A DNA stretch of 64,000 bases from Callorhinchus milii (lineage: Eukaryota), in contig NW_024704742.1 of the NCBI RefSeq assembly GCF_018977255.1, positions 38,564,001 through 38,628,000 on the forward strand. The letters run 5' to 3'. Under the pieces are notes generated by a model. That model saw only the letters and a list, made by a program, of their open reading frames with translations. It had not been told where the DNA came from and did no database searches. Each line of letters begins with the position of its first letter. Positions within the stretch are counted from its first letter, which is position 1. Position numbers and translations under genes: made by a program. This document shows, one piece after another, positions 1 through 64,000 of the stretch.

Positions 1-46
1 ATAAGTATGGAAATATTTGCTGAATTTCCTTAACATATCTCCATAG

Positions 47-243
47 ATATGGTTTTCCAAGGGATGGCTTCAGCAAAAGCCCAGTGGGCCTTGGTCATTC
101 TCGTAAGTGTTTACATAGCATCACTTGCAATTGAATTGCGATTTTACAACTTTCAGATTCACTTCTGGGATATAAGAAATAGTTCAGGAAACACGAATAA
201 AGCGGGAGCACAAGTCATTCTGGCTTCAAACCTTGTTAGTTAA
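47..243 (+). CDS. TMEM150C: Last coding exon of TMEM150C-like copy 0 (rest of gene lies upstream of the window)
   Basis: U12 branch point TTCCTTAAC and TAG acceptor before 47. Encodes (Y)MVFQGMASAKAQWALVILVSVYIASLAIELRF..., aligning to TMEM150C [24 protein letters not shown]. Near-identical to 14361-14557 and 26704-26900. Confidence 0.8.
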
Positions 244-624
244 ACATGCAGTATTTGTCCTGTAAAGAGTACAGAATAGTGACAGGGTATACTGTCAGTT
301 TTCACTTTGAATATTATTGTTGAGTTTTGTTTTTCAAAGAACAGTATATTCTGTACAACTAACTATTTAACTCCATTACTGATCTTCCTTGGTCAGACTG
401 ATCTTTGATATCAAGCGGGTAAGGGTGCCCCTATCTGGAGAAGCAGTATTTGCACACTGCAGAGTCACTAGGTTTTGACTCTTACCAACCTGCATTGAAT
501 ACATTCTGGAATAAGGCAAACAAGCTGAGTCCATTCGGGAGAATGGGTAGTCGATTTCAAACAGAGAAATTTCATGTGTAGGTGACGTACATATGTGAAA
601 CTCTGTCCAGTTTGGATAGTCTTA

Positions 625-1060
625 ATAATAATAATAATAATCATCCGTGAATTTGATACAGCACCTCAAACGTCTCAAAGCGCTTCACAGAATATCCTGT
701 AAAGTTAATTGAATGTATATTTTGTTGGTGAAATGTGTTAGCCAATTGCATACAGCAGTATCCCACAAACATGATGATGGGTTTCTGCACTGCTCCAGAG
801 AGATATTCCTTCCACTTTGAGTAATGTTATTGAAATAGGGCTTCTGAATTTGGTAGGATGTAAAAGTGAAAATAATAAATAATAATTTACATTTGATATA
901 GCGCATTATCACGTCTTCGATACGTCTCAAAACGCTTCACAGAATATACTGTAAAGTGAATTCATTGTATATTTTGTAGGCGAAACGCAGGAGCCAATTG
1001 CGCACAGCAGCGTCCCACAAACAGTTGTGGATTGAGTGACCGCATTATTATTATTATTAT
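625..1060 (-). mobile_element. Two 5'-truncated SINE 3' fragments between TMEM150C-like and NDUFS2 3' ends (repeated in each unit)
   Basis: Match the body and tail of the full-length SINE (AAGCGCTTCACAGAATATACTGTAAAGTGAATT, CCAATTGCGCACAGCAG, (TAA)n). Confidence 0.7.
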
Positions 1061-1096
1061 TAATATACTGTAATATTGAATTATTTCCAGCGTTGT

Positions 1097-2470
1097 TTAC
1101 CGATCAACTTCACCAAACACAATATCTTGTGTTCCTATAATCGCAACCACATCAGCTAACATGTGTCCCTGAGACATTTTATCAAGTCCGGCTAAATGAG
1201 CAAAACCGGGCGCTTTAATCTTACATCTATAAGGGCGACTTGTTCCATCTGACACTAAATACACTCCAAACTCCCCCTTTGGCGCTTCAATCGCTGTGTA
1301 AGTGGCCCCAGGCGGAACTTGATATCCCTCCGTATATAACTTAAAATGATGGATTAATGCTTCCATTGACTCCTTCATCTCGCTTCTCTTGGGAGGAGAG
1401 ATTTTAGCATCATCAACTTTGATCTCTCCCTCAGGCATCTTGTTCAGGGCCTGAAGTACAATCCTCAAACTCTGCCTCATCTCCTCCACCCGACACACAT
1501 AGCGATCATAACAATCTCCATTACTTCCTATGGGGACGTCGAATTCCACCTGGTCATAGGCATCGTAGGGTTGAGATTTTCTTAAATCCCATTTTATCCC
1601 AGATCCTCTTAACATCACCCCACTGAATCCATAATTCAACGCTTCCTGAGCTGTTATGACTCCAATATCAACCGTACGATTTTTCCAAATTCTGTTGTCT
1701 GTGAACATCTCCTCGACCTCATCAATTCGGATCGAGAAATTGGTCATAAAGGTGTATATATCGTCCATTAATCCGAGGGGAAGGTCCTGATGGACACCAC
1801 CAGGTCGGACATAAGCTGCGTGCATTCTGGCTCCGGAAACCCGCTCGTAGAATTCCAACATCTTTTCCCTCTCCTCGAACATCCAGAAAAATGGGGTCAT
1901 CGCCCCAATATCAAGAGCGTGTGTGGTTATGGCCATAATGTGGTTCAATATTCTGGTGATCTCTCCGAACAGGACTCTTATCCACTGAGCTCGAGGAGGT
2001 GGTCTGATGTTCAGCAGCTTCTCCACAGCGAGAGAATAGCACTGTTCATTGCACATCATAGACACGTAATCCAGTCTGTCAAAGTAGGGCAGGGCCTGCA
2101 GGTAGGTTTTAGCCTCGATCAGTTTCTCTGTCCCGCGGTGTAAGAGGCCGATGTGGGGGTCACACCGCTTGACCGACTCCCCACTCAACTCCATCACCAG
2201 CCTCAGGACACCATGAGCTGCCGGGTGTTGTGGCCCAAAGTTTACAGTCAGGGTAGAGACGGTTTTCTCTGCCGGAGGGTCTTTGTCGTTCCAGGGCGCA
2301 GGTTTCCACTTGATGTTGTTGTGATCGGGATACATGACGGCCCCGGAGTATTGCTGCATCCACTGCTCGTCCGGCTGCCACTGCTGAGCTCCTCGGCTGA
2401 TGGCGGCCCCGAGGCCCTGAAGAGGCGGGAGGAGGAGGCGCTGAGCTCGACATAGCCCGGCTCTCAGCAT
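1097..2470 (-). CDS. NDUFS2: Intronless NADH:ubiquinone oxidoreductase 49 kDa subunit (complex I), retrogene copy 1, 457 aa
   Basis: Single uninterrupted ORF with an Arg-rich N-terminal transit-like peptide. Carries [39 protein letters not shown] and C-terminal DIVFGEVDR. Confidence 0.96.
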
Positions 2471-3412
2471 CTCTTCTTTCTCTCCTCTCTCCTTCCCTCT
2501 CTCTCACTCCTTCCCCTCTCTCTCTCTCCTTCCCCTCTCTCTCTCTCCTTCCCCTTCTCTCTCTCCTTCCCTCTCTCTCACTCCTGCTCTCCTTCTCCTT
2601 CACCCTCCTTCCCTCTCTCTGTCTCTCTCACTCCTGCTCTCCTTCCCCCTCCTTCCCTCTCTCTCTCCTTCTCTTTCTCCTCTCTCTCTCTCACTCCTGC
2701 TCTCCGTCTCCTTCCCTCGCTCTCTCCTCTCTCTCCTTCCCCCCCCTCTCTCTCACTGCTGCTNNNNNNNNNNNNNNNNNNNNNNNNNNNNNNNNNNNNN
2801 NNNNNNNNNNNNNNNNNNNNNNNNNNNNNNNNNNNNNNNNNNNNNNNNNNNNNNNNNNNNNNNNNNNNNNNNNNNNNNNNNNNNNNNNNNNNNNNNNNNN
2901 NNNNNNNNNNNNNNNNNNNNNNNNNNNNNNNNNNNNNNNNNNNNNNNNNNNNNNNNNNNNNNNNNNNNNNNNNNNNNNNNNNNNNNNNNNNNNNNNNNNN
3001 NNNNNNNNNNNNNNNNNNNNNNNNNNNNNNNNNNNNNNNNNNNNNNNNNNNNNNNNNNNNNNNNNNNNNNNNNNNNNNNNNNNNNNNNNNNNNNNNNNNN
3101 NNNNNNNNNNNNNNNNNNNNNNNNNNNNNNNNNNNNNNNNNNNNNNNNNNNNNNNNNNNNNNNNNNNNNNNNNNNNNNNNNNNNNNNNNNNNNNNNNNNN
3201 NNNNNNNNNNNNNNNNNNNNNNNNNNNNNNNNNNNNNNNNNNNNNNNNNNNNNNNNNNNNNNNNNNNNNNNNNNNNNNNNNNNNNNNNNNNNNNNNNNNN
3301 NNNNNNNNNNNNNNNNNNNNNNNNNNNGTCCTTCCCCCTCTCCCTCCCTCTCTCTCTCCTTCCCCCCCTCTCTCCCCCTCTCTGTCTCCTTCCCCCTCTC
3401 CCCCTCTCTCCC
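2471..3412. repeat. Polypyrimidine/polypurine (CT/GA) tract abutting the NDUFS2 ATG; contains N gap 2764-3327
   Basis: CTCTCCTTCCC-type units on both sides of the gap. Confidence 0.9.
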
Positions 3413-3640
3413 CGACACAAGGTCACCACAAAATGGCGAGGCTGTGGTGAGAGCAGTGCATTCTGGGAATCTTTCTGCCTGAAACGCCTCCAGAACACAC
3501 AGTTGTCGGCGCTGCCATCGGGTGGAGGTTTTTGCAGCACTTTGTGTTGGATGTCAGGAGGGCAATAACTTGCACTTATTGGTTTGTTTAGTGCCAATCA
3601 TAGGGTAAGACGATGGTCTCATAAGTGCTCCATATAGATA

Positions 3641-3962
3641 ATAATAATAATAATCCTTGCATTTGATATAGCGCTTTTCACGTCGGGAGGACGTCCCAAA
3701 GCGCTTCACAGAACACACTGTAAAGTGAATTGACTGTATATTTGTGGGCGAACGCGGCAGCCAATTGCGCACAGCAATGTCCCACAAACAGTCGTAGATT
3801 GAAAATGACCAATTTATTATTGTTTTTGGTTTTGGAGGGATTATTATTAGGCTCTGTGTGGAGTAAGGAAACTTGCCCAAGGTTTCGCCCTCTGCCTGGA
3901 ATTGAACTCAGGTCTCTCGCTTGCAAAGCGAGTGCTCTAACCACTGAGCTACAGGACTCCAC
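3641..3962 (-). mobile_element. Full-length young tRNA-derived SINE, present in this array unit only
   Basis: Head GGAGTCCTGTAGCTCAGTGGTTAGAGCAC...GAGTTCAATTCC (A/B boxes) and (TTA)n tail. Flanked by AGATA at 3636-3640 and 3963-3967. Empty site at ~17670 and ~29715. Confidence 0.9.
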
Positions 3963-4162
3963 AGATAGTGGAGGAAAGACTGTCCAGGAGGGAAGTTTAT
4001 CAATGCCGCTTTGTAAATCACTGGTGTGACTGCACTTGGAATACTGTGTACAGTTATTATAATAATCCTCAAGTTAATAATCCCTCAAGAAATTTTTTTT
4101 TGCTCACTCAATCCACAATTGGCCGACAAGTTTTGCCCAATCAATATGCAGTCAATTCACTT

Positions 4163-4475
4163 GGAGTCCTGTAGCTCAGCGGTGAGAGCACTCGCTTTGC
4201 AAGTGAGAGACCTGAGTTCAATTCCAGGCAGAGGGCGAAACCTCGGGCAAGTTTCCTTACTCCACACAGAGCCTAATAATAATCCCTCCAAAACAAAAAC
4301 AATGATAAATTGGTCATTTTCAATCCACCACTGTTTGTGGGACATTGCTGTGCGCAATTGGCTGCCGCGTTCGCCCACAAATGTACAGCCAATTCATTTT
4401 ACAGTATATTCTTTGAAGCGCTTTGGGACGTCCTGTACCAAATGCAAGGATTATTATTATTATTATTATTATTAT
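4163..4475 (+). mobile_element. Full-length tRNA-derived SINE
   Basis: tRNA-like head and ...AAATGCAAGGATTATTATT tail. Counterpart at 17868-18181. Confidence 0.88.
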
Positions 4476-4481
4476 AACACG

Positions 4482-4622
4482 CAGCAGGTCAGGCAGCATC
4501 TATGGAGAAAGGAAAGGGAATGAACGTTTCGGGTGCACGACCCTTCGTGAAGACGCAATCGTGGACCCCAAACATTGACTGACTTTCCTTTCCTTTCTCC
4601 GCGGATGCTGCCTGACCTGCTG
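4482..4622. repeat. ~140 bp imperfect palindrome (Penelope/MITE-like element)
   Basis: CAGCAGGTCAGGCAGCATCTATGGAGAAAGGAAAGG pairs with CCTTTCCTTTCTCCGCGGATGCTGCCTGACCTGCTG. Copy at 18188-18328. Confidence 0.75.
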
Positions 4623-4679
4623 AGCCCTCCCAGTGATCTCGGGCTCTGCTCCGGATTTCCAGCGTTGAGCGCCTTTGCC

Positions 4680-4850
4680 GAAGTGGGAATGACCTGTCAG
4701 TTGCGCGGCACCGCCCACCCGACACCCGAGGCCGCTGATTGGTCCGAGCGTCTGTCAGTCAGGACGCGGGCCCAATGAGACAGGCGAGGAGGCGGCTGCG
4801 CGTCAGCATCACGTGGGGTCAGGGGCGGTGAGGAAGGCACAAGGTAACGG
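4680..4850 (+). promoter_or_regulatory. CpG-rich promoter and probable non-coding exon 1 of TMEM150C-like copy 1
   Basis: ATTGG and CCAAT boxes, CACGTG E-box, GGGGCGG GC-box, and a donor AAG|GTAACG at 4843/4844. The next exon (acceptor at 7582) carries the ATG. Confidence 0.6.
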
Positions 4851-5109
4851 TCTGTCTCGACAGCCGCTTCGAACAGGAGACGGTGGTGATCGCACTCACA
4901 CTCACACACTGGGGGTCACACCAACATCGGGCGGTGACTCACGTATCGCCTTTCACACGGTAACGACAATAACTTGACGGCGGCGGCGGAGCGCGGGGGG
5001 TGGAGGGGGGTCGAAGAGGAAGGCCTTCGGGTGCGACCTGAAGGTGGGGGAGGGGAGGGCCCAGGGGAGGGGAAGAATGTTCTAGAGTTTCGGGGGGGGG
5101 GGGGGTGGG

Positions 5110-5760
5110 GTGCCACAACAACAACATGACATTTATAGAGAGCGCCTTTCGCGTTGGGAGGACCTCCCAAAGCGCTGGACATTAAGGTGTACGCGGCTCG
5201 AGCGTGGGGGGAGGGGAGGGGGTGGGGGGGGAGGGGTGTGGGGGTGGGAGGGGTGGAGGGGAGAGCGACCAAAGGCGCGGTCGAAGAGAAGGGTCGTGAG
5301 ACCGGCCTTGAAGGAGGCGAGGGAGGGAGGGAGGGAGGGAGGCGGAGGGACCGTGGGGTGGGGTTCCAGAGCGAGGGGCAGAGAGGCTGAAAGCCCGGAC
5401 ACCGATGGTCGGGCGGGTCGGGCCCCGCTGAACGGAGGGAGCGGGCGGGTTGATAGGGAACAGATGGCCCACGGGACGTGCGGAAGGCCAGAGCCCGTCG
5501 AGCGGAGGCAGCGGGTCGTGGGTTGGGGGGGTAAGGGAGGTACCAGGGCTGGAGGGGATTTGAAAGCGAGTGTGAGGATCGTGAAACTGATGTGTTTGGC
5601 GATGGGGAGCCAGTGGAGTCTGGCTATAATTGGGGTGATGGGGGTGCGGAGTTCAGTACGAGTGAGTATGCGGGCGGTGGAGTTTTGGATCAGCCGGACC
5701 TTGTGGATGGTGGAGCTGCGGGGACTGGCGAGGAGCGCATTTGAATAGTCGTTTTAATTT
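5110..5760 (-). mobile_element. L2-type LINE 3' fragment
   Basis: Degenerate ORF2 C-terminus on the minus strand (RAFSLSAP..., SLASFKAGLTT.LF) and a (CAA)n tail. Confidence 0.7.
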
Positions 5761-6481
5761 TCTTAATGCACTTTTTGTTCTTTGTTTTGAACTACTTGGA
5801 CAGGGTAGCACGTCAAGCGATAGGGTCTTGTGGTCAAATGGGGAGATTTTTTTTTTCACTTTGTTTTGCGCTGCTCACCTGCTTTTATCTGTTTCAGGCG
5901 GGTTTGCTTAAGTGACTGGTCAGATGCTTCTTTGTACGTTTTAACTTTCTCCTAATGCATTTTTTGTTCTTAGTTTGGACCTACTTGGACCTATCTCTGG
6001 AACTCTCTGCCTCAATCCCTCTGTCTTGCCCCCTCTTTGCCTGTCTTGAAACCACCCCGGAAGACTTTGCTCTTTTACCTTGCTTTTGGTCACCTCCCCT
6101 CTCTATCCAGTGCAGCGTCAAACCACATCTCTGTTAAGTGCTCTGAGATATTACTGCTTTAGTTGTGTTTTACTTGCCTTTCTCTGCTCGCCACCAATCC
6201 ACCATCTCTGAGGAAGAGTCCCACTGAAAACGCTATCCTGTCTTTCTCTTTCAGATACTATCGATAGGCTGTGCATTTCCACTTCTATTCCTTTCTATTC
6301 CTATTCCTTGGTTCCCTAACAATCAGCAGAGCAGATTCCCACCTCGGTTTTCTGAGGTGGATTTCAACCAGGGTCACAGAGGTGAAATGATTCTGCCAAA
6401 TCTACAGCACCACCCAATGTCCCATTTATGTTCTATTAATGCTGTGCAATTTAGCTCCTACCAAGAAATGGTGTTCAGACA

Positions 6482-6850
6482 ACCACAACAACAACAAAAT
6501 TAGATTTATAGAGTGCCTTTCAAATCGGGAGGACCTCCCAAAGTGCTGAACATGTCAGGTGTTGGGACCCGAGCATGGGGGAGTGGTGGGTGTAGGGGTG
6601 AGGGAAGGCAGAAAGGTGGGAGAGCGACCAAAGGCACGATCGAAGAGAAGGGTCGTGAGACCGGCCTTGAAGGAGGCGAGGGAGGGAGGGAGGGAGGGAG
6701 GGAGCGAGGCAAAGGGATTGTGGGATGGAGTTCCAGAGTGTGGGGGCAGAGAGGCTGAAAGCCCGGCCACCGATGGTTGGGCGGGAGACATGGAGCAGAC
6801 CAGAGCCCACTGAAGGAGAGAGTGGGCAGGTTGGTAGAAAGTCAGCAAGT
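6482..6850 (-). mobile_element. L2-type LINE 3' fragment (second copy)
   Basis: [20 protein letters not shown] motif and (CAA)n tail. Homologous to 5110-5410. Confidence 0.7.
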
Positions 6851-7619
6851 CAGAGAGTTTGGAGGGAGGAGAAGCCGTTTGCTGCGAGACAAAGGCAGAG
6901 AGAGTTCAGTTCAGCAGATACCAGTTCAGTGAGATATTGTAACCAGATTGATATGGGGCTGTGAGCAACTGTTCCTACTACATGGAGCATCAGTAGCCAC
7001 ACCATCGAGCAACTTGCAGCCAGTGAGTGCTCCCTGCATGGTGATTGGGTTACGGGAGGGAGGCTTGAGAGGCTTCCAGCAACAGTGTCCCATAGTGCCT
7101 TCAAGAAATGCCCTCCCAATAATAAAATAATAATCATCTTTGCATTTAATATAGCACCATTCATGTTGGGTGGATTTCTCAAAGCGTTTCAAAAGATTTT
7201 ACAAAAGTTTGGTATTTGTGCATTGGAGGGTTGTGCATCTGACCAGTCACTGGGCTCTTCTACAAAAAGGAAGCCTATCGATGAGCCGAGAGGGTTCGAA
7301 AGACATTCCCACCCATGGGGACAATGTGTCTGGGAGGAGCAGGTGTCCCTCCTTTCTGTTAGTGCTCACTGCAGGTGGTATGAGTTATTTTGTTGCATTT
7401 GGTTCAATGGTCAGTGCTGCAAGACGCTACCCCATGTGAGGGGCCCAATATATAAATTAAGTTGTTGTTCTCGTCAATGGTTTGTTCACCAATTATGATT
7501 GGTGTCGATAGTTTCTTCTGTGACACCCTCATGCCCACTAAAAAATCTTTGTGCAAGTAACACCTTGTCGCTTTTGTTTCAGAAAGAAAGAAGTCAAAAT
7601 TTGTAAACCACACACTAAA

Positions 7620-10600
7620 ATGAAGAAAATAAGCTTTTGGATGTGCATTCCCATTGCATTCCTGATTGTTGTCATCATTGGAATAATTACAGTGTAAGTT
7701 TACTTTCCTGCTCCTACTATCCTGTGTGAACTAGTCTGCAATTTGTTTTATTTAGTTACAATAAAATAGAGGTTGGACTTGTTCTTCTCCCTCTGCTGAG
7801 GATGTGAGTTACCTGTAGGTGGTTTGAAGCATTTGCATTGATGCCAAACTAAATAGAATTAACATTGTTCAAATGTTTAAAATCCAGCTGATAATTGAGA
7901 AGTTTACTTCTTGTTAAAACTCCAACCAATTTATTTAAATTTAAATATCTTTTGTTAGTTTATTTTTATTAATATTAAGAATATCAATGCATTGTACACC
8001 TGACAATACATGCTGTGAAGCTTTGTACCTGTGTGTGAGTGTGTGTGCCTCTCCGTCTCTCTCTCTCTACATCGACATTGAGGCTTTCTCCTCATGGTTC
8101 ATTCAGCGAGTTTATCCAGAGTATAGATGAGCCACGTGGACTATGAAGATCCCAGGTTTGATCCCCAGTCTGTACTGAGTTATAACCTTTTTAGATTGGT
8201 ATAGAAACCCCCATTATAATGAATTGACTGTTTCAGGTCCATAAGCCGTGAGGGGGGATAAAGCTAAATTGGCTGCCACAGTCACTTCCTGCAGGTTGCA
8301 CATGTGCACTATGAGCAAATGTATCAGCCAGGCTCAGTTGGTAGCACTCTCGCCTCCGAGTCAGAACATTGTGGGTTCAAGCTTCACATTGGAACCCATA
8401 TAGTCTATGCTGACCCTCCGATGCAGTGCTGGGGTTACGCCGCATTGTCAGACGTGACATCTTTCGGATGAGATGTTAAACCAAGGTCCCGTCTGCCTGT
8501 TCAGGTGGATGTTAAAGATTCCATGGCACGATTCGAAAGGAGAAGGGAGTTTCTGACAGTGTCCGGGCCAACAATTCCCCCAAGTAACGACCATTTAACA
8601 CTTCCCACAATCCAGTGTACTACAGCACTGCATTGGAGTATTAGTCCAGACTATGAAAAGTGCTGATGTGGGCTTGAACCCACAACAACACCAACTTGCA
8701 TTTATTTTGGCCCTTCACGCAAGTAACATCTTGGAGTGTTTAAAATGAATCTTCTGATTGAGAAATGAGTGCTACCAGCTGAGCCAGGCTGCCTTGACAT
8801 TTTGTAGTGTGTTTGGTGAACAGGTCCAACTCCAGCACATCTGGGGACCAGTCATTGTGTTAAAGTCACTAAAGTCAGTGCATGCATTTATTTGTGCCAT
8901 ATTAACATTGTTAGCAAGTCACAACACTGGAAGATGGGTCAGGTAATAATAATCCTTACATTTGATACAACAACAACAAGATTACATTTGTGCAGCACCT
9001 TATCACATCGTCGAGATGTCTCAAAGTGCTTCACAGGATATACTGTAAAGTGGATTGACTGTATTTTGTGGGCAAAACGTGCAGCCAGTTTGCTGTGGAG
9101 TGAGTGACCAATTTTTACTGGGGAATTTGTTGGTCAGGACAGTGGGAGAGTTACCCCTTTCTTTTCGAATGTGCCATAGGATCTTTAACATCCACCTAAT
9201 CAGGCAGATGGGACCTCGAATTAATGTCTCATCTGAAATGACGATACCTCCAACAATGTATCACCGCCCCCCAGAACTAGAATGTCAGCTTGGACTATGT
9301 GATCCCAAGTCCCGACATGGGATTTGAACCCACAATCTTCTGACTCAGAGACGAAAATGCTACTACTGCGCCAGGCTGACACACAGTCAATAGACAGGAG
9401 AGGTCTCCAGCAACAGTAGCATGGAGAACCAGCATCCCAATGGAATAATTCAGGTTTCACTACAAAAGGAAGGGAAGCCTAGAGAGGGGCCTAGAGGGAA
9501 ATAAGAGAAAGAAGATGGGAATAAAATACTCTGGATATGTTTTATTTTAGGATCATTTTAGACATGTCAAATTTTATTTTAAACAGATACGTAATAGCAA
9601 GGCAAGAGCAAAGGGTCTGTTCACTTGTTAGCACGTGAGTTAAATTTTTTTGGCCACATAATATCTTAACCTACATTACTTGGGCATAAATTTGTTTGGA
9701 AGGACTCGTGCCTGGAGGAGAATTTGGGGTATTGCCTTTGGCTGCTGGGCTCGGAATTAGGGAATCTCTGACAGGGATTTGTCTAACTGATCGGTATCCA
9801 GTAACCTTTTGCTGGAAATTATGTATGTGTGTGTGTGTGGCTGTTGGGTGATCGAGGGAGGGGTAATGTCTGGAATTGTTATGCTCTTAGGCTTAAGACC
9901 TTTGTATTAAAATTGGAGAAGACTATGCTGAGTTTGGGAAAATGGTCTTAAATTCAGTTTTAATTTGGAAACCCATTTTCCACAGTTCCTACTTGGTCCT
10001 GCAGAAAAATAACTCCTGAATTGAGACTGAATTGAAAATAGTTTTCCAAAATTCTGCATGATCTTTGGTTTGTAATGCAAGATTATGCAGAAGTTTGGAA
10101 AATTAATACATTCAGTCTGAATTCAGAAGCTGTTTTTCTGTTGTTCCTCCAAAGAGCTGAGTAAAATTAATTTTAAAAATCTTGCAAAATTCTGCCTGAT
10201 CTTATATTTTGAGTTAAGGAGATGCACGGTTGAGGGGGAGAGATGGAAGAGCAATAAAATGCAACATATAATTATTGAAATCTATTTACCCTGTAAGTAG
10301 ATTTGTTTCCATGTTGTATGACTGTAAATAACTGTATGTTAATCAAAACCAATTGTGTTTTCTTGCTGGTTTTTCTTATTGAATGTAGGCAAGAAAATTG
10401 TACATTGAAAACTCCCTTTATAAGGTACAGTAGACTTCTATGCAATGTATTTTATTCAGTTTCACCTCTTATTAGTTAATTCAATGTAATATTTTGGAAA
10501 ATCACTCTTTTTCTTTTGAAGTGTGACAGCTGAATATCCTCCTGGAAGCTATATTTTTGCGGAAACAATGTGCCTTGCAGCATTTTTAGGTAGGAAAAGA

Positions 10601-13600
10601 TTCTTAATATTTGCTTATTTGCATTCAGAGCTGTGTGCGAATGGCATTTATGTTGCGTAGAATTACAGAGATTGTTACAACACAGAAATGGGCATTCGGG
10701 CCAACTAATCCGTGCCAGTGGTTATATTTCAGGTGAGTCTCCATCTGTCCTAATACTCTCTCCCACCTCTTCTATGTTACCATCTGTGCTTGTTGAATGA
10801 CGGAAATTGGTCAGTTTATTTTCTTACTTGTTTCCCTTTCTCTTGTAAGGACACTGTTGCATCATTAGAGTTCTGTTGGTATTGGCTCCTCTTCAGTATA
10901 CCACGAAAGTGACTGTCATTAATGTTTAAACGTGAACAGTGATTGTGAATGAGAGCTATCATGGATGTGAGGGCAATGGAGCTGAGTCTGACTATGTCCT
11001 TTCCTATTGGCCACAGATCTGTTCTTTTGAGCTTAAAAAAAGGGAGAACAACACTGTAGCAATCTGAGTAGCAACGGAGTTGATTTTTCTTTACCCCTTT
11101 TCTTACCTTGGGGCACTGATGTCACTTTGCAGGATTGCTGACACAGTACTGACTGACATCAGCTGGGACCTGCCTGGTCTGAATTGGCTTTGAAATCTGT
11201 TTAACGAAAATGGATTCATTGAGCGAAGACATTAGTTTTTTATATTTAAAGAAGTAATAACTTCATTCTTTTTGAACTAGGTTCAGAAGTGAATCTTTAA
11301 TTTTCCTATTATAAGTGCATTTTTATAGGACTGAGAAGAGTAACCACAAAGGTGCTTGTGGAAAGAGAACATTGACAACTATTTTGAGACCAGCCAGATA
11401 ATAATTATAGTATTAAATAACCATCATTATTATAAGATAGATATCAGTGTTCTTTTCCAGTCCTGTTTGCCCTTTATTTCCATACGACTGGAAACTAACG
11501 TGAGTTAAGGTTGCTGAAGATATTGTTATTTGCTAAAAATTGATTTGTTCTACTTTTCCACCTCTTCCAGTGCTTGTAACCGCTGTATTACGGTTTACGA
11601 TACTTCAGACCATGACAAAGAATCAATTCAAGATACTTAACACCATTACGCTGGCATTGCTGTGTCTCGTGTGTGTTGGAATGACGATATTGGGCAATGT
11701 CCAGGTGTAGCTTTTCTGTTTCATTTTCCCAGGCGTATTAAGCAAGTTCCTTGTTACTGGTTCTGGGTGCAAAGCAGCTTTTAATCCTGTCCTTCTGTCA
11801 ATGTGATGTCAATGCATCGGCCAGTACTGCCTTGTGGACTTGGTGAGTTATTGATCTCAACCATGTGTCTGGCAGATCCCCAGTGGATATCTGGACCATC
11901 CCTGAGGTATCATTCAAACATAGAAATTCCTCAAGGTGGGGGTATGGAATCACTCGGGGTGGGGAGGTACACTCAGCTATCCTGATTTACAATACCCTAT
12001 CAAATGCAAATTTACACCCAATTGAAATTGGCTCATGTTGTTGTTTATGGGATGTGACTGGTGCGGATTAGCTGTCGCAACAAGCCAGGAAATTGTATTG
12101 AAAGATTGGGCATATTAACCCATAGAATGGTGGAACAGGCTTGTTGGACTGAATAGTCTCCTCCTGTTCCCATCAAAGTCAGGTCTACATCATTCTCTTT
12201 TAGATGTGTGGTATTAATAGTCAATAAGCAGCAGAATACCATTTGATCGTAGTTTGAGACGATGGCTTGATTTGTCTGGTGTAAAATTATCCAGTAATAA
12301 AATAATAATCCTTGCATTTTATATTGTGCGTTAAGACATCTTTGAAATGTCTCAAAGCGCTTCACAGAATATAACTGTAAAGTGAATTCACTGTATATTT
12401 TGTGGGCGAAATGCGGCAGCCAATTGCACACTTCATTGTCCCACAAAACAGTCGTGGATTGAGTGACCAAATTATTATTTTTATTTATTTATTTTGAAGG
12501 GATCGTTACCCATGGAAAAGTAAACAGTGAACCTCCATACAACATCAGATTCATTATTTTGTTAGTCTATATCAACATCTCCATTATTGGATTACTATTA
12601 TTGTAGTATGCGACTACCAGGATGGTAGAAGGCGATCTAGATAGACCTTGGTCTATTTCTTCTAGCATTTCCTGTGTTGCTATGTACTATACTTCTGGTC
12701 CATTTGCTTTTCCAGTTTACATTTATTTAAAAAAAATGCATAGGTTTCTAACTCTCCAGTGTCCAAGAAGATAAAGGCACCAACCACCTAGTTCAGTAAT
12801 CAGTGAGTCACATTAACCAGAAGGTGGCAGGTTTATAGTAATTCAGTTACAACTAAGATCAGGAACCATTAATTCACACAAAGGGTTGTGAAGATGTGGA
12901 ATGCTCTGCCCCAGAAAGCTATGGAGCCTGATTCAATAGGAATGTTTTAGGGAGAGGTATCCAGACACTTGGGGATTAAAGGTATAAAGGGGTAAGGAGA
13001 AAAGGTGGGGGATTGCGATTAAAAGATCTGACAATTGACTTGGGAGGAAGTGGGGGAAAAAGTTAGGGTATTAGCTCCTGATCACTATTGATGGATCATC
13101 TAAAACATAAATATAAGGATTATACTCAACGTAAACATTTATCTGCAGAAAAATTTGTTTGAATGTTGACTGCAGACATAAGTAGATTTGGCTTTTGTAG
13201 TGCATCACAGCCAAGCTCGATCATGTCTCCAGCCGTGTCCTTTCCCTTTCAGGTCAGGGAGCAATTATACCATCCGTAATGCCTCCCTGATCAGCTAACT
13301 CAGCACAGTCTCAGATGTGGATAGCAATATAAAGATTGTAAATGGTTATTTGATGGTTGAGGACCTTAAACGAAACAGGAATGTTAGTGAGCCTCTGAAT
13401 TATGAGTGATTTGTACTTGCACAGAGCAGCAGTTTTGTGACACAAATGGTATTTTATCCTTCCAGTTGTCCGTCAACAGTTTGTTGCATAATATCGGTGC
13501 CTACGCAGCCTTTGGAGTTGGATTAATAGCCTGTTGGACCAATTCTGTGCTGACATTCCACGCGAATATCCAAATGGAAGGGCGAATAATCGGGATCTTC

Positions 13601-14557
13601 CGTACTTTCCTTTCGTTCACAGCAACAATAGCCTTTATCCTGTGTATCCTTCATCCGTGTGTTAAGAAAAAAGGCAACAACATAGAAATCAGGACTCAAA
13701 TGCTCATTTTCTGACCCGCTGACCTTGGAAAGGTGAGTTTTATCAGTTCCTAACTCTTTACCTTCTTCATTTCCAGGACCTTAACCCAGAATTTGTTTCT
13801 CCCTCTGTTTTCATTTTAACCTTCATGCAATGTTGCCAGATTGAGTGGGTTCACACCCAATTTGGTGTGTTTTTGTTGTACTATGTGTGAGAAAACAGCT
13901 TTGGGTGGTGCCTCATTGTTATTTAATTTGAACCCTTTGACTACGTTTTCTTAGTTCCAAAAGCACTAACCTAAATTGGTCACTCTGATACCCATAGTAG
14001 GTAAGCAACACGTAATATTAGGCTACTTTTGGGCTAGTATTTGGTTGACTTTGGGCTACAAAAGTATTTTAATTTCTGGCCAATCTGACTTTGTTGTGTA
14101 CTGCATTATCAAATGCTGCTGTTCATGCAGACAACAAAGGCGAGAGTTTGGTTCAGCAGCTGGCACTTGCAACTCTGGGTCATGAATGAATTTCTGCTGT
14201 TCATTCTATGTGTCATGTGTAGCACACGGTGTTTTCAGCTTAAAGAAAGCAGTAGATGGATTTCATGTACTTAAGAAGAAAATTTATTAATTGCCAAAAG
14301 CAGTACAGTATCTGATAAGTATGGAAATATTTGCTGAATTTCCTTAACATATCTCCACAGATATGGTTTTACAAGGGATGGCTTCAGCAAAAGCCCAGTG
14401 GGCCTTGGTCATTCTCGTAAGTGTTTACATAGCATCACTTGCAATTGAATTGCGATTTTCCAACTTTCGGATTCACTTCTGGGATACAAGAAATAGTTCA
14501 GGAAACACGAATAAAGCGGGAGCACAAGTCATTCTGGCTGCAAACCTTGTTAGTTAA
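7620..14557 (+). CDS. TMEM150C: Diverged TMEM150C-like (DRAM/TMEM150 family) membrane protein, copy 1, 244 aa
   Basis: Coding exons 7620-7693, 9587-9634, 10389-10424, 10522-10589, 11571-11704, 13466-13643, 14361-14557 (735 nt, all GT-AG, phases consistent). Motifs PFISVTAEYPP, AVLRF, GMTILGNVQ, HNIG, NIQMEGRIIGIFR, AQWAL match TMEM150C. Convergent to ENOPH1, as in mammals. Confidence 0.85.
8325..8590 (+). mobile_element. Deu-domain-type SINE (AmnSINE1/SacSINE1-like)
   Basis: GGCTCAGTTGGTAGCACTCTCGCCTC head plus CTGCCTGTTCAGGTGGATGTTAAAGATTCCATGGCAC core. Related copies at ~8980-9385 (-), 40610-40960, 54063-54450 and in unit 2. Confidence 0.6.
13644..14360 (+). other. U12-type (minor spliceosome) GT-AG intron of TMEM150C-like copy 1
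   Basis: 5' splice site GTATCCTT at 13644. Branch point TTCCTTAAC at ~14340-14348, close to the CAG acceptor, with no long polypyrimidine tract. Confidence 0.85.
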
Positions 14558-15412
14558 ACATGCAGTATTTGTCCTGTAAAGAGTACAGAATAGTGACAGG
14601 GAATACTGTCAGTTTTCACTTTGAATATTATTGTTGAGTTTTGTTTTTCAAAGAACAGTATATTCTGTATAACTAACTATTTAACTCCATTACTGATCTT
14701 CCTTGGTCAGACTGTTCTTTGATATCAAGCGGGTAAGGGTGCCCCTATCTGGAGAAGCAGTATTTGCACACTGCAGAGTCACTAGGTTTTGACTTTTACC
14801 AACCTGCATTGAATACATTCTGGAATAAGGCAAACAAGCTGAGTCCATTCGGGAGAATGGGTAGTCGATTTCAAACACAGAGAAATTTCATGTGTAGGTG
14901 ACATACATATGTGAAACTCTGTCTAGTTTGGATACTCTTAATAATAATAATAATAATCATCCGTGAATTTGATACAGCACCTCAAACGTCTCAAAGCGCT
15001 TCACAGAATATCCTGTAAAGTTAATTGAATGTATATGTTGTGGGTGAAATGTGTTAGCCAATTGCATACAGCAGTATCCCACAAACATGATGATGGGTTT
15101 CTGCACTACTCCAGATAGATATTCCTTCCACTTTGAGTAATGTTATTGAAATAGGGCTTCTGAATTTGGTAGGATGTAAAAGTGAAAATAATAAATAATA
15201 ATTTACATTTGATATAGCGCATTATCATGTCTTCGATACTTCTCAAAATGCTTCACAGAATATACTGTAAAGTGAATTCATTGTATATTTTGTAGGCGAA
15301 ACGCAGGAGCCAATTGCGCACAGCAGCGTCCCACAAACAGATGTGGATTGAGTGACCGCATTATTATTATTTTTATTAATATACTGTAATATTGAATTAT
15401 TTCCAGCGTTGT

Positions 15413-16786
15413 TTACCGATCAACTTCACCAAACACAATATCTTGTGTTCCTATAATCGCAACCACATCAGCTAACATGTGTCCCTGAGACATTTTATCA
15501 AGTCCGGCTAAATGAGCAAAACCGGGCGCTTTAATCTTACATCTATAAGGGCGACTTGTTCCATCTGACACTAAATACACTCCAAACTCCCCCTTTGGCG
15601 CTTCAATCGCTGTGTAAGTGGCCCCAGGCGGAACTTGATATCCCTCCGTATATAACTTAAAATGATGGATTAATGCTTCCATTGACTCCTTCATCTCGCT
15701 TCTCTTGGGAGGAGAGATTTTAGCATCATCAACTTTGATCTCTCCCTCAGGCATCTTGTTCAGGGCCTGAAGTACAATCCTCAAACTCTGCCTCATCTCC
15801 TCCACCCGACACACATAGCGATCATAACAATCTCCATTACTTCCTATGGGGACGTCGAATTCCACCTGGTCATAGGCATCGTAGGGTTGAGATTTTCTTA
15901 AATCCCATTTTATCCCAGATCCTCTTAACATCACCCCACTGAATCCATAATTCAACGCTTCCTGAGCTGTTATGACTCCAATATCAACCGTACGATTTTT
16001 CCAAATTCTGTTGTCTGTGAACATCTCCTCGACCTCATCAATTCGGATCGAGAAATTGGTCATAAAGGTGTATATATCGTCCATTAATCCGAGGGGAAGG
16101 TCCTGATGGACGCCACCAGGTCGGACATAAGCTGCGTGCATTCTGGCTCCGGAAACCCGCTCGTAGAATTCCAACATCTTTTCCCTCTCCTCGAACATCC
16201 AGAAAAATGGGGTCATCGCCCCAATATCAAGAGCGTGTGTGGTTATGGCCATAATGTGGTTCAATATTCTGGTGATCTCTCCGAACAGGACTCTTATCCA
16301 CTGAGCTCGAGGAGGTGGTCTGATGTTCAGCAGCTTCTCCACAGCGAGAGAATAGCACTGTTCATTGCACATCATAGACACGTAATCCAGTCTGTCAAAG
16401 TAGGGCAGGGCCTGCAGGTAGGTTTTAGCCTCGATCAGTTTCTCTGTCCCGCGGTGTAAGAGGCCGATGTGGGGGTCACACCGCTTGACCGACTCCCCAC
16501 TCAACTCCATCACCAGCCTCAGGACACCATGAGCTGCCGGGTGTTGTGGCCCAAAGTTTACAGTCAGGGTAGAGACGGTTTTCTCTGCCGGAGGGTCTTT
16601 GTCGTTCCAGGGCGCAGGTTTCCACTTGATGTTGTTGTGATCGGGATACATGACGGCTCCGGAGTATTGCTGCATCCACTGCTCGTCCGGCTGCCACTGC
16701 TGAGCTCCTCGGCTGATGGCGGCCCCGAGGCCCTGAAGAGGCGGGAGGAGGAGGCGCTGAGCTCGACATAGCCCGGCTCTCAGCAN
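15413..16786 (-). CDS. NDUFS2: Intronless NDUFS2 retrogene copy 2 (first base of ATG falls in the N gap)
   Basis: Translation identical to copies 1 and 3 from Leu2 to the stop. Readable sequence ends ...CTCAGCA at 16785. Confidence 0.93.
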
Positions 16787-17445
16787 NNNNNNNNNNNNNN
16801 NNNNNNNNNNNNNNNNNNNNNNNNNNNNNNNNNNNNNNNNNNNNNNNNNNNNNNNNNNNNNNNNNNNNNNNNNNNNNNNNNNNNNNNNNNNNNNNNNNNN
16901 NNNNNNNNNNNNNNNNNNNNNNNNNNNNNNNNNNNNNNNNNNNNNNNNNNNNNNNNNNNNNNNNNNNNNNNNNNNNNNNNNNNNNNNNNNNNNNNNNNNN
17001 NNNNNNNNNNNNNNNNNNNNNNNNNNNNNNNNNNNNNNNNNNNNNNNNNNNNNNNNNNNNNNNNNNNNNNNNNNNNNNNNNNNNNNNNNNNNNNNNNNNN
17101 NNNNNNNNNNNNNNNNNNNNNNNNNNCCCTCTCTNNNNNNNNNNNNNNNNNNNNNNNNNNNNNNNNNNNNNNNNNNNNNNNNNNNNNNNNNNNNNNNNNN
17201 NNNNNNNNNNNNNNNNNNNNNNNNNNNNNNNNNNNNNNNNNNNNNNNNNNNNNNNNNNNNNNNNNNNNNNNNNNNNNNNNNNNNNNNNNNNNNNNNNNNN
17301 NNNNNNNNNNNNNNNNNNNNNNNNNNNNNNNNNNNNNNNNNNNNNNCCCCCTCTCCCTCTCTCTGTCCTTCCCCCTCTCTCCCTCTCTGTCTCCTTCCCC
17401 CTCTCTCTCCCCCCTCTCTCCTTCCCCCTCTCCCCCTCTCTCCCC
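16786..17445. repeat. CT/GA tract, largely replaced by N gaps (16786-17126, 17135-17346)
   Basis: Residual CT-rich sequence flanks the gaps. Same position as the tracts in the other units. Confidence 0.85.
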
Positions 17446-17867
17446 GACACAAGGTCACCACAAAATGGCGAGGCTGTGGTGAGAGCAGTGCATTCTGGGA
17501 ATCTTTCTGCCTGAAACGCCTCCAGAACACACAGTTGTCGGCGCTGCCATCGGGTGGAGGTTTTTGCAGCACTTTGTGTTGGATGTCAGGAGGGCAATAA
17601 CTTGCACTTATTGGTTTGTTTAGTGCCAATCATAGGGTAAGACGATGGTCTCATAAGTGCTCCATATAGATAGTGGAGGAAAGACTGTCCAGGAGGGAAG
17701 TTTATCAATGCCGCTTTGTAAATCACTGGTGTGACTGCACTTGGAATACTGTGTACAGTTATTATAATAATCCTCAAGTTAATAATCCCTCAAGAAATTT
17801 TTTTTTGCTCACTCAATCCACAATTAGCCGACAAGTTTTGCCCAATCAATATGCAGTCAATTCACTT

Positions 17868-18181
17868 GGAGTCCTGCAGCTCAGTGGTGAGAGCACTCGC
17901 TTTGCAAGTGAGAGACCTGAGTTCAATTCCAGGCAGAGGGCGAAACCCTGGGCAAGTTTCCTTACTCCACACAGAGCCTAATAATAATCCCTCCAAAATC
18001 AAAAACAATAATAAATTGGTCATTTTCAATCCACCACTGTTTGTGGGACATTGCTGTGCGCAATCGGCTGCCGCGTTCGCCCACAAATGTACAGTCAATT
18101 CATTTTACAGTATATTCTTTGAAGCGCTTTGGGACGTCCTGTACCAAATGCAAGGATTATTATTATTATTATTATTATTAT
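17868..18181 (+). mobile_element. Full-length tRNA-derived SINE
   Basis: Counterpart of 4163-4475. Confidence 0.88.
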
Positions 18182-18384
18182 AACACGCAGCAGGTCAGGC
18201 AGCATCTATGGAGAAAGGAAAGGGAATGAACGTTTCGGGTGCACGACCCTTCGTGAAGACGCAATCGTGGACCCCAAACATTGACTGACTTTCCTTTCCT
18301 TTCTCCGCGGATGCTGCCTGACCTGCTGAGCCCTCCCAGTGATCTCGGGCTCTGCTCCGGATTTCCAGCGTTGAGCGCCTTTGC

Positions 18385-18556
18385 CGAAGTGGGAATGACC
18401 TGTCAGTTGCGCGGCACCGCCCACCCGACATCCGAGGCCGCTGATTGGTCCGAGCGTCTGTCAGTCAGGACGCGGCCCCAATGAGACAGGCGAGGAGGCG
18501 GCTGCGCGTCAGCATCACGTGGGGTCAGGGGCGGTGAGGAAGGCACAAGGTAACGG
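18385..18556 (+). promoter_or_regulatory. CpG-rich promoter and probable non-coding exon 1 of TMEM150C-like copy 2
   Basis: Same CCAAT, E-box and GC-box set as 4680-4850. Donor AAG|GTAACG at 18549/18550. Confidence 0.6.
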
Positions 18557-18814
18557 TCTGTCTCGACAGCCGCTTCGAACAGGAGACGGTGGTGATCGCA
18601 CTCACACTCACACACTGGGGTCACACCAACATCGGGCGGTGACTCACGTATCGCCTTTCACACGGTAACGACAATAACTTGACGGTGGAGGGGGGGGTCG
18701 GCCGAGGCGACGGTCGAAGAGGAAGGCCTTCGGGTGCGACCTGAAGGTGGGGGAGGGGAGGGCCCAGGGGGAGGGGGAGAATGTTCTAGAGTTTCGGGGG
18801 GGGGGGGGGGGTGT

Positions 18815-19190
18815 GCAACAACAACAACATGACATTTATAGAGCGCCTTTCGCGTTGGGAGGACCTCCCAAAGCGCTGGACATTAAGGTGTCCGCGGCTC
18901 GAGCGTGGGGGGAGGAGGGGTGGGGGGGCTGGAGGGGTGGGGGGGAGGGGGGGGGGGGGGGGAGAGCGACCAAAGGCACGATCGAAGAGAAGGGTCGTGA
19001 GACCGGCCTTGAAGGAGGCGAGGGAGGGAGGGAGGGAGGGAGGGAGCGAGGCAAAGGGATTGTGGGATGGAGTTCCAGAGTGTGGGGGCAGAGAGGCTGA
19101 AAGCCCGGCCACCGATGGTTGGGCGGGAGACATGGAGCAGACCAGAGCCCACTGAAGGAGAGAGTGGGCAGGTTGGTAGAAAGTCAGCAA
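18815..19190 (-). mobile_element. Chimeric L2-type LINE 3' fragment
   Basis: Left part matches 5110-5275; right part matches 6635-6850. Confidence 0.7.
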
Positions 19191-19962
19191 GTCAGAGAGT
19201 TTGGAGGGAGGAGAAGCCGTTTGCTGCGAGACAAAGGCAGAGAGAGTTCAGTTCAGCAGATACCAGTTCAGTGAGATATTGTAACCAGATTGATATGGGG
19301 CTGTGAGCAGCTGTTCCTACTACATGGAGCATCAGTAGCCACACCATCGAGCAACTTGCAGCCAGTGAGTGCTCCCTGCATGGTGATTGGGTTACGGGAG
19401 GGAGGCTTGAGAGGCTTCCAGCAACAGTGTCCCATAGTGCCTTCAAGAAATGCCCTCCCAATAATAAAATAATAATCATCTTTGCATTTAATATAGCACC
19501 ATTCATGTTGGGTGGATTTCTCAAAGCGTTTCAAAAGATTTTACAAAAGTTTGGTATTTGTGCATTGGAGGGTTGTGCATCTGACCAGTCACTGGGCTCT
19601 TCTACAAAAAGGAAGCCTATCGATGAGCCGAGAGGGTTCGAAAGACATTCCCACCCATGGGGACAATGTGTCTGGGAGGAGCAGGTGTCCCTCCCTTTCT
19701 GTTAGTGCTCACTGCAGGTGGTATGAGTTATTTTGTTGCATTTGGTTCAATGGTCAGTGCTGCAAGACGCTACCCCATGTGAGGGGCCCAATATATAAAT
19801 TAAGTTGTTGTTCTCGTCAATGGTTTGTTCACCAATTATGATTGGTGTCGATAGTTTCTTCTGTGACACCCTCATGCCCACTAAAAAATCTTTGTGCAAG
19901 TAACACCTTGTCGCTTTTGTTTCAGAAAGAAAGAAGTCAAAATTTGTAAACCACACACTAAA

Positions 19963-22900
19963 ATGAAGAAAATAAGCTTTTGGATGTGCATTCCCATTGC
20001 ATTCCTGATTGTTGTCATCATTGGAATAATTACACTGTAAGGTTACTTTCCTGCTCCTACTATCCTGTGTGAACTAGTCTGCAATTTGTTTTATTTAGTT
20101 ACAATAAATTAGAGGTTGGACTATCCTTCTCCCTCTGCTGAGGATGTGAGTTATCTGTAGGTGGTTTGAAGCATTTTCTTTGATGCCAAACTAAATAGAA
20201 TTAACGTTGTTCAAATGTTTAAAATCCAGCTGATAATTGAGAAGTTTACTTCTTGTTAAAACTCCAACCAATTTATTTAAATTTAAATATCTTTTGTTAG
20301 TTTATTTTTATTAATATTAAGAATATCAATGCATTGTACACCTGACAATACATGCTGTGAAGCTTTGTACCTGTGTGTGAGTGTGTGTGCCTCTCCGTCT
20401 CTCTCTCTCTACATCGACATTGAGGCTTTCTCCTCATGGTTCATTCAGCGAGTTTATCCAGAGTATAGATGAGCCACGTGGACTATGAAGATCCCAGGTT
20501 TGATCCCCAGTCTGTACTGAGTTATAACCTTTTTAGATTGGTATAGAAACCCCCATTATAATGAATTGACTGTTTCAGGTCCATAAGCCGTGAGGGGGGA
20601 TAAAGCTAAATTGGCTGCCACAGTCACTTCCTGCAGGTTGCACATGTGCACTATGAGCAAATGTATCAGCCAGGCTCAGTTGGTAGCACTCTCGCCTCTG
20701 AGTCAGAACATTGTGGGTTCAAGCTTCACATTGGAACCCATATAGTCTATGCTGACCCTCCGATGCAGTGCTGGGGTTACGCCGCATTGTCAGACGTGAC
20801 ATCTTTCGGAAGAGATGTTAAACCAAGGTCCCGTCTGCCTGTTCAGGTGGATGTTAAAGATTCCATAGCACGATTCGAAAGGAGAAGGGAGTTTCTGACA
20901 GTGTCCGGGCCAACAATTCCCCCAAGTAACGACCATTTAACACTTCCCACAATCCAGTGTACTACAGCACTGCATTGGAGTATTAGTCCAGACTATGAAA
21001 AGTGCTGATGTGGGCTTGAACCCACAACAACACCAACTTGCATTTATTTTGGCCCTTCACGCAAGTAACATCTTGGAGTGTTTAAAATGAATCTTCTGAT
21101 TGAGAAATGAGTGCTACCAGCTGAGCCAGGCTGCCTTGACATTTTGTAGTGTGTTTGGTGAACAGGTCCAACTCCAGCACATCTGGGGACCAGTCATTGT
21201 GTTAAAGTCACTAAAGTCAGTGCATGCATTTATTTGTGCCATATTAACATTGTTAGCAAGTCACAACACTGGAAGATGGGTCAGGTAATAATAATCCTTA
21301 CATTTGATACAACAACAACAAGATTACATTTGTACAGCACCTTATCACATCGTCGAGATGTCTCAAAGTGCTTCACAGGATATACTGTAAAGTGGATTGA
21401 CTGTATTTTGTGGGCAAAACGTGCAGCCAGTTTGCTGTGGAGTGAGTGACCAATTTTTACTGGGGAATTTGTTGGTCAGGACAGTGGGAGAGTTACCCCT
21501 TTCTTTTCGAATGTGCCATAGGATCTTTAACATCCACCTAATCAGGCAGATGGGACCTCGAATTAATGTCTCATCTGAAATGACGATACCTCCAACAATG
21601 TATCACCGCCCCCCAGAACTGGAATGTCAGCTTAGACTATGTGATCCCAAGTCCCGACATGGGATTTGAACCCACAATCTTCTGACTCAGAGACGAAAAT
21701 GCTACTACTGCCCAAGGCTGACACACAGTCAATAGACAGGAGAGGTCTCCAGCAACAGTAGCATGGAGAACCAGCATCCCAATGGAATAATTCAGGTTTC
21801 ACTACAAAAGGAAGGGAAGCCTAGAGAGGGCCTAGAGGGAAATAAGAGAAAGAAGATGGGAATAAAATACTCTGGATATGTTTTATTTTAGGATCATTTT
21901 AGACATGTCAAATTTTATTTTAAACAGATACGTATTAGCAAGACAACAGCAAAGGATCTGTTCACTTGTTAGCACGTGAGTTAAATTTTTTTGGCCACAT
22001 ATATCTTAACCTACATTACTTGGGCATAAATTTGTTTGGAAGGACTCGTGCCTGGAGGAGAATTTGGGGTATTGCTTTTGGCTGCTGGGCTCGGGATTAG
22101 GGAATCTCTGACAGGGATTTGTCTAACTGATCGGTATCCAGTAACCTTTTGCTGGAAATTATGTATGTGTGTGTGTGTGGCTGTTGGGTGATCGAGGGAG
22201 GGGTAATGTCTGGAATTGTTATGCTCTTAGGCTTAAGACCTTTGTATTAAAATTGGAGAAGACTATGCTGAGTTTGGGAAAATGGTCTTAAATTCAGTTT
22301 TAATTTGGAAACCCATTTTCCACAGTTCCTACTTGGTCCTGCAGAAAAATAACTCCTGAATTGAGACTGAATTGAAAATAGTTTTCCAAAATTCTGCATG
22401 ATCTTTGGTTTGTAATGCAAGATTATGCAGAAGTTTGGAAAATTAATACATTCAGTCTGAATTCAGAAGCTGTTTTTCTGTTGTTCCTCCAAAGAGCTGA
22501 GTAAAATTAATTTTAAAAATCTTGCAAAATTCTGCCTGATCTTATATTTTGAGTTAAGGAGATGCACGGTTGAGGGGGAGAGATGGAAGAGCAATAAAAT
22601 GCAACATATAATTATTGAAATCTATTTACCCTGTAAGTAGATTTGTTTCCATGTTGTACGACTGTATATAACTGTATGTTAATCAAAACCAATTGTGTTT
22701 TCTTGCTGGTTTTTCTTATTGAATGTAGGCAAGAAAATTGTACATTGAAAACTCCCTTTATAAGGTACAGTAGACTTCTATGCAATGTATTTTATTCAGT
22801 TTCAACTCTTATTAGTTAATTCAATGTAATATTTTGGAAAATCACTCTTTTTCTTTTGAAGTGTGACAGCTGAATATCCTCCTGGAAGCTATATTTTTGC

Positions 22901-25900
22901 GGAAATAATGTGCCTTGCAGCATTTTTAGGTAGGAAAAGATTCTTAATATTTGCTTATTTGCATTCAGAGCTGTGTGCGAATGGCATTTATGTTGCGTAG
23001 AATTACATAGATTGTTACATCACAGAAATGGGCATTCGGGCCAACTAATCCGTGCCAGTGGTTATATTTCAGGTGAGTCTCCATCTGTCCTAATACTCTC
23101 TCCCACCTCTTCTATGTTACCATCTGTGCTTGTTGAATGACGGAAATTGGTCAGTTTATTTTCTTACTTGTTTCCCTTTCTCTTGTAAAGACACTGTTGC
23201 ATCATTAGAGTTCTGTTGGTATTGGCTCCTCTTCAGTATACCACGAAAGTGACTGTCATTAATGTTTAAACGTGAACAGTGATTGTGAGTGAGAGCTATC
23301 ATGGCTGTGAGGGCAATGGAGCTGAGTCTGACTATGTCCTTTCCTATTGACCACAGATCTGTTCTTTTGAGCTTTAAAAAAAGGGAGAACAACACTAGCA
23401 ATCTGAGTAGCAACGGAGTTGATTTTTCTTTACCCCTTTTCTTACCTTGGGGCACTGATGTCACTTTGCAGGATTGCTGACACAGTACTGACTGACATCA
23501 GCTGGGACCTGCCTGGTCTGAATTGGCTTTGAAATCTGTTTAACGAAAATGGATTCATTGAGCGAAGACATTAGTTTTTTATATTTAAAGAAGTAATAAC
23601 TTCATTCTTTTTGAACTAGGTTCAGAAGTGAATCTTTAATTTTCCTATTATAAGTGCATTTTTATAGGACTGAGAAGAGTAACCACAAAGGTGCTTGTGG
23701 AAAGAGAACATTGACAACTATTTTGAGACCAGCCAGATAATAATTATAGTATTAAATAACCATCATTATTATAAGATAGATATCAGTGTTCTTTTCCAGT
23801 CCTGTTTGCCCTTTATTTCCATACGACTGGAAACTAACGTGAGTTAAGGTTGCTGAAGATATTGTTATTTGCTAAAAATTGATTTGTTCTACTTTTCCAC
23901 CTCTTCCAGTGCTTGTAACCGCTGTATTACGGTTTACGATACTTCAGACCATGACAAAGAATCAATTCAAGATACTTAACACCATTACGCTGGCAATGCT
24001 GTGTCTCGTGTGTGTTGGAATGACGATATTGGGCAATGTCCAGGTGTAGCTTTTCTGTTTCATTTTCCCAGGCGTATTAAGCAAGTTCCTTGTTACTGGT
24101 TCTGGGTGCAAAGCAGCTTTTAATCCTGTCCTTCTGTCAATGTGATGTCAATGCATCGGCCAGTACTGCCTTGTGGACTTGGTGAGTTATTGATCTCAAC
24201 CATGTGTCTGGCAGATCCCCAGTGGATATCTGGACCATCCCTGAGGTATCATTCAAACATAGAAATTCCTCAAGGTGGGGGTATGGAATCACTCGGGGTG
24301 GGGAGGTACACTCAGCTATCCTGATTTACAATACCCTATCAAATGCAAATTTACACCCAATTGAAATTGGCTCATGTTGTTGTTTATGGGATGTGACTGG
24401 TGCGGATTAGCTGTCGCAACAAGCCAGGAAATTGTATTGAAAGATTGGGCATATTAACCCATAGAATGGTGGAACAGGCTTGTTGGACTGAATAGTCTCC
24501 TCCTGTTCCCATCAAAGTCAGGTCTACATCATTCTCTTTTAGATGTGTGGTATTAATAGTCAATAAGCAGCAGAATACCATTTGATCGTAGTTTGAGACG
24601 ATGGCTTGATTTGTCTGGTGTAAAATTATCCAGTAATAAAATAATAATCCTTGCATTTTATATTGTGCGTTAAGACATCTTTGAAATGTCTCAAAGCGCT
24701 TCACAGAATATAACTGTAAAGTGAATTCACTGTATATTTTGTGGGCGAAATGCGGCAGCCAATTGCACACTTCATTGTCCCACAAAACAGTCGTGGATTG
24801 AGTGACCAAATTATTATTTTTATTTATTTATTTTGAAGGGATCGTTACCCATGGAAAAGTAAACAGTGAACCTCCATACAACATCAGATTCATTATTTTG
24901 TTAGTCTATATCAACATCTCCATTATTGGATTACTATTATTGTAGTATGCGACTACCAGGATGGTAGAAGGCGATCTAGATAGACCTTGGTCTATTTCTT
25001 CTAGCATTTCCTGTGTTGCTATGTACTATACTTCTGGTCCATTTGCTTTTCCAGTTTACATTTATTTAAAAAAAATGCATAGGTTTCTAACTCTCCAGTG
25101 TCCAAGAAGATAAAGGCACCAACCACCTAGTTCAGTAATCAGTGAGTCACATTAACCAGAAGGTGGCAGGTTTATAGTAATTCAGTTACAACTAAGATCA
25201 GGAACCATTAATTCACACAAAGGGTTGTGAAGATGTGGAATGCTCTGCCCCAGAAAGCTATGGAGCCTGATTCAATAGGAATGTTTTAGAGAGAGGTATC
25301 CAGACACTTGGGGATTAAAGGTATAAAGGGGTAAGGAGAAAAGGTGGGGGATTGCGATTAAAAGATCTGACAATTGACTTGGGAGGAAGTGGGGGAAAAA
25401 GTTAGGGTATTAGCTCCTGATCACTATTGATGGATCATCTAAAACATAAATGTAAGGATTATACTCAACGTAAAAATTTATCTGCAGAAAAATTTGTTTG
25501 AATGTTGACTGCAGACATAAGTAGATTTGGCTTTTGTAGTGCATCACAGCCAAGCTCGATCATGTCTCCAGCCGTGTCCTTTCCCTTTCAGGTCAGGGAG
25601 CAATTATACCATCCGTAATGCCTCCCTGATCAGCTAACTCAGCACAGTCTCAGATGTGGATAGCAATATAAAGATTGTAAATGGTTATTTGATGGTTGAG
25701 GACCTTAAACGAAACAGGAATGTTAGTGAGCCTCTGAATTATGAGTGATTTGTACTTGCACAGAGCAGCAGTTTTGTGACACAAATGGTATTTTATCCTT
25801 CCAGTTGTCCGTCAACCGTTTGTTACATAATATCGGTACCTACACAGCCTTTGGAGTTGGATTAATAGCCTGTTGGACCAATTCTGTGCTGACATTCCAC

Positions 25901-26900
25901 GCGAATATCCAAATGGAAGGGCGAATAATCGGGATCTTCCGTACTTTCCTTTCGTTCACAGCAACAATAGCCTTTATCCTGTGTATCCTTCATCCGTGTG
26001 TTAAGAAAAAAGGCAACAGCATAGAAATCAGGACTCAAATGCTCATTTTCTGACCCGCTGACCTTGGAAAGGTGAGTTTTATCAGTTCCTAACTCTTTAC
26101 CTTCTTCATTTCCAGGACCTTAACCCTGAATTTGTTTCTCCCTCTGTTTTCATTTTAACCTTCATGCAATGTTGCCAGATTGAGTGGGTTCACACCCAAT
26201 TTGGTGTGTTTTTGTTGTACTATGTGTGAGAAAACAGCTTTGGGTGGTGCCTAATTGTTAAAGTTTTAATTTGAACCCTTTGACGACGTTTTCTTAGTTC
26301 CAAAAGCACTAACCTAAATTGGTCACTCTGATACCCATAGTAGGTAAGCAACACGTAATATTAGGCTACTTTTGGGCTAGTATTTGGTTGACTTTGGGCT
26401 ACAAAAGTATTTTAATTTCTGGCCAATCTGACTTTGTTGTGTACTGCATTATCAAATGCTGCTGTTCATGCAGACAACAAAGGCGAGAGTTTGGTTCAGC
26501 AGCTGGCACTTGCAACTCTGGGTCATGAATGAATTTCTGCTGTTCATTCTATGTGTCATGTGTAGCACACGGTGTTTTCAGCTTAAAGAAAGCAGTAGAT
26601 GGATTTCATGTACTTAAGAAGAAAATTTATTAATTGCCAAAAGCAGTACAGTATCTGATAAGTATGGAAATATTTGCTGAATTTCCTTAACATATCTCCA
26701 CAGATATGGTTTTCCAAGGGTTGGCTTCAGCAAAAGCCCAGTGGGCCTTGGTCATTCTCGTAAGTGTTTACATAGCATCACTTGCAATTGAATTGCGATT
26801 TTACAACTTTCAGATTCACTTCTGGGATATAAGAAATAGTTCAGGAAACACGAATAAAGCGGGTGCACGAGTCATTCCGGCTGCAAACCTTGTTAGTTAA
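19963..26900 (+). CDS. TMEM150C: Diverged TMEM150C-like protein, copy 2, 244 aa
   Basis: Coding exons 19963-20036, 21928-21975, 22729-22764, 22862-22929, 23910-24043, 25805-25982, 26704-26900. Frame and splice sites intact. U12 intron at 25983-26703. Confidence 0.85.
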
Positions 26901-27749
26901 ACATGCAGTATTTGTCCTGTAAAGAGTACAGAATAGTGACAGGGAATACTGTCAGTTTTCACTTTGAATATTATTGTTGAGTTTTGTTTTTCAAAGAACA
27001 GTATATTCTGTATAACTAACTATTTAACTCCATTACTGATCTTCCTTGGTCAGACTGTTCTTTGATATCAAGCGGGTAAGGGTGCCCCTATCTGGAGAAG
27101 CAGTATTTGCACACTGCAGAGTCACTAGGTTTTGACTCTTACCAACCTGCATCGAATACATTCTGGAATAAGGCAAACAAGCTGAGTCCATTCGGGAGAA
27201 TGGGTAGTCGATTTCAAACACAGAGAAATTTCATGTGTAGGTGACATACATATGTGAAACTCTGTCCAGTTTGGATACTCTTAATAATAATAATTATCCG
27301 TGAATTTGATACAGCACCTCAAACGTCTCAAAGCGCTTCACAGAATATCCTGTAAAGTTAATTGAATGTATATTTTGTTGGTGAAATGTGTTAGCCAATT
27401 GCATACAGCAGTATCCCACAAACATGATGATGGGTTTCTGCACTACTCCAGATAGATATTCCTTCCACTTTGAGTAATGTTATTGAAATAGGGCTTCTGA
27501 ATTTGGTAGGATGTAAAAGTGAAAATAATAAATAATAATTTACATTTGATATAGCGCATTATCATGTCTTCGATACGTCTCAAAACGCTTCAAAGAATAT
27601 ACTGTAAAGTGAATTCATTGTATATTTTGTAGGCGAAACGCAGGAGCCAATTGCGCACAGCAGCGTCCCACAAACAGATGTGGATTGAGTGACCGCATTA
27701 TTATTATTTTTATTAATATACTGTAATATTGAATTATTTCCAGCGTTGT

Positions 27750-29123
27750 TTACCGATCAACTTCACCAAACACAATATCTTGTGTTCCTATAATCGCAAC
27801 CACATCAGCTAACATGTGTCCCTGAGACATTTTATCAAGTCCGGCTAAATGAGCAAAACCGGGCGCTTTAATCTTACATCTATAAGGGCGACTTGTTCCA
27901 TCTGACACTAAATACACTCCAAACTCCCCCTTTGGCGCTTCAATCGCTGTGTAAGTGGCCCCAGGCGGAACTTGATATCCCTCCGTATATAACTTAAAAT
28001 GATGGATTAATGCTTCCATTGACTCCTTCATCTCGCTTCTCTTGGGAGGAGAGATTTTAGCATCATCAACTTTGATCTCTCCCTCAGGCATCTTGTTCAG
28101 GGCCTGAAGTACAATCCTCAAACTCTGCCTCATCTCCTCCACCCGACACACATAGCGATCATAACAATCTCCATTACTTCCTATGGGGACGTCGAATTCC
28201 ACCTGGTCATAGGCATCGTAGGGTTGAGATTTTCTTAAATCCCATTTTATCCCAGATCCTCTTAACATCACCCCACTGAATCCATAATTCAACGCTTCCT
28301 GAGCTGTTATGACTCCAATATCAACCGTACGATTTTTCCAAATTCTGTTGTCTGTGAACATCTCCTCGACCTCATCAATTCGGATCGAGAAATTGGTCAT
28401 AAAGGTGTATATATCGTCCATTAATCCGAGGGGAAGGTCCTGATGGACGCCACCAGGTCGGACATAAGCTGCGTGCATTCTGGCTCCGGAAACCCGCTCG
28501 TAGAATTCCAACATCTTTTCCCTCTCCTCGAACATCCAGAAAAATGGGGTCATCGCCCCAATATCAAGAGCGTGTGTGGTTATGGCCATAATGTGGTTCA
28601 ATATTCTGGTGATCTCTCCGAACAGGACTCTTATCCACTGAGCTCGAGGAGGTGGTCTGATGTTCAGCAGCTTCTCCACAGCGAGAGAATAGCACTGTTC
28701 ATTGCACATCATAGACACGTAATCCAGTCTGTCAAAGTAGGGCAGGGCCTGCAGGTAGGTTTTAGCCTCGATCAGTTTCTCTGTCCCGCGGTGTAAGAGG
28801 CCGATGTGGGGGTCACACCGCTTGACCGACTCCCCACTCAACTCCATCACCAGCCTCAGGACACCATGAGCTGCCGGGTGTTGTGGCCCAAAGTTTACAG
28901 TCAGGGTAGAGACGGTTTTCTCTGCCGGAGGGTCTTTGTCGTTCCAGGGCGCAGGTTTCCACTTGATGTTGTTGTGATCGGGATACATGACGGCTCCGGA
29001 GTATTGCTGCATCCACTGCTCGTCCGGCTGCCACTGCTGAGCTCCTCGGCTGATGGCGGCCCCGAGGCCCTGAAGAGGCGGGAGGAGGAGGCGCTGAGCT
29101 CGACATAGCCCGGCTCTCAGCAT
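27750..29123 (-). CDS. NDUFS2: Intronless NDUFS2 retrogene copy 3 (array-terminal), 457 aa
   Basis: Complete ORF, protein identical to copy 1. AATAAA (plus-strand TTTATT at 27709-27714) lies ~36 nt past the stop. Confidence 0.96.
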
Positions 29124-29383
29124 CTCTTCTTTCTCTCCTCTCTCTCCTTCCCCTTCTCTCTCTCTCTCCTTCCCCTCTCTCTCTCCTTCCCCTCTCTCTC
29201 TCCTTCCCCTCTCTCTCTCCTTCCCCTTCTCTCTCTCCTTCTCCTTCTCTCTCTCCTTCCCCTTCTCTCTCTCCTTCTCCTTCCCTCTCTTTTTCTCTCT
29301 CCTTTCCCTTCTCTCTCTCTCTCTCTCTCACTGCTGCTCTCCTTCCCCCCCCCTCTCTCTCTCTCCTTCCCCCTCTCTCTCCC
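29124..29383. repeat. Fully resolved ~260 bp CT/GA tract upstream of NDUFS2 copy 3
   Basis: Almost pure pyrimidine on the plus strand. Confidence 0.92.
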
Positions 29384-29852
29384 CGACACAACGTCACCAC
29401 AAAATGGTGAGGCTGTGGTGAGAACAGAGCATTCTGGGAATCTTTCTGCCTGAAAATCCTCCAGAAAACGCAGCAATCCCCAACTTTACGCAAACAGCAC
29501 AAAGTCGACCCCATTGGGGATCGCAGGTCACCTTTCCAGAGCCGGAGATCTTTATTTCTGTTTGGAAAGTTATTGTAAGTTGTCGCCGCTGTCATGGGGT
29601 GGAGCCTTTTGCAACACTTTGTGTTGGATGTCAGGAGGGCAATAACTTGCATTTATTGGTTTGTTTAGTGCCAATCATAGGGTAAGATGATGGTCTCATA
29701 AGTGCTCCATATAGATAGTGGAGGAAAGACTGTCCAGGGAGGGAAGAGGAATTTTTAAGTGTTGACCAAAAGCACAGTCAAAATGATGCCTTTCTTTGAA
29801 TACAAATGTATGCTTTACATGTAGGAAAAATTCAAAACTATTTTTAAAGGCA

Positions 29853-30148
29853 ATTATAATAATAATAATAATAATCCTTGCATTTGATATAGCGTTTTTC
29901 ACGTCGGGAGGACGTCCCAAAACGTTTCACAGAACACACTGTAAAGTGAATTGACTGTATATTTGTGGGCGAACGCAGCAGCCAATTGCGCACAGCAATG
30001 TCCACAAACAGTCGTGGATTGAAAATGACCAATTTATTATTGTTTTTGGTTTTGAAGGGATTATTATTAGGCGTGTGGAGTAAGGAAACTTGCCCAAGGT
30101 TTCGCCCTGCCTGGAATTGAACTCAGGTCTCTCGCTTGCAAAGCGAGT
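29853..30148 (-). mobile_element. tRNA-derived SINE, 5' head clipped
   Basis: Near-identical to 3641-3930. Confidence 0.85.
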
Positions 30149-30594
30149 ATTTGGATCAGTATTTGAAGAAAAAATATAAAAGGCATGTGGGAAGTCCTGG
30201 GAAATAGATCTAGTGGAGAAGGTGGCACCAGCCTAGTTTTAATGAGTCTTTGATGGCCTCTGCTGCAATTTCTTTGATTCTAGTAGATTGGAAAGAAAAT
30301 AATTGTGGGAAATGAAAAGGGCCTGGGAGTCCTGATTGACAATAAATTGAAGCTATCGCAGCAGTGCTCAGTGGCAGTGAGTAAAGGAGGCACCAAAGCT
30401 GATCCCAATTCTGTCCTCATCTGACATCTAAACAAGTGCATGTTTTACTCACAATGTAGTCAATTCACTTTACAGTATATTCTGTGAAGTGCTTTGAGAT
30501 GTCTTGAAGATGTGATAAGGCACTATACCAATTGCAAGGATTATTATTCTACTTTCCAAAGGAGTCATTAGATAGTAATCAGAGGCCTTAAATG

Positions 30595-31445
30595 TTACGG
30601 AGGTGAGGGAAGGCAGAGCGGGTCATGGCTTGAATGTGGGGAAGGAGAGTTGAGGGTCGAACAAGACACCCAGGTTCCTGACTGGCTGGTGAGTTGTAGT
30701 GTGCAACCATGGAGGTTGATGCTGCCAGAGCCTGAGGTGCTGAGGCGCTGGCGTGAGCCAATCAGGAGGGCCTCAGTCTTGTTCACATTCAACTGTAGGA
30801 AATTTGCCCTCATCCAGGACTTGATGTCCGACAGACAGTCTGTCAGGACAGCAGTGGTCCTGGAGTTGAGGGTGGAGGCAGAAAGATAGAGTTGGGTGTC
30901 ATCCGCATATATATGGAAGTTGACCTCATGTTTGCAGATGATGTAACCAAGGGGGAGCATACAGATATTAAAGAGGAGAGGGCCAAGGCAACAAAGTGGA
31001 GATGGTGAGAGAGATAGGATTTGATCCAGGCAAGGGCAGATCCGTGAAGGTTAAGTAAAGAGGACAGGCGGTGTATGAGGATGGAGTGGTCAATAGTGTC
31101 GAAGGTGACAGAGAGGTCGAGGAGGACAAGGAGGCAGAGGGAGCCCTGATCACAGATGTCCAGAATATCATTCTGACTTTGACCAGGGCTGCTTCCATGC
31201 TGTGGGCAGCGCGGAAGCTGGATTAGAGGGGTTCAAAGAGGGAATGGCGAGAAAGAAAGGAGCGGAGCTGGGAGCGACGACTCGTTCCAGGACCTTGGAG
31301 AGGAATGGGAGGTTAGAGATGGGTTGGTAGCTGGAGAGGAGGGATGGGTCCAGGGAAGGTTTTTTCAGGATGGGGGTGATGACGGGTGTTTTTAGGGGGG
31401 TAGGAATTGAACTGGTGGACAAGGAGAGGTTGATGGCGTTGGACT
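30595..31445 (-). mobile_element. Degenerate L2-type LINE reverse-transcriptase fragment
   Basis: Frameshifted pieces [26 protein letters not shown] and [15 protein letters not shown]. Confidence 0.85.
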
Positions 31446-31598
31446 ATTGCGAAGGAGACCAGGGATGTTGGTCTGGCCAATATTTTCCCCCGCCTCCAAA
31501 ATTCATGTTAAGAGTAAATTATTCATTCTGTTTGTGTGAAGCTGCTGGCACAGATTGGCTTCTATAACACAACAGCTCCCTCCTATGCTTCAAAGCAA

Positions 31599-31666
31599 TT
31601 TATTGTGCAAAGTTCTTGGACACGTGTCAAAATGAACAGTTGCGGCATCAAATGTGAGGATTTATT
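31599..31666 (-). terminator. Candidate ENOPH1 polyadenylation signals
   Basis: AATAAA on the minus strand (TTTATT at 31599-31604 and 31661-31666), ~290-350 nt past the stop. Confidence 0.45.
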
Positions 31667-31951
31667 TTTTACTTTGAGCGTGGAGCAGAATCAGATGCCA
31701 TGCTGAAGCGCTCAGTGCAAAACAACTTTCAGTCTGAAAGGTTTCCTGCGAGTCCCTCTTATTAGGAGGAATCCCCACTTCATGCAGGAATAGCAAACTG
31801 CACATTCTGATCTGTATGACTTTTAAGTGCTCTAAGACACTGTCCCGTGCGAAGCGGGCTATATAAATGCAGGTTGTTGTTTGGCTGCAGAAGAGGTTGT
31901 CCTATTTTAAGGAGCGGTTTAGCTTTCATTTCCTCTGCGACTCTAACCAGG

Positions 31952-42341
<10,390 letters not shown>

Positions 42342-42799
42342 GGCACTGAATGCAGAGCCCTGCAATGCACACTGAGACACAAAGACATGGGTCGCTCCGC
42401 TCCACAGGCTGCAAACAGGACACCCAACCTTAAAGGGACAGACTTATACTGTTTGGCCGACAGAAACTACAAGGAGGTGGAGATTACAGAAATCATCTGA
42501 AATGTTCTTGCTCGCTTACGTCCCAGTGCTTTGAGGGGGGCGTTTAGAAAGGGGCAAAAAAATAAGTCAATTAATTTATCAGAAAACATATTTTTTATAT
42601 ATATATATTGTTCTTTTCAATTGTTGGTTTAAAAGCCCCATAAATTGGCAGTGATTGTTGTAAAATTTAAGTGCTGTAATACATTCAAAAATGATTTCCA
42701 TACTATGTCAACAATTTGCAATGTTGACCTCTAAATAAATGTATAACTGCTGTGTTTTTCAATATATAAATATGGTTACAAATGTATATTGCTTTTAAT

Positions 42800-44100
42800 G
42801 GGGGGGCGTCGGTCAGGTGTCTTGACGCATGCGAAAACCCATCACCGTGCTTAATAGCGCTCTGAGACGCCGTCCGGCGTGGAGGGCGCTATATAAATCC
42901 AAGTTGTTATTGTTAATAATAATAGGACCCAAACCAAGCTGAGATATTCATGCATCCCACCTACACGTGTAAGGTCCGGAGACGGATTGCTGGAACAGAA
43001 CGTGCACCCTCTCTCCCCGGAGGGGACGCATCCTGCTTACCTAATTCCGGAAAGGATTAGGCGCAGGCTGGCCGGAGCCAAGGCTTGGGGACCCCAGAGC
43101 GTGCATTGGGGTAACTGCCGGAGTCTAACCAGCTGAACCCGTGCAGCTCGCCGTTGGTATTGCTGTCCGGCAAGCGTTCCCAGTGCCGGTCTAGCGGAGA
43201 CCAGCCTACCTGTTGCAGGGCTTTGGTTCGCAGGGTTGACAGGTAGGACAGGTGGGGGTGAGGGCACACAGCACAGGTGTGAATGGAGTGAGAGAGAGTG
43301 AGTGAGTGAGTGAGTGAAACTGATTGACTTCCCGGCTCGGTGATTGACAAGCTGACTGGCTGCGTGATTGGCTGGACCGGGGAGGTCACGTGCCGGACCT
43401 AAAAAGCCCGTAGGGGGGCGGGGTCGGGGAGGAGGGGGGGGGGGCGGGGTCGGGGCTGAAATGCCCGGATCTTCCTGCCGACAACGCCGCCATTTTGTAA
43501 CGTCCGCGACGCCGAGACCGACCCCCTCCCCCCCAAAGCCCGGCCCGGCCCGGCCCCCCCCCCGCACCCGCCCCGCCCAACCCGACCCGACCCCGCCCCG
43601 CCTCACCCAAACCCCCGCCCCCCACCCACCCCCACCCGCCCCCCCCCGCACACAGCACCCACACCCCGAGAGACAGACTCGCGCACACACACACACACAC
43701 CCCACACACACACACACCCCGGGCCGCCATGGACTCCGAGTACGATTACACGCCCTCGTCCGCCGGCGGCCTCATGGAGCAGACCATGGCGGCGACAGAC
43801 GAGTTCCCCGAAGGAGCCAAAATAAACGCGAGCAAGAACGAGGAGGACGAGGGGTGAGCGAGAGGGAGAGAGGGAGGGAGAGAGGCCCAGGTCTTTGTCC
43901 CGGTCCCCCCTGTCCCGGCCCCTGTGCTGTCAGGGTGTGAGCGGGCGGTGTGATTACTGTGGTTGTTAGATACACACCCCGGTGCGGGTGGGGTGGGGGC
44001 GCTCCCCCCCCCCTGGCCCGGCCTCCCCCCCCACCCCTGGCCCGGCCTCCCCCTGGCCCGGCCCCCTGGCCCGGCCTCCCCCCCCCCCCCCCCCGGGCCC
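42800..44100. promoter_or_regulatory. Bidirectional CpG-island promoter of ENOPH1 and HNRNPDL
   Basis: CpG/GC-rich. GATTGG, GTCACGTG, GGGGCGGGG boxes, G-runs at 43413-43455 and YY1 motif CGCCATTTTG at 43488-43497. Lies between the divergent first coding exons. Confidence 0.85.
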
Positions 44101-47100
44101 GGGCTATTATTTTATTATTAGATTATAATGTTATGGGGTGGGGGTGAGGGGAGGGGTACAGTCAGTCACTCAGTCAGTCACTGGCCCTCTCCACAGTCCC
44201 CGGTGTATCCCGTCCGTCTCTATCTGTATCTGTCTGTTGTGTGTGTGTGTGTGTGTGTTTTTTTTTCTGTGTGGATTTTGATTCGTGGCGCATTGACTCA
44301 GCTCTACACAGTGATGTGACCTCCTTTTCCCCTCCTCCCCTTTCTCTGTCTCGCTTCTTTCTTTATATATATATAATTAAAAAATCTGCCCCTTTTTTGG
44401 GGGGTTAAACACACACACACACGCACTCGCGCGCGCGCGCGCCAGGTGTGTTCGTTTGTAATGAGGTGTTTTTTTTCCCCCTTTTCCTTTTTTTTTGTGT
44501 GTGTGTTTGTGTGTGTGTTCATAAAAACAAATGATCGTGTGAAGCACTAGCTGAGCTAGACAGTTTCTTTTTAAAGCAACCTCCTCCTCCTCCAAAGAGT
44601 TTGAGGCACCCACCCTTGCTTCCATCTATTATGCACCGACACGTTTGCAGAGGAGAGATCTAAGTGGTTACAGATTTATACTTGTTATGAGGGGGAAGGG
44701 GAGATAATTTTGGCCAGGGACAGGCGAATGCAAATGTTAGGTTTTATATTAGAACACGAACACGTTTCAGCGATCATTTAAAAATGCAAATTGCACATTA
44801 TCATCAAAGGGGGTGGGAGGGGGGGGGACGGGACACACACACACACGGTGAAATAATTTGAGCAGCATTAGTGGGTACTGTACATGAGTATTAATTTTGT
44901 AATGTAGTTACACGTGTTAAAACAACAATAATAATCTTTTTTCAAAAATATTGTTGTCCACAGAAAAATGTTCATTGGGGGTCTTAGCTGGGATACCAGC
45001 AAGAAGGATTTGACAGATTACTTATCCAAGTTTGGTGAAGTAGTGGATTGTACCATAAAGATGGACCCCATTACTGGGCGATCAAGAGGATTTGGTTTTG
45101 TACTATTCAGAGAGCCTGCAAGTGTGGACAGGGTAAATTACTTTTACTTACTGTTTTGTAGTTTGAAGATTACAAAATGGTTGTTCATTTATTTATCTTA
45201 AATTGCATTGGCATGTTCAAAACTGCACTCTACAAATGTATATGAACACTTCCTTGAAAATCTGAAGATCTTTGTAACCAAATAACCTAAAGAAACTCAT
45301 TTTTTCACTTCCTTTGTTTACAGTAGTTATTAGTGTGTTTTATTGAGGTGTTCTGTTCAGTTGCATAATTAATACTATTCACGATTCAAGTATTGGTAGT
45401 GTTAACCAGCCTGATTTGGAAGACTGCCTTACAATATTTCTCTCCTTTTGATTTGCACTTGGGGTCATCCATAATTGTTGTGTTTGCAACTTTATGGAAA
45501 GAGAATGTTCCATATGCGTCTTATTATTGTTTTTTAAACAACATATGTATGTGTGTATATTATATTTGTTGGGCATAATGATCAAAATATCTTGTGATAA
45601 AGATGAATCCTTATCGATAGACCCACGGAAACCAATACTTCGGATGAGGTTTTAGAACTTGAGTGATTTTTACTTAAACATTATCCATATTGTACGTATA
45701 AACTGTAGAACCTTACCTGTGAGAATATTGTTCAAAACTCGATCGATTTTGAAGATATTTGTTGTCAGCAGGGAATGATACCAAGAAGCGTGCAGTTTGT
45801 GTTCTTGTGGCACTGACCTCTGCTTTTCACCCAGTTCATGACTAATTGGCAGGAAGCTAGGTGAGTAAAGAGCGGATGTGATCATTTTAAGTACACAAAT
45901 GTGCTTTCTGATATTGATCCCCGCTGGGAAAAAATATATTTTGGATCGAGGTAGGAACTGCTCCCCTCCATGGGTAAGCTTCTTTGGCTCATGCTTCGTG
46001 AATAATAAGTAATTGGCCATTGTAGCCCAGAAGATATTACTTTTTTTAATATCTCTGTATGATTTGAAGAAACTTACCTATTAAACTATTTTAAAAAAGC
46101 TTGAATCAGTCATAGACATTGATATTTGTGCAGCAGAGATCAATGTTATGAATGAATAATTTATGTAATTATGCCATTTGTTTTTGAAATCTTGTTTCAA
46201 TGAGATCAGAACAAGGAACAAGAAAGGAGAGCTCAGCGGCATAAGTACACAACTGTGTACATGAACCTCTGACCTCTGGTGCAGAAGATTGAATATCTTT
46301 GTAACAGATGGTTGCTAGAACCTTTTTTAAGACTGAAGGTGGGGGAGGAGAAAAAAGTGATGAATTAGTTGCAAATATTATCACTATGAAAGAATAAATG
46401 ATGAATTTCAGAGATTATCGGCACAAAGGAATGTGTGAATTTCTTTAAGAGAATTTATCAAAAGTGCAATTTATCAAAAATTTAAAGGTAATAAGATTTG
46501 TACCTTGAACATGGTGTAAATATTCTTGGGGCAGATATGTAATAAAGCCAGTACTTTTACCTTTTCACCATGAGTCAGTGAGCCTTCAACTTTTTAGGCT
46601 CAAAAACTGGGACTAAAGCAGAGTCCAGAATGGAAGAACTTGAAGCTTCAGAGATGCAGTTTAGATTTTCTGAAGTTTGTGGTCACAATTGGTGCACAAT
46701 GATGATTATTTTAAGTAATGGTTTCAGTGATTAGTCTTGTCATTTCAATATGTAGGGGAAATTATTGAAACTTGTAGCTTTAGTATGTTAACTTCTTAAA
46801 CTCTTGCAGGTCTTAGAACTCAAAGAGCACAAGCTGGATGGCAGACTCATTGATCCTAAACGAGCTAAAGCATTAAAGGGCAAGGAGCCAGCGAAGAAAG
46901 TGTTTGTTGGTGGTCTTAGCCCTGATGTACCAGAAGAAATGGTTAAGGACTATTTCGGAGCGTACGGAGAGGTAATTTATAACTCATTGCCTCATTGGCA
47001 GAAAGACGTTAATGTTAATGGTTACTATTCATAGTAAATAGAGGCAGTTTCTATTTTTAAGTTTATGGGAAGTCATCAGTAAGATTTGGAGGATCACATT

Positions 47101-50100
47101 GACAGGTGTACTATGTATCTTTGACAGAGTTCTGGACTAATGTTTTGATTCTTCTATGCTTTGATCAACTGTCAACTAAGTTGTCGTTGTCAGTTGATTT
47201 GTAAAATTTTAATAAATCAGGAATAAAAATCAAGACTATCCCTTTATTAGAAAGGAAGGGCAGTTTGTGTCAAACATGTTTAATTAAGTATTTTTAAGGT
47301 GACCAGTGGATTGACTAAGAGATTTTTAAAGGGCCATTATTGAATGAAGATTGGATTTTCAAACTCTTTGCATTTGTACCAATGATTTGTAAATATTTTT
47401 TATGATACACTACAGCCCCAAGTTGTGGCAGCAACCAGGTTCCAATGTTATACTTGAAACCTTTTTTGTACTGTCTTCTTTCTCAAATTGTTTTGTGCAT
47501 AAAATTGACAAAGGCACAGTGCACACTGGGCATTAAAATGCACACTTGTTCATAATGCCATACATTCATACATAAAGTTTAAACGAAAAATCACAAGAGC
47601 CCAAATACATGTGTCTTATAACTAAGGAAATATCTTCCAGCTGGGAAGTTAGTTTTATTTTTCAAAATCTTTCTTCTTTCAAAGAAAGAGCATTTTGTTT
47701 GCTTTTGAAGGACTTAAATACATTCTTTCACTTAACACACTTCCTTTCATAGGGTATTTCTGTCTTGCTACAATGAAAAATTCCTCTCGTGCTCAGTTGC
47801 AGCCTTCAGTCTAACGTGACCAAGTCACACTTTGAATTCCTAGTCTTGCAAGAAGCACATTTCCAGCCACATGCTATGGATTCAAATCTCAGCATCTCCC
47901 TCCACTGCTGAATGTCTGCAGCAGTTATTTGAGTGAGAATCGTTTTAATGTAACTGCATTAAAATACTGCTCTTTTAATCGTTTTTTATAAGGGATTAAT
48001 GATAATCTAATTCTCATGTTTGATGTATGGCCTTTTGTAGATGAAGATTGGTCTGTGAAGTTACTTTTATGGTAGTATTTGTTTGTAGTGGTTGACTCTG
48101 CACACAGTGCGTTTGATTATTGACCCAACAAATTGAATTCCCTTTCTCTAGGTAGTGATCAAAAAAATTGTGATGGCTTTTTTGATCAGTGAGGCATTAT
48201 GTGACATTAAACCATGTTAACCAGGGATGTTGCACGTTTGACCTCTTATCTGCTGAGTGAGGTTATCCCAAGGTGTACCTCTTTGACTATGCTTTTTGCC
48301 ATCTTTCTTTTCCTCACCCCACCCCTTCAGCTTCCACCCCCAGCTCAGGTGCACAGCCAGCGGTGTTAAGTACTTTGAGACTTCTTCTCGACCTGAAAGG
48401 TGCTACATAAATTTAAATTATATTATATCCCAGCTGTCAAAAAAGGGTGCTAAAATCCTATCTTTTGAGTAGGGAGGTGAAAGTAAGCCAGAATTCCCCA
48501 ACTAATTGCTGTCTAGTAATCCCTGAGGGAATGTATGTACTTTGGATAGCTAAGAACCATTAGTAGTTTCTTGTTCGTCAAATAAAACCCCAGATTTTTA
48601 GATGGGGGGGAAAGAGTTTGGTGGTCTACAGAGGAGAGAGGGGATGCAGATTTTTGCATCAATAAGGTAAATTTGGTGAAAATTTAAATTTATTTCAAGA
48701 CCCTGCCTCTCACTTTTATGCCCTGGCGCTTCCTTACCTCTCCAATCTGATCATATCCCACTCCATTACTCGCTGCCTTTACTCAGTTGGCTTGGGTCTT
48801 CTGCACGTTTCTCACCTCCTCTGCTCTACCATTGTAGGCTGTGCCTTCAGCCACTATCCCCTGAATCTCTAGAACTCCTTGCCTCAAACCCTCTATCTGC
48901 CCCCTTTTTCCCCATTTTCAAATCACACCTGAAGTCTTTCTTCTTCAACCATACCTTTGATCACCTTCCCCTGTAGAAAACATACTGGGTACGAACAAAA
49001 CAGTTGATTTATTGATGTACACATTGCAATATTTGCATTTGTGGATATGTGCACACATTGGGCACCATCCCAAATACCAACAAAATGCTCAATTTGCTTT
49101 CTTAAACTGAAATTCGGGAGATTATTGCTCTTTACTGATTGATGTTTGCCAAAAAGGTATTTATAATGAAAATTTGTTTAAAAAAACTATTTTAAAGCAA
49201 ATTATGAACAGAGAACGGATCAGGTTTGACTCAGATTCTGAAACAGATCACTCAAATTTGATGTAGTTGAACTTTGCATTGCAGATTGAAGGTATTGAGC
49301 TACCCATCGACAACAAGACAAACGAGAGGAGAGGATTCTGTTTCATCACGTTCAAGGAGGAAGAACCAGTAAAACGGCTTTTGGAGAACAAGTATCACAA
49401 TGTAGGATCTAGCAAGGTATGTGTAGTAAGATTTTTCATCATTTGATATAAGGAGTACGTAATATTATGTTGGTTTTAGTGAAAAGCACCTTGAAGCTTG
49501 TATGCCAAACTTTCTTACTTCAAAACATTATTTGGTTATGCTATGCCATGTACAGTATGATGTGCAACTAGTAAAGTCTGGATGTGTGTTCCTTTAATTT
49601 TAACTTGATTTGCAAGGATATGGGGAAATAGGACTGATTAGGTTGCTCTTCCAAAGAGCCGGCACAGGCACGATGGGCCGAGTGGCCTCCTTCTGTGCTG
49701 TAATATTCTATGATTCTCTAGGACATTTACGATTCAATATTTATTTAAACTTGTATATCAATCATGTGAAAAGGCAGTGCAGCTTATAAACAATAAAGCT
49801 TATAAACCTACTGATTGTCGCTTTATTCAAGTTCTTTTTAAATCACAATTATCCAGAAAAAATATTATCTTTTACTGCCTTCTTAAGTACCATTCTATAG
49901 TAGTTAAGCTTTCAGATGGTGAACACAAAATTGTAGTGTCACCTTTAGAAATAAGAAGGGACAGCAAAATAATGGGAAACTCGAGGTGTTGACCCAATTT
50001 CAGTCACCTTTTACATTAGGCAGATCTGAGGAGAAAATCTATGAGATGGCTGGAAGAGTAGTGGGATCGATCCTGCATTCTGAAGTGTTTGGGTAAATTT

Positions 50101-53100
50101 ACCTCAAAGACCAAACTCCTTGAGAACAATGTCCCATAGATAACTGAGAAATGGTTATTTCTCCTGTTAGTCTTGATGGCAATTGATTTGGTAATTTTCA
50201 GGAAATCATATTTTTGTGGAGTTGTCAAACTTGTAGGGACCAAAGGCTTACTTATGGTCATCTTGTTGGTGTGTGTTTTTTTTTCTTGTGCCATATTCTG
50301 TGAGTACTACCTGCGGTCTAAATTGAGATTGGTGGTATTTTCCCTAAAATTGTGTGCAGGATTTCAGAAGTGACTGACCACTCCCTCTCATGTTGTGGAT
50401 GAAGCAGTAACTTTCGTTCAGTTAATAAGCCCTGCCACTGAACAAATTGATTAAAACGTATTGTGTGGCTGTGAAATCTTTCCAATCTCGTAAGACAGCT
50501 ACGACAAGACTTTGAAATTCTGGATCACACCACAATCAAGAGAGAACATTTTGAAAACTTTATCTCTTCCTCACCATATTGCATAGTTTCTCCTTGCCTG
50601 GGTGTTTCACAAAACAAGGAGTTTGTAGGATATGATCGAGGGGGTTATAGACGTTAGGCTGTTTTTATTTTTTGACTGGGTGAGCACAGTATTTAAATTT
50701 TTTGTCTTTCATTTATTAATAATAATAATCCTTACATTTGATATAGTGCCTTATCACGTCTTCGAGACGTCTCAAAGCATTTTGCTTTGATATTGCTTTG
50801 GTGGAGTTGTGTTAAGCACAGTGTTAAGTTGGAAGTCTTTTGTGTGCCTTCCACTTACAAACTGGGTGCAGCTTTCAAATATTAGAGGATTGGAATGATG
50901 GGAATCCCATGCTGCTGTTTGGATATGACTTTGGGATGTTTACTCAGTGAATTACACACCTTCATGATGGAGGTCTACAGTTTGATGGAGCTTCCTTGGC
51001 TACAAATTAAACAGACACTGCTTAAGATAATAGTGTAGTGTTTGTGTCCCATCATACAGGTGTGAGAAAGATTCTGTCTTCCAGGGGTTCTGTGTTTCTT
51101 TGGCTGGTCTGAAGCATCCAACTCCAATGGCGTGGGTTAACCTGGGTTGATTCATCACATCAACAGAATGGCGTAGATTAGTGGACAAATTACTCAAAAA
51201 TGGTGCATTAATTACACCATAATGCTATCAACTGATGCTTTTTAATGCACTTACATAACATCCACCAAAACAATTTCTTTGAATAATCCAGGAACTTCGC
51301 CAACCTAGATATACCTGCCAAGAACAACTTGCTAGTGACAGCGTTGTGATGAGCTCTTCCCTGAAGGCAAACCAGAAAGTTTTATTCTCTCGTACACGCC
51401 CAAGACCACACCCATAGGGTTTAACTGAACAGAGATATTGATTGTTTTTTTTGTCTTGGGTGTGTTCACTGTGAAGAAATGTTGTGCTCCACATATTATT
51501 TTCATCATTTACTATGTGGAGGTAAGCGGTGTCTCCTTGGAGCTGAACTGGCTCGAAGTTGACATGTTTGGCACCAGAAGGTTTGTGGCATTCTTGGTAG
51601 TTCCTGAGCCAGACAGATCTGCAGTATTCCAGGGCACTGCTGATAACAGCATAGCCAGCCTGGCTCATCGGCAGGACCTGGAAGGGCAGACCAGCCACTG
51701 GGGGCAGGGAATCCTCCCACTCAGCTCCTGTTCACCCTGCAAGCCCAAATCCTAACTTATAGGGTGCTCCCAGCTGGACAAACAATGGGAAAGCTTGCCA
51801 GATAGTGCTATCAATGGTAAGCCACATGGCTTTAGCTGGATAAGACTCCAGCAGTACTCCCAACGCACAGCTAGGATCCCCAAGACATGGCTCTTGCCAA
51901 CCTACTCCTAGTATTTTACAGAATTAGGTAAGCAGGATGTGATCCTCCAGGGAGAGAGTACGCATTCCGTTCCAACAATCTATCTCTGGGATTTCCAGGT
52001 GAAGTGGGGATGTTTGGTTTGGATATTCTTAGCTTGGTGATGGGTTTCCACGTGCGTCAGACACCCGGATAACCCCCACACCCCCATCCCCCAAGAAAAT
52101 AATAATAATAAATTGCTATGTATTGTGTCATTTTTTAAAATATGTTTTTAACTTGGTGTAAGTAACAATACCTCCTTAGGTCTGTTGTGTGTTGTCTTCC
52201 TCACCACCCTGTCCTCCAGGCTCCATTGTGTGTTCAATTACCACTGGAAGAAAGTGAATATATTCCAATGAGAATGGGCTTAGTAGAAGTTACTGTTGTG
52301 TAGCACTTTCACTAAGAATATGGAGAAATCATTAGTCTGAATATGTTTACAAGTACACAATCACTATACAGTAAATCCTGCAAAGCACTTTAACCATTTT
52401 GATGATGTGATAAGGTGCAAATAGGATTATTCTTTAGGGGATGAAAAATTGCTGGGACCCTCTTCATAGTGCATGTCATTAAAAAAAGTTTAAGTTTTCC
52501 ATATGTATCATAACCTTGTTTGGTGGGGTTTAGCAGTAGACAAAGGGTTTTATTAACTAGTTTTATTTCTTAGTGTGAGTTTTGACCATCTTCTCCTTGA
52601 GCTTTTATAATCTTAAGGGATTGAAGGTTTCACAATGTCTCTTTAAATTCTGAGATGCACGAAGAGAGCTATATAAATGCTTGTTGATGTTTTTCTTAGT
52701 TGCATGTCTTCTGTCTCGTGCTGTATCTGATGAATGACTAACTGCTGCAACTAAGGTCAAAATGTTGAAATAAGTATACTAGATTGCCTTTTATCCATTC
52801 TTTAGTCCATGGAATTATCCCAAATATTTGTTTCATACAAATGCCATAAAAATGAGTTCCTTTACTCCTACGGTTTTTGCACCTCCAGATTTCTAAGCAG
52901 CAATGTTGTCTTAGTTCTTTCAGAATTGTTTATGATGACAAAGGGAGAATGGTCCTTTTTTCAGTCTTCCAGTGGATCAACATGAGTGGGCCCCACATGA
53001 AATCTCTTATTTATGAGTAGCACAGCTAGTAATAGAACTGACTGATTATGGAACTGTTTGACAATCTAAAAATACACCAAGGAACAGCACCATTTGCTTA

Positions 53101-56100
53101 GTGTATTAAGAGGTATACCTTTAAAGCGGGAAACTAGGATTAAAAATATCTGCTGTGATTTAACAATCCGTCAGAGCAGACTAGATGAGCTCCTCCTATT
53201 CCTAATATTGTACTGCTGATCCTTTAAGCAATTCACATAGAACATTTAACAGCTCTATTTCTAAATTCAATTTTACATTTTTTACTGTTTGGATACTCCT
53301 AGATCCATAACAACAACAACTTGGATTTATATAGTGCCCTCCATGCTGGGTGGTGTCTCAGAGCGCATCACAGTAACGGATCCCGGGACCGAGCCAGGGG
53401 GAGGGGGAGGAAGGTAACCAAAGGCGCGGTCGAAAAGAAAGGTCTTCAGCAGAGACCTGAAAATAGGAAGGGAGGGAGCGAGACGAAGGAAGGCAGTTCC
53501 AGAGCCTCGGGGCATAGTGGCTGAAGGCACGGCCGCCGAGGGTGGAGTGGAGGACTCGGGGACGAGGAGGAGGCCAGACCGGAGGAACAAAGGCAACGGG
53601 TACTGTTTTGAGGAGAGAGGTCAGAGAGGTCGGGGGTACAGAGGAGTGCAGGGACTTAATACAAGGGTGAGGATCTTGAAATCATTCTCTCTGGGATAGG
53701 CAGCCAGTGCAGTCTGGCAAGGACTGGGGTGATCAGGGAGCGGAGTTTCGTGCGGGTGAGAATGCGGGCGGCAGAGGTTTGAATGATTTGGATTTTATGG
53801 ATGATAGTGGAGGGGAGACCGGCGAGGAGGGCGTTAGAGCAGTCCAGCTGAGAGTTGACAAAGGCATGGACAATGAAATGTATGCCTCTTTGATGTGGGT
53901 TTCACATTGGTGATGATGGCTAGGTGCCAAGACATTGGGAGCCAACTGGAGGGATAGAAGTGAACAGAGTAGAAAGTCGAATGGTCTGATTTTTAATAAA
54001 TCATGCACCTTTACTTATTTGTATGTGTATCTGTTTCAGTAGATTCATCTGGCTATCAAGGTGTCAGCCTGGTTCAGTTAGTGGCACTCTCACTTGTGAC
54101 TCAGATTGTGAGTTCAAACCCAACGTAGGGACTCTGAGCTCATGGTCCAGGCCAACACTGTACAATGCTGGGAAAGCTGCACTGTCAGAGATGCCATCCT
54201 TCAAATTAAACCAATTTCCCATCTGCCTGTTCAGGTGGATGTTAAAGATCTTTTGAACGGAAAAGGATGTTTCTTCTGGTGTTTTGGCCAACAATCCTAG
54301 ATAACATTGGACATGTGCTTCTTGACTGTTTGTGGAACGTTGGTTGTTCAAATTGACTGCTGTGTTTGTCTACAAATAAAGTCACTAGAATTTACAGTAA
54401 ATTCTGTGAAGCGGTTTGAGACGTCTCAGCAACATGAAGCACTATATCATATAAAATGATTATTTTACACATTTTCTGGATAAATCTTTGTGGTACAAGT
54501 GTGTGTGTATATATATTTTTATATGACAAATGTGCCATATTTTTAATTTTACTTAAACCGCTTCACAAATGATTCTATTTCTTATGCTTATCTTTTTCCT
54601 TAAAGAGCAAAATTACATTTTAAGAAAATGAGCAATACAGAATAACCTTTGTTTAATGATGCTTTTAGTTGATAAATTCCTTTGACCTATGACTTCACAA
54701 TTTTCACAGTGTGAAATTAAAGTGGCGCAACCCAAGGAAGTCTACAGGCAGCAACAGCAACGAGGAGGCAGAGGTGGAGGTGGGTTTGGTGGAAGAGGTC
54801 GTGGTAGAGGGGGTAAGTTCATTTCCTGACAAGTGGGTTTTGAACATCAAATGGTTTCTTTACTGGAAAAGTAAAGGAATGCATGGCTAGGTCAATGGTT
54901 TCATCTGGTTAGTCTTTTCCTGCTTGAAAGGAAATTCTATGTTGGATGAGGTACGTATACCGTTTTGAACGAAGATGTTAATTGCTGAATTATGAATGTA
55001 GAAAAATCTAATCGATCTGTGTAACATCATATCAAATATATGGCATTCATTTGAAAATCTATCTGTTGCATTTATATTGCAGAATGCCTTAAGGAAGCAG
55101 TCCTGCAATGCCACCTGCAGCTCCCATGTTTTAGAAACGATCCAGTTTATTTCCCAGTGCAGGTTCTGAAAACTCACTTCACTGTAATACGCATGGTTGG
55201 TGTGAGTGGTTTAGCCTCTCAACCTTCTGCGGCCAAAATTGTGGCTATCTCCGGTAGCAGATGTTGTGTTGTGGACATCACTGATTGCTGCATTGTTTAC
55301 TTTGGTGTGAACAGCTTCATAACTTTATCAGAGGGAAAGTAAATATTGTAATTTTACTGTAAATGGTATAAAGACCCTGTGATATTGAGTTGGGTGTCCA
55401 GAATGTTTACAAAGCTGTGGTTCATTGAGGGTATTGGTAGGTACAGGCTAATCCTGTTATAATGCACCTTGCCATTGCAGGTTTGGTTCTAACTCAGTCA
55501 TCAATCGGACCAGAGAGTGCGGTTCCAGGCTTCCCTGTGTGCTGGGCGCAACTTATGGGAATTATTTTCAGTCATTTTTCAAGAAATGGCATGAGTCACA
55601 CCTCCTACGAGCGGTACATAGGAAATAATGTTGAAGTGGCCAAGTTGGCTTTGTGTCCTCATTGTAATACAATGTTTGGGTTTATGGATCTAAAACAATG
55701 CTTCATAATGGAGTCTGTCTGTATTTCCAATGAAGTAAATTGTTCTGAGGTGTCCTGCATGGAGACGGGTACAACTAAGTCCACCAAATTAAGGTTAATT
55801 TTTATCTCCTTCCAGTTACTGTTTTTATGCTGGGGATAGGCAAAGAAGATTCACTGACCTAGATTCAAGTTCTGCTTGTGGTAACTCACACTCGTTGGAG
55901 ATTGGTACGACTGTGAGAGTTGATCTTTTTCTGTGCACAACCCAAGACAGCACCGTCTTTCTTGCAATCTTTCTTCCTCTTGCTCTCTGGTCTAGTTTCT
56001 TGGGTGGAAGATTGTACCAGTAGAAATTCACTGTGGTCCTGCATAATAATGACTGCTATTTTCTCTAAATACATGTTGTATTGCCATATTAGAATTAAGA

Positions 56101-59100
56101 AGTGTGTAGTTCCTGGCTGGAAACATTTAACCACCCATCATTTGGACTGTACTTCCAAGTGTTGTGTTGCGCTTGGTGTATAAATTACAAAAGCACATTT
56201 GAAGAATGCCACCAGAATTGAAAGTTTTACAATTTGCCCAGTAGTTGACTAGACTATTTTCAATACATTTTCCTCAATCGGGAAGCTATCTGTGTAATTT
56301 AATTTTGACTATTTGTGAGGCTTTTTTGGTTTTGCACGAGGGGGTGTGCCTTCACATTAAATGTTGACATCTGACAACAATGGCGAGTGGCATGCTGAGT
56401 AAAGGCAGTGCTTTTTGTGTTCACTTGCACTGGGCCACTAAATCTTCCTGCAGATAGACACACATATAATGCTTTTAGCCTCTGAATACTTTCTGTTTAG
56501 GTGGTATAGAAGTAGTCTCTTGTAGACTTTCTTGAGTCCTGGCATTAAATTTGTTTGCTGTTATCTGGCAGGCATTTATATCTTGTGGTGTATATTGGGT
56601 CTCTTGTAAGCTTTCTGGGGCATGACATACAAGAGTCGTAGAACAAACTCCAAAGTTGTTTGTGTTGCTATTTTTTTTAGGGCAAAATCAGAACTGGAAC
56701 CAGGGATACAACAGCTACTGGAATCAAGGTTATAGTAGTTATAATAATGGCTACAGCAATCCTGCGTACAATGGCTATGGGGGTTATGATTACTCTGGGT
56801 ATAACTACAACAACTATGGATATGGCCCAGAATACAATACCTACAATAGTAAGTAATGCAGTTGGAGAATTAAATGGTTGCACATTTCCTGTAAAAAGGT
56901 GTGGTTTCAGAGAAATACTTGTGAATTGTATAGAAAACCCTGAAAGGCATTTTACTTGCTGAACACTGTAAAAATTGTGACAAAAAAAAGAAAAATGTAT
57001 TTTGGGGAATCAAATAAAAGAGGCTTGCAGCTTTGTGTCACCTCTGTCCATTGTGTTGCTTATAGCTGGGGCCAATAGAAAATTGTGGAAATATTTGGCA
57101 AAAACTGTGGGGAAATTTGACCAATTTTGCCAAAAATTGCGAGGGGTTGATTGGTACTATTTTACTACTAACCTACATATTTTCACTATTGATAAAAACT
57201 AACTATGAAGAAATAACACATATTAGATGGCCGTAAAAAAAAAATATTAATGCTTTCTTTAACAAAAACTGGGTGGCCCACTTGGGTGGGGGGGAGGGGG
57301 GGAGACTCACAGAGACACACACTCACCCACAGACTTACCGACACACTCACAGAGACACACACAATTACAGAAAGAGAGCCTGAGCGACACACTCCCTCAG
57401 ACACAGCGAGCGATACACAGACACAGCGAGCGACATACAGGCACAGACAGCGAGCGACACACAGGCACAGACAGCGAGCGACACGCAGGCACAGACAGCG
57501 AGCGACACGCAGGCACAGACAGCGAGCGACACGCAGGCACAGACAGCGAGCGACACGCAGGCACAGACAGCGAGCGACACGCAGGCACAGACAGCGAGCG
57601 ACACGCAGGCACAGACAGCGAGCGACACGCAGGCACATTCACAGCGAGCGACACGCAGGCACAGACACAGCGAGCGACACGCAGGCACAGACACAGCGAG
57701 CGACACGCAGGCACAGACACAGCGAGCGACGCAGGCACAGACACAGCGAGCGACGCAGGCACAGACACAGCGAGCGACGCAGGCACAGACACAGCGAGCG
57801 ACGCAGGCACAGACAGCGAGCGACACGCAGGCACAGACAGCGAGTGATGCACGCTCACAGGCACAGAGAGACACACTCACAGACAGCAATGCACTCGCAA
57901 TCACAGAGCGACGCACTCACAGACACAGAGCAACGTGCACTCACAGACAGTGACATATACTCACAGTTACAGAGAGACACGCACGCCCATGCACTCAGAA
58001 ATGCACACAAGCACAGAGGCACACACTCACAGAGAGAGTGACACACACTCACATATACAGAGAGACGCACACTCACAGATACAGAGAGACGCACACTCAC
58101 AGGCGTTTACAGACAGAGACACACTCACAGACAGACACTCAGAGACACATCCACAGGGAGAGAGACGCCCTCACACAGAGACATACACAAACGCATACAG
58201 GCAGAGGAGAGAGACACACAGATAATCTCAACAGCGGGTCCTCGGGTTGAGTGAAGTCCATTTCCCGCTCGTGCCTCACCACCCACAGTAGCATCGAGCA
58301 AACAGCCGGGCAGTAGCGTGCGGAGGCCCTGTGCTGAGCACACTTTGTTTTTGCTGTTTGTAGCAGAGGAGATCGTTCATAGCGGATTCCATGGAAAAAT
58401 TGCGGCCCACTTTTCTATTGGTCCAGCTTATAGCTGCTGATAAGCATATCAAGTATCTACTTCAATGTTGACATTAATACTCATTACAGTGGAACCTCAA
58501 TTATCCATGAAGATTTTCACTGTTGCATGTCAGTAACTGCTGAGCATCAATTTATTTGAATTAAAGTGACAGACCAAGTTGTGTGTAAGTTTTGGATTGG
58601 TAACCATTCATGTTGTATGTGATTTAAAAGTGGTTTTGTACAACATTTATATGAAAGTGTGAAGTGGCTTCATGAGTTTTTCCAAAGGGTACTCGAGTCG
58701 TAAAGATGTGCAAGGTTTCAGGTTCAATACCTGATCTGTGAGTTTGTTGATTCCAACTGGGGAAGAAGTAAAGATGCTCTCATTGGCATCACTGTATTAG
58801 ATTAGGGTGGGGAAAATCAGTCACCTGTCTTATCAGTCATCGATGCTCAAATTGCATTGTGTGAACACTGGGATAGGATCGGCTTGACTGGCAAGGTATT
58901 AAGAGGGTGACCGACAGCCATATCCAGAAAAAAAAGTCAAATTCCTTCATGAAGGTAGCAAATTAGCGAGTTGTTTTTTTTTTGGAAAAATGCTCTTGAC
59001 AAAAGAGAATAATGTCTTGGCCTCATATCTGTTTAGTCAACTTTTGACTGGGTAACACTATTCCATCTTGGAGGGGGGAAAACTGACATTACTCATCTTG

Positions 59101-59544
59101 CCTCATAGCAGATGTGCCTCCTGTTGGCCAGTCAAGGAGTGGCGTTGACGGTCGTGGAGAAGTCTGCGGCCTGGACTGCCCTGTCCTCCCTGCTCAAGGA
59201 GGATGTTTGGGGGTGAGTGGCCAGGTGGGTAAAATTATGGAGGTGAAAGACTAGGTTAAGCCATAGTTCAAAGTGGGCTCTTTACCCATTTTTTTTTAGT
59301 TCTGCAGCTTGCTGAGAATCAGTTTGGTTGGTACTAGCAGTTTTTTTTCTTAAGTTATTAATAAGTGAGGCCAAAGATATCATTCAAATTTGTAAATTGG
59401 CCACCTTATTAATGTGCATAACAATTCTGCAATTAAAATTTAACAAAAAAAATCCATCCATCCCCTTTGACAGGTCAGCAGAGCAGCTATGGAAAGGCAT
59501 CTAGAGGTGCAGGCAGTCACCAGAATAACTACCAGCCATACTAA
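43729..59544 (+). CDS. HNRNPDL: Heterogeneous nuclear ribonucleoprotein D-like, 309 aa
   Basis: Exons 43729-43853, 44964-45132 ([23 protein letters not shown]), 46810-46971 (VFVGGL), 49285-49416 (RGFCFITF), 54710-54812, 56681-56848 (Y/G/N-rich) and 59474-59544 (YGKASRG...HQNNYQPY stop). 930 nt. Head-to-head with ENOPH1, as in mammals. Confidence 0.93.
53310..53870 (-). mobile_element. L2-type LINE 3' fragment in HNRNPDL intron 4
   Basis: (CAA)n tail, [14 protein letters not shown] remnant, homology to 5110-5760. Confidence 0.7.
57400..57845. repeat. 24-bp minisatellite ACAGCGAGCGACACGCAGGCACAG within a CA/GA low-complexity region (57305-58220)
   Basis: About 18 head-to-tail units varying by AC dinucleotides, with no spacers. 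Confidence 0.92.
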
Positions 59545-59893
59545 AGAAAAACTGATATAGTTATTTCACTGCAGGTATGTAACTCTTGTTACAGCTGATG
59601 AAGAACTTGAATCGATTTGCAAATGTATGTTTAAATATGTAAAATAACAGATTTTGTAATTATCTCGCTCAAAGTACTGTACTTCAGGTACCCTTATTAA
59701 AGAGTTTTCACCTCGAGTGATTGTGACTTTTGTAACAGGAGGTGTTAAAAGGTCTGAGGGATTAACACTTTTTAACAAGTCTGTAAATTTAACAGGTAAA
59801 GTACAGCTAATGGGTACAAATAAAGGACACAGCAAGACGAAAGGAAAAAGTTGTCTTCTAACTCTGACATTATACCTTGTTTGTACCCGCCAG

Positions 59894-59998
59894 CGGGAAC
59901 TTCATTGCAGGACACGTGTCACCCTGACCACACGATTCTCTTGGGGCCGCGCATTGCGGACAGAACGTGAGGTGTGCTCGTGAAAATGCTGCCCTGTG
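59894..59998 (+). other. HNRNPDL: HNRNPDL 3'UTR cassette ('poison') exon
   Basis: TTGTACCCGCCAG|CGGGAACTTCATTGCAGG...AATGCTGCCCTGTG|GTATGG closely resembles mammalian HNRNPDL exon 8 as I recall it. The upstream donor is at 59575, 30 nt after the stop. Confidence 0.8.
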
Positions 59999-60834
59999 GT
60001 ATGGTCTCTTCCAACATCATGTATCAACGTTAAAGATAAACTGGAAAACTTCAGCCTTTGTCTTCAGTCATCTTTGCATTATATAACATTGGATAAACAT
60101 TTCTTACAGGCATTTGTTTTAATGTGTAATGATTTGGTACTGCATAATTAATACAGTATTCTTTATTTGGTAACAGCTTGTATTTCACTTATGGATCTTC
60201 AGTGTGGTTTTTTTATTATTTAAAAGTTAAACATTTTAATGCTTGTGTTTTTTTCTTTATAGCTCAGTAGTGAAACTACAAATGGTAACCAAACAACCTC
60301 AAGCAAGCTGTAGATTATTTTGGTTTGACTGGGTTAATGTGTCAGACTTGCCAAAACTAGGTCTGATGTCACTAGAGCTGATCTGCTGCAGTAAAATGCT
60401 TTCCGGTGCAGCACCTTGAAGTATTGGCCTGTGTATTTTCATTATTACAGTTTTGTGTAAAGCTTGGAAAACTTCTTTCTTGTTCTAAAATGTATTATAC
60501 TCTCTCTTAGGTGGAGAAACGGGGACATATACATCAATTTAGCGGAAGAGCATGTCAAGAGGAAATGTTAAATCTGAAAGCATCTTTGTTTCCCTTTTGG
60601 GACTTTTTTTGTACCACATTAAATCTCAAGTCAACATCGTTCTTGCCCAAACTGTATATAGCATCTAAACATTTTTTATGTTGTAGTTACTTTGCTTTGT
60701 ATAACCTGAGAAACGCATTCCTTTAACTTCTGTGTACTGTGATAGTATATAATACAGTTGCTACTAACTGATGTGATGCAACATTTGTTTGTTGGCGTAC
60801 CCTGTTGTATGTGATGCATTGCATCTGTTGCTGT

Positions 60835-60840
60835 AATAAA
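60835..60840 (+). terminator. HNRNPDL polyadenylation signal
   Basis: AATAAA in the terminal exon (acceptor at 60262), followed by GT-rich TGTGTTGTGT. Confidence 0.7.
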
Positions 60841-61827
60841 GGTTTCAGTATGAATGCTCAAATGTTTAATTGTGTTGTGTCAAGCTTACCGTTAATTACG
60901 GTAACGATTTGTATGGTTGTAGGGTAGGGGGAATCATTGGTTGTGATACATTGAACTACCGTGTTGAACAAAAAAGTTGCCAATTTACTCAGTTGCATAT
61001 AGAAGAACTGTTTTTGGTTGTGAATATAGGTTTAGTTAGTTAAAAAGTTCTGTCTTCTAAAATGAATTACAGGTGATACAAAATGTGGGATATCCCTGCT
61101 CAGATTGCAGTTCATTTTTCACTGTTGTGTGTGTACCATCTTCCAAATGTATAAATCTTGTGGAAGTGCATTAAAGATCTGAATGTTATCGTTAACCGTT
61201 TATTCATGGTGGCGGGGAAGCGTGCAAGGTTTCTGTACTGTTTTTTGGCCCTTGCTTTTACAAACTGGCTGAGTCAAAGTAACTTAATAGTGGGATACAA
61301 GATTTGCCATATTAACCAATAAAACTATCGCAATTATAACCAGATTTTGAACAATGGGAGTTGAGTGATGAATTGATTCTCATTTGCTGAATAATTCCCA
61401 TATAAAAAACTATCAAAAATTTACTTTGATTGACTTCATGCCAGTTAGTAAATTTCACAAAGATTTAACCTAACTATATATCATTGTTAATGGCCGACAA
61501 ACCATCTGAAAAGGCAGCGCAATGGATGCAATGATCTTTAAGTAAGGTAGTTGCAAATTCCATATATGGTGCATTGAACTCTGCTGCACTAAGGTCCACT
61601 TGGACCTGCCTTAAAAGCCTTTAAACTTCTGGCACGTACACAGTATTTGTAGTCTCCCAAGTCCTTTCTGGCACTACGAGTCTTGATTGTTTATTTGGGT
61701 GTTCACAAAATTCTCACTGCTGAGTTGATAAGTTTAGTTCCAGCTCTCATACCTGTGCTGAAATAAATAGTGCTAAATGCTACTCAAAGGGAAGGTCTAT
61801 TTAAATTTCTGATCAATGCTTCATTGT

Positions 61828-62146
61828 GGAGTCCTGTAGCTCAGTGGTTAGAGCACTCGCTTTGCAAGTGAGAGACCTGAGTTCAATTCCAGGCAGAGGG
61901 CGAAACCTTGGGCAAGTTTCCTTACTCCACACAGAGCCTAATAATAATCCCTCCAAAACCAAAAACAATAATAAATTGGTCATTTTCAATCTACGACTGT
62001 TTGTGGGACATTGCTGTGCGCAATTGGCTGCCGCGTTCGCCCACAAATATACAGTCAATTCACTTTACAGTGTGTTCTGTGAAGCGCTTTGGGACGTCCT
62101 CCTGACGTGAAAAGCGCTATATCAAATGCAAGGATTATTATTATTA
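61828..62146 (+). mobile_element. Full-length young tRNA-derived SINE
   Basis: Nearly identical to 3641-3962 and 39759-40073. Confidence 0.9.
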
Positions 62147-63784
62147 CCTGATGAATGATCATTGTCCTGTAGCTCCTCGGAAAATACATTTTGACTGGAT
62201 GTTGGTTGAGGACATTTTTAAACTCTTATCCAGGTTCATTCTTTCCAGATATCATTTTTCTGTTTGCGCCATTCATTCATCCCATCTGCCTTGCGGTTCA
62301 GGTGAATGTTAAGGGTTCTTCTCCCCACCTCCCTTTGCTGGTATTTCGAAGAAGAAGTTAAGTTTTTAATTAATTTAACCAGGGTTATATTCCCTCATTA
62401 AAATTCACTCCATAAATTGGCTTGTTAGTTGAATGTTATTGGATTTGCCTGTATAATAATTGAGATTTTCATTCTGGCAAAGCACTTCAATAAGTATAAC
62501 TTTAAGTTGCCGAAGGACCTGCCTGCAGTTATGCTGTCTGGGCTCATACATATGGAATAACTATCAATATTTAATGATGTTTTACATGTTCAAACCAGGA
62601 AGAGGCAGTATTCTAAATTGACACATGGGACAGGGGTGTAAATCTATTTTGTGGCAAAGATCATTTACAATTGGTACAAAATGAGGCAGCAAATTCAATT
62701 AAGTTTGCTAGATATTGAGAACTCCGAGCAAAAGCTTGAACGGAGAGACTGGTTCAAGCAATCAGATCTACAGCCAATATTAGTCTGGTCCAGTTCATAA
62801 TTGAGGTAAGGAGCCCAAGTCTGGCCTTTTTTGAGTGGAGCTAAAGATTATTGGAAGTGATATTTAGAATATTGCTTCCATCAACAGGGATCACATTTAG
62901 CACAGAGGCCAGGTGGTTCTGAATGCATAACATTATTACTTATAAATTGTTTAGTGTTTTATGCAGTCGGTGATATAAGGGAAGGTAATCTGAATGTTAT
63001 TCGCTCTAATGCCAGCGACAGTCCAGAGTGCAACAAGGCTAATCCCCAGTGTTAGAGGGATAAACTGAATAACAACTAAATATGATAATGCCTCAAAACA
63101 GGAAACCTCTGAGGGGACATTATAGAACTATAACAATCTAAATGACATATAGATAGTATGTCTAGATAATACTTCCAGGTACACCAAAGTAGTAGGATGA
63201 TGGCGCAGGTTCAAAAAAACATTTGTGGGATAGAGCAGGGAGTATTTATATAGGGAGTAACCAACAAACAGAACTAATCAACGAGAAGGATGGCGGAGGC
63301 CAACAACCTGGATTCATTTAAGACAAGCTTAATGCTCACTTTCTCTTGTGAACTAAGTTCCTGGAAAATTATCTCATGGTATTGGAGGGAGGGGAAAGTT
63401 GAGGTTACAGATAAAAGTAATAAAAGCATCTTTAAAGAGGAATAAATACTGTGGGTGAATTAAATATCTACAAGCATTATAAAACGTTTTAAATCATAGT
63501 AATAAATAGCAGCAGAGTGGCTGAATGGCCAACTGGTTCAGAATTCTTTTTGTTCCTAGTTAGCTTCAAGACAATCTAAATTAATAGTTTAGTTCTGAGA
63601 TTAAAACCAAGCAATGAACAATCCTGTAGGAATTCTGTTCATTACTAGGTACCCAGTGGCAAATTAAGCAAGTCAAGGAGAAATTATATAGCATAAATAT
63701 AAGATAGTACGGTTCTGCGTACTAAAATTAAATACTTTTGTTCAATTTACAGATTTGCAAAGTTGATGAACCATGGAAAGTCGA

Positions 63785-64000
63785 ACAACAACTTGTACTT
63801 ATATGGTGCCCTCCATGTAGGGTAGCGTCTCAGAGAACTTAACAATGGCGGAGCCTGACTCCGGGGTGGGGAGGGAGGTGACCATAGGCATAGTAGACAA
63901 GAAAGGTTTTCAGACGGGACTTGAAAAAGGGGAGAGGGGGCAAGGCGGAGGGATTGAGGGAGAGTTGCAGAGTTTCGGGGCGTATTGGCTGTGAGGAGGT
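63785..64000 (-). mobile_element. L2-type 3' end, cut by the window edge
   Basis: (CAA)n tail followed by sequence homologous to 53310-53530. Confidence 0.6.

Follow-up and report, generated by a model that had tools for sequence, protein, structure and literature searches.

A tandem array of TMEM150C-like genes and intronless NDUFS2 copies beside ENOPH1 in Callorhinchus milii

Introduction

Several intronless copies of the gene for a core subunit of complex I would be a notable finding in a jawed vertebrate. NDUFS2 orthologues are multi-exon genes, and TMEM150C is single-copy in mammals. Here we analysed a window of 64,000 nucleotides from Callorhinchus milii (the whole stretch of DNA examined; NCBI RefSeq assembly GCF_018977255.1, contig NW_024704742.1, positions 38,564,001 to 38,628,000 of the forward strand), in which both genes recur together. 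NDUFS2 duplicates are described for nematodes and helminths in an excerpt of PMC11265314, and further ones for the retained tetraploid regions of Xenopus in an excerpt of PMC4536121. Gene models of the present loci are already in databases; no paper describing the array itself was found in the open-licence PMC and bioRxiv literature.

Layout of the array

The array consists of three head-to-tail units of ~12-14 kb each, beginning 2.8 kb downstream of the ENOPH1 stop, and in each unit an intronless 457-aa NDUFS2 on the minus strand converges on a TMEM150C-like gene. The left end lies beyond the window, so the unit count is a lower bound (at least three assembled), and within the window the TMEM150C-like content is two complete genes and, in unit 1, the last exon only. 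Self-BLAST of the window matched 6486-16785 to 18816-29122 at 98.8%, 1-2469 to 14315-16785 at 98.9% and 1-2754 to 26658-29381 at 96.9%; one repeat unit spans ~17692-29737, the putative TMEM150C promoter included. The sequence-only reading had proposed at least three TMEM150C-like/NDUFS2 units by ENOPH1, and this is borne out by the self-BLAST, the uninterrupted frames and the splice models. Rightward from the array lie ENOPH1 and then HNRNPDL, each in single copy. The ENOPH1 coding span is 31952..42341 on the minus strand (stop at 31952; an exon matches the E-1 enzyme 1yns, E 1e-18), and the HNRNPDL coding exons were located over 43774..56860 on the plus strand, a span of located exons with approximate gene ends (best match 7zir, hnRNP D-like, E 2e-39). 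Cattle have TMEM150C beside ENOPH1 and HNRNPDL according to an excerpt of PMC13491712, and the same synteny is found here.

The right edge of unit 1, upstream of NDUFS2 (3412..3989), carries a young tRNA-headed SINE (3642-3963), which neither of the other edges has. On the basis of edge comparison, the right edge of unit 2 and its tandem junction to unit 3 were placed at 17444..17691, with no difference from the unit 1 edge in 225 bases, and 16 differences in 248 bases together with an indel of 106 bp against the unit 3 edge. A GA-rich tract and the terminal edge of the array occupy 29124..29737, and homology to the other units stops near 29740; divergence at this terminal edge (6.5% plus the 106-bp indel) compares with 0-1% elsewhere. 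Upstream of NDUFS2, the GA-rich tract contains N runs in units 1 and 2. Unit 2 has two LINE-like 3′ fragments within 5115..6790 (5115-5417 and 6486-6790); in unit 3 they have been joined as a single chimeric fragment, and ~1.37 kb is missing. Of the unit 2 versus unit 3 comparison, 41 of the 42 upstream differences between units 2 and 3 fall in this chimeric fragment and, not being like-for-like, were excluded from the non-coding rates. All Rfam matches were to tRNA, seven in number; six coincide with the heads of SINE copies and the seventh, at 41797-41868, with a fragment of an older SINE head.

These edges bear on copy number. Collapse to one haplotype copy was rejected as unlikely, since two features call for at least two copies: the edge-to-promoter tandem junction, which a single-copy locus would lack, is present twice in clean sequence, and the terminal edge differs from the internal one to the extent given above. 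At least two of the assembled units are therefore likely to be genuine, while the third could be allelic.

In unit 2 a CpG island (4500..5000, plus strand, CpG o/e 1.0), with a candidate non-coding exon ending at a donor site at 4843, lies head-to-head with NDUFS2 copy 1. Unit 3 has its own at 18200..18700 (plus strand), arranged head-to-head with copy 2; a candidate non-coding exon there ends at 18549, and the island contains what we take to be CCAAT, E-box and GC-box motifs. Judged from sequence, the two islands are probable TMEM150C promoters. The internal NDUFS2 copies have a CpG island 1.4-2.5 kb upstream and the terminal copy is without one. In unit 3 the spacer between the converging stops (26901..27749, 849 bp) holds a single poly(A) hexamer on each strand, at 27527 (plus) and 27714 (minus), together with two old SINE-family 3′ fragments in NDUFS2 sense (27526-27711 and 27285-27424).

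Structurally, the repeated block measures 12-13 kb, reaches from the probable TMEM150C promoter to a point shortly beyond the 5′ end of NDUFS2, and recurs head-to-tail; it would have been duplicated in tandem and the array enlarged by unequal crossing-over.

The NDUFS2 copies

The three copies, all intronless and on the minus strand, lie at 1097..2470 (copy 1, 457 aa), 15413..16785 (copy 2, the first base of the start codon falling in an N run) and 27750..29123 (copy 3, 457 aa, the terminal one adjoining ENOPH1). Copies 2 and 3 differ at 0 of 1373 bases and copy 1 departs from both by two synonymous differences, so that all copies encode the same protein with zero replacements. From the spacer rate ~29 replacements are predicted across the three copies, and the two synonymous changes compare with ~8 predicted (p=0.012). 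The open frame of 1374 bp has no coding introns, Complex1_49kDa is matched over the whole profile in copies 1 and 3, which were scanned (E 7e-128), and ~27 basic/hydrophobic residues precede the aligned mature start. H86, R112, Y135 and D187, which we take to be quinone-site and N2-side/catalytic residues, are conserved in every one of the 95 named homologues. A tree of 22 rows, including 21 chosen out of the 95 named ones and no other cartilaginous fish, places this NDUFS2 in the vertebrate clade (99/96) and outside bony vertebrates (89/90) on an ordinary branch of 0.14. A poly(A) hexamer lies 36 bp past the stop, and CpG o/e is 0.72 at NDUFS2 vs a background of 0.32-0.37. A decaying pseudogene is ruled out by the intact frames, the zero replacements, the kept residues and the orthologue-like tree position; on these sequences the copies read as constrained or homogenised. 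Since the catalytic residues are kept and the tree position is that of an orthologue, NDUFS2 is probably a working retrogene carried along with the array.

Retroposition followed by co-amplification, as the sequence-only reading had it, is supported by the absent coding introns, the location between TMEM150C and ENOPH1, which are the direct neighbours of NDUFS2 here, and the same flanks around all three copies. An excerpt of PMC4536121 reports linkage between NDUFS2 and FcR-gamma for both human and pufferfish, and because the neighbours of NDUFS2 here are TMEM150C and ENOPH1, the gene appears to have been relocated from the ancestral locus. A poly(A) remnant was sought and no A-run follows the NDUFS2 stop; a target-site duplication was not found either, the flank words of at least 9 bases in common being ATT repeats only. 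These absences lower the retrogene claim and do not exclude it, as decay is expected in old insertions. An NDUFS2 mRNA would thus have been reverse-transcribed into the gap between the TMEM150C and ENOPH1 3′ ends in the chimaera lineage, where it may have remained a working complex I gene.

The TMEM150C-like genes

All TMEM150C-like genes are on the plus strand. Unit 1 contributes the last coding exon (47..243), the remainder lying left of the window, and this exon differs at 5 of 197 bases from each of units 2 and 3. The unit 2 gene (7620..14557) encodes 244 aa in seven coding exons (7620-7693, 9587-9634, 10389-10424, 10522-10589, 11571-11704, 13466-13643, 14361-14557), and the unit 3 gene (19963..26900) encodes 244 aa, 228 of them identical to unit 2 (19963-20036, 21928-21975, 22729-22764, 22862-22929, 23910-24043, 25805-25982, 26704-26900). 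GT-AG ends are kept in all 12 coding introns of units 2 and 3. The unit 2 product is identical to P0121, a protein named Callorhinchus milii TMEM150C, which alone passed in each of two word searches for named TMEM150 relatives (1 of 14 and 1 of 1496 candidates); the next six best library representatives, unnamed rows, are 35-44% identical. The protein carries the Frag1/DRAM/Sfk1 domain (Pfam Frag1, PF10277, E 7e-29) and six long helices in a single-sequence fold of low confidence (pLDDT 53.5). Feature scores of the TMEM150C and TMEM150A clusters tie at 0.96 and structure favours C, the TMEM150C cluster being the best structural match (TM 0.87); a PDB search gave no match.

An excerpt of PMC11310380 reports TMEM150C as a mechanosensitive pore, with helices 3-4 along the pore in its model, and the excerpt of a knockout study (PMC9582506) reports no role found in mechanotransduction. 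There is no Trp at 8-143 and no acidic residue at 68-157 in the protein; with the register taken from two Cys anchors, Cys107 and Cys143, W98 and E127 of the mouse pore model therefore have no counterpart here, and the constriction set W98, E127, V131 and F139 of a Tentonin-3 type pore was not recovered. These natural variants without the proposed pore residues offer material for the channel-versus-modulator dispute.

Divergence between units and selection

Between units 2 and 3, 19 of 735 coding bases of TMEM150C differ, with 16 amino-acid changes, against 34 of 6198 intron bases (0.55%). Replacements (16 of 563 sites, 2.8%) exceed the intron rate by Fisher p=1.5e-6, the excess holds against the most divergent intron alone (p=0.0009), and in the last exon 8 of 9 codons variable among the three copies change the amino acid. 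Because pN/pS within the exons is 1.6 and not significant (16 vs 3, p=0.59), the selection signal depends on the intron baseline, over which the synonymous excess reaches p=0.067. Two causes of the exon excess were tried and rejected, CpG hypermutation, as just 4 of the 19 differences are CpG-type, and relaxed constraint, as replacement divergence is five-fold over the intron rate. By topology, 10 replacements are outer, 5 in the tail and 1 inner (p=0.011), with boundaries drawn post hoc on the pLDDT 53.5 model and a membrane orientation that we assume. Differences in introns are nearer exons than random (mean 255 vs 352 bp, p=0.007), but divergence does not fall steadily with distance: the band closest to the exons (0-50 bp) has 0.5% and is not elevated.

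Where selection opposes concerted evolution, coding divergence between tandem paralogues exceeds intron divergence, as found here, and divergence is raised at array edges and near selected sites, as also found with the exception of the nearest-exon band. This pattern fits a duplication of some age whose copies have been homogenised through gene conversion but kept distinct in TMEM150C by selection, the conversion reading being drawn from three sequences without an outgroup, a set that cannot show conversion tracts. Conversion would account for the near-identity of introns and NDUFS2 between copies, and selection for the amino-acid differences among the TMEM150C genes, which lie chiefly in segments of the six-helix membrane protein that face outward and in its C-terminal tail. 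We hold with moderate confidence that NDUFS2 retroposition, amplification of the unit, and gene conversion together with selection holding the TMEM150C copies apart best explain the locus, NDUFS2 being a passenger. TMEM150C diversification would be the driver of the array, and NDUFS2, kept intact as one protein, is hard to leave out of the unit since it lies 849 bp from the TMEM150C stop. The sequence-only reading had judged passive hitchhiking equally possible; that NDUFS2 was carried along by a selected amplification of TMEM150C is better supported than this.

The identity of units 2 and 3 as separate genes has a rival that we consider rather unlikely, in which each haplotype has two true copies and the assembler has put an allelic version in tandem as the third unit. 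Units 2 and 3 would then be TMEM150C alleles and the exon excess balancing selection. The intron divergence lies within the allelic range, which takes in 0.55%, the edges of units 1 and 2 show no difference in 225 bp, and N runs lie near both junctions; against this, the three last exons are distinct, the junction regions differ by a SINE insertion and the 1.37-kb recombination deletion, and 16 replacement polymorphisms would be needed in one small gene. Far less credible is a neutral, recent segmental duplication with the exon excess due to chance or assembly polishing. The region is repeat-rich, with recombination between LINE fragments, and polishing can erase scattered differences where copies are nearly identical, yet 16 replacements at the intron rate have a binomial p=1.6e-7, exon-specific, frame-preserving changes are not made by polishing, and the GT-AG ends are all intact.

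Selection might instead have favoured NDUFS2 dosage, by raising the supply of this core subunit of complex I or by giving the internal copies new promoters in head-to-head arrangement, with TMEM150C drifting. Each NDUFS2 copy is intact and protein-identical, internal copies have gained the upstream CpG island that the terminal one lacks, and nematode NDUFS2 duplicates show cell-specific expression in the excerpt of PMC11265314. We regard dosage as quite unlikely all the same: under drift, replacements in TMEM150C should accumulate no faster than intron changes, yet their divergence is five times higher. An extra single subunit is also unlikely to raise the amount of a multi-subunit complex.

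NDUFS2 has been linked to oxygen sensing, and a shared role had been floated, under which the pair would have been amplified jointly and would be expressed together in cells sensing oxygen, mechanical or electrical stimuli. The reported mechanosensitive pore, the variable sites 105, 125, 132 and 134 within helices 3-4 along the modelled pore (PMC11310380, excerpt) and a head-to-head promoter geometry that permits co-expression speak for it. The knockout result, the missing W98 and E127 and the opposite signatures of the two genes (16 amino-acid changes vs none among the NDUFS2 copies) speak against it, and a shared sensory role is not supported and appears very unlikely. A joint reading seems to us a long shot: the sole chimaera NDUFS2 would be an orphan retrogene, mobilised by the genome's CR1-type LINE via a SINE-derived 3′ tail and locked into a positively selected TMEM150C array. 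The paralogues of that array would encode membrane proteins of differing function, with variation in the outer loops and along helices 3-4 that might, for instance, tune snout mechano-/electrosensory cells, and the internal NDUFS2 copies would be driven in those cells by the shared TMEM150C promoter. If true, this reading would provide a natural allelic series for the TMEM150C channel dispute.

Returning to the passenger explanation, conversion, purifying selection and diversifying selection would stand side by side in one locus. DNA of this lineage is reported as slow-evolving in an excerpt of PMC1845163, and a highly diverged and diversifying TMEM150C in such a lineage points to a selective pressure.

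Comparison with known systems

Selection against non-allelic gene conversion is described for the Leptodactylus frog ATP1A1 duplicate, RHCE/RHD and the primate red/green opsins in an excerpt of bioRxiv 2020.08.04.234435. As in the array here, these are tandem same-orientation copies in which amino-acid differences are kept and the rest is homogenised, a likeness that for the array is read from one species. The present array differs in having an unrelated housekeeping retrogene inside the unit and at least three assembled units. The "orphan" retrogenes that replace their parent (PMC3548309, excerpt) resemble NDUFS2 here in being intronless, relocated and under strong purifying selection; NDUFS2 differs in being multi-copy, and loss of its parental gene is hypothetical. 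Nematode gas-1 and nduf-2.2 (PMC11265314, excerpt) are likewise a pair of NDUFS2 genes in one animal. They are old, 96% identical and have conserved amino-acid differences, whereas the copies here are protein-identical, intronless, tandem and in a vertebrate. Vertebrate TMEM150C/Tentonin-3 shares with the protein here PF10277, six long helices, the TM 0.87 structural match and the ENOPH1/HNRNPDL neighbours, and the TMEM150C-like genes here depart from it in being multi-copy and in the absence of the proposed pore residues W98 and E127.

Organisation and copy number of the array

The repeat proposed by the sequence-only reading, a TMEM150C-like gene paired with an intronless NDUFS2, is borne out by the assembly. 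Self-BLAST of the window aligned 6486-16785 with 18816-29122 at 98.8% identity and 1-2469 with 14315-16785 at 98.9%, and the units (1 to 3, left to right) contain three minus-strand NDUFS2 frames without introns: copy 1 (1097-2470, open), copy 2 (15413-16785, its first start-codon base, the sole missing base, lying in an N run) and the terminal copy 3 (27750-29123, open). The TMEM150C-like gene converges on NDUFS2 from the plus strand with 849 bp between the two stops; it has seven coding exons, GT-AG introns and 244 codons each in units 2 (7620-14557) and 3 (19963-26900), and its last exon within the window in unit 1. To the right of the array lie ENOPH1, ending at 31952 (minus), and HNRNPDL, running from about 43770 (plus); the order reported for cattle is HNRNPDL, ENOPH1, TMEM150C (PMC13491712).

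A unit starts about 0.8 kb ahead of a CpG island (o/e 0.95-1.0) bearing a candidate non-coding first exon and reaches roughly 0.6 kb past the NDUFS2 start on the upstream side, to near 29740 in unit 3. These boundaries place the internal NDUFS2 copies head-to-head with the inferred TMEM150C promoter of the next unit, whereas upstream of the terminal copy comes the 3′ end of ENOPH1. A GA-rich tract lies directly against each NDUFS2 start codon (2471-3411, 16786-17443 and 29124-29382, broken by N runs in copies 1 and 2), so simple repeat would make up most of the predicted 5′ UTR. Just past the tract is a motif that we take to be YY1-like, possibly a promoter element (3420-3440, 17455-17475, 29390-29410), with a full match at the internal copies and one change at the terminal copy. 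Each unit has its right edge upstream of NDUFS2; the terminal edge contains about 106 bp (29472-29577) missing from the internal edges, adjoined at its end by a splice-donor-like plus-strand GTAAGT, and a young SINE is present in the unit 1 edge only. Unit 3 is short of about 1.37 kb via recombination between two LINE-like fragments, the diagnostic bases of its chimeric fragment changing parent midway.

Because a single-copy locus could not produce the join between an NDUFS2 edge and a TMEM150C promoter, which is seen twice in clean sequence, and because the terminal edge has diverged from the internal one (16 of 248 bases), at least two real copies are likely, and collapse to a single copy unlikely. 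The last exons of the three TMEM150C copies differ by 5, 5 and 8 bases and favour three or more copies. They speak against an array of two true copies with one further unit allelic, which we consider unlikely.

The tRNA-headed SINE family is abundant in the window (37 matches), as is also reported for C. milii (PMC1845163). Three copies (3642-3963, which has a short imperfect target duplication, 39759-40076 and 61825-62146) share 98-99% identity, so the family was recently active. A degenerate CA-rich minisatellite lies near the 3′ part of HNRNPDL (57382-58224; 24-bp unit, 17 copies at 57423-57844), and decayed LINE reverse-transcriptase fragments were seen between ENOPH1 and the array (30595-31232) and in the last ENOPH1 intron (33050-34260).

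Divergence between units 2 and 3

Comparison of units 2 and 3 gives 19 differences in 735 TMEM150C exon bases, 34 in 6198 intron bases, 9 in 849 spacer bases and 0 in 1373 NDUFS2 bases. Sixteen of the 19 exon differences change an amino acid, so that replacement sites have diverged by 2.8% and intron sites by 0.55% (p=1.5e-6, or p=0.0009 when the comparison is with the most divergent intron). The exonic ratio of replacement to synonymous change is 1.6 and not significant (p=0.59); synonymous changes, three in number, lie weakly above the intron rate (p=0.067). Intron differences are closer to exons than expected by chance (p=0.007) and are not raised in the 50-bp band nearest exons. A neutral process or polishing effect behind these figures is highly improbable in our estimate. 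Non-coding divergence is 6.5% in the terminal edge, 1.0% in the promoter, 0.55% in coding introns and 0.1% in the 5′ intron, the last figure leaving out 41 differences within the chimeric LINE fragment. Against unit 2, the roughly 1000 bases of 5′ intron at 18960-19962 differ at 1 position and 24316-24815 at none; both are candidate recent conversion tracts.

The pattern probably reflects gene conversion homogenising the units, with selection on the TMEM150C differences, a judgement made jointly with the whole explanation given below. Recent duplication followed by positive selection on TMEM150C would also fit, and both readings require selection on this gene. By topology, the 16 replacements divide into 10 that face outward, 5 within the C-terminal tail and 1 that faces inward (p=0.011), counted on a low-confidence six-helix model with boundaries set after the fact and a presumed membrane orientation. 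Where the product of an amplified gene changes at its outer surface, reproduction or conflict between host and pathogen could be the cause just as well as sensation; the shared sensory module for both genes raised by the sequence-only reading is decidedly improbable.

Identity of the TMEM150C-like protein

With unit 3 exon 6 as query, one protein matched among 14 candidates: P0121, transmembrane protein 150C of Callorhinchus milii (cluster of five sequences), identical to the unit 2 spliced product, which makes elephant shark the very probable source of the window. A word search of 1496 candidates matched nothing besides. The protein belongs to the Frag1/DRAM/Sfk1 family (E 7e-29) and has a TMEM150C cluster as closest structural neighbour (TM 0.87), while on sequence features TMEM150C and TMEM150A score equally. 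It represents its own 50% cluster, the next six rows being 35-44% identical, and on sequence it is strongly diverged.

TMEM150C is reported to be a mechanosensitive pore in which helices 3-4 form the lining and E127, V131, F139 and W98 the constrictions (PMC11310380); a contrary study describes it as without a role in mechanotransduction (PMC9582506), and a third as a regulator of mechano-gated channels (PMC5929159). The chimaera protein has cysteines at the positions of Cys107 and Cys143, whose matching set the register to the PMC11310380 numbering. That channel has W98 and E127, whereas our scan found no Trp at 8-143 and no acidic residue at 68-157; the proposed pore chemistry is, as judged from these residues, not conserved. 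Paralogue differences at 105, 125, 132 and 134 fall in helices 3-4.

Conservation and origin of NDUFS2

Copy 1 differs from copies 2 and 3 at two sites, both synonymous, so that the three copies show 0 replacements against about 29 predicted by the spacer rate. The protein aligns with the mature bovine subunit without internal gaps and shares 88-91% identity with five sequences from bony vertebrates across the conserved part (yardstick for tetrapods vs teleosts or birds vs mammals, 88-92%). A tree built with 21 chosen named sequences places it as the sister of bony vertebrates, on a branch of ordinary length. H86, R112, Y135 and D187 are invariant in all 95 named homologues (120 hits minus 25 without a named organism). 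Taken together, the missing replacements, conserved residues and ordinary branch suggest that NDUFS2 behaves like a working gene. Ala120, Phe256 and Val325 occur in 0 of the 95, where the columns hold Tyr (92), Leu (93) and Leu (94). Residue 120 (28764-28766, minus) is Ala in all three copies, by a codon two base changes away from Tyr; the remaining 3 homologues have His. NDUFS2 dosage or new promoters as the driver of amplification would be in keeping with intact copies, the internal ones head-to-head with probable promoters, but would leave TMEM150C to drift, at odds with replacement divergence five times the intron rate, and we consider it improbable.

Retroposition of an NDUFS2 mRNA between TMEM150C and ENOPH1, as first proposed, is suggested by intron absence and location, while the flanks show neither a poly(A) remnant nor a target-site duplication. 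In human and pufferfish the reported linkage partner of NDUFS2 is FcR-gamma (PMC4536121). An old SINE-family 3′ half with a LINE-type tail (27526-27714) begins about 40 bases past the NDUFS2 stop, in sense direction and at the poly(A) hexamer; the rough chance of such proximity, computed after the fact, is 0.016. SINE and LINE 3′ ends are reported to be in common in C. milii (PMC1845163), and LINEs of such type are thought to require that tail (PMC3747384). NDUFS2 was possibly mobilised via this tail; a SINE arriving later in an A-rich 3′ end accounts for its place as well.

Proposed history and comparison with known systems

The most likely history, which we favour with some confidence, would be an old retroposition of NDUFS2, then tandem duplication of the TMEM150C and NDUFS2 block, then conversion and selection on TMEM150C, with NDUFS2 as an intact passenger. 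Databases already contain the gene models, and the processes are known; the combination appears to be new. In open-licence literature, no published description of the array was found among the matches listed: TMEM150C with Callorhinchus gave no match, TMEM150 was not mentioned in the best 15 of 3712 matches listed on cartilaginous fishes nor TMEM150C in the best 20 of 29,734 on selection or duplication, and the array was absent from the best 20 of 320 on elephant shark and retrogenes, from both matches on NDUFS2 and retrogenes, and from the 13 listed of 14 on NDUFS2 and sharks. NDUFS2 duplicates are known from nematodes (PMC11265314). Retrogenes replacing their parent are a known class (PMC3548309). 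Units 2 and 3 resemble frog ATP1A1, RHCE/RHD and primate opsins, for which non-allelic gene conversion is reported to homogenise duplicates while selection keeps amino-acid differences (bioRxiv 2020.08.04.234435), a pattern matched here by TMEM150C amino-acid differences set against near-identical introns and NDUFS2.

What the first reader, a model, noticed from the sequence alone, without database searches (positions are those of the whole stretch)
1097..29123. Intronless NDUFS2 with identical protein in all three copies: a functional retrogene, perhaps replacing the parent
Seen: 457-aa ORF with a transit-like peptide and intact quinone-site motifs ([14 protein letters not shown]). The only differences I found between copies are two silent Gly-codon changes in copy 1 (~1796 and ~2342). 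No obvious poly(A) tail or target-site duplication remains. Known: vertebrate NDUFS2 is multi-exon. Inference: an old retrogene under purifying selection and/or homogenisation, in contrast to its neighbour in the same unit.
Basis: partly seen in the sequence, partly recalled or inferred. Interest (0 to 1): 0.7.

Follow-up and report, generated by a model that had tools for sequence, protein, structure and literature searches.

The report
Intronless NDUFS2 retrogene in elephant shark
In the elephant shark a core gene of mitochondrial respiration (NDUFS2) has no introns, sits far from its usual neighbours and is tandemly repeated, so it is most likely an old, working mRNA-derived copy that may have replaced the original gene.

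Summary
Observation confirmed: three intronless 457-codon NDUFS2 frames, one protein, two silent Gly changes in copy 1; copy 2's first base lies in an N gap. RefSeq names on the neighbouring gene make this the elephant shark. The gene sits between TMEM150C and ENOPH1, a block with no NDUFS2 in cattle; human and pufferfish NDUFS2 lies by FCER1G. That fits retroposition. It looks old and working: 87-89% identical to other vertebrates, ordinary branch length, one full-length contig in each of two runs guessed to be RNA (one 3' contig ends 16 nt after AATAAA), and a gap-free, 96% identical 433-nt piece in a related species' DNA. Its 3' UTR runs antisense over TMEM150C's last exon. The copies belong to a 12-14 kb tandem unit whose TMEM150C evolves fast (16 amino-acid changes between two copies). 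At least two copies are real; the middle one may be a haplotype duplicate. Loss of the parent is likely (about 0.65) but untested: no genome was held and no shark orthologue surfaced. Not found in print or in earlier scan notes; two other retrogenes were noted in this genome. A new member of a known kind.

The parts
1097..2470 (-). NDUFS2 retrogene copy 1, single coding exon, 457 aa; carries the two letters seen in both RNA-type contigs
15413..16786 (-). NDUFS2 copy 2; first base of the start codon falls in an N gap; otherwise identical to copy 3
27750..29123 (-). NDUFS2 copy 3, next to ENOPH1; keeps the unique flank, so probably the edge copy of the array
26610..27749 (-). Inferred 3' UTR of NDUFS2 (copy 3 coordinates), about 1.1 kb, through two SINEs and antisense over the last TMEM150C exon; AATAAA at 26626-26631
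   Evidence: contigs of runs X1 and X2; signal position
14267..15412 (-). Same inferred 3' UTR for copy 2; AATAAA at 14283-14288
   Evidence: homology
29123..29381 (.). CT/GA low-complexity tract directly upstream of the start codon; the matching tracts of copies 1 and 2 run into assembly gaps (2764-3327, 16786-17126, 17135-17346)
29382..29746 (.). Upstream block of copy 3; 18 of 253 aligned bases differ from copy 2's block and it is 106 bases longer; the duplicated unit ends near 29746
17347..17700 (.). Upstream block of copy 2 and tandem junction (near 17700) to the next TMEM150C promoter region
3328..3995 (.). Upstream block of copy 1, 0 of 253 bases different from copy 2's, with a private SINE insertion at about 3636-3962 flanked by a 5-base repeat
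47..243 (+). Last exon of a third TMEM150C-type copy, tail to tail with NDUFS2 copy 1; the rest lies left of the window if it exists
7620..14557 (+). TMEM150C copy A, 7 coding exons, 244 aa, identical to RefSeq XP_042197217.1; last intron has U12-type ends (consensus recalled)
19963..26900 (+). TMEM150C copy B, 244 aa, identical to RefSeq XP_042196663.1; 16 amino-acid and 3 silent changes against copy A
18200..18800 (.). CpG island (GC 0.56-0.66, CpG o/e 0.82-1.04), probable TMEM150C promoter, about 1.4-2 kb upstream of NDUFS2 copy 2, head to head; counterpart near 4500-5100 for copy 1
   Evidence: counterpart by homology
31955..42443 (-). ENOPH1, five exon-bearing frames matching TIGR01691; ends about 2.8 kb upstream of NDUFS2 copy 3 on the same strand
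43729..59546 (+). hnRNP D-family gene, head to head with ENOPH1 (HNRNPDL by that arrangement; name recalled)

Best explanation
A spliced NDUFS2 mRNA was reverse-transcribed and inserted between TMEM150C and ENOPH1 before the elephant shark and a related species (organism B) split. It gained a promoter upstream and a poly(A) signal 1.1 kb downstream, inside the last intron of TMEM150C, and now supplies the 49-kDa quinone-site subunit of mitochondrial complex I. The intron-bearing parent was probably lost (orphan retrogene). Much later a 12-14 kb unit holding TMEM150C plus the retrogene was duplicated in tandem. NDUFS2 is the passenger: its protein is held fixed by purifying selection, helped by exchange between copies, while TMEM150C diversifies. 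Shown: no introns, intact protein, foreign position, at least two copies. Likely: transcription, age. Inferred: retroposition as the route, promoter, loss of the parent.
For: Whole frame continuous, and the human intron site at c.866 (PMC2947428) maps to 1622/28275 with no intron. Neighbours are TMEM150C, ENOPH1 and an hnRNP D-family gene; the cattle list for that block has nine entries and no NDUFS2 (PMC13491712), while NDUFS2 is linked to the FcR-gamma gene in human and pufferfish (PMC4536121). Mature protein 86.7-88.8% identical to six other vertebrates, with His82, His86, Arg112, Tyr135, Asp187 matching the bovine chain. Tree of 29 rows: sister to 21 bony-vertebrate rows (97/89), end branch 0.18. 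Runs X1 and X2 (two studies, RNA by guess) each give one contig over the whole frame with 2 other letters, both copy-1 type; at all seven listed sites in the frame the total depth equals that one contig; an X1 contig ends at 26610, 16 bases after AATAAA. Run X19 (organism B, DNA by guess) gives 433 bases over codons 322 to the stop plus 22 bases of flank with 16 differences and no gap, while its three listed TMEM150C pieces carry 19-35 differences in 176-216 bases. Copy 1 against copy 2: 0 changes in 1071 replacement sites, 16 in 853 flanking bases (Fisher p 2e-6), 2 in 300 silent sites. Third-position GC falls from 150 of 228 codons to 99 of 229 along the gene, which fits long residence.
Against: The genome could not be searched for a parent. 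Contigs show presence, not absence, and human-like contigs are dropped: organism A's own DNA contigs are missing from part of the frame in X5, so a parent could be hidden the same way. In X5 two to four diverged contigs lie on the frame at listed sites; only the longest is shown (85% alike, 7 gaps, continuous, so a decayed processed copy), and the others could be parent exons. No run is on record as RNA, and the X2 contigs stop short of the AATAAA end. X19 covers only the last third of the frame, and that the 433 bases span several vertebrate introns is recalled, not from a call. No shark or ray NDUFS2 appeared, so the age has no upper bound. Three nearly invariant residues are changed (Ala120 for Tyr in 168 of 171 rows, Phe256 for Leu in 170, Val325 for Leu in 169). 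A 1294-base run without change also occurs in a TMEM150C intron, so the 1529-base identity of copies 2 and 3 is not special, and the p-values assume even rates.
Confidence: 0.65

Rival explanations
1. Working retrogene, but the intron-bearing parent survives elsewhere (for example on a GC-rich, poorly assembled small chromosome) and both are used.
For: No genome search was possible. The read filter can drop conserved contigs, and several diverged X5 contigs on the frame are not shown in full. Carelli et al. report that most retrogenes coexist with their parent (PMC4772013).
Against: In both RNA-type runs one contig accounts for all depth at the listed sites at 80% likeness, weak but as expected for a single expressed form of a housekeeping gene. 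The protein shows no clear speed-up.
Confidence: 0.25
2. On copy number only: the true array has two copies, and the middle unit (3328-16785) is the other haplotype placed in tandem, which alone explains why copies 2 and 3 are identical.
For: That stretch is one whole unit bounded on both sides by gaps in the same CT tract. Non-coding difference between units A and B is 44 in 8057 bases. In X5 total depth at listed unit sites runs from 10.8 to 36.6, against 9.15 for the decayed copy and 11 for the copy-3-type upstream letter; at 17643 and 18431 only one contig is laid (depth is a poor copy count).
Against: A and B differ by 16 amino acids in TMEM150C, 50 of 1416 bases in the promoter region, a private SINE and about 1.4 kb missing in B between two similar repeats, which is much for two alleles. 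It cannot reduce the count to one: the gap-free stretch 17347-64000 holds two upstream blocks, and three versions of the last TMEM150C exon exist.
Confidence: 0.3
3. The gene moved as DNA and lost its introns afterwards by recombination with its own cDNA.
For: No poly(A) remnant or target-site duplication is left.
Against: Needs two rare steps and loss of every intron; no flank or neighbour of the old site is seen here; decayed processed copies show that this mRNA is retroposed in this lineage.
Confidence: 0.07
4. A recent, silent processed copy that has not yet decayed.
For: No run is on record as RNA, so expression is not formally shown.
Against: Organism B holds a 96% identical gap-free piece that includes flank past the stop; full-length contigs in two studies; no replacement change between copies; base-composition gradient.
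Confidence: 0.03

Closest known systems
Vertebrate NDUFS2, 49-kDa core subunit of complex I (for example bovine chain 7qsd_D)
   Same: 430-aa mature chain, 86.7% identical to bovine, same residues at the quinone site and at the methylated arginine (roles recalled; quinone-site location also in bioRxiv 10.1101/2025.07.08.663799, passages).
   Different: No coding introns, other neighbours, tandem copies, shorter leader (27 against 33 residues), three changes at nearly invariant sites.
Orphan retrogenes of mammals (25 human cases in PMC3548309; 10 families in PMC4772013; passages read)
   Same: Single coding exon, foreign site, strong purifying selection, housekeeping role.
   Different: Neither main text mentions an NDUF gene; parents of mammalian orphans are reported as lowly expressed, whereas NDUFS2 is a core respiratory gene. 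Absence of the parent, the defining test, was not run here.
Amphioxus SYCP1 retrogene replacement (PMC5803294; abstract and outline only)
   Same: Retrocopy inserted beside unrelated genes in a slowly evolving chordate.
   Different: There the parent's loss and a shared two-way promoter are reported. Here a head-to-head position with a CpG island exists only for the inner copies and was made by the tandem duplication; its use is untested.
Tandem arrays under concerted evolution (general knowledge)
   Same: Patchy identity; edge block of copy 3 differs by 18 of 253 bases while its frame equals copy 2; database TMEM150C proteins P0202-P0204 are mosaics of A and B.
   Different: Mosaics and identity can also come from assembly; no conversion tract was shown.

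Membership tests
NDUFS2 / complex I 49-kDa subunit | PF00346 above cut-off, full-length mature chain | tested here: met
   425.9 bits, cut-off 24; residues 28-457 align to 1-430 of solved chains
NDUFS2 / complex I 49-kDa subunit | Quinone-site and methylated residues (bovine mature His55, His59, Arg85, Tyr108, Asp160; roles recalled) | tested here: met
   His82, His86, Arg112, Tyr135, Asp187
NDUFS2 / complex I 49-kDa subunit | Import into mitochondria and assembly into complex I | not testable with these tools
   leader composition only
Retrogene | Coding introns of the orthologues absent | tested here: met
   continuous frame; human c.866 site empty; other intron positions recalled
Retrogene | Lies away from the ancestral site | tested here: met
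   TMEM150C-ENOPH1 block against FcR-gamma linkage; judged from bony vertebrates only
Retrogene | Intact frame under purifying selection | tested here: met
Retrogene | Transcribed | tested here: inconclusive
   full-length contigs in two runs that are RNA by guess only; one 3' end fits AATAAA
Recent retrocopy | Poly(A) remnant and target-site duplication | tested here: not met
   so not filed as recent
Orphan retrogene | No functional intron-bearing parent in the genome | not testable with these tools
   no genome held
Orphan retrogene | No second NDUFS2 transcript | tested here: inconclusive
   one contig per run at 80% likeness, but contigs and the filter cannot show absence
Concerted evolution of tandem copies | Conversion tracts shown with phased copies or an outgroup | tested here: inconclusive
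   patchy identity; assembly effects not excluded

The most novel reading that the evidence does not exclude
Chimaeras run complex I solely on a retroposed NDUFS2, the parent being lost; the later tandem duplication, driven by a fast-evolving TMEM150C, raised its copy number and set the inner copies head to head with the TMEM150C CpG island, so that these, not the original edge copy, now give most transcripts, whose 3' UTR also overlaps TMEM150C antisense. Both RNA-type runs show copy-1/2-type letters and none of the five copy-3-only letters that are listed or covered, but majority-path contigs would give that from copy number alone.
Probability: 0.2. Interest if true: 0.65.

Novelty: new member of a known kind. 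Interest (0 to 1): 0.45.

Why it matters
If the parent is gone, an essential, highly expressed core subunit of complex I has been handed over to a retrocopy in the slowest-evolving vertebrate genome (PMC3964593, passages), against the reported trend that replaced parents are lowly expressed. It would give a natural case of how a respiratory gene regains broad expression with new regulatory DNA, relevant to NDUFS2's role in oxygen sensing, and a warning that elephant shark NDUFS2 does not mark the ancestral site. The unit also pairs a frozen gene with a fast-evolving one, a clean test of selection against homogenisation. The kind of event is known, so the surprise is moderate.

Tried and rejected
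Whole-genome search for a parent: no genome held. Search with residues 1-75 for cartilaginous-fish relatives: 15 candidates, none at E 0.001. Cluster look-ups (at most 15 members listed per cluster) and the best 120 of 8000 homologues showed no shark or ray NDUFS2; this says nothing about their genes. Run search: no RNA holder listed. Parts without cover, not counted as evidence: X1 and X2 have no or almost no depth in repeat-free TMEM150C bins (introns and exons 1-6 alike), and X19 has none over 28370-29122. Joints and loose ends were swamped by repeats, so the tandem junction, the 5' end and splice joints could not be read; 40 of 590 letter rows and 32 of about 175,000 pieces were shown. Copy counting from X5 depth gave 1 to 3 and was not relied on; my notebook's 'about 3' overstated it. 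Motifs resembling YY1 and ERR sites upstream of copies 1 and 2 and altered in copy 3 (consensus recalled, picked after the fact, no chance test) are a lead only. Read-through from ENOPH1 was considered: six AATAAA/ATTAAA words lie between; untested. Papers: no paper holds both NDUFS2 and Callorhinchus; two unrelated ones hold NDUFS2 and retrogene (listing only); none for NDUFS2, FCER1G, synteny, shark at three of four terms; searches showed nothing on this locus in their listings. The supplement of PMC3964593 gave no hit for any term, even 'heterozygosity', so it was effectively unseen and may bear on duplications. PMC9024903 (passages) only confirms the mouse block. Earlier scan notes: none on this locus or gene.
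Full report
Observation. Three minus-strand frames (1097-2470, 15413-16786, 27750-29123) encode the same 457-aa protein; copies 2 and 3 are identical, copy 1 differs by two silent Gly changes at 1796 and 2342, and the first base of copy 2 is in an N gap. The protein is NDUFS2: PF00346 at 425.9 bits, mature part 86.7-88.8% identical to cattle, Xenopus, lungfish, alligator, chicken and tilapia, with His82, His86, Arg112, Tyr135 and Asp187 matching the bovine chain (their roles are recalled). In a tree of 29 chosen rows it is sister to the 21 bony-vertebrate rows (97/89) with an end branch of 0.18, not flagged as long. Three nearly invariant sites differ (Ala120, Phe256, Val325).

Organism and surroundings. 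The neighbouring gene is letter for letter the RefSeq TMEM150C and TMEM150C-like proteins of Callorhinchus milii. The order is TMEM150C (+), NDUFS2 (-), repeated, then ENOPH1 (-; five frames match TIGR01691 among 76 scanned) and an hnRNP D-family gene (+). In cattle the list of genes around this block has HNRNPD, HNRNPDL, ENOPH1 and TMEM150C and no NDUFS2 (PMC13491712, passages); NDUFS2 is linked to the FcR-gamma gene in human and pufferfish (PMC4536121, passage). Human NDUFS2 has an intron after c.866 (PMC2947428, passage); that site maps to 1622 and 28275 and is uninterrupted. An intronless frame in a foreign block is what retroposition leaves. No poly(A) run or target-site repeat remains, and third-position GC falls from 66% to 43% between the two halves (p 1.5e-6); both fit an old insertion.

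Expression. Of 24 listed runs none is on record as RNA, so what follows is likely, not shown. I laid four on 17450-29122 at 80% likeness. X1 and X2, from two studies and guessed to be RNA, each give one contig over the whole frame (1496 and 1420 bases), each with the two copy-1 letters. Further contigs continue past the stop; one of X1 ends at 26610, 16 bases after an AATAAA on the NDUFS2 strand, whereas those of X2 stop near 26725. This points to a 3' UTR of about 1.1 kb that overlaps the last TMEM150C exon antisense. The 3' UTR letters are a mix of copy-1 and copy-2 types. The 5' end is unknown: a GA tract and assembly gaps lie directly upstream.

Age. Run X19 (organism B, DNA by guess; probably another chimaera, by inference from its likeness) gives 433 bases from codon 322 through the stop and 22 bases beyond, with 16 differences and no gap; its three listed TMEM150C pieces, partly intronic, carry 19-35 differences in 176-216 bases. 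So an intronless, constrained copy exists in B, at least for the last third; that this third spans several vertebrate introns is recalled. Run X5 (organism A) shows a 614-base piece, 90 differences and 7 gaps, continuous over codons 249-453: a decayed processed copy elsewhere.

The parent. It could not be sought in the genome. In X1 and X2 one contig accounts for all depth at the seven listed sites in the frame, as expected if only one form is expressed. But contigs cannot show absence, human-like contigs are filtered (the locus's own contigs are missing from part of the frame in X5), and some diverged X5 contigs were not shown. No shark or ray orthologue surfaced. I put loss of the parent near 0.65-0.7.

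The copies. The unit is 12-14 kb and ends near 3995, 17700 and 29746. At least two copies are real: the gap-free stretch from 17347 holds two upstream blocks that differ at 18 of 253 bases and by 106 bases, and three versions of the last TMEM150C exon exist. The middle unit is bounded by gaps in the same tract on both sides and could be a second haplotype; against that stand 16 amino-acid changes, 50 of 1416 promoter-region differences, a private SINE and a 1.4-kb loss. X5 depth (10.8-36.6 on unit sites, 9-11 on presumed single pieces) allows one to three and decides nothing.

Why one protein. Copy 1 against copy 2: 0 of 1071 replacement sites, 2 of 300 silent sites, 16 of 853 flanking bases (p 2e-6 against the flank, 0.048 against silent sites); copy 1 against copy 3 is similar with 13 of 853. 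The flank holds SINEs and may overstate the neutral rate. Copies 2 and 3 would be expected to differ at about 5.8 replacement sites (p 0.003), but a 1294-base unchanged run also lies in an intron, so exchange between copies or haplotype duplication can explain it. TMEM150C does the opposite: 16 of 562 replacement sites against 44 of 8057 non-coding bases (p 9e-7), though not significant against its 3 silent changes (p 0.59); its nearest 50%-cluster representatives are about 35-45% identical.

Mechanism. Retroposition, gain of a promoter and of a poly(A) signal, probable loss of the parent, then tandem duplication with TMEM150C. The duplication put the inner copies head to head with a CpG island that copy 3 lacks; whether they use it is untested.

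Known and new. Orphan retrogenes are a described class (PMC3548309, PMC4772013, passages; amphioxus SYCP1, PMC5803294, abstract). My ten searches of the open library showed nothing on this locus, though the protein is in public databases. Earlier scan notes report other retrogenes in this genome (unchecked) but not this one. Verdict: real, an old and most likely working retrogene, a candidate orphan; new member of a known kind; interest 0.45.

Noticed in passing
window 7620-14557 and 19963-26900: TMEM150C is strongly diverged (nearest cluster representatives about 35-45% identical) and its two copies differ by 16 replacement and 3 silent changes, five times the non-coding rate; run X5 shows two more replacement letters in exon 4 (22874, 22885). 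Looks like diversifying selection.
   Followed up: partly
window 13644-14360 and 25983-26703: Last TMEM150C intron has U12-type ends (GTATCCTT donor, TTCCTTAAC branch site; consensus recalled); the NDUFS2 poly(A) signal lies inside it on the other strand.
   Followed up: partly
run X5, record 32 laid on 27766-28379; run X19, record 16 on 27783-27925: Diverged, gapped, continuous NDUFS2 pieces: decayed processed copies elsewhere in both organisms.
   Followed up: no
window 5115-6785 against 18816-19127: Unit B lacks about 1.4 kb present in A between two 80% alike repeats and carries one mixed repeat instead: probably loss by recombination between the repeats.
   Followed up: partly
window 3636-3962 and 61825-62146: Young SINE private to copy 1's upstream block with a 5-base flanking repeat, 99.4% identical to a copy at 61825-62146: a recently active family.
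   Followed up: partly
window 3415-3440, 17455-17480 against 29385-29410: Words resembling YY1 and ERR sites (recalled consensus) stand side by side upstream of copies 1 and 2; both are changed in copy 3.
   Followed up: no
proteins P0202-P0204: Other database versions of elephant shark TMEM150C are mosaics of copies A and B: collapsed assembly or exchange between copies.
   Followed up: partly
window 57398-58219: 24-base tandem array (about 17 copies) and CA-rich repeats in an intron of the hnRNP D-family gene.
   Followed up: no
window 33060-34340: LINE-like fragment of about 1.3 kb in an ENOPH1 intron (recognised by eye).
   Followed up: no

Follow-up and report, generated by a model that had tools for sequence, protein, structure and literature searches.

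Two intact, tandem copies of TMEM150C in Callorhinchus milii differ more in their coding exons than in the introns between them. Of 735 exonic positions 19 are different (2.58%), against 34 of 6198 intronic positions (0.55%, plus 6 indels), a 4.7-fold difference; an exon excess under conversion is a known kind of pattern, here in a gene new to it. The reading which accommodates it best, and to which we give about an even chance, is one in which exchange between the repeat units, by gene conversion or unequal crossover, evens out the introns while selection keeps a pool of coding variants distributed among copies and individuals.

The window analysed is a stretch of 64,000 nucleotides, C1:38564001-38628000 of the C. 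milii assembly G000, and positions below are those of the window unless another contig or locus is named. Self-comparison gives a 10.3-kb repeat (6486-16785 against 18816-29122, 98.8% identity) together with a third unit that starts upstream of the window, such that the array is made up of three units, an upstream one with a TMEM150C pseudogene (copy 0) and two with intact copies (copies 1 and 2). Each unit carries TMEM150C on the plus strand and an intronless NDUFS2 frame on the minus strand, the two lying tail to tail. The features are as follows.

47..243, plus strand: last exon of TMEM150C copy 0, the pseudogene; its exons 1, 2 and 6 precede the window, at about 5085-8907 of L006
1097..2469, minus strand: intronless NDUFS2 frame of unit 0, differing from unit 1 by 2 silent changes and no replacement
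3638..3963, plus strand: young SINE insertion with target-site duplication before copy 1, absent before copy 2
4480..5000, no strand: CpG island (61% GC, CpG o/e 0.98) between unit-0 NDUFS2 and TMEM150C copy 1
7620..14557, plus strand: TMEM150C copy 1, seven coding exons, intact 735-nt frame, 244 aa (P0001, XP_042197217.1; Pfam Frag1)
7620-7693, 9587-9634, 10389-10424, 10522-10589, 11571-11704, 13466-13643, 14361-14557, plus strand: coding exons of copy 1
15413..16785, minus strand: intronless NDUFS2 frame of unit 1, whose start cannot be read within the window; identical to unit 2 over 1373 bases
18186..18700, no strand: second CpG island, in front of copy 2 (60% GC, CpG o/e 0.94)
19963..26900, plus strand: TMEM150C copy 2, seven coding exons, intact, 244 aa (P0002, XP_042196663.1)
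19963-20036, 21928-21975, 22729-22764, 22862-22929, 23910-24043, 25805-25982, 26704-26900, plus strand: coding exons of copy 2
27750..29123, minus strand: intronless NDUFS2 frame of unit 2, from ATG
42276..42341, minus strand: first exon of an ENOPH1-like gene, a synteny marker (presumably ENOPH1-like, from its DxEGTT motif)
43501..47031, plus strand: CBFNT and RRM exons of an HNRNPD/HNRNPDL-type gene, a synteny marker

Copies 1 and 2 translate, as the original prediction held, without stops or frameshifts into P0001 and P0002, the C. milii entries that the database calls TMEM150C and TMEM150C-like; all introns of copy 2 are GT-AG. Copy 0 lacks exons 3-5, has a 2-base deletion in exon 1 and has lost the AG of its exon-2 acceptor, and there is no CpG island in front of it, unlike copies 1 and 2. 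The island at 4480..5000 is likely a promoter common to unit-0 NDUFS2 and copy 1, and a CpG-island query of 601 bases has only two full-length matches in the assembly, those before copies 1 and 2. Compared with the junction before copy 1 (5200-6620), that before copy 2 (18816-18962) is ~1.4 kb shorter, a loss that looks like recombination between repeat ends of 79% similarity (5115-5417 and 6488-6785).

Judged from sequence, the gene is TMEM150C (Tentonin-3) by family, tree and neighbours. Pfam PF10277 (Frag1/DRAM/Sfk1) is matched with E values of 7e-29 and 2e-29; a predicted model (pLDDT 93.5) has six helices, at residues 6-31, 61-90, 93-118, 125-153, 159-182 and 185-204; eight of the ten looked-up hits are named TMEM150C, the other two being unnamed; and a tree of 23 rows and 256 columns separates a 19-row TMEM150C clade (support 100/100) from four unnamed outgroup rows. 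The neighbours of the array appear to match the mammalian order, which we take to be SCD5 - TMEM150C - ENOPH1 - HNRNPD/DL, with a weak desaturase match 25 kb upstream (E 0.082, under the cut-off) as the SCD5 candidate. Genes of this neighbourhood are co-listed on pig chromosome 8 in an excerpt of PMC12846694. In other words, the C. milii gene agrees with TMEM150C elsewhere in family, in its six helices, in its closest relatives and in its neighbours, while the C. milii protein differs from other TMEM150C proteins in a core only 37-38% identical and in forming a tandem array with a pseudogene.

In its core the C. milii protein shares 37% identity with sharks and 38% with bony vertebrates, against 49% between sharks and bony vertebrates; nine shark orthologs are 34-39% identical to the C. 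milii protein, and the best full-length relatives, from a search of 1.84 billion representatives, reach 35-44%. The branch leading to the C. milii protein is 1.19 changes per site long, the median of the end branches being 0.19, which is striking in a genome reported to evolve more slowly than that of any other vertebrate (PMC3964593, in part). Of 59 columns conserved in bony vertebrates the C. milii protein keeps 36-37, the nine sharks 41-48, and 18 columns are invariant across 21 sequences. No other chimaera is present among the 17 hits of the ortholog search, only the C. milii protein itself was matched in word-index searches, and neither a sequence search nor Foldseek returned a solved structural relative.

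That exons outpace introns had been predicted, and every change then listed was found, exon by exon: 16 nonsynonymous differences (V/L in exon 1; I/L, E/Q and V/I in exon 2; none in exon 3; T/I in exon 4; L/M in exon 5; S/R, A/T and A/T in exon 6; L/F, M/L, S/Y, R/Q, T/I, Q/R and L/P in exon 7) and three silent ones (AGG/AGA, TTG/TTA and GGA/GGT). Differences per exon, from 1 to 7, are 1/74, 4/48, 0/36, 1/68, 1/134, 4/178 and 8/197. The introns range from 0.17 to 1.03%, the quietest being intron 5 (11705-13465) with the 3 differences claimed for it in 1761 bases; the ‘about ten’ differences put at 8040-9500 are, by count, 8 substitutions and 1 indel. The exon–intron contrast has a Fisher P of 8.7e-7, or 7.5e-5 by block resampling in which the clustering of the introns is kept, and the comparison with all alignable non-coding DNA (19/735 vs 68/9397) gives P 1.1e-5. 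CpG hypermutation as the cause is rejected, since the excess stays at non-CpG sites alone (14/684 in exons, 29/6047 in introns). At the intron rate, the expected number of exon differences would be 4.0 if neutral and 1.6 at omega 0.2.

The same excess, when clusters are taken as the unit, has a P of 0.009-0.037, which is weak for a pattern picked from a wide scan. Elsewhere the baseline is 0/1373 in NDUFS2, 1/1000 just upstream and 9/849 downstream, and the spacer before the genes, at 24/1350 (1.8%), is not significantly lower than the exons (P 0.26), 13 of its 24 differences lying in one badly aligned 30-base patch. Divergence within the introns is overdispersed (dispersion 2.5, P 1.7e-5), an unevenness which is what conversion would produce. 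The differences come in patches (4 in 22 bases of exon 2, 4 in 28 bases of exon 6, 10 in 170 bases at the start of intron 1), and the exon excess sits in exons 1, 2, 6 and 7, those also present in copy 0, with 17/495 (3.43%) against 2/240 (0.83%) in the remainder. None of the three silent changes is more than 8 bases away from a replacement (P 0.02). The NDUFS2 frames of the array units show two silent changes and no replacements.

The original prediction went on to propose positive or diversifying selection, with dN exceeding dS and a pathogen, a ligand or channel tuning as possible drivers. Omega does point upwards, at 1.69, 1.91 and 2.14 for a transition bias of 1, 2 and 4, but is not significant (one-sided P 0.30, 0.23 and 0.17; 95% interval of the 1.69 value, 0.48-8.99), and pooling with the changes private to copy 0 gives 30 nonsynonymous to 6 synonymous changes with P 0.08-0.21. 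The 16:3 ratio alone therefore shows nothing beyond an omega near 1, not being different from the ~3:1 ratio of sites. What speaks for the proposal is the number of differences: drift at the intron rate predicts ~4 in the exons, not 19, such that some selection on the coding sequence is the better bet. Positive selection on the C. milii TMEM150C copies is plausible but unproven. Polarised with copy 0, seven replacements are private to copy 1, seven to copy 2, and two are unpolarised; given this symmetry the idea that a single copy is decaying as a pseudogene is unsupported. The replacements are milder than random (BLOSUM62, P 0.03-0.07; Grantham, with constants as we presume them to be, P 0.05-0.06), and outgroup conservation at the 16 sites is the same as at other sites (P 0.88).

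As to where in the protein the changes fall, about half had been placed in or beside the outer loops; strictly within these loops there are 3 of 16, and 6 of 16 within four residues of them, a looser fit than half, while 5 of 16 are in the inner tail (P 0.11). With the outer half defined by taking the S1-S2 loop as extracellular, after the mouse model (PMC11310380, in part), 10 of the 11 non-tail changes are in that half, with a P of 0.02 that ignores their clustering into ~6 clusters. In the mouse protein, E127 was found by mutagenesis to be needed for current, and E127 and F139 are pore residues of the channel model (passages of PMC11310380). From the spacing of the H-N-x-G motif, by which the mouse numbering is also set, mouse E127, V131 and F139 would correspond to C. 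milii L126, I130 and V138, and S125R adjoins the position of E127. Glutamate is absent from the residue-126 column in C. milii and in nine of nine sharks and mostly kept in bony vertebrates. This mismatch bears on function, not on orthology, and such natural orthologs without the mouse pore glutamate (C. milii and the nine sharks) provide a direct test of the pore model, in a protein whose channel role is disputed (PMC9582506, in part).

Four of the 24 listed runs, from two studies, were aligned to copy 1: X1 and X2, whose kind is unrecorded and which behave as DNA, and X5 and X6, which we guess to be RNA, no run being recorded as RNA among the holders of the sequence. Among the 40 variant rows listed, beyond which there are 87 further ones, 29 repeat letters of copy 0 or copy 2, such that the exon differences are real, and 11 are new, all of these non-coding. 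Sequencing error as the source is rejected, as copy-2 letters recur in other runs at 10566, 11657, 14371, 14378, 14460 and 14469, and copy-2 residues are also present in the older protein models P0003-P0005. At the four exon-7 sites 14371/14378/14460/14469 the reference copies read CAAA, AACG and CTAA, and the contigs read AAAA in X1, CTCG in X2, AAAA in X5 and AACG in X6. Residues 68 and 105 are found in all four combinations (T-L in P0001, I-M in P0002, I-L in P0003 and T-M in P0005), X2 contigs matching I-L and X1 contigs T-M. Moreover, an X2 exon-7 contig with a depth of 29.5 carries, at four sites, letters that would be in the minority if the reference haplotypes were fixed, which such haplotypes do not predict. 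The coding variants thus look like polymorphisms that have been shuffled, not like differences fixed between paralogs, and, since Logan contigs merge copies, the mosaics may partly be assembly products. X1 has, in addition, 5 new changes in a 75-base stretch of intron 5, an intron that is quiet elsewhere. In X6, equal depths of 4.46 at exons 4 and 5, with an empty intron bin between, hint that a single spliced contig, carrying copy-1 letters, spans both; the joint is absent from the listing and intronic contigs are present.

Comparison with the pseudogene is informative on exchange. Copy 0 and copy 1 differ by 8.1% beside an insertion and by 5.2% in an exon-6 block bracketed by insertions, and by only 0-1% in the middle of intron 1 and in NDUFS2. 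Under exchange combined with selection, an old duplication would have made copy 0, leaving about 8% divergence where insertions block exchange, and ongoing exchange would reset the mid-introns and NDUFS2 to near identity. The third unit would likely be recent, arising from unequal crossover between two alleles or from their doubling in the assembly, and diversifying or balancing selection would keep short coding patches different, the three silent changes being carried along. Counted against this combination are that the copy 0 divergence, which peaks at exons 1, 2 and 6, also coincides there with insertion/deletion breakpoints, and that there are no new coding letters among the 40 listed variant rows of other runs. 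A donor search of the assembly returned no fourth close copy or processed pseudogene, its 3 DNA matches and 12 exon matches being all in the array; other PF10277 loci are on other contigs. One of these, at C7:7568362-7590162, is another tandem pair of the family, with two PF10277 exon sets separated by ~14 kb.

The main alternative, to which we give clearly less than an even chance, is relaxed constraint helped by luck: the ancestral role would be much lost in chimaeras, omega would be near 1, and conversion would happen to have spared, in this pair, more of the exons than of the introns. The 16:3 ratio is what this predicts, the loss of conserved columns relative to the nine sharks is in keeping with it, and both the modest cluster-level P and the overdispersed introns, to which the X1 changes in intron 5 add, leave room for chance; yet the excess persists under block resampling with intron clustering kept, neither frames nor splice sites are broken, the replacements tend mildly to the conservative side and 18 columns remain invariant. 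A similarly tentative place is given to the reading that copies 1 and 2 are alleles of one locus that the assembler lined up one after the other, or that occur together only on a rare copy-number haplotype. This would make the differences polymorphism, not divergence of paralogs, and is compatible either with exchange plus selection or with relaxed constraint. Here the part absent from copy 0 is covered by one 2414-base contig (depth 10.7 in X1 and 16.6 in X2), and 6 of the 14 other listed contigs are more than 1.61 times deeper, 1.61 being the arithmetic ceiling for two intact copies and one pseudogene, though the other eight are under it; the fit is slightly closer for one intact plus one pseudogene copy (weighted error 3.2 in X1 and 8.2 in X2) than for two plus one (5.3 and 12.4), though two plus two fits equally well. 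X1 differs from copy 1 at 13 positions in the 2414-base contig, the same number as copy 2. The depth evidence is weak, since contig depth is no copy number and a single-copy baseline is absent, and the two junctions differ by the SINE insertion and the ~1.4 kb deletion, more than is usual for alleles. The paralog status of copies 1 and 2 is uncertain, and if the allelic reading holds, most fish lack the annotated ‘TMEM150C-like’ and one of the NDUFS2 copies as genes of their own.

Two further readings fit worse than exchange with selection, relaxed constraint or allelism. The picture in the original prediction, of established paralogs with fixed, selected differences shielded from conversion, we consider quite unlikely: exon peaks over homogenised introns are indeed the signature of the red/green opsins (PMC3924837, in part), and the non-tail changes do gather in the outer half, but the letters are recombined in other runs and in the older protein models (with contigs that merge copies), and the deep X2 exon-7 contig carries the would-be minority letters. 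Highly improbable, in our estimation, is RNA-templated conversion from a copy-0 transcript of exons 1, 2, 6 and 7, which would write exon-only differences and make selection unnecessary. It would account for the limitation of the excess to the copy-0 exons, and the many broken NDUFS2 copies in the genome are a sign of active retroposition; against it, copy 0 is ancestral and the odd copy derived at five of six outgroup-polarised sites (25, 28, 32, 35 and 132, not 183; by eye), copy 0 has no CpG island, a diverged processed TMEM150C copy was not found in the assembly, and one tract, 7692-7864, crosses an exon–intron border.

Like the primate opsins, the array consists of tandem copies whose introns resemble each other more closely than their exons do (PMC3924837, in part); in the opsins the differences in exon 5 are fixed and their function is known, while the C. 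milii letters are recombined, occur in six exons and are of no known effect. Further parallels, which the favoured reading follows, are MHC clusters and Arabidopsis RPP8, in which conversion is combined with balancing selection and pseudogenes act as donors (parts of PMC3924837 and of bioRxiv 10.1101/694240). The likeness to these lies in a few-copy array with a pseudogene in the cluster, in variants common to copies and individuals (four runs, two studies) and in coding diversity above intron diversity; the divergence in the TMEM150C array is, however, much lower (2.6%). If exchange with selection is true, the gene of a disputed mechanosensitive channel would be fast-evolving and coding-diverse in the slowest vertebrate genome, suggestive of a function other than touch sensing. 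A bolder extension, that chimaera TMEM150C has left its mechanosensory role, lost its pore glutamate and become a surface protein (a pathogen receptor, for instance) under diversifying selection over the long term, with an MHC-like stock of variants on its outer face that conversion with a pseudogene renews, is in our judgement doubtful; to our knowledge TMEM150C has no immune role. No paper on TMEM150C in cartilaginous fishes was found in a search mostly outside subscription literature and genome-paper supplements, TMEM150 and elephant shark occurring together only as a supplement label; a C. milii heterozygosity figure was not found in the literature searched, and the one supplement file of PMC3964593 seen holds no TMEM150, NDUFS2 or heterozygosity figure.

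The NDUFS2 frames are of interest in their own right. The only full-length intact NDUFS2 frames in the assembly are the three intronless copies, the other 22 matches being partial and many of them with stops, and no intron-containing parent was seen there, an unassembled one being possible. NDUFS2, which encodes a core subunit of complex I and is present three times in this assembly, is likely an orphan retrogene in C. milii. As with orphan retrogenes (the term is that of PMC3548309, in part), the only intact frames are intronless; unlike them, NDUFS2 is here itself triplicated, tail to tail with TMEM150C. Unspliced contigs over 13796-14900 (intron 6, exon 7 and downstream) have depths of 72.6 in X5 and 548 in X6, other exons being below 10, and polyadenylation-like hexamers are present on the minus strand at 13922, 14068, 14283 and 15372. 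These deep contigs may be an NDUFS2 3' UTR antisense over TMEM150C exon 7, strand being not visible in the data.

Other repeats are present in the vicinity. At L001:1-6371, minus strand, three reading frames are open for more than 6 kb, probably a long tandem repeat, and there is no Pfam match in the one frame scanned. The window itself has a tandem repeat array of ~700 bases at 57382-58102 and, at 33335-33712 on the plus strand, a decayed reverse-transcriptase fragment with a weak RVT_1 match, likely a LINE remnant.
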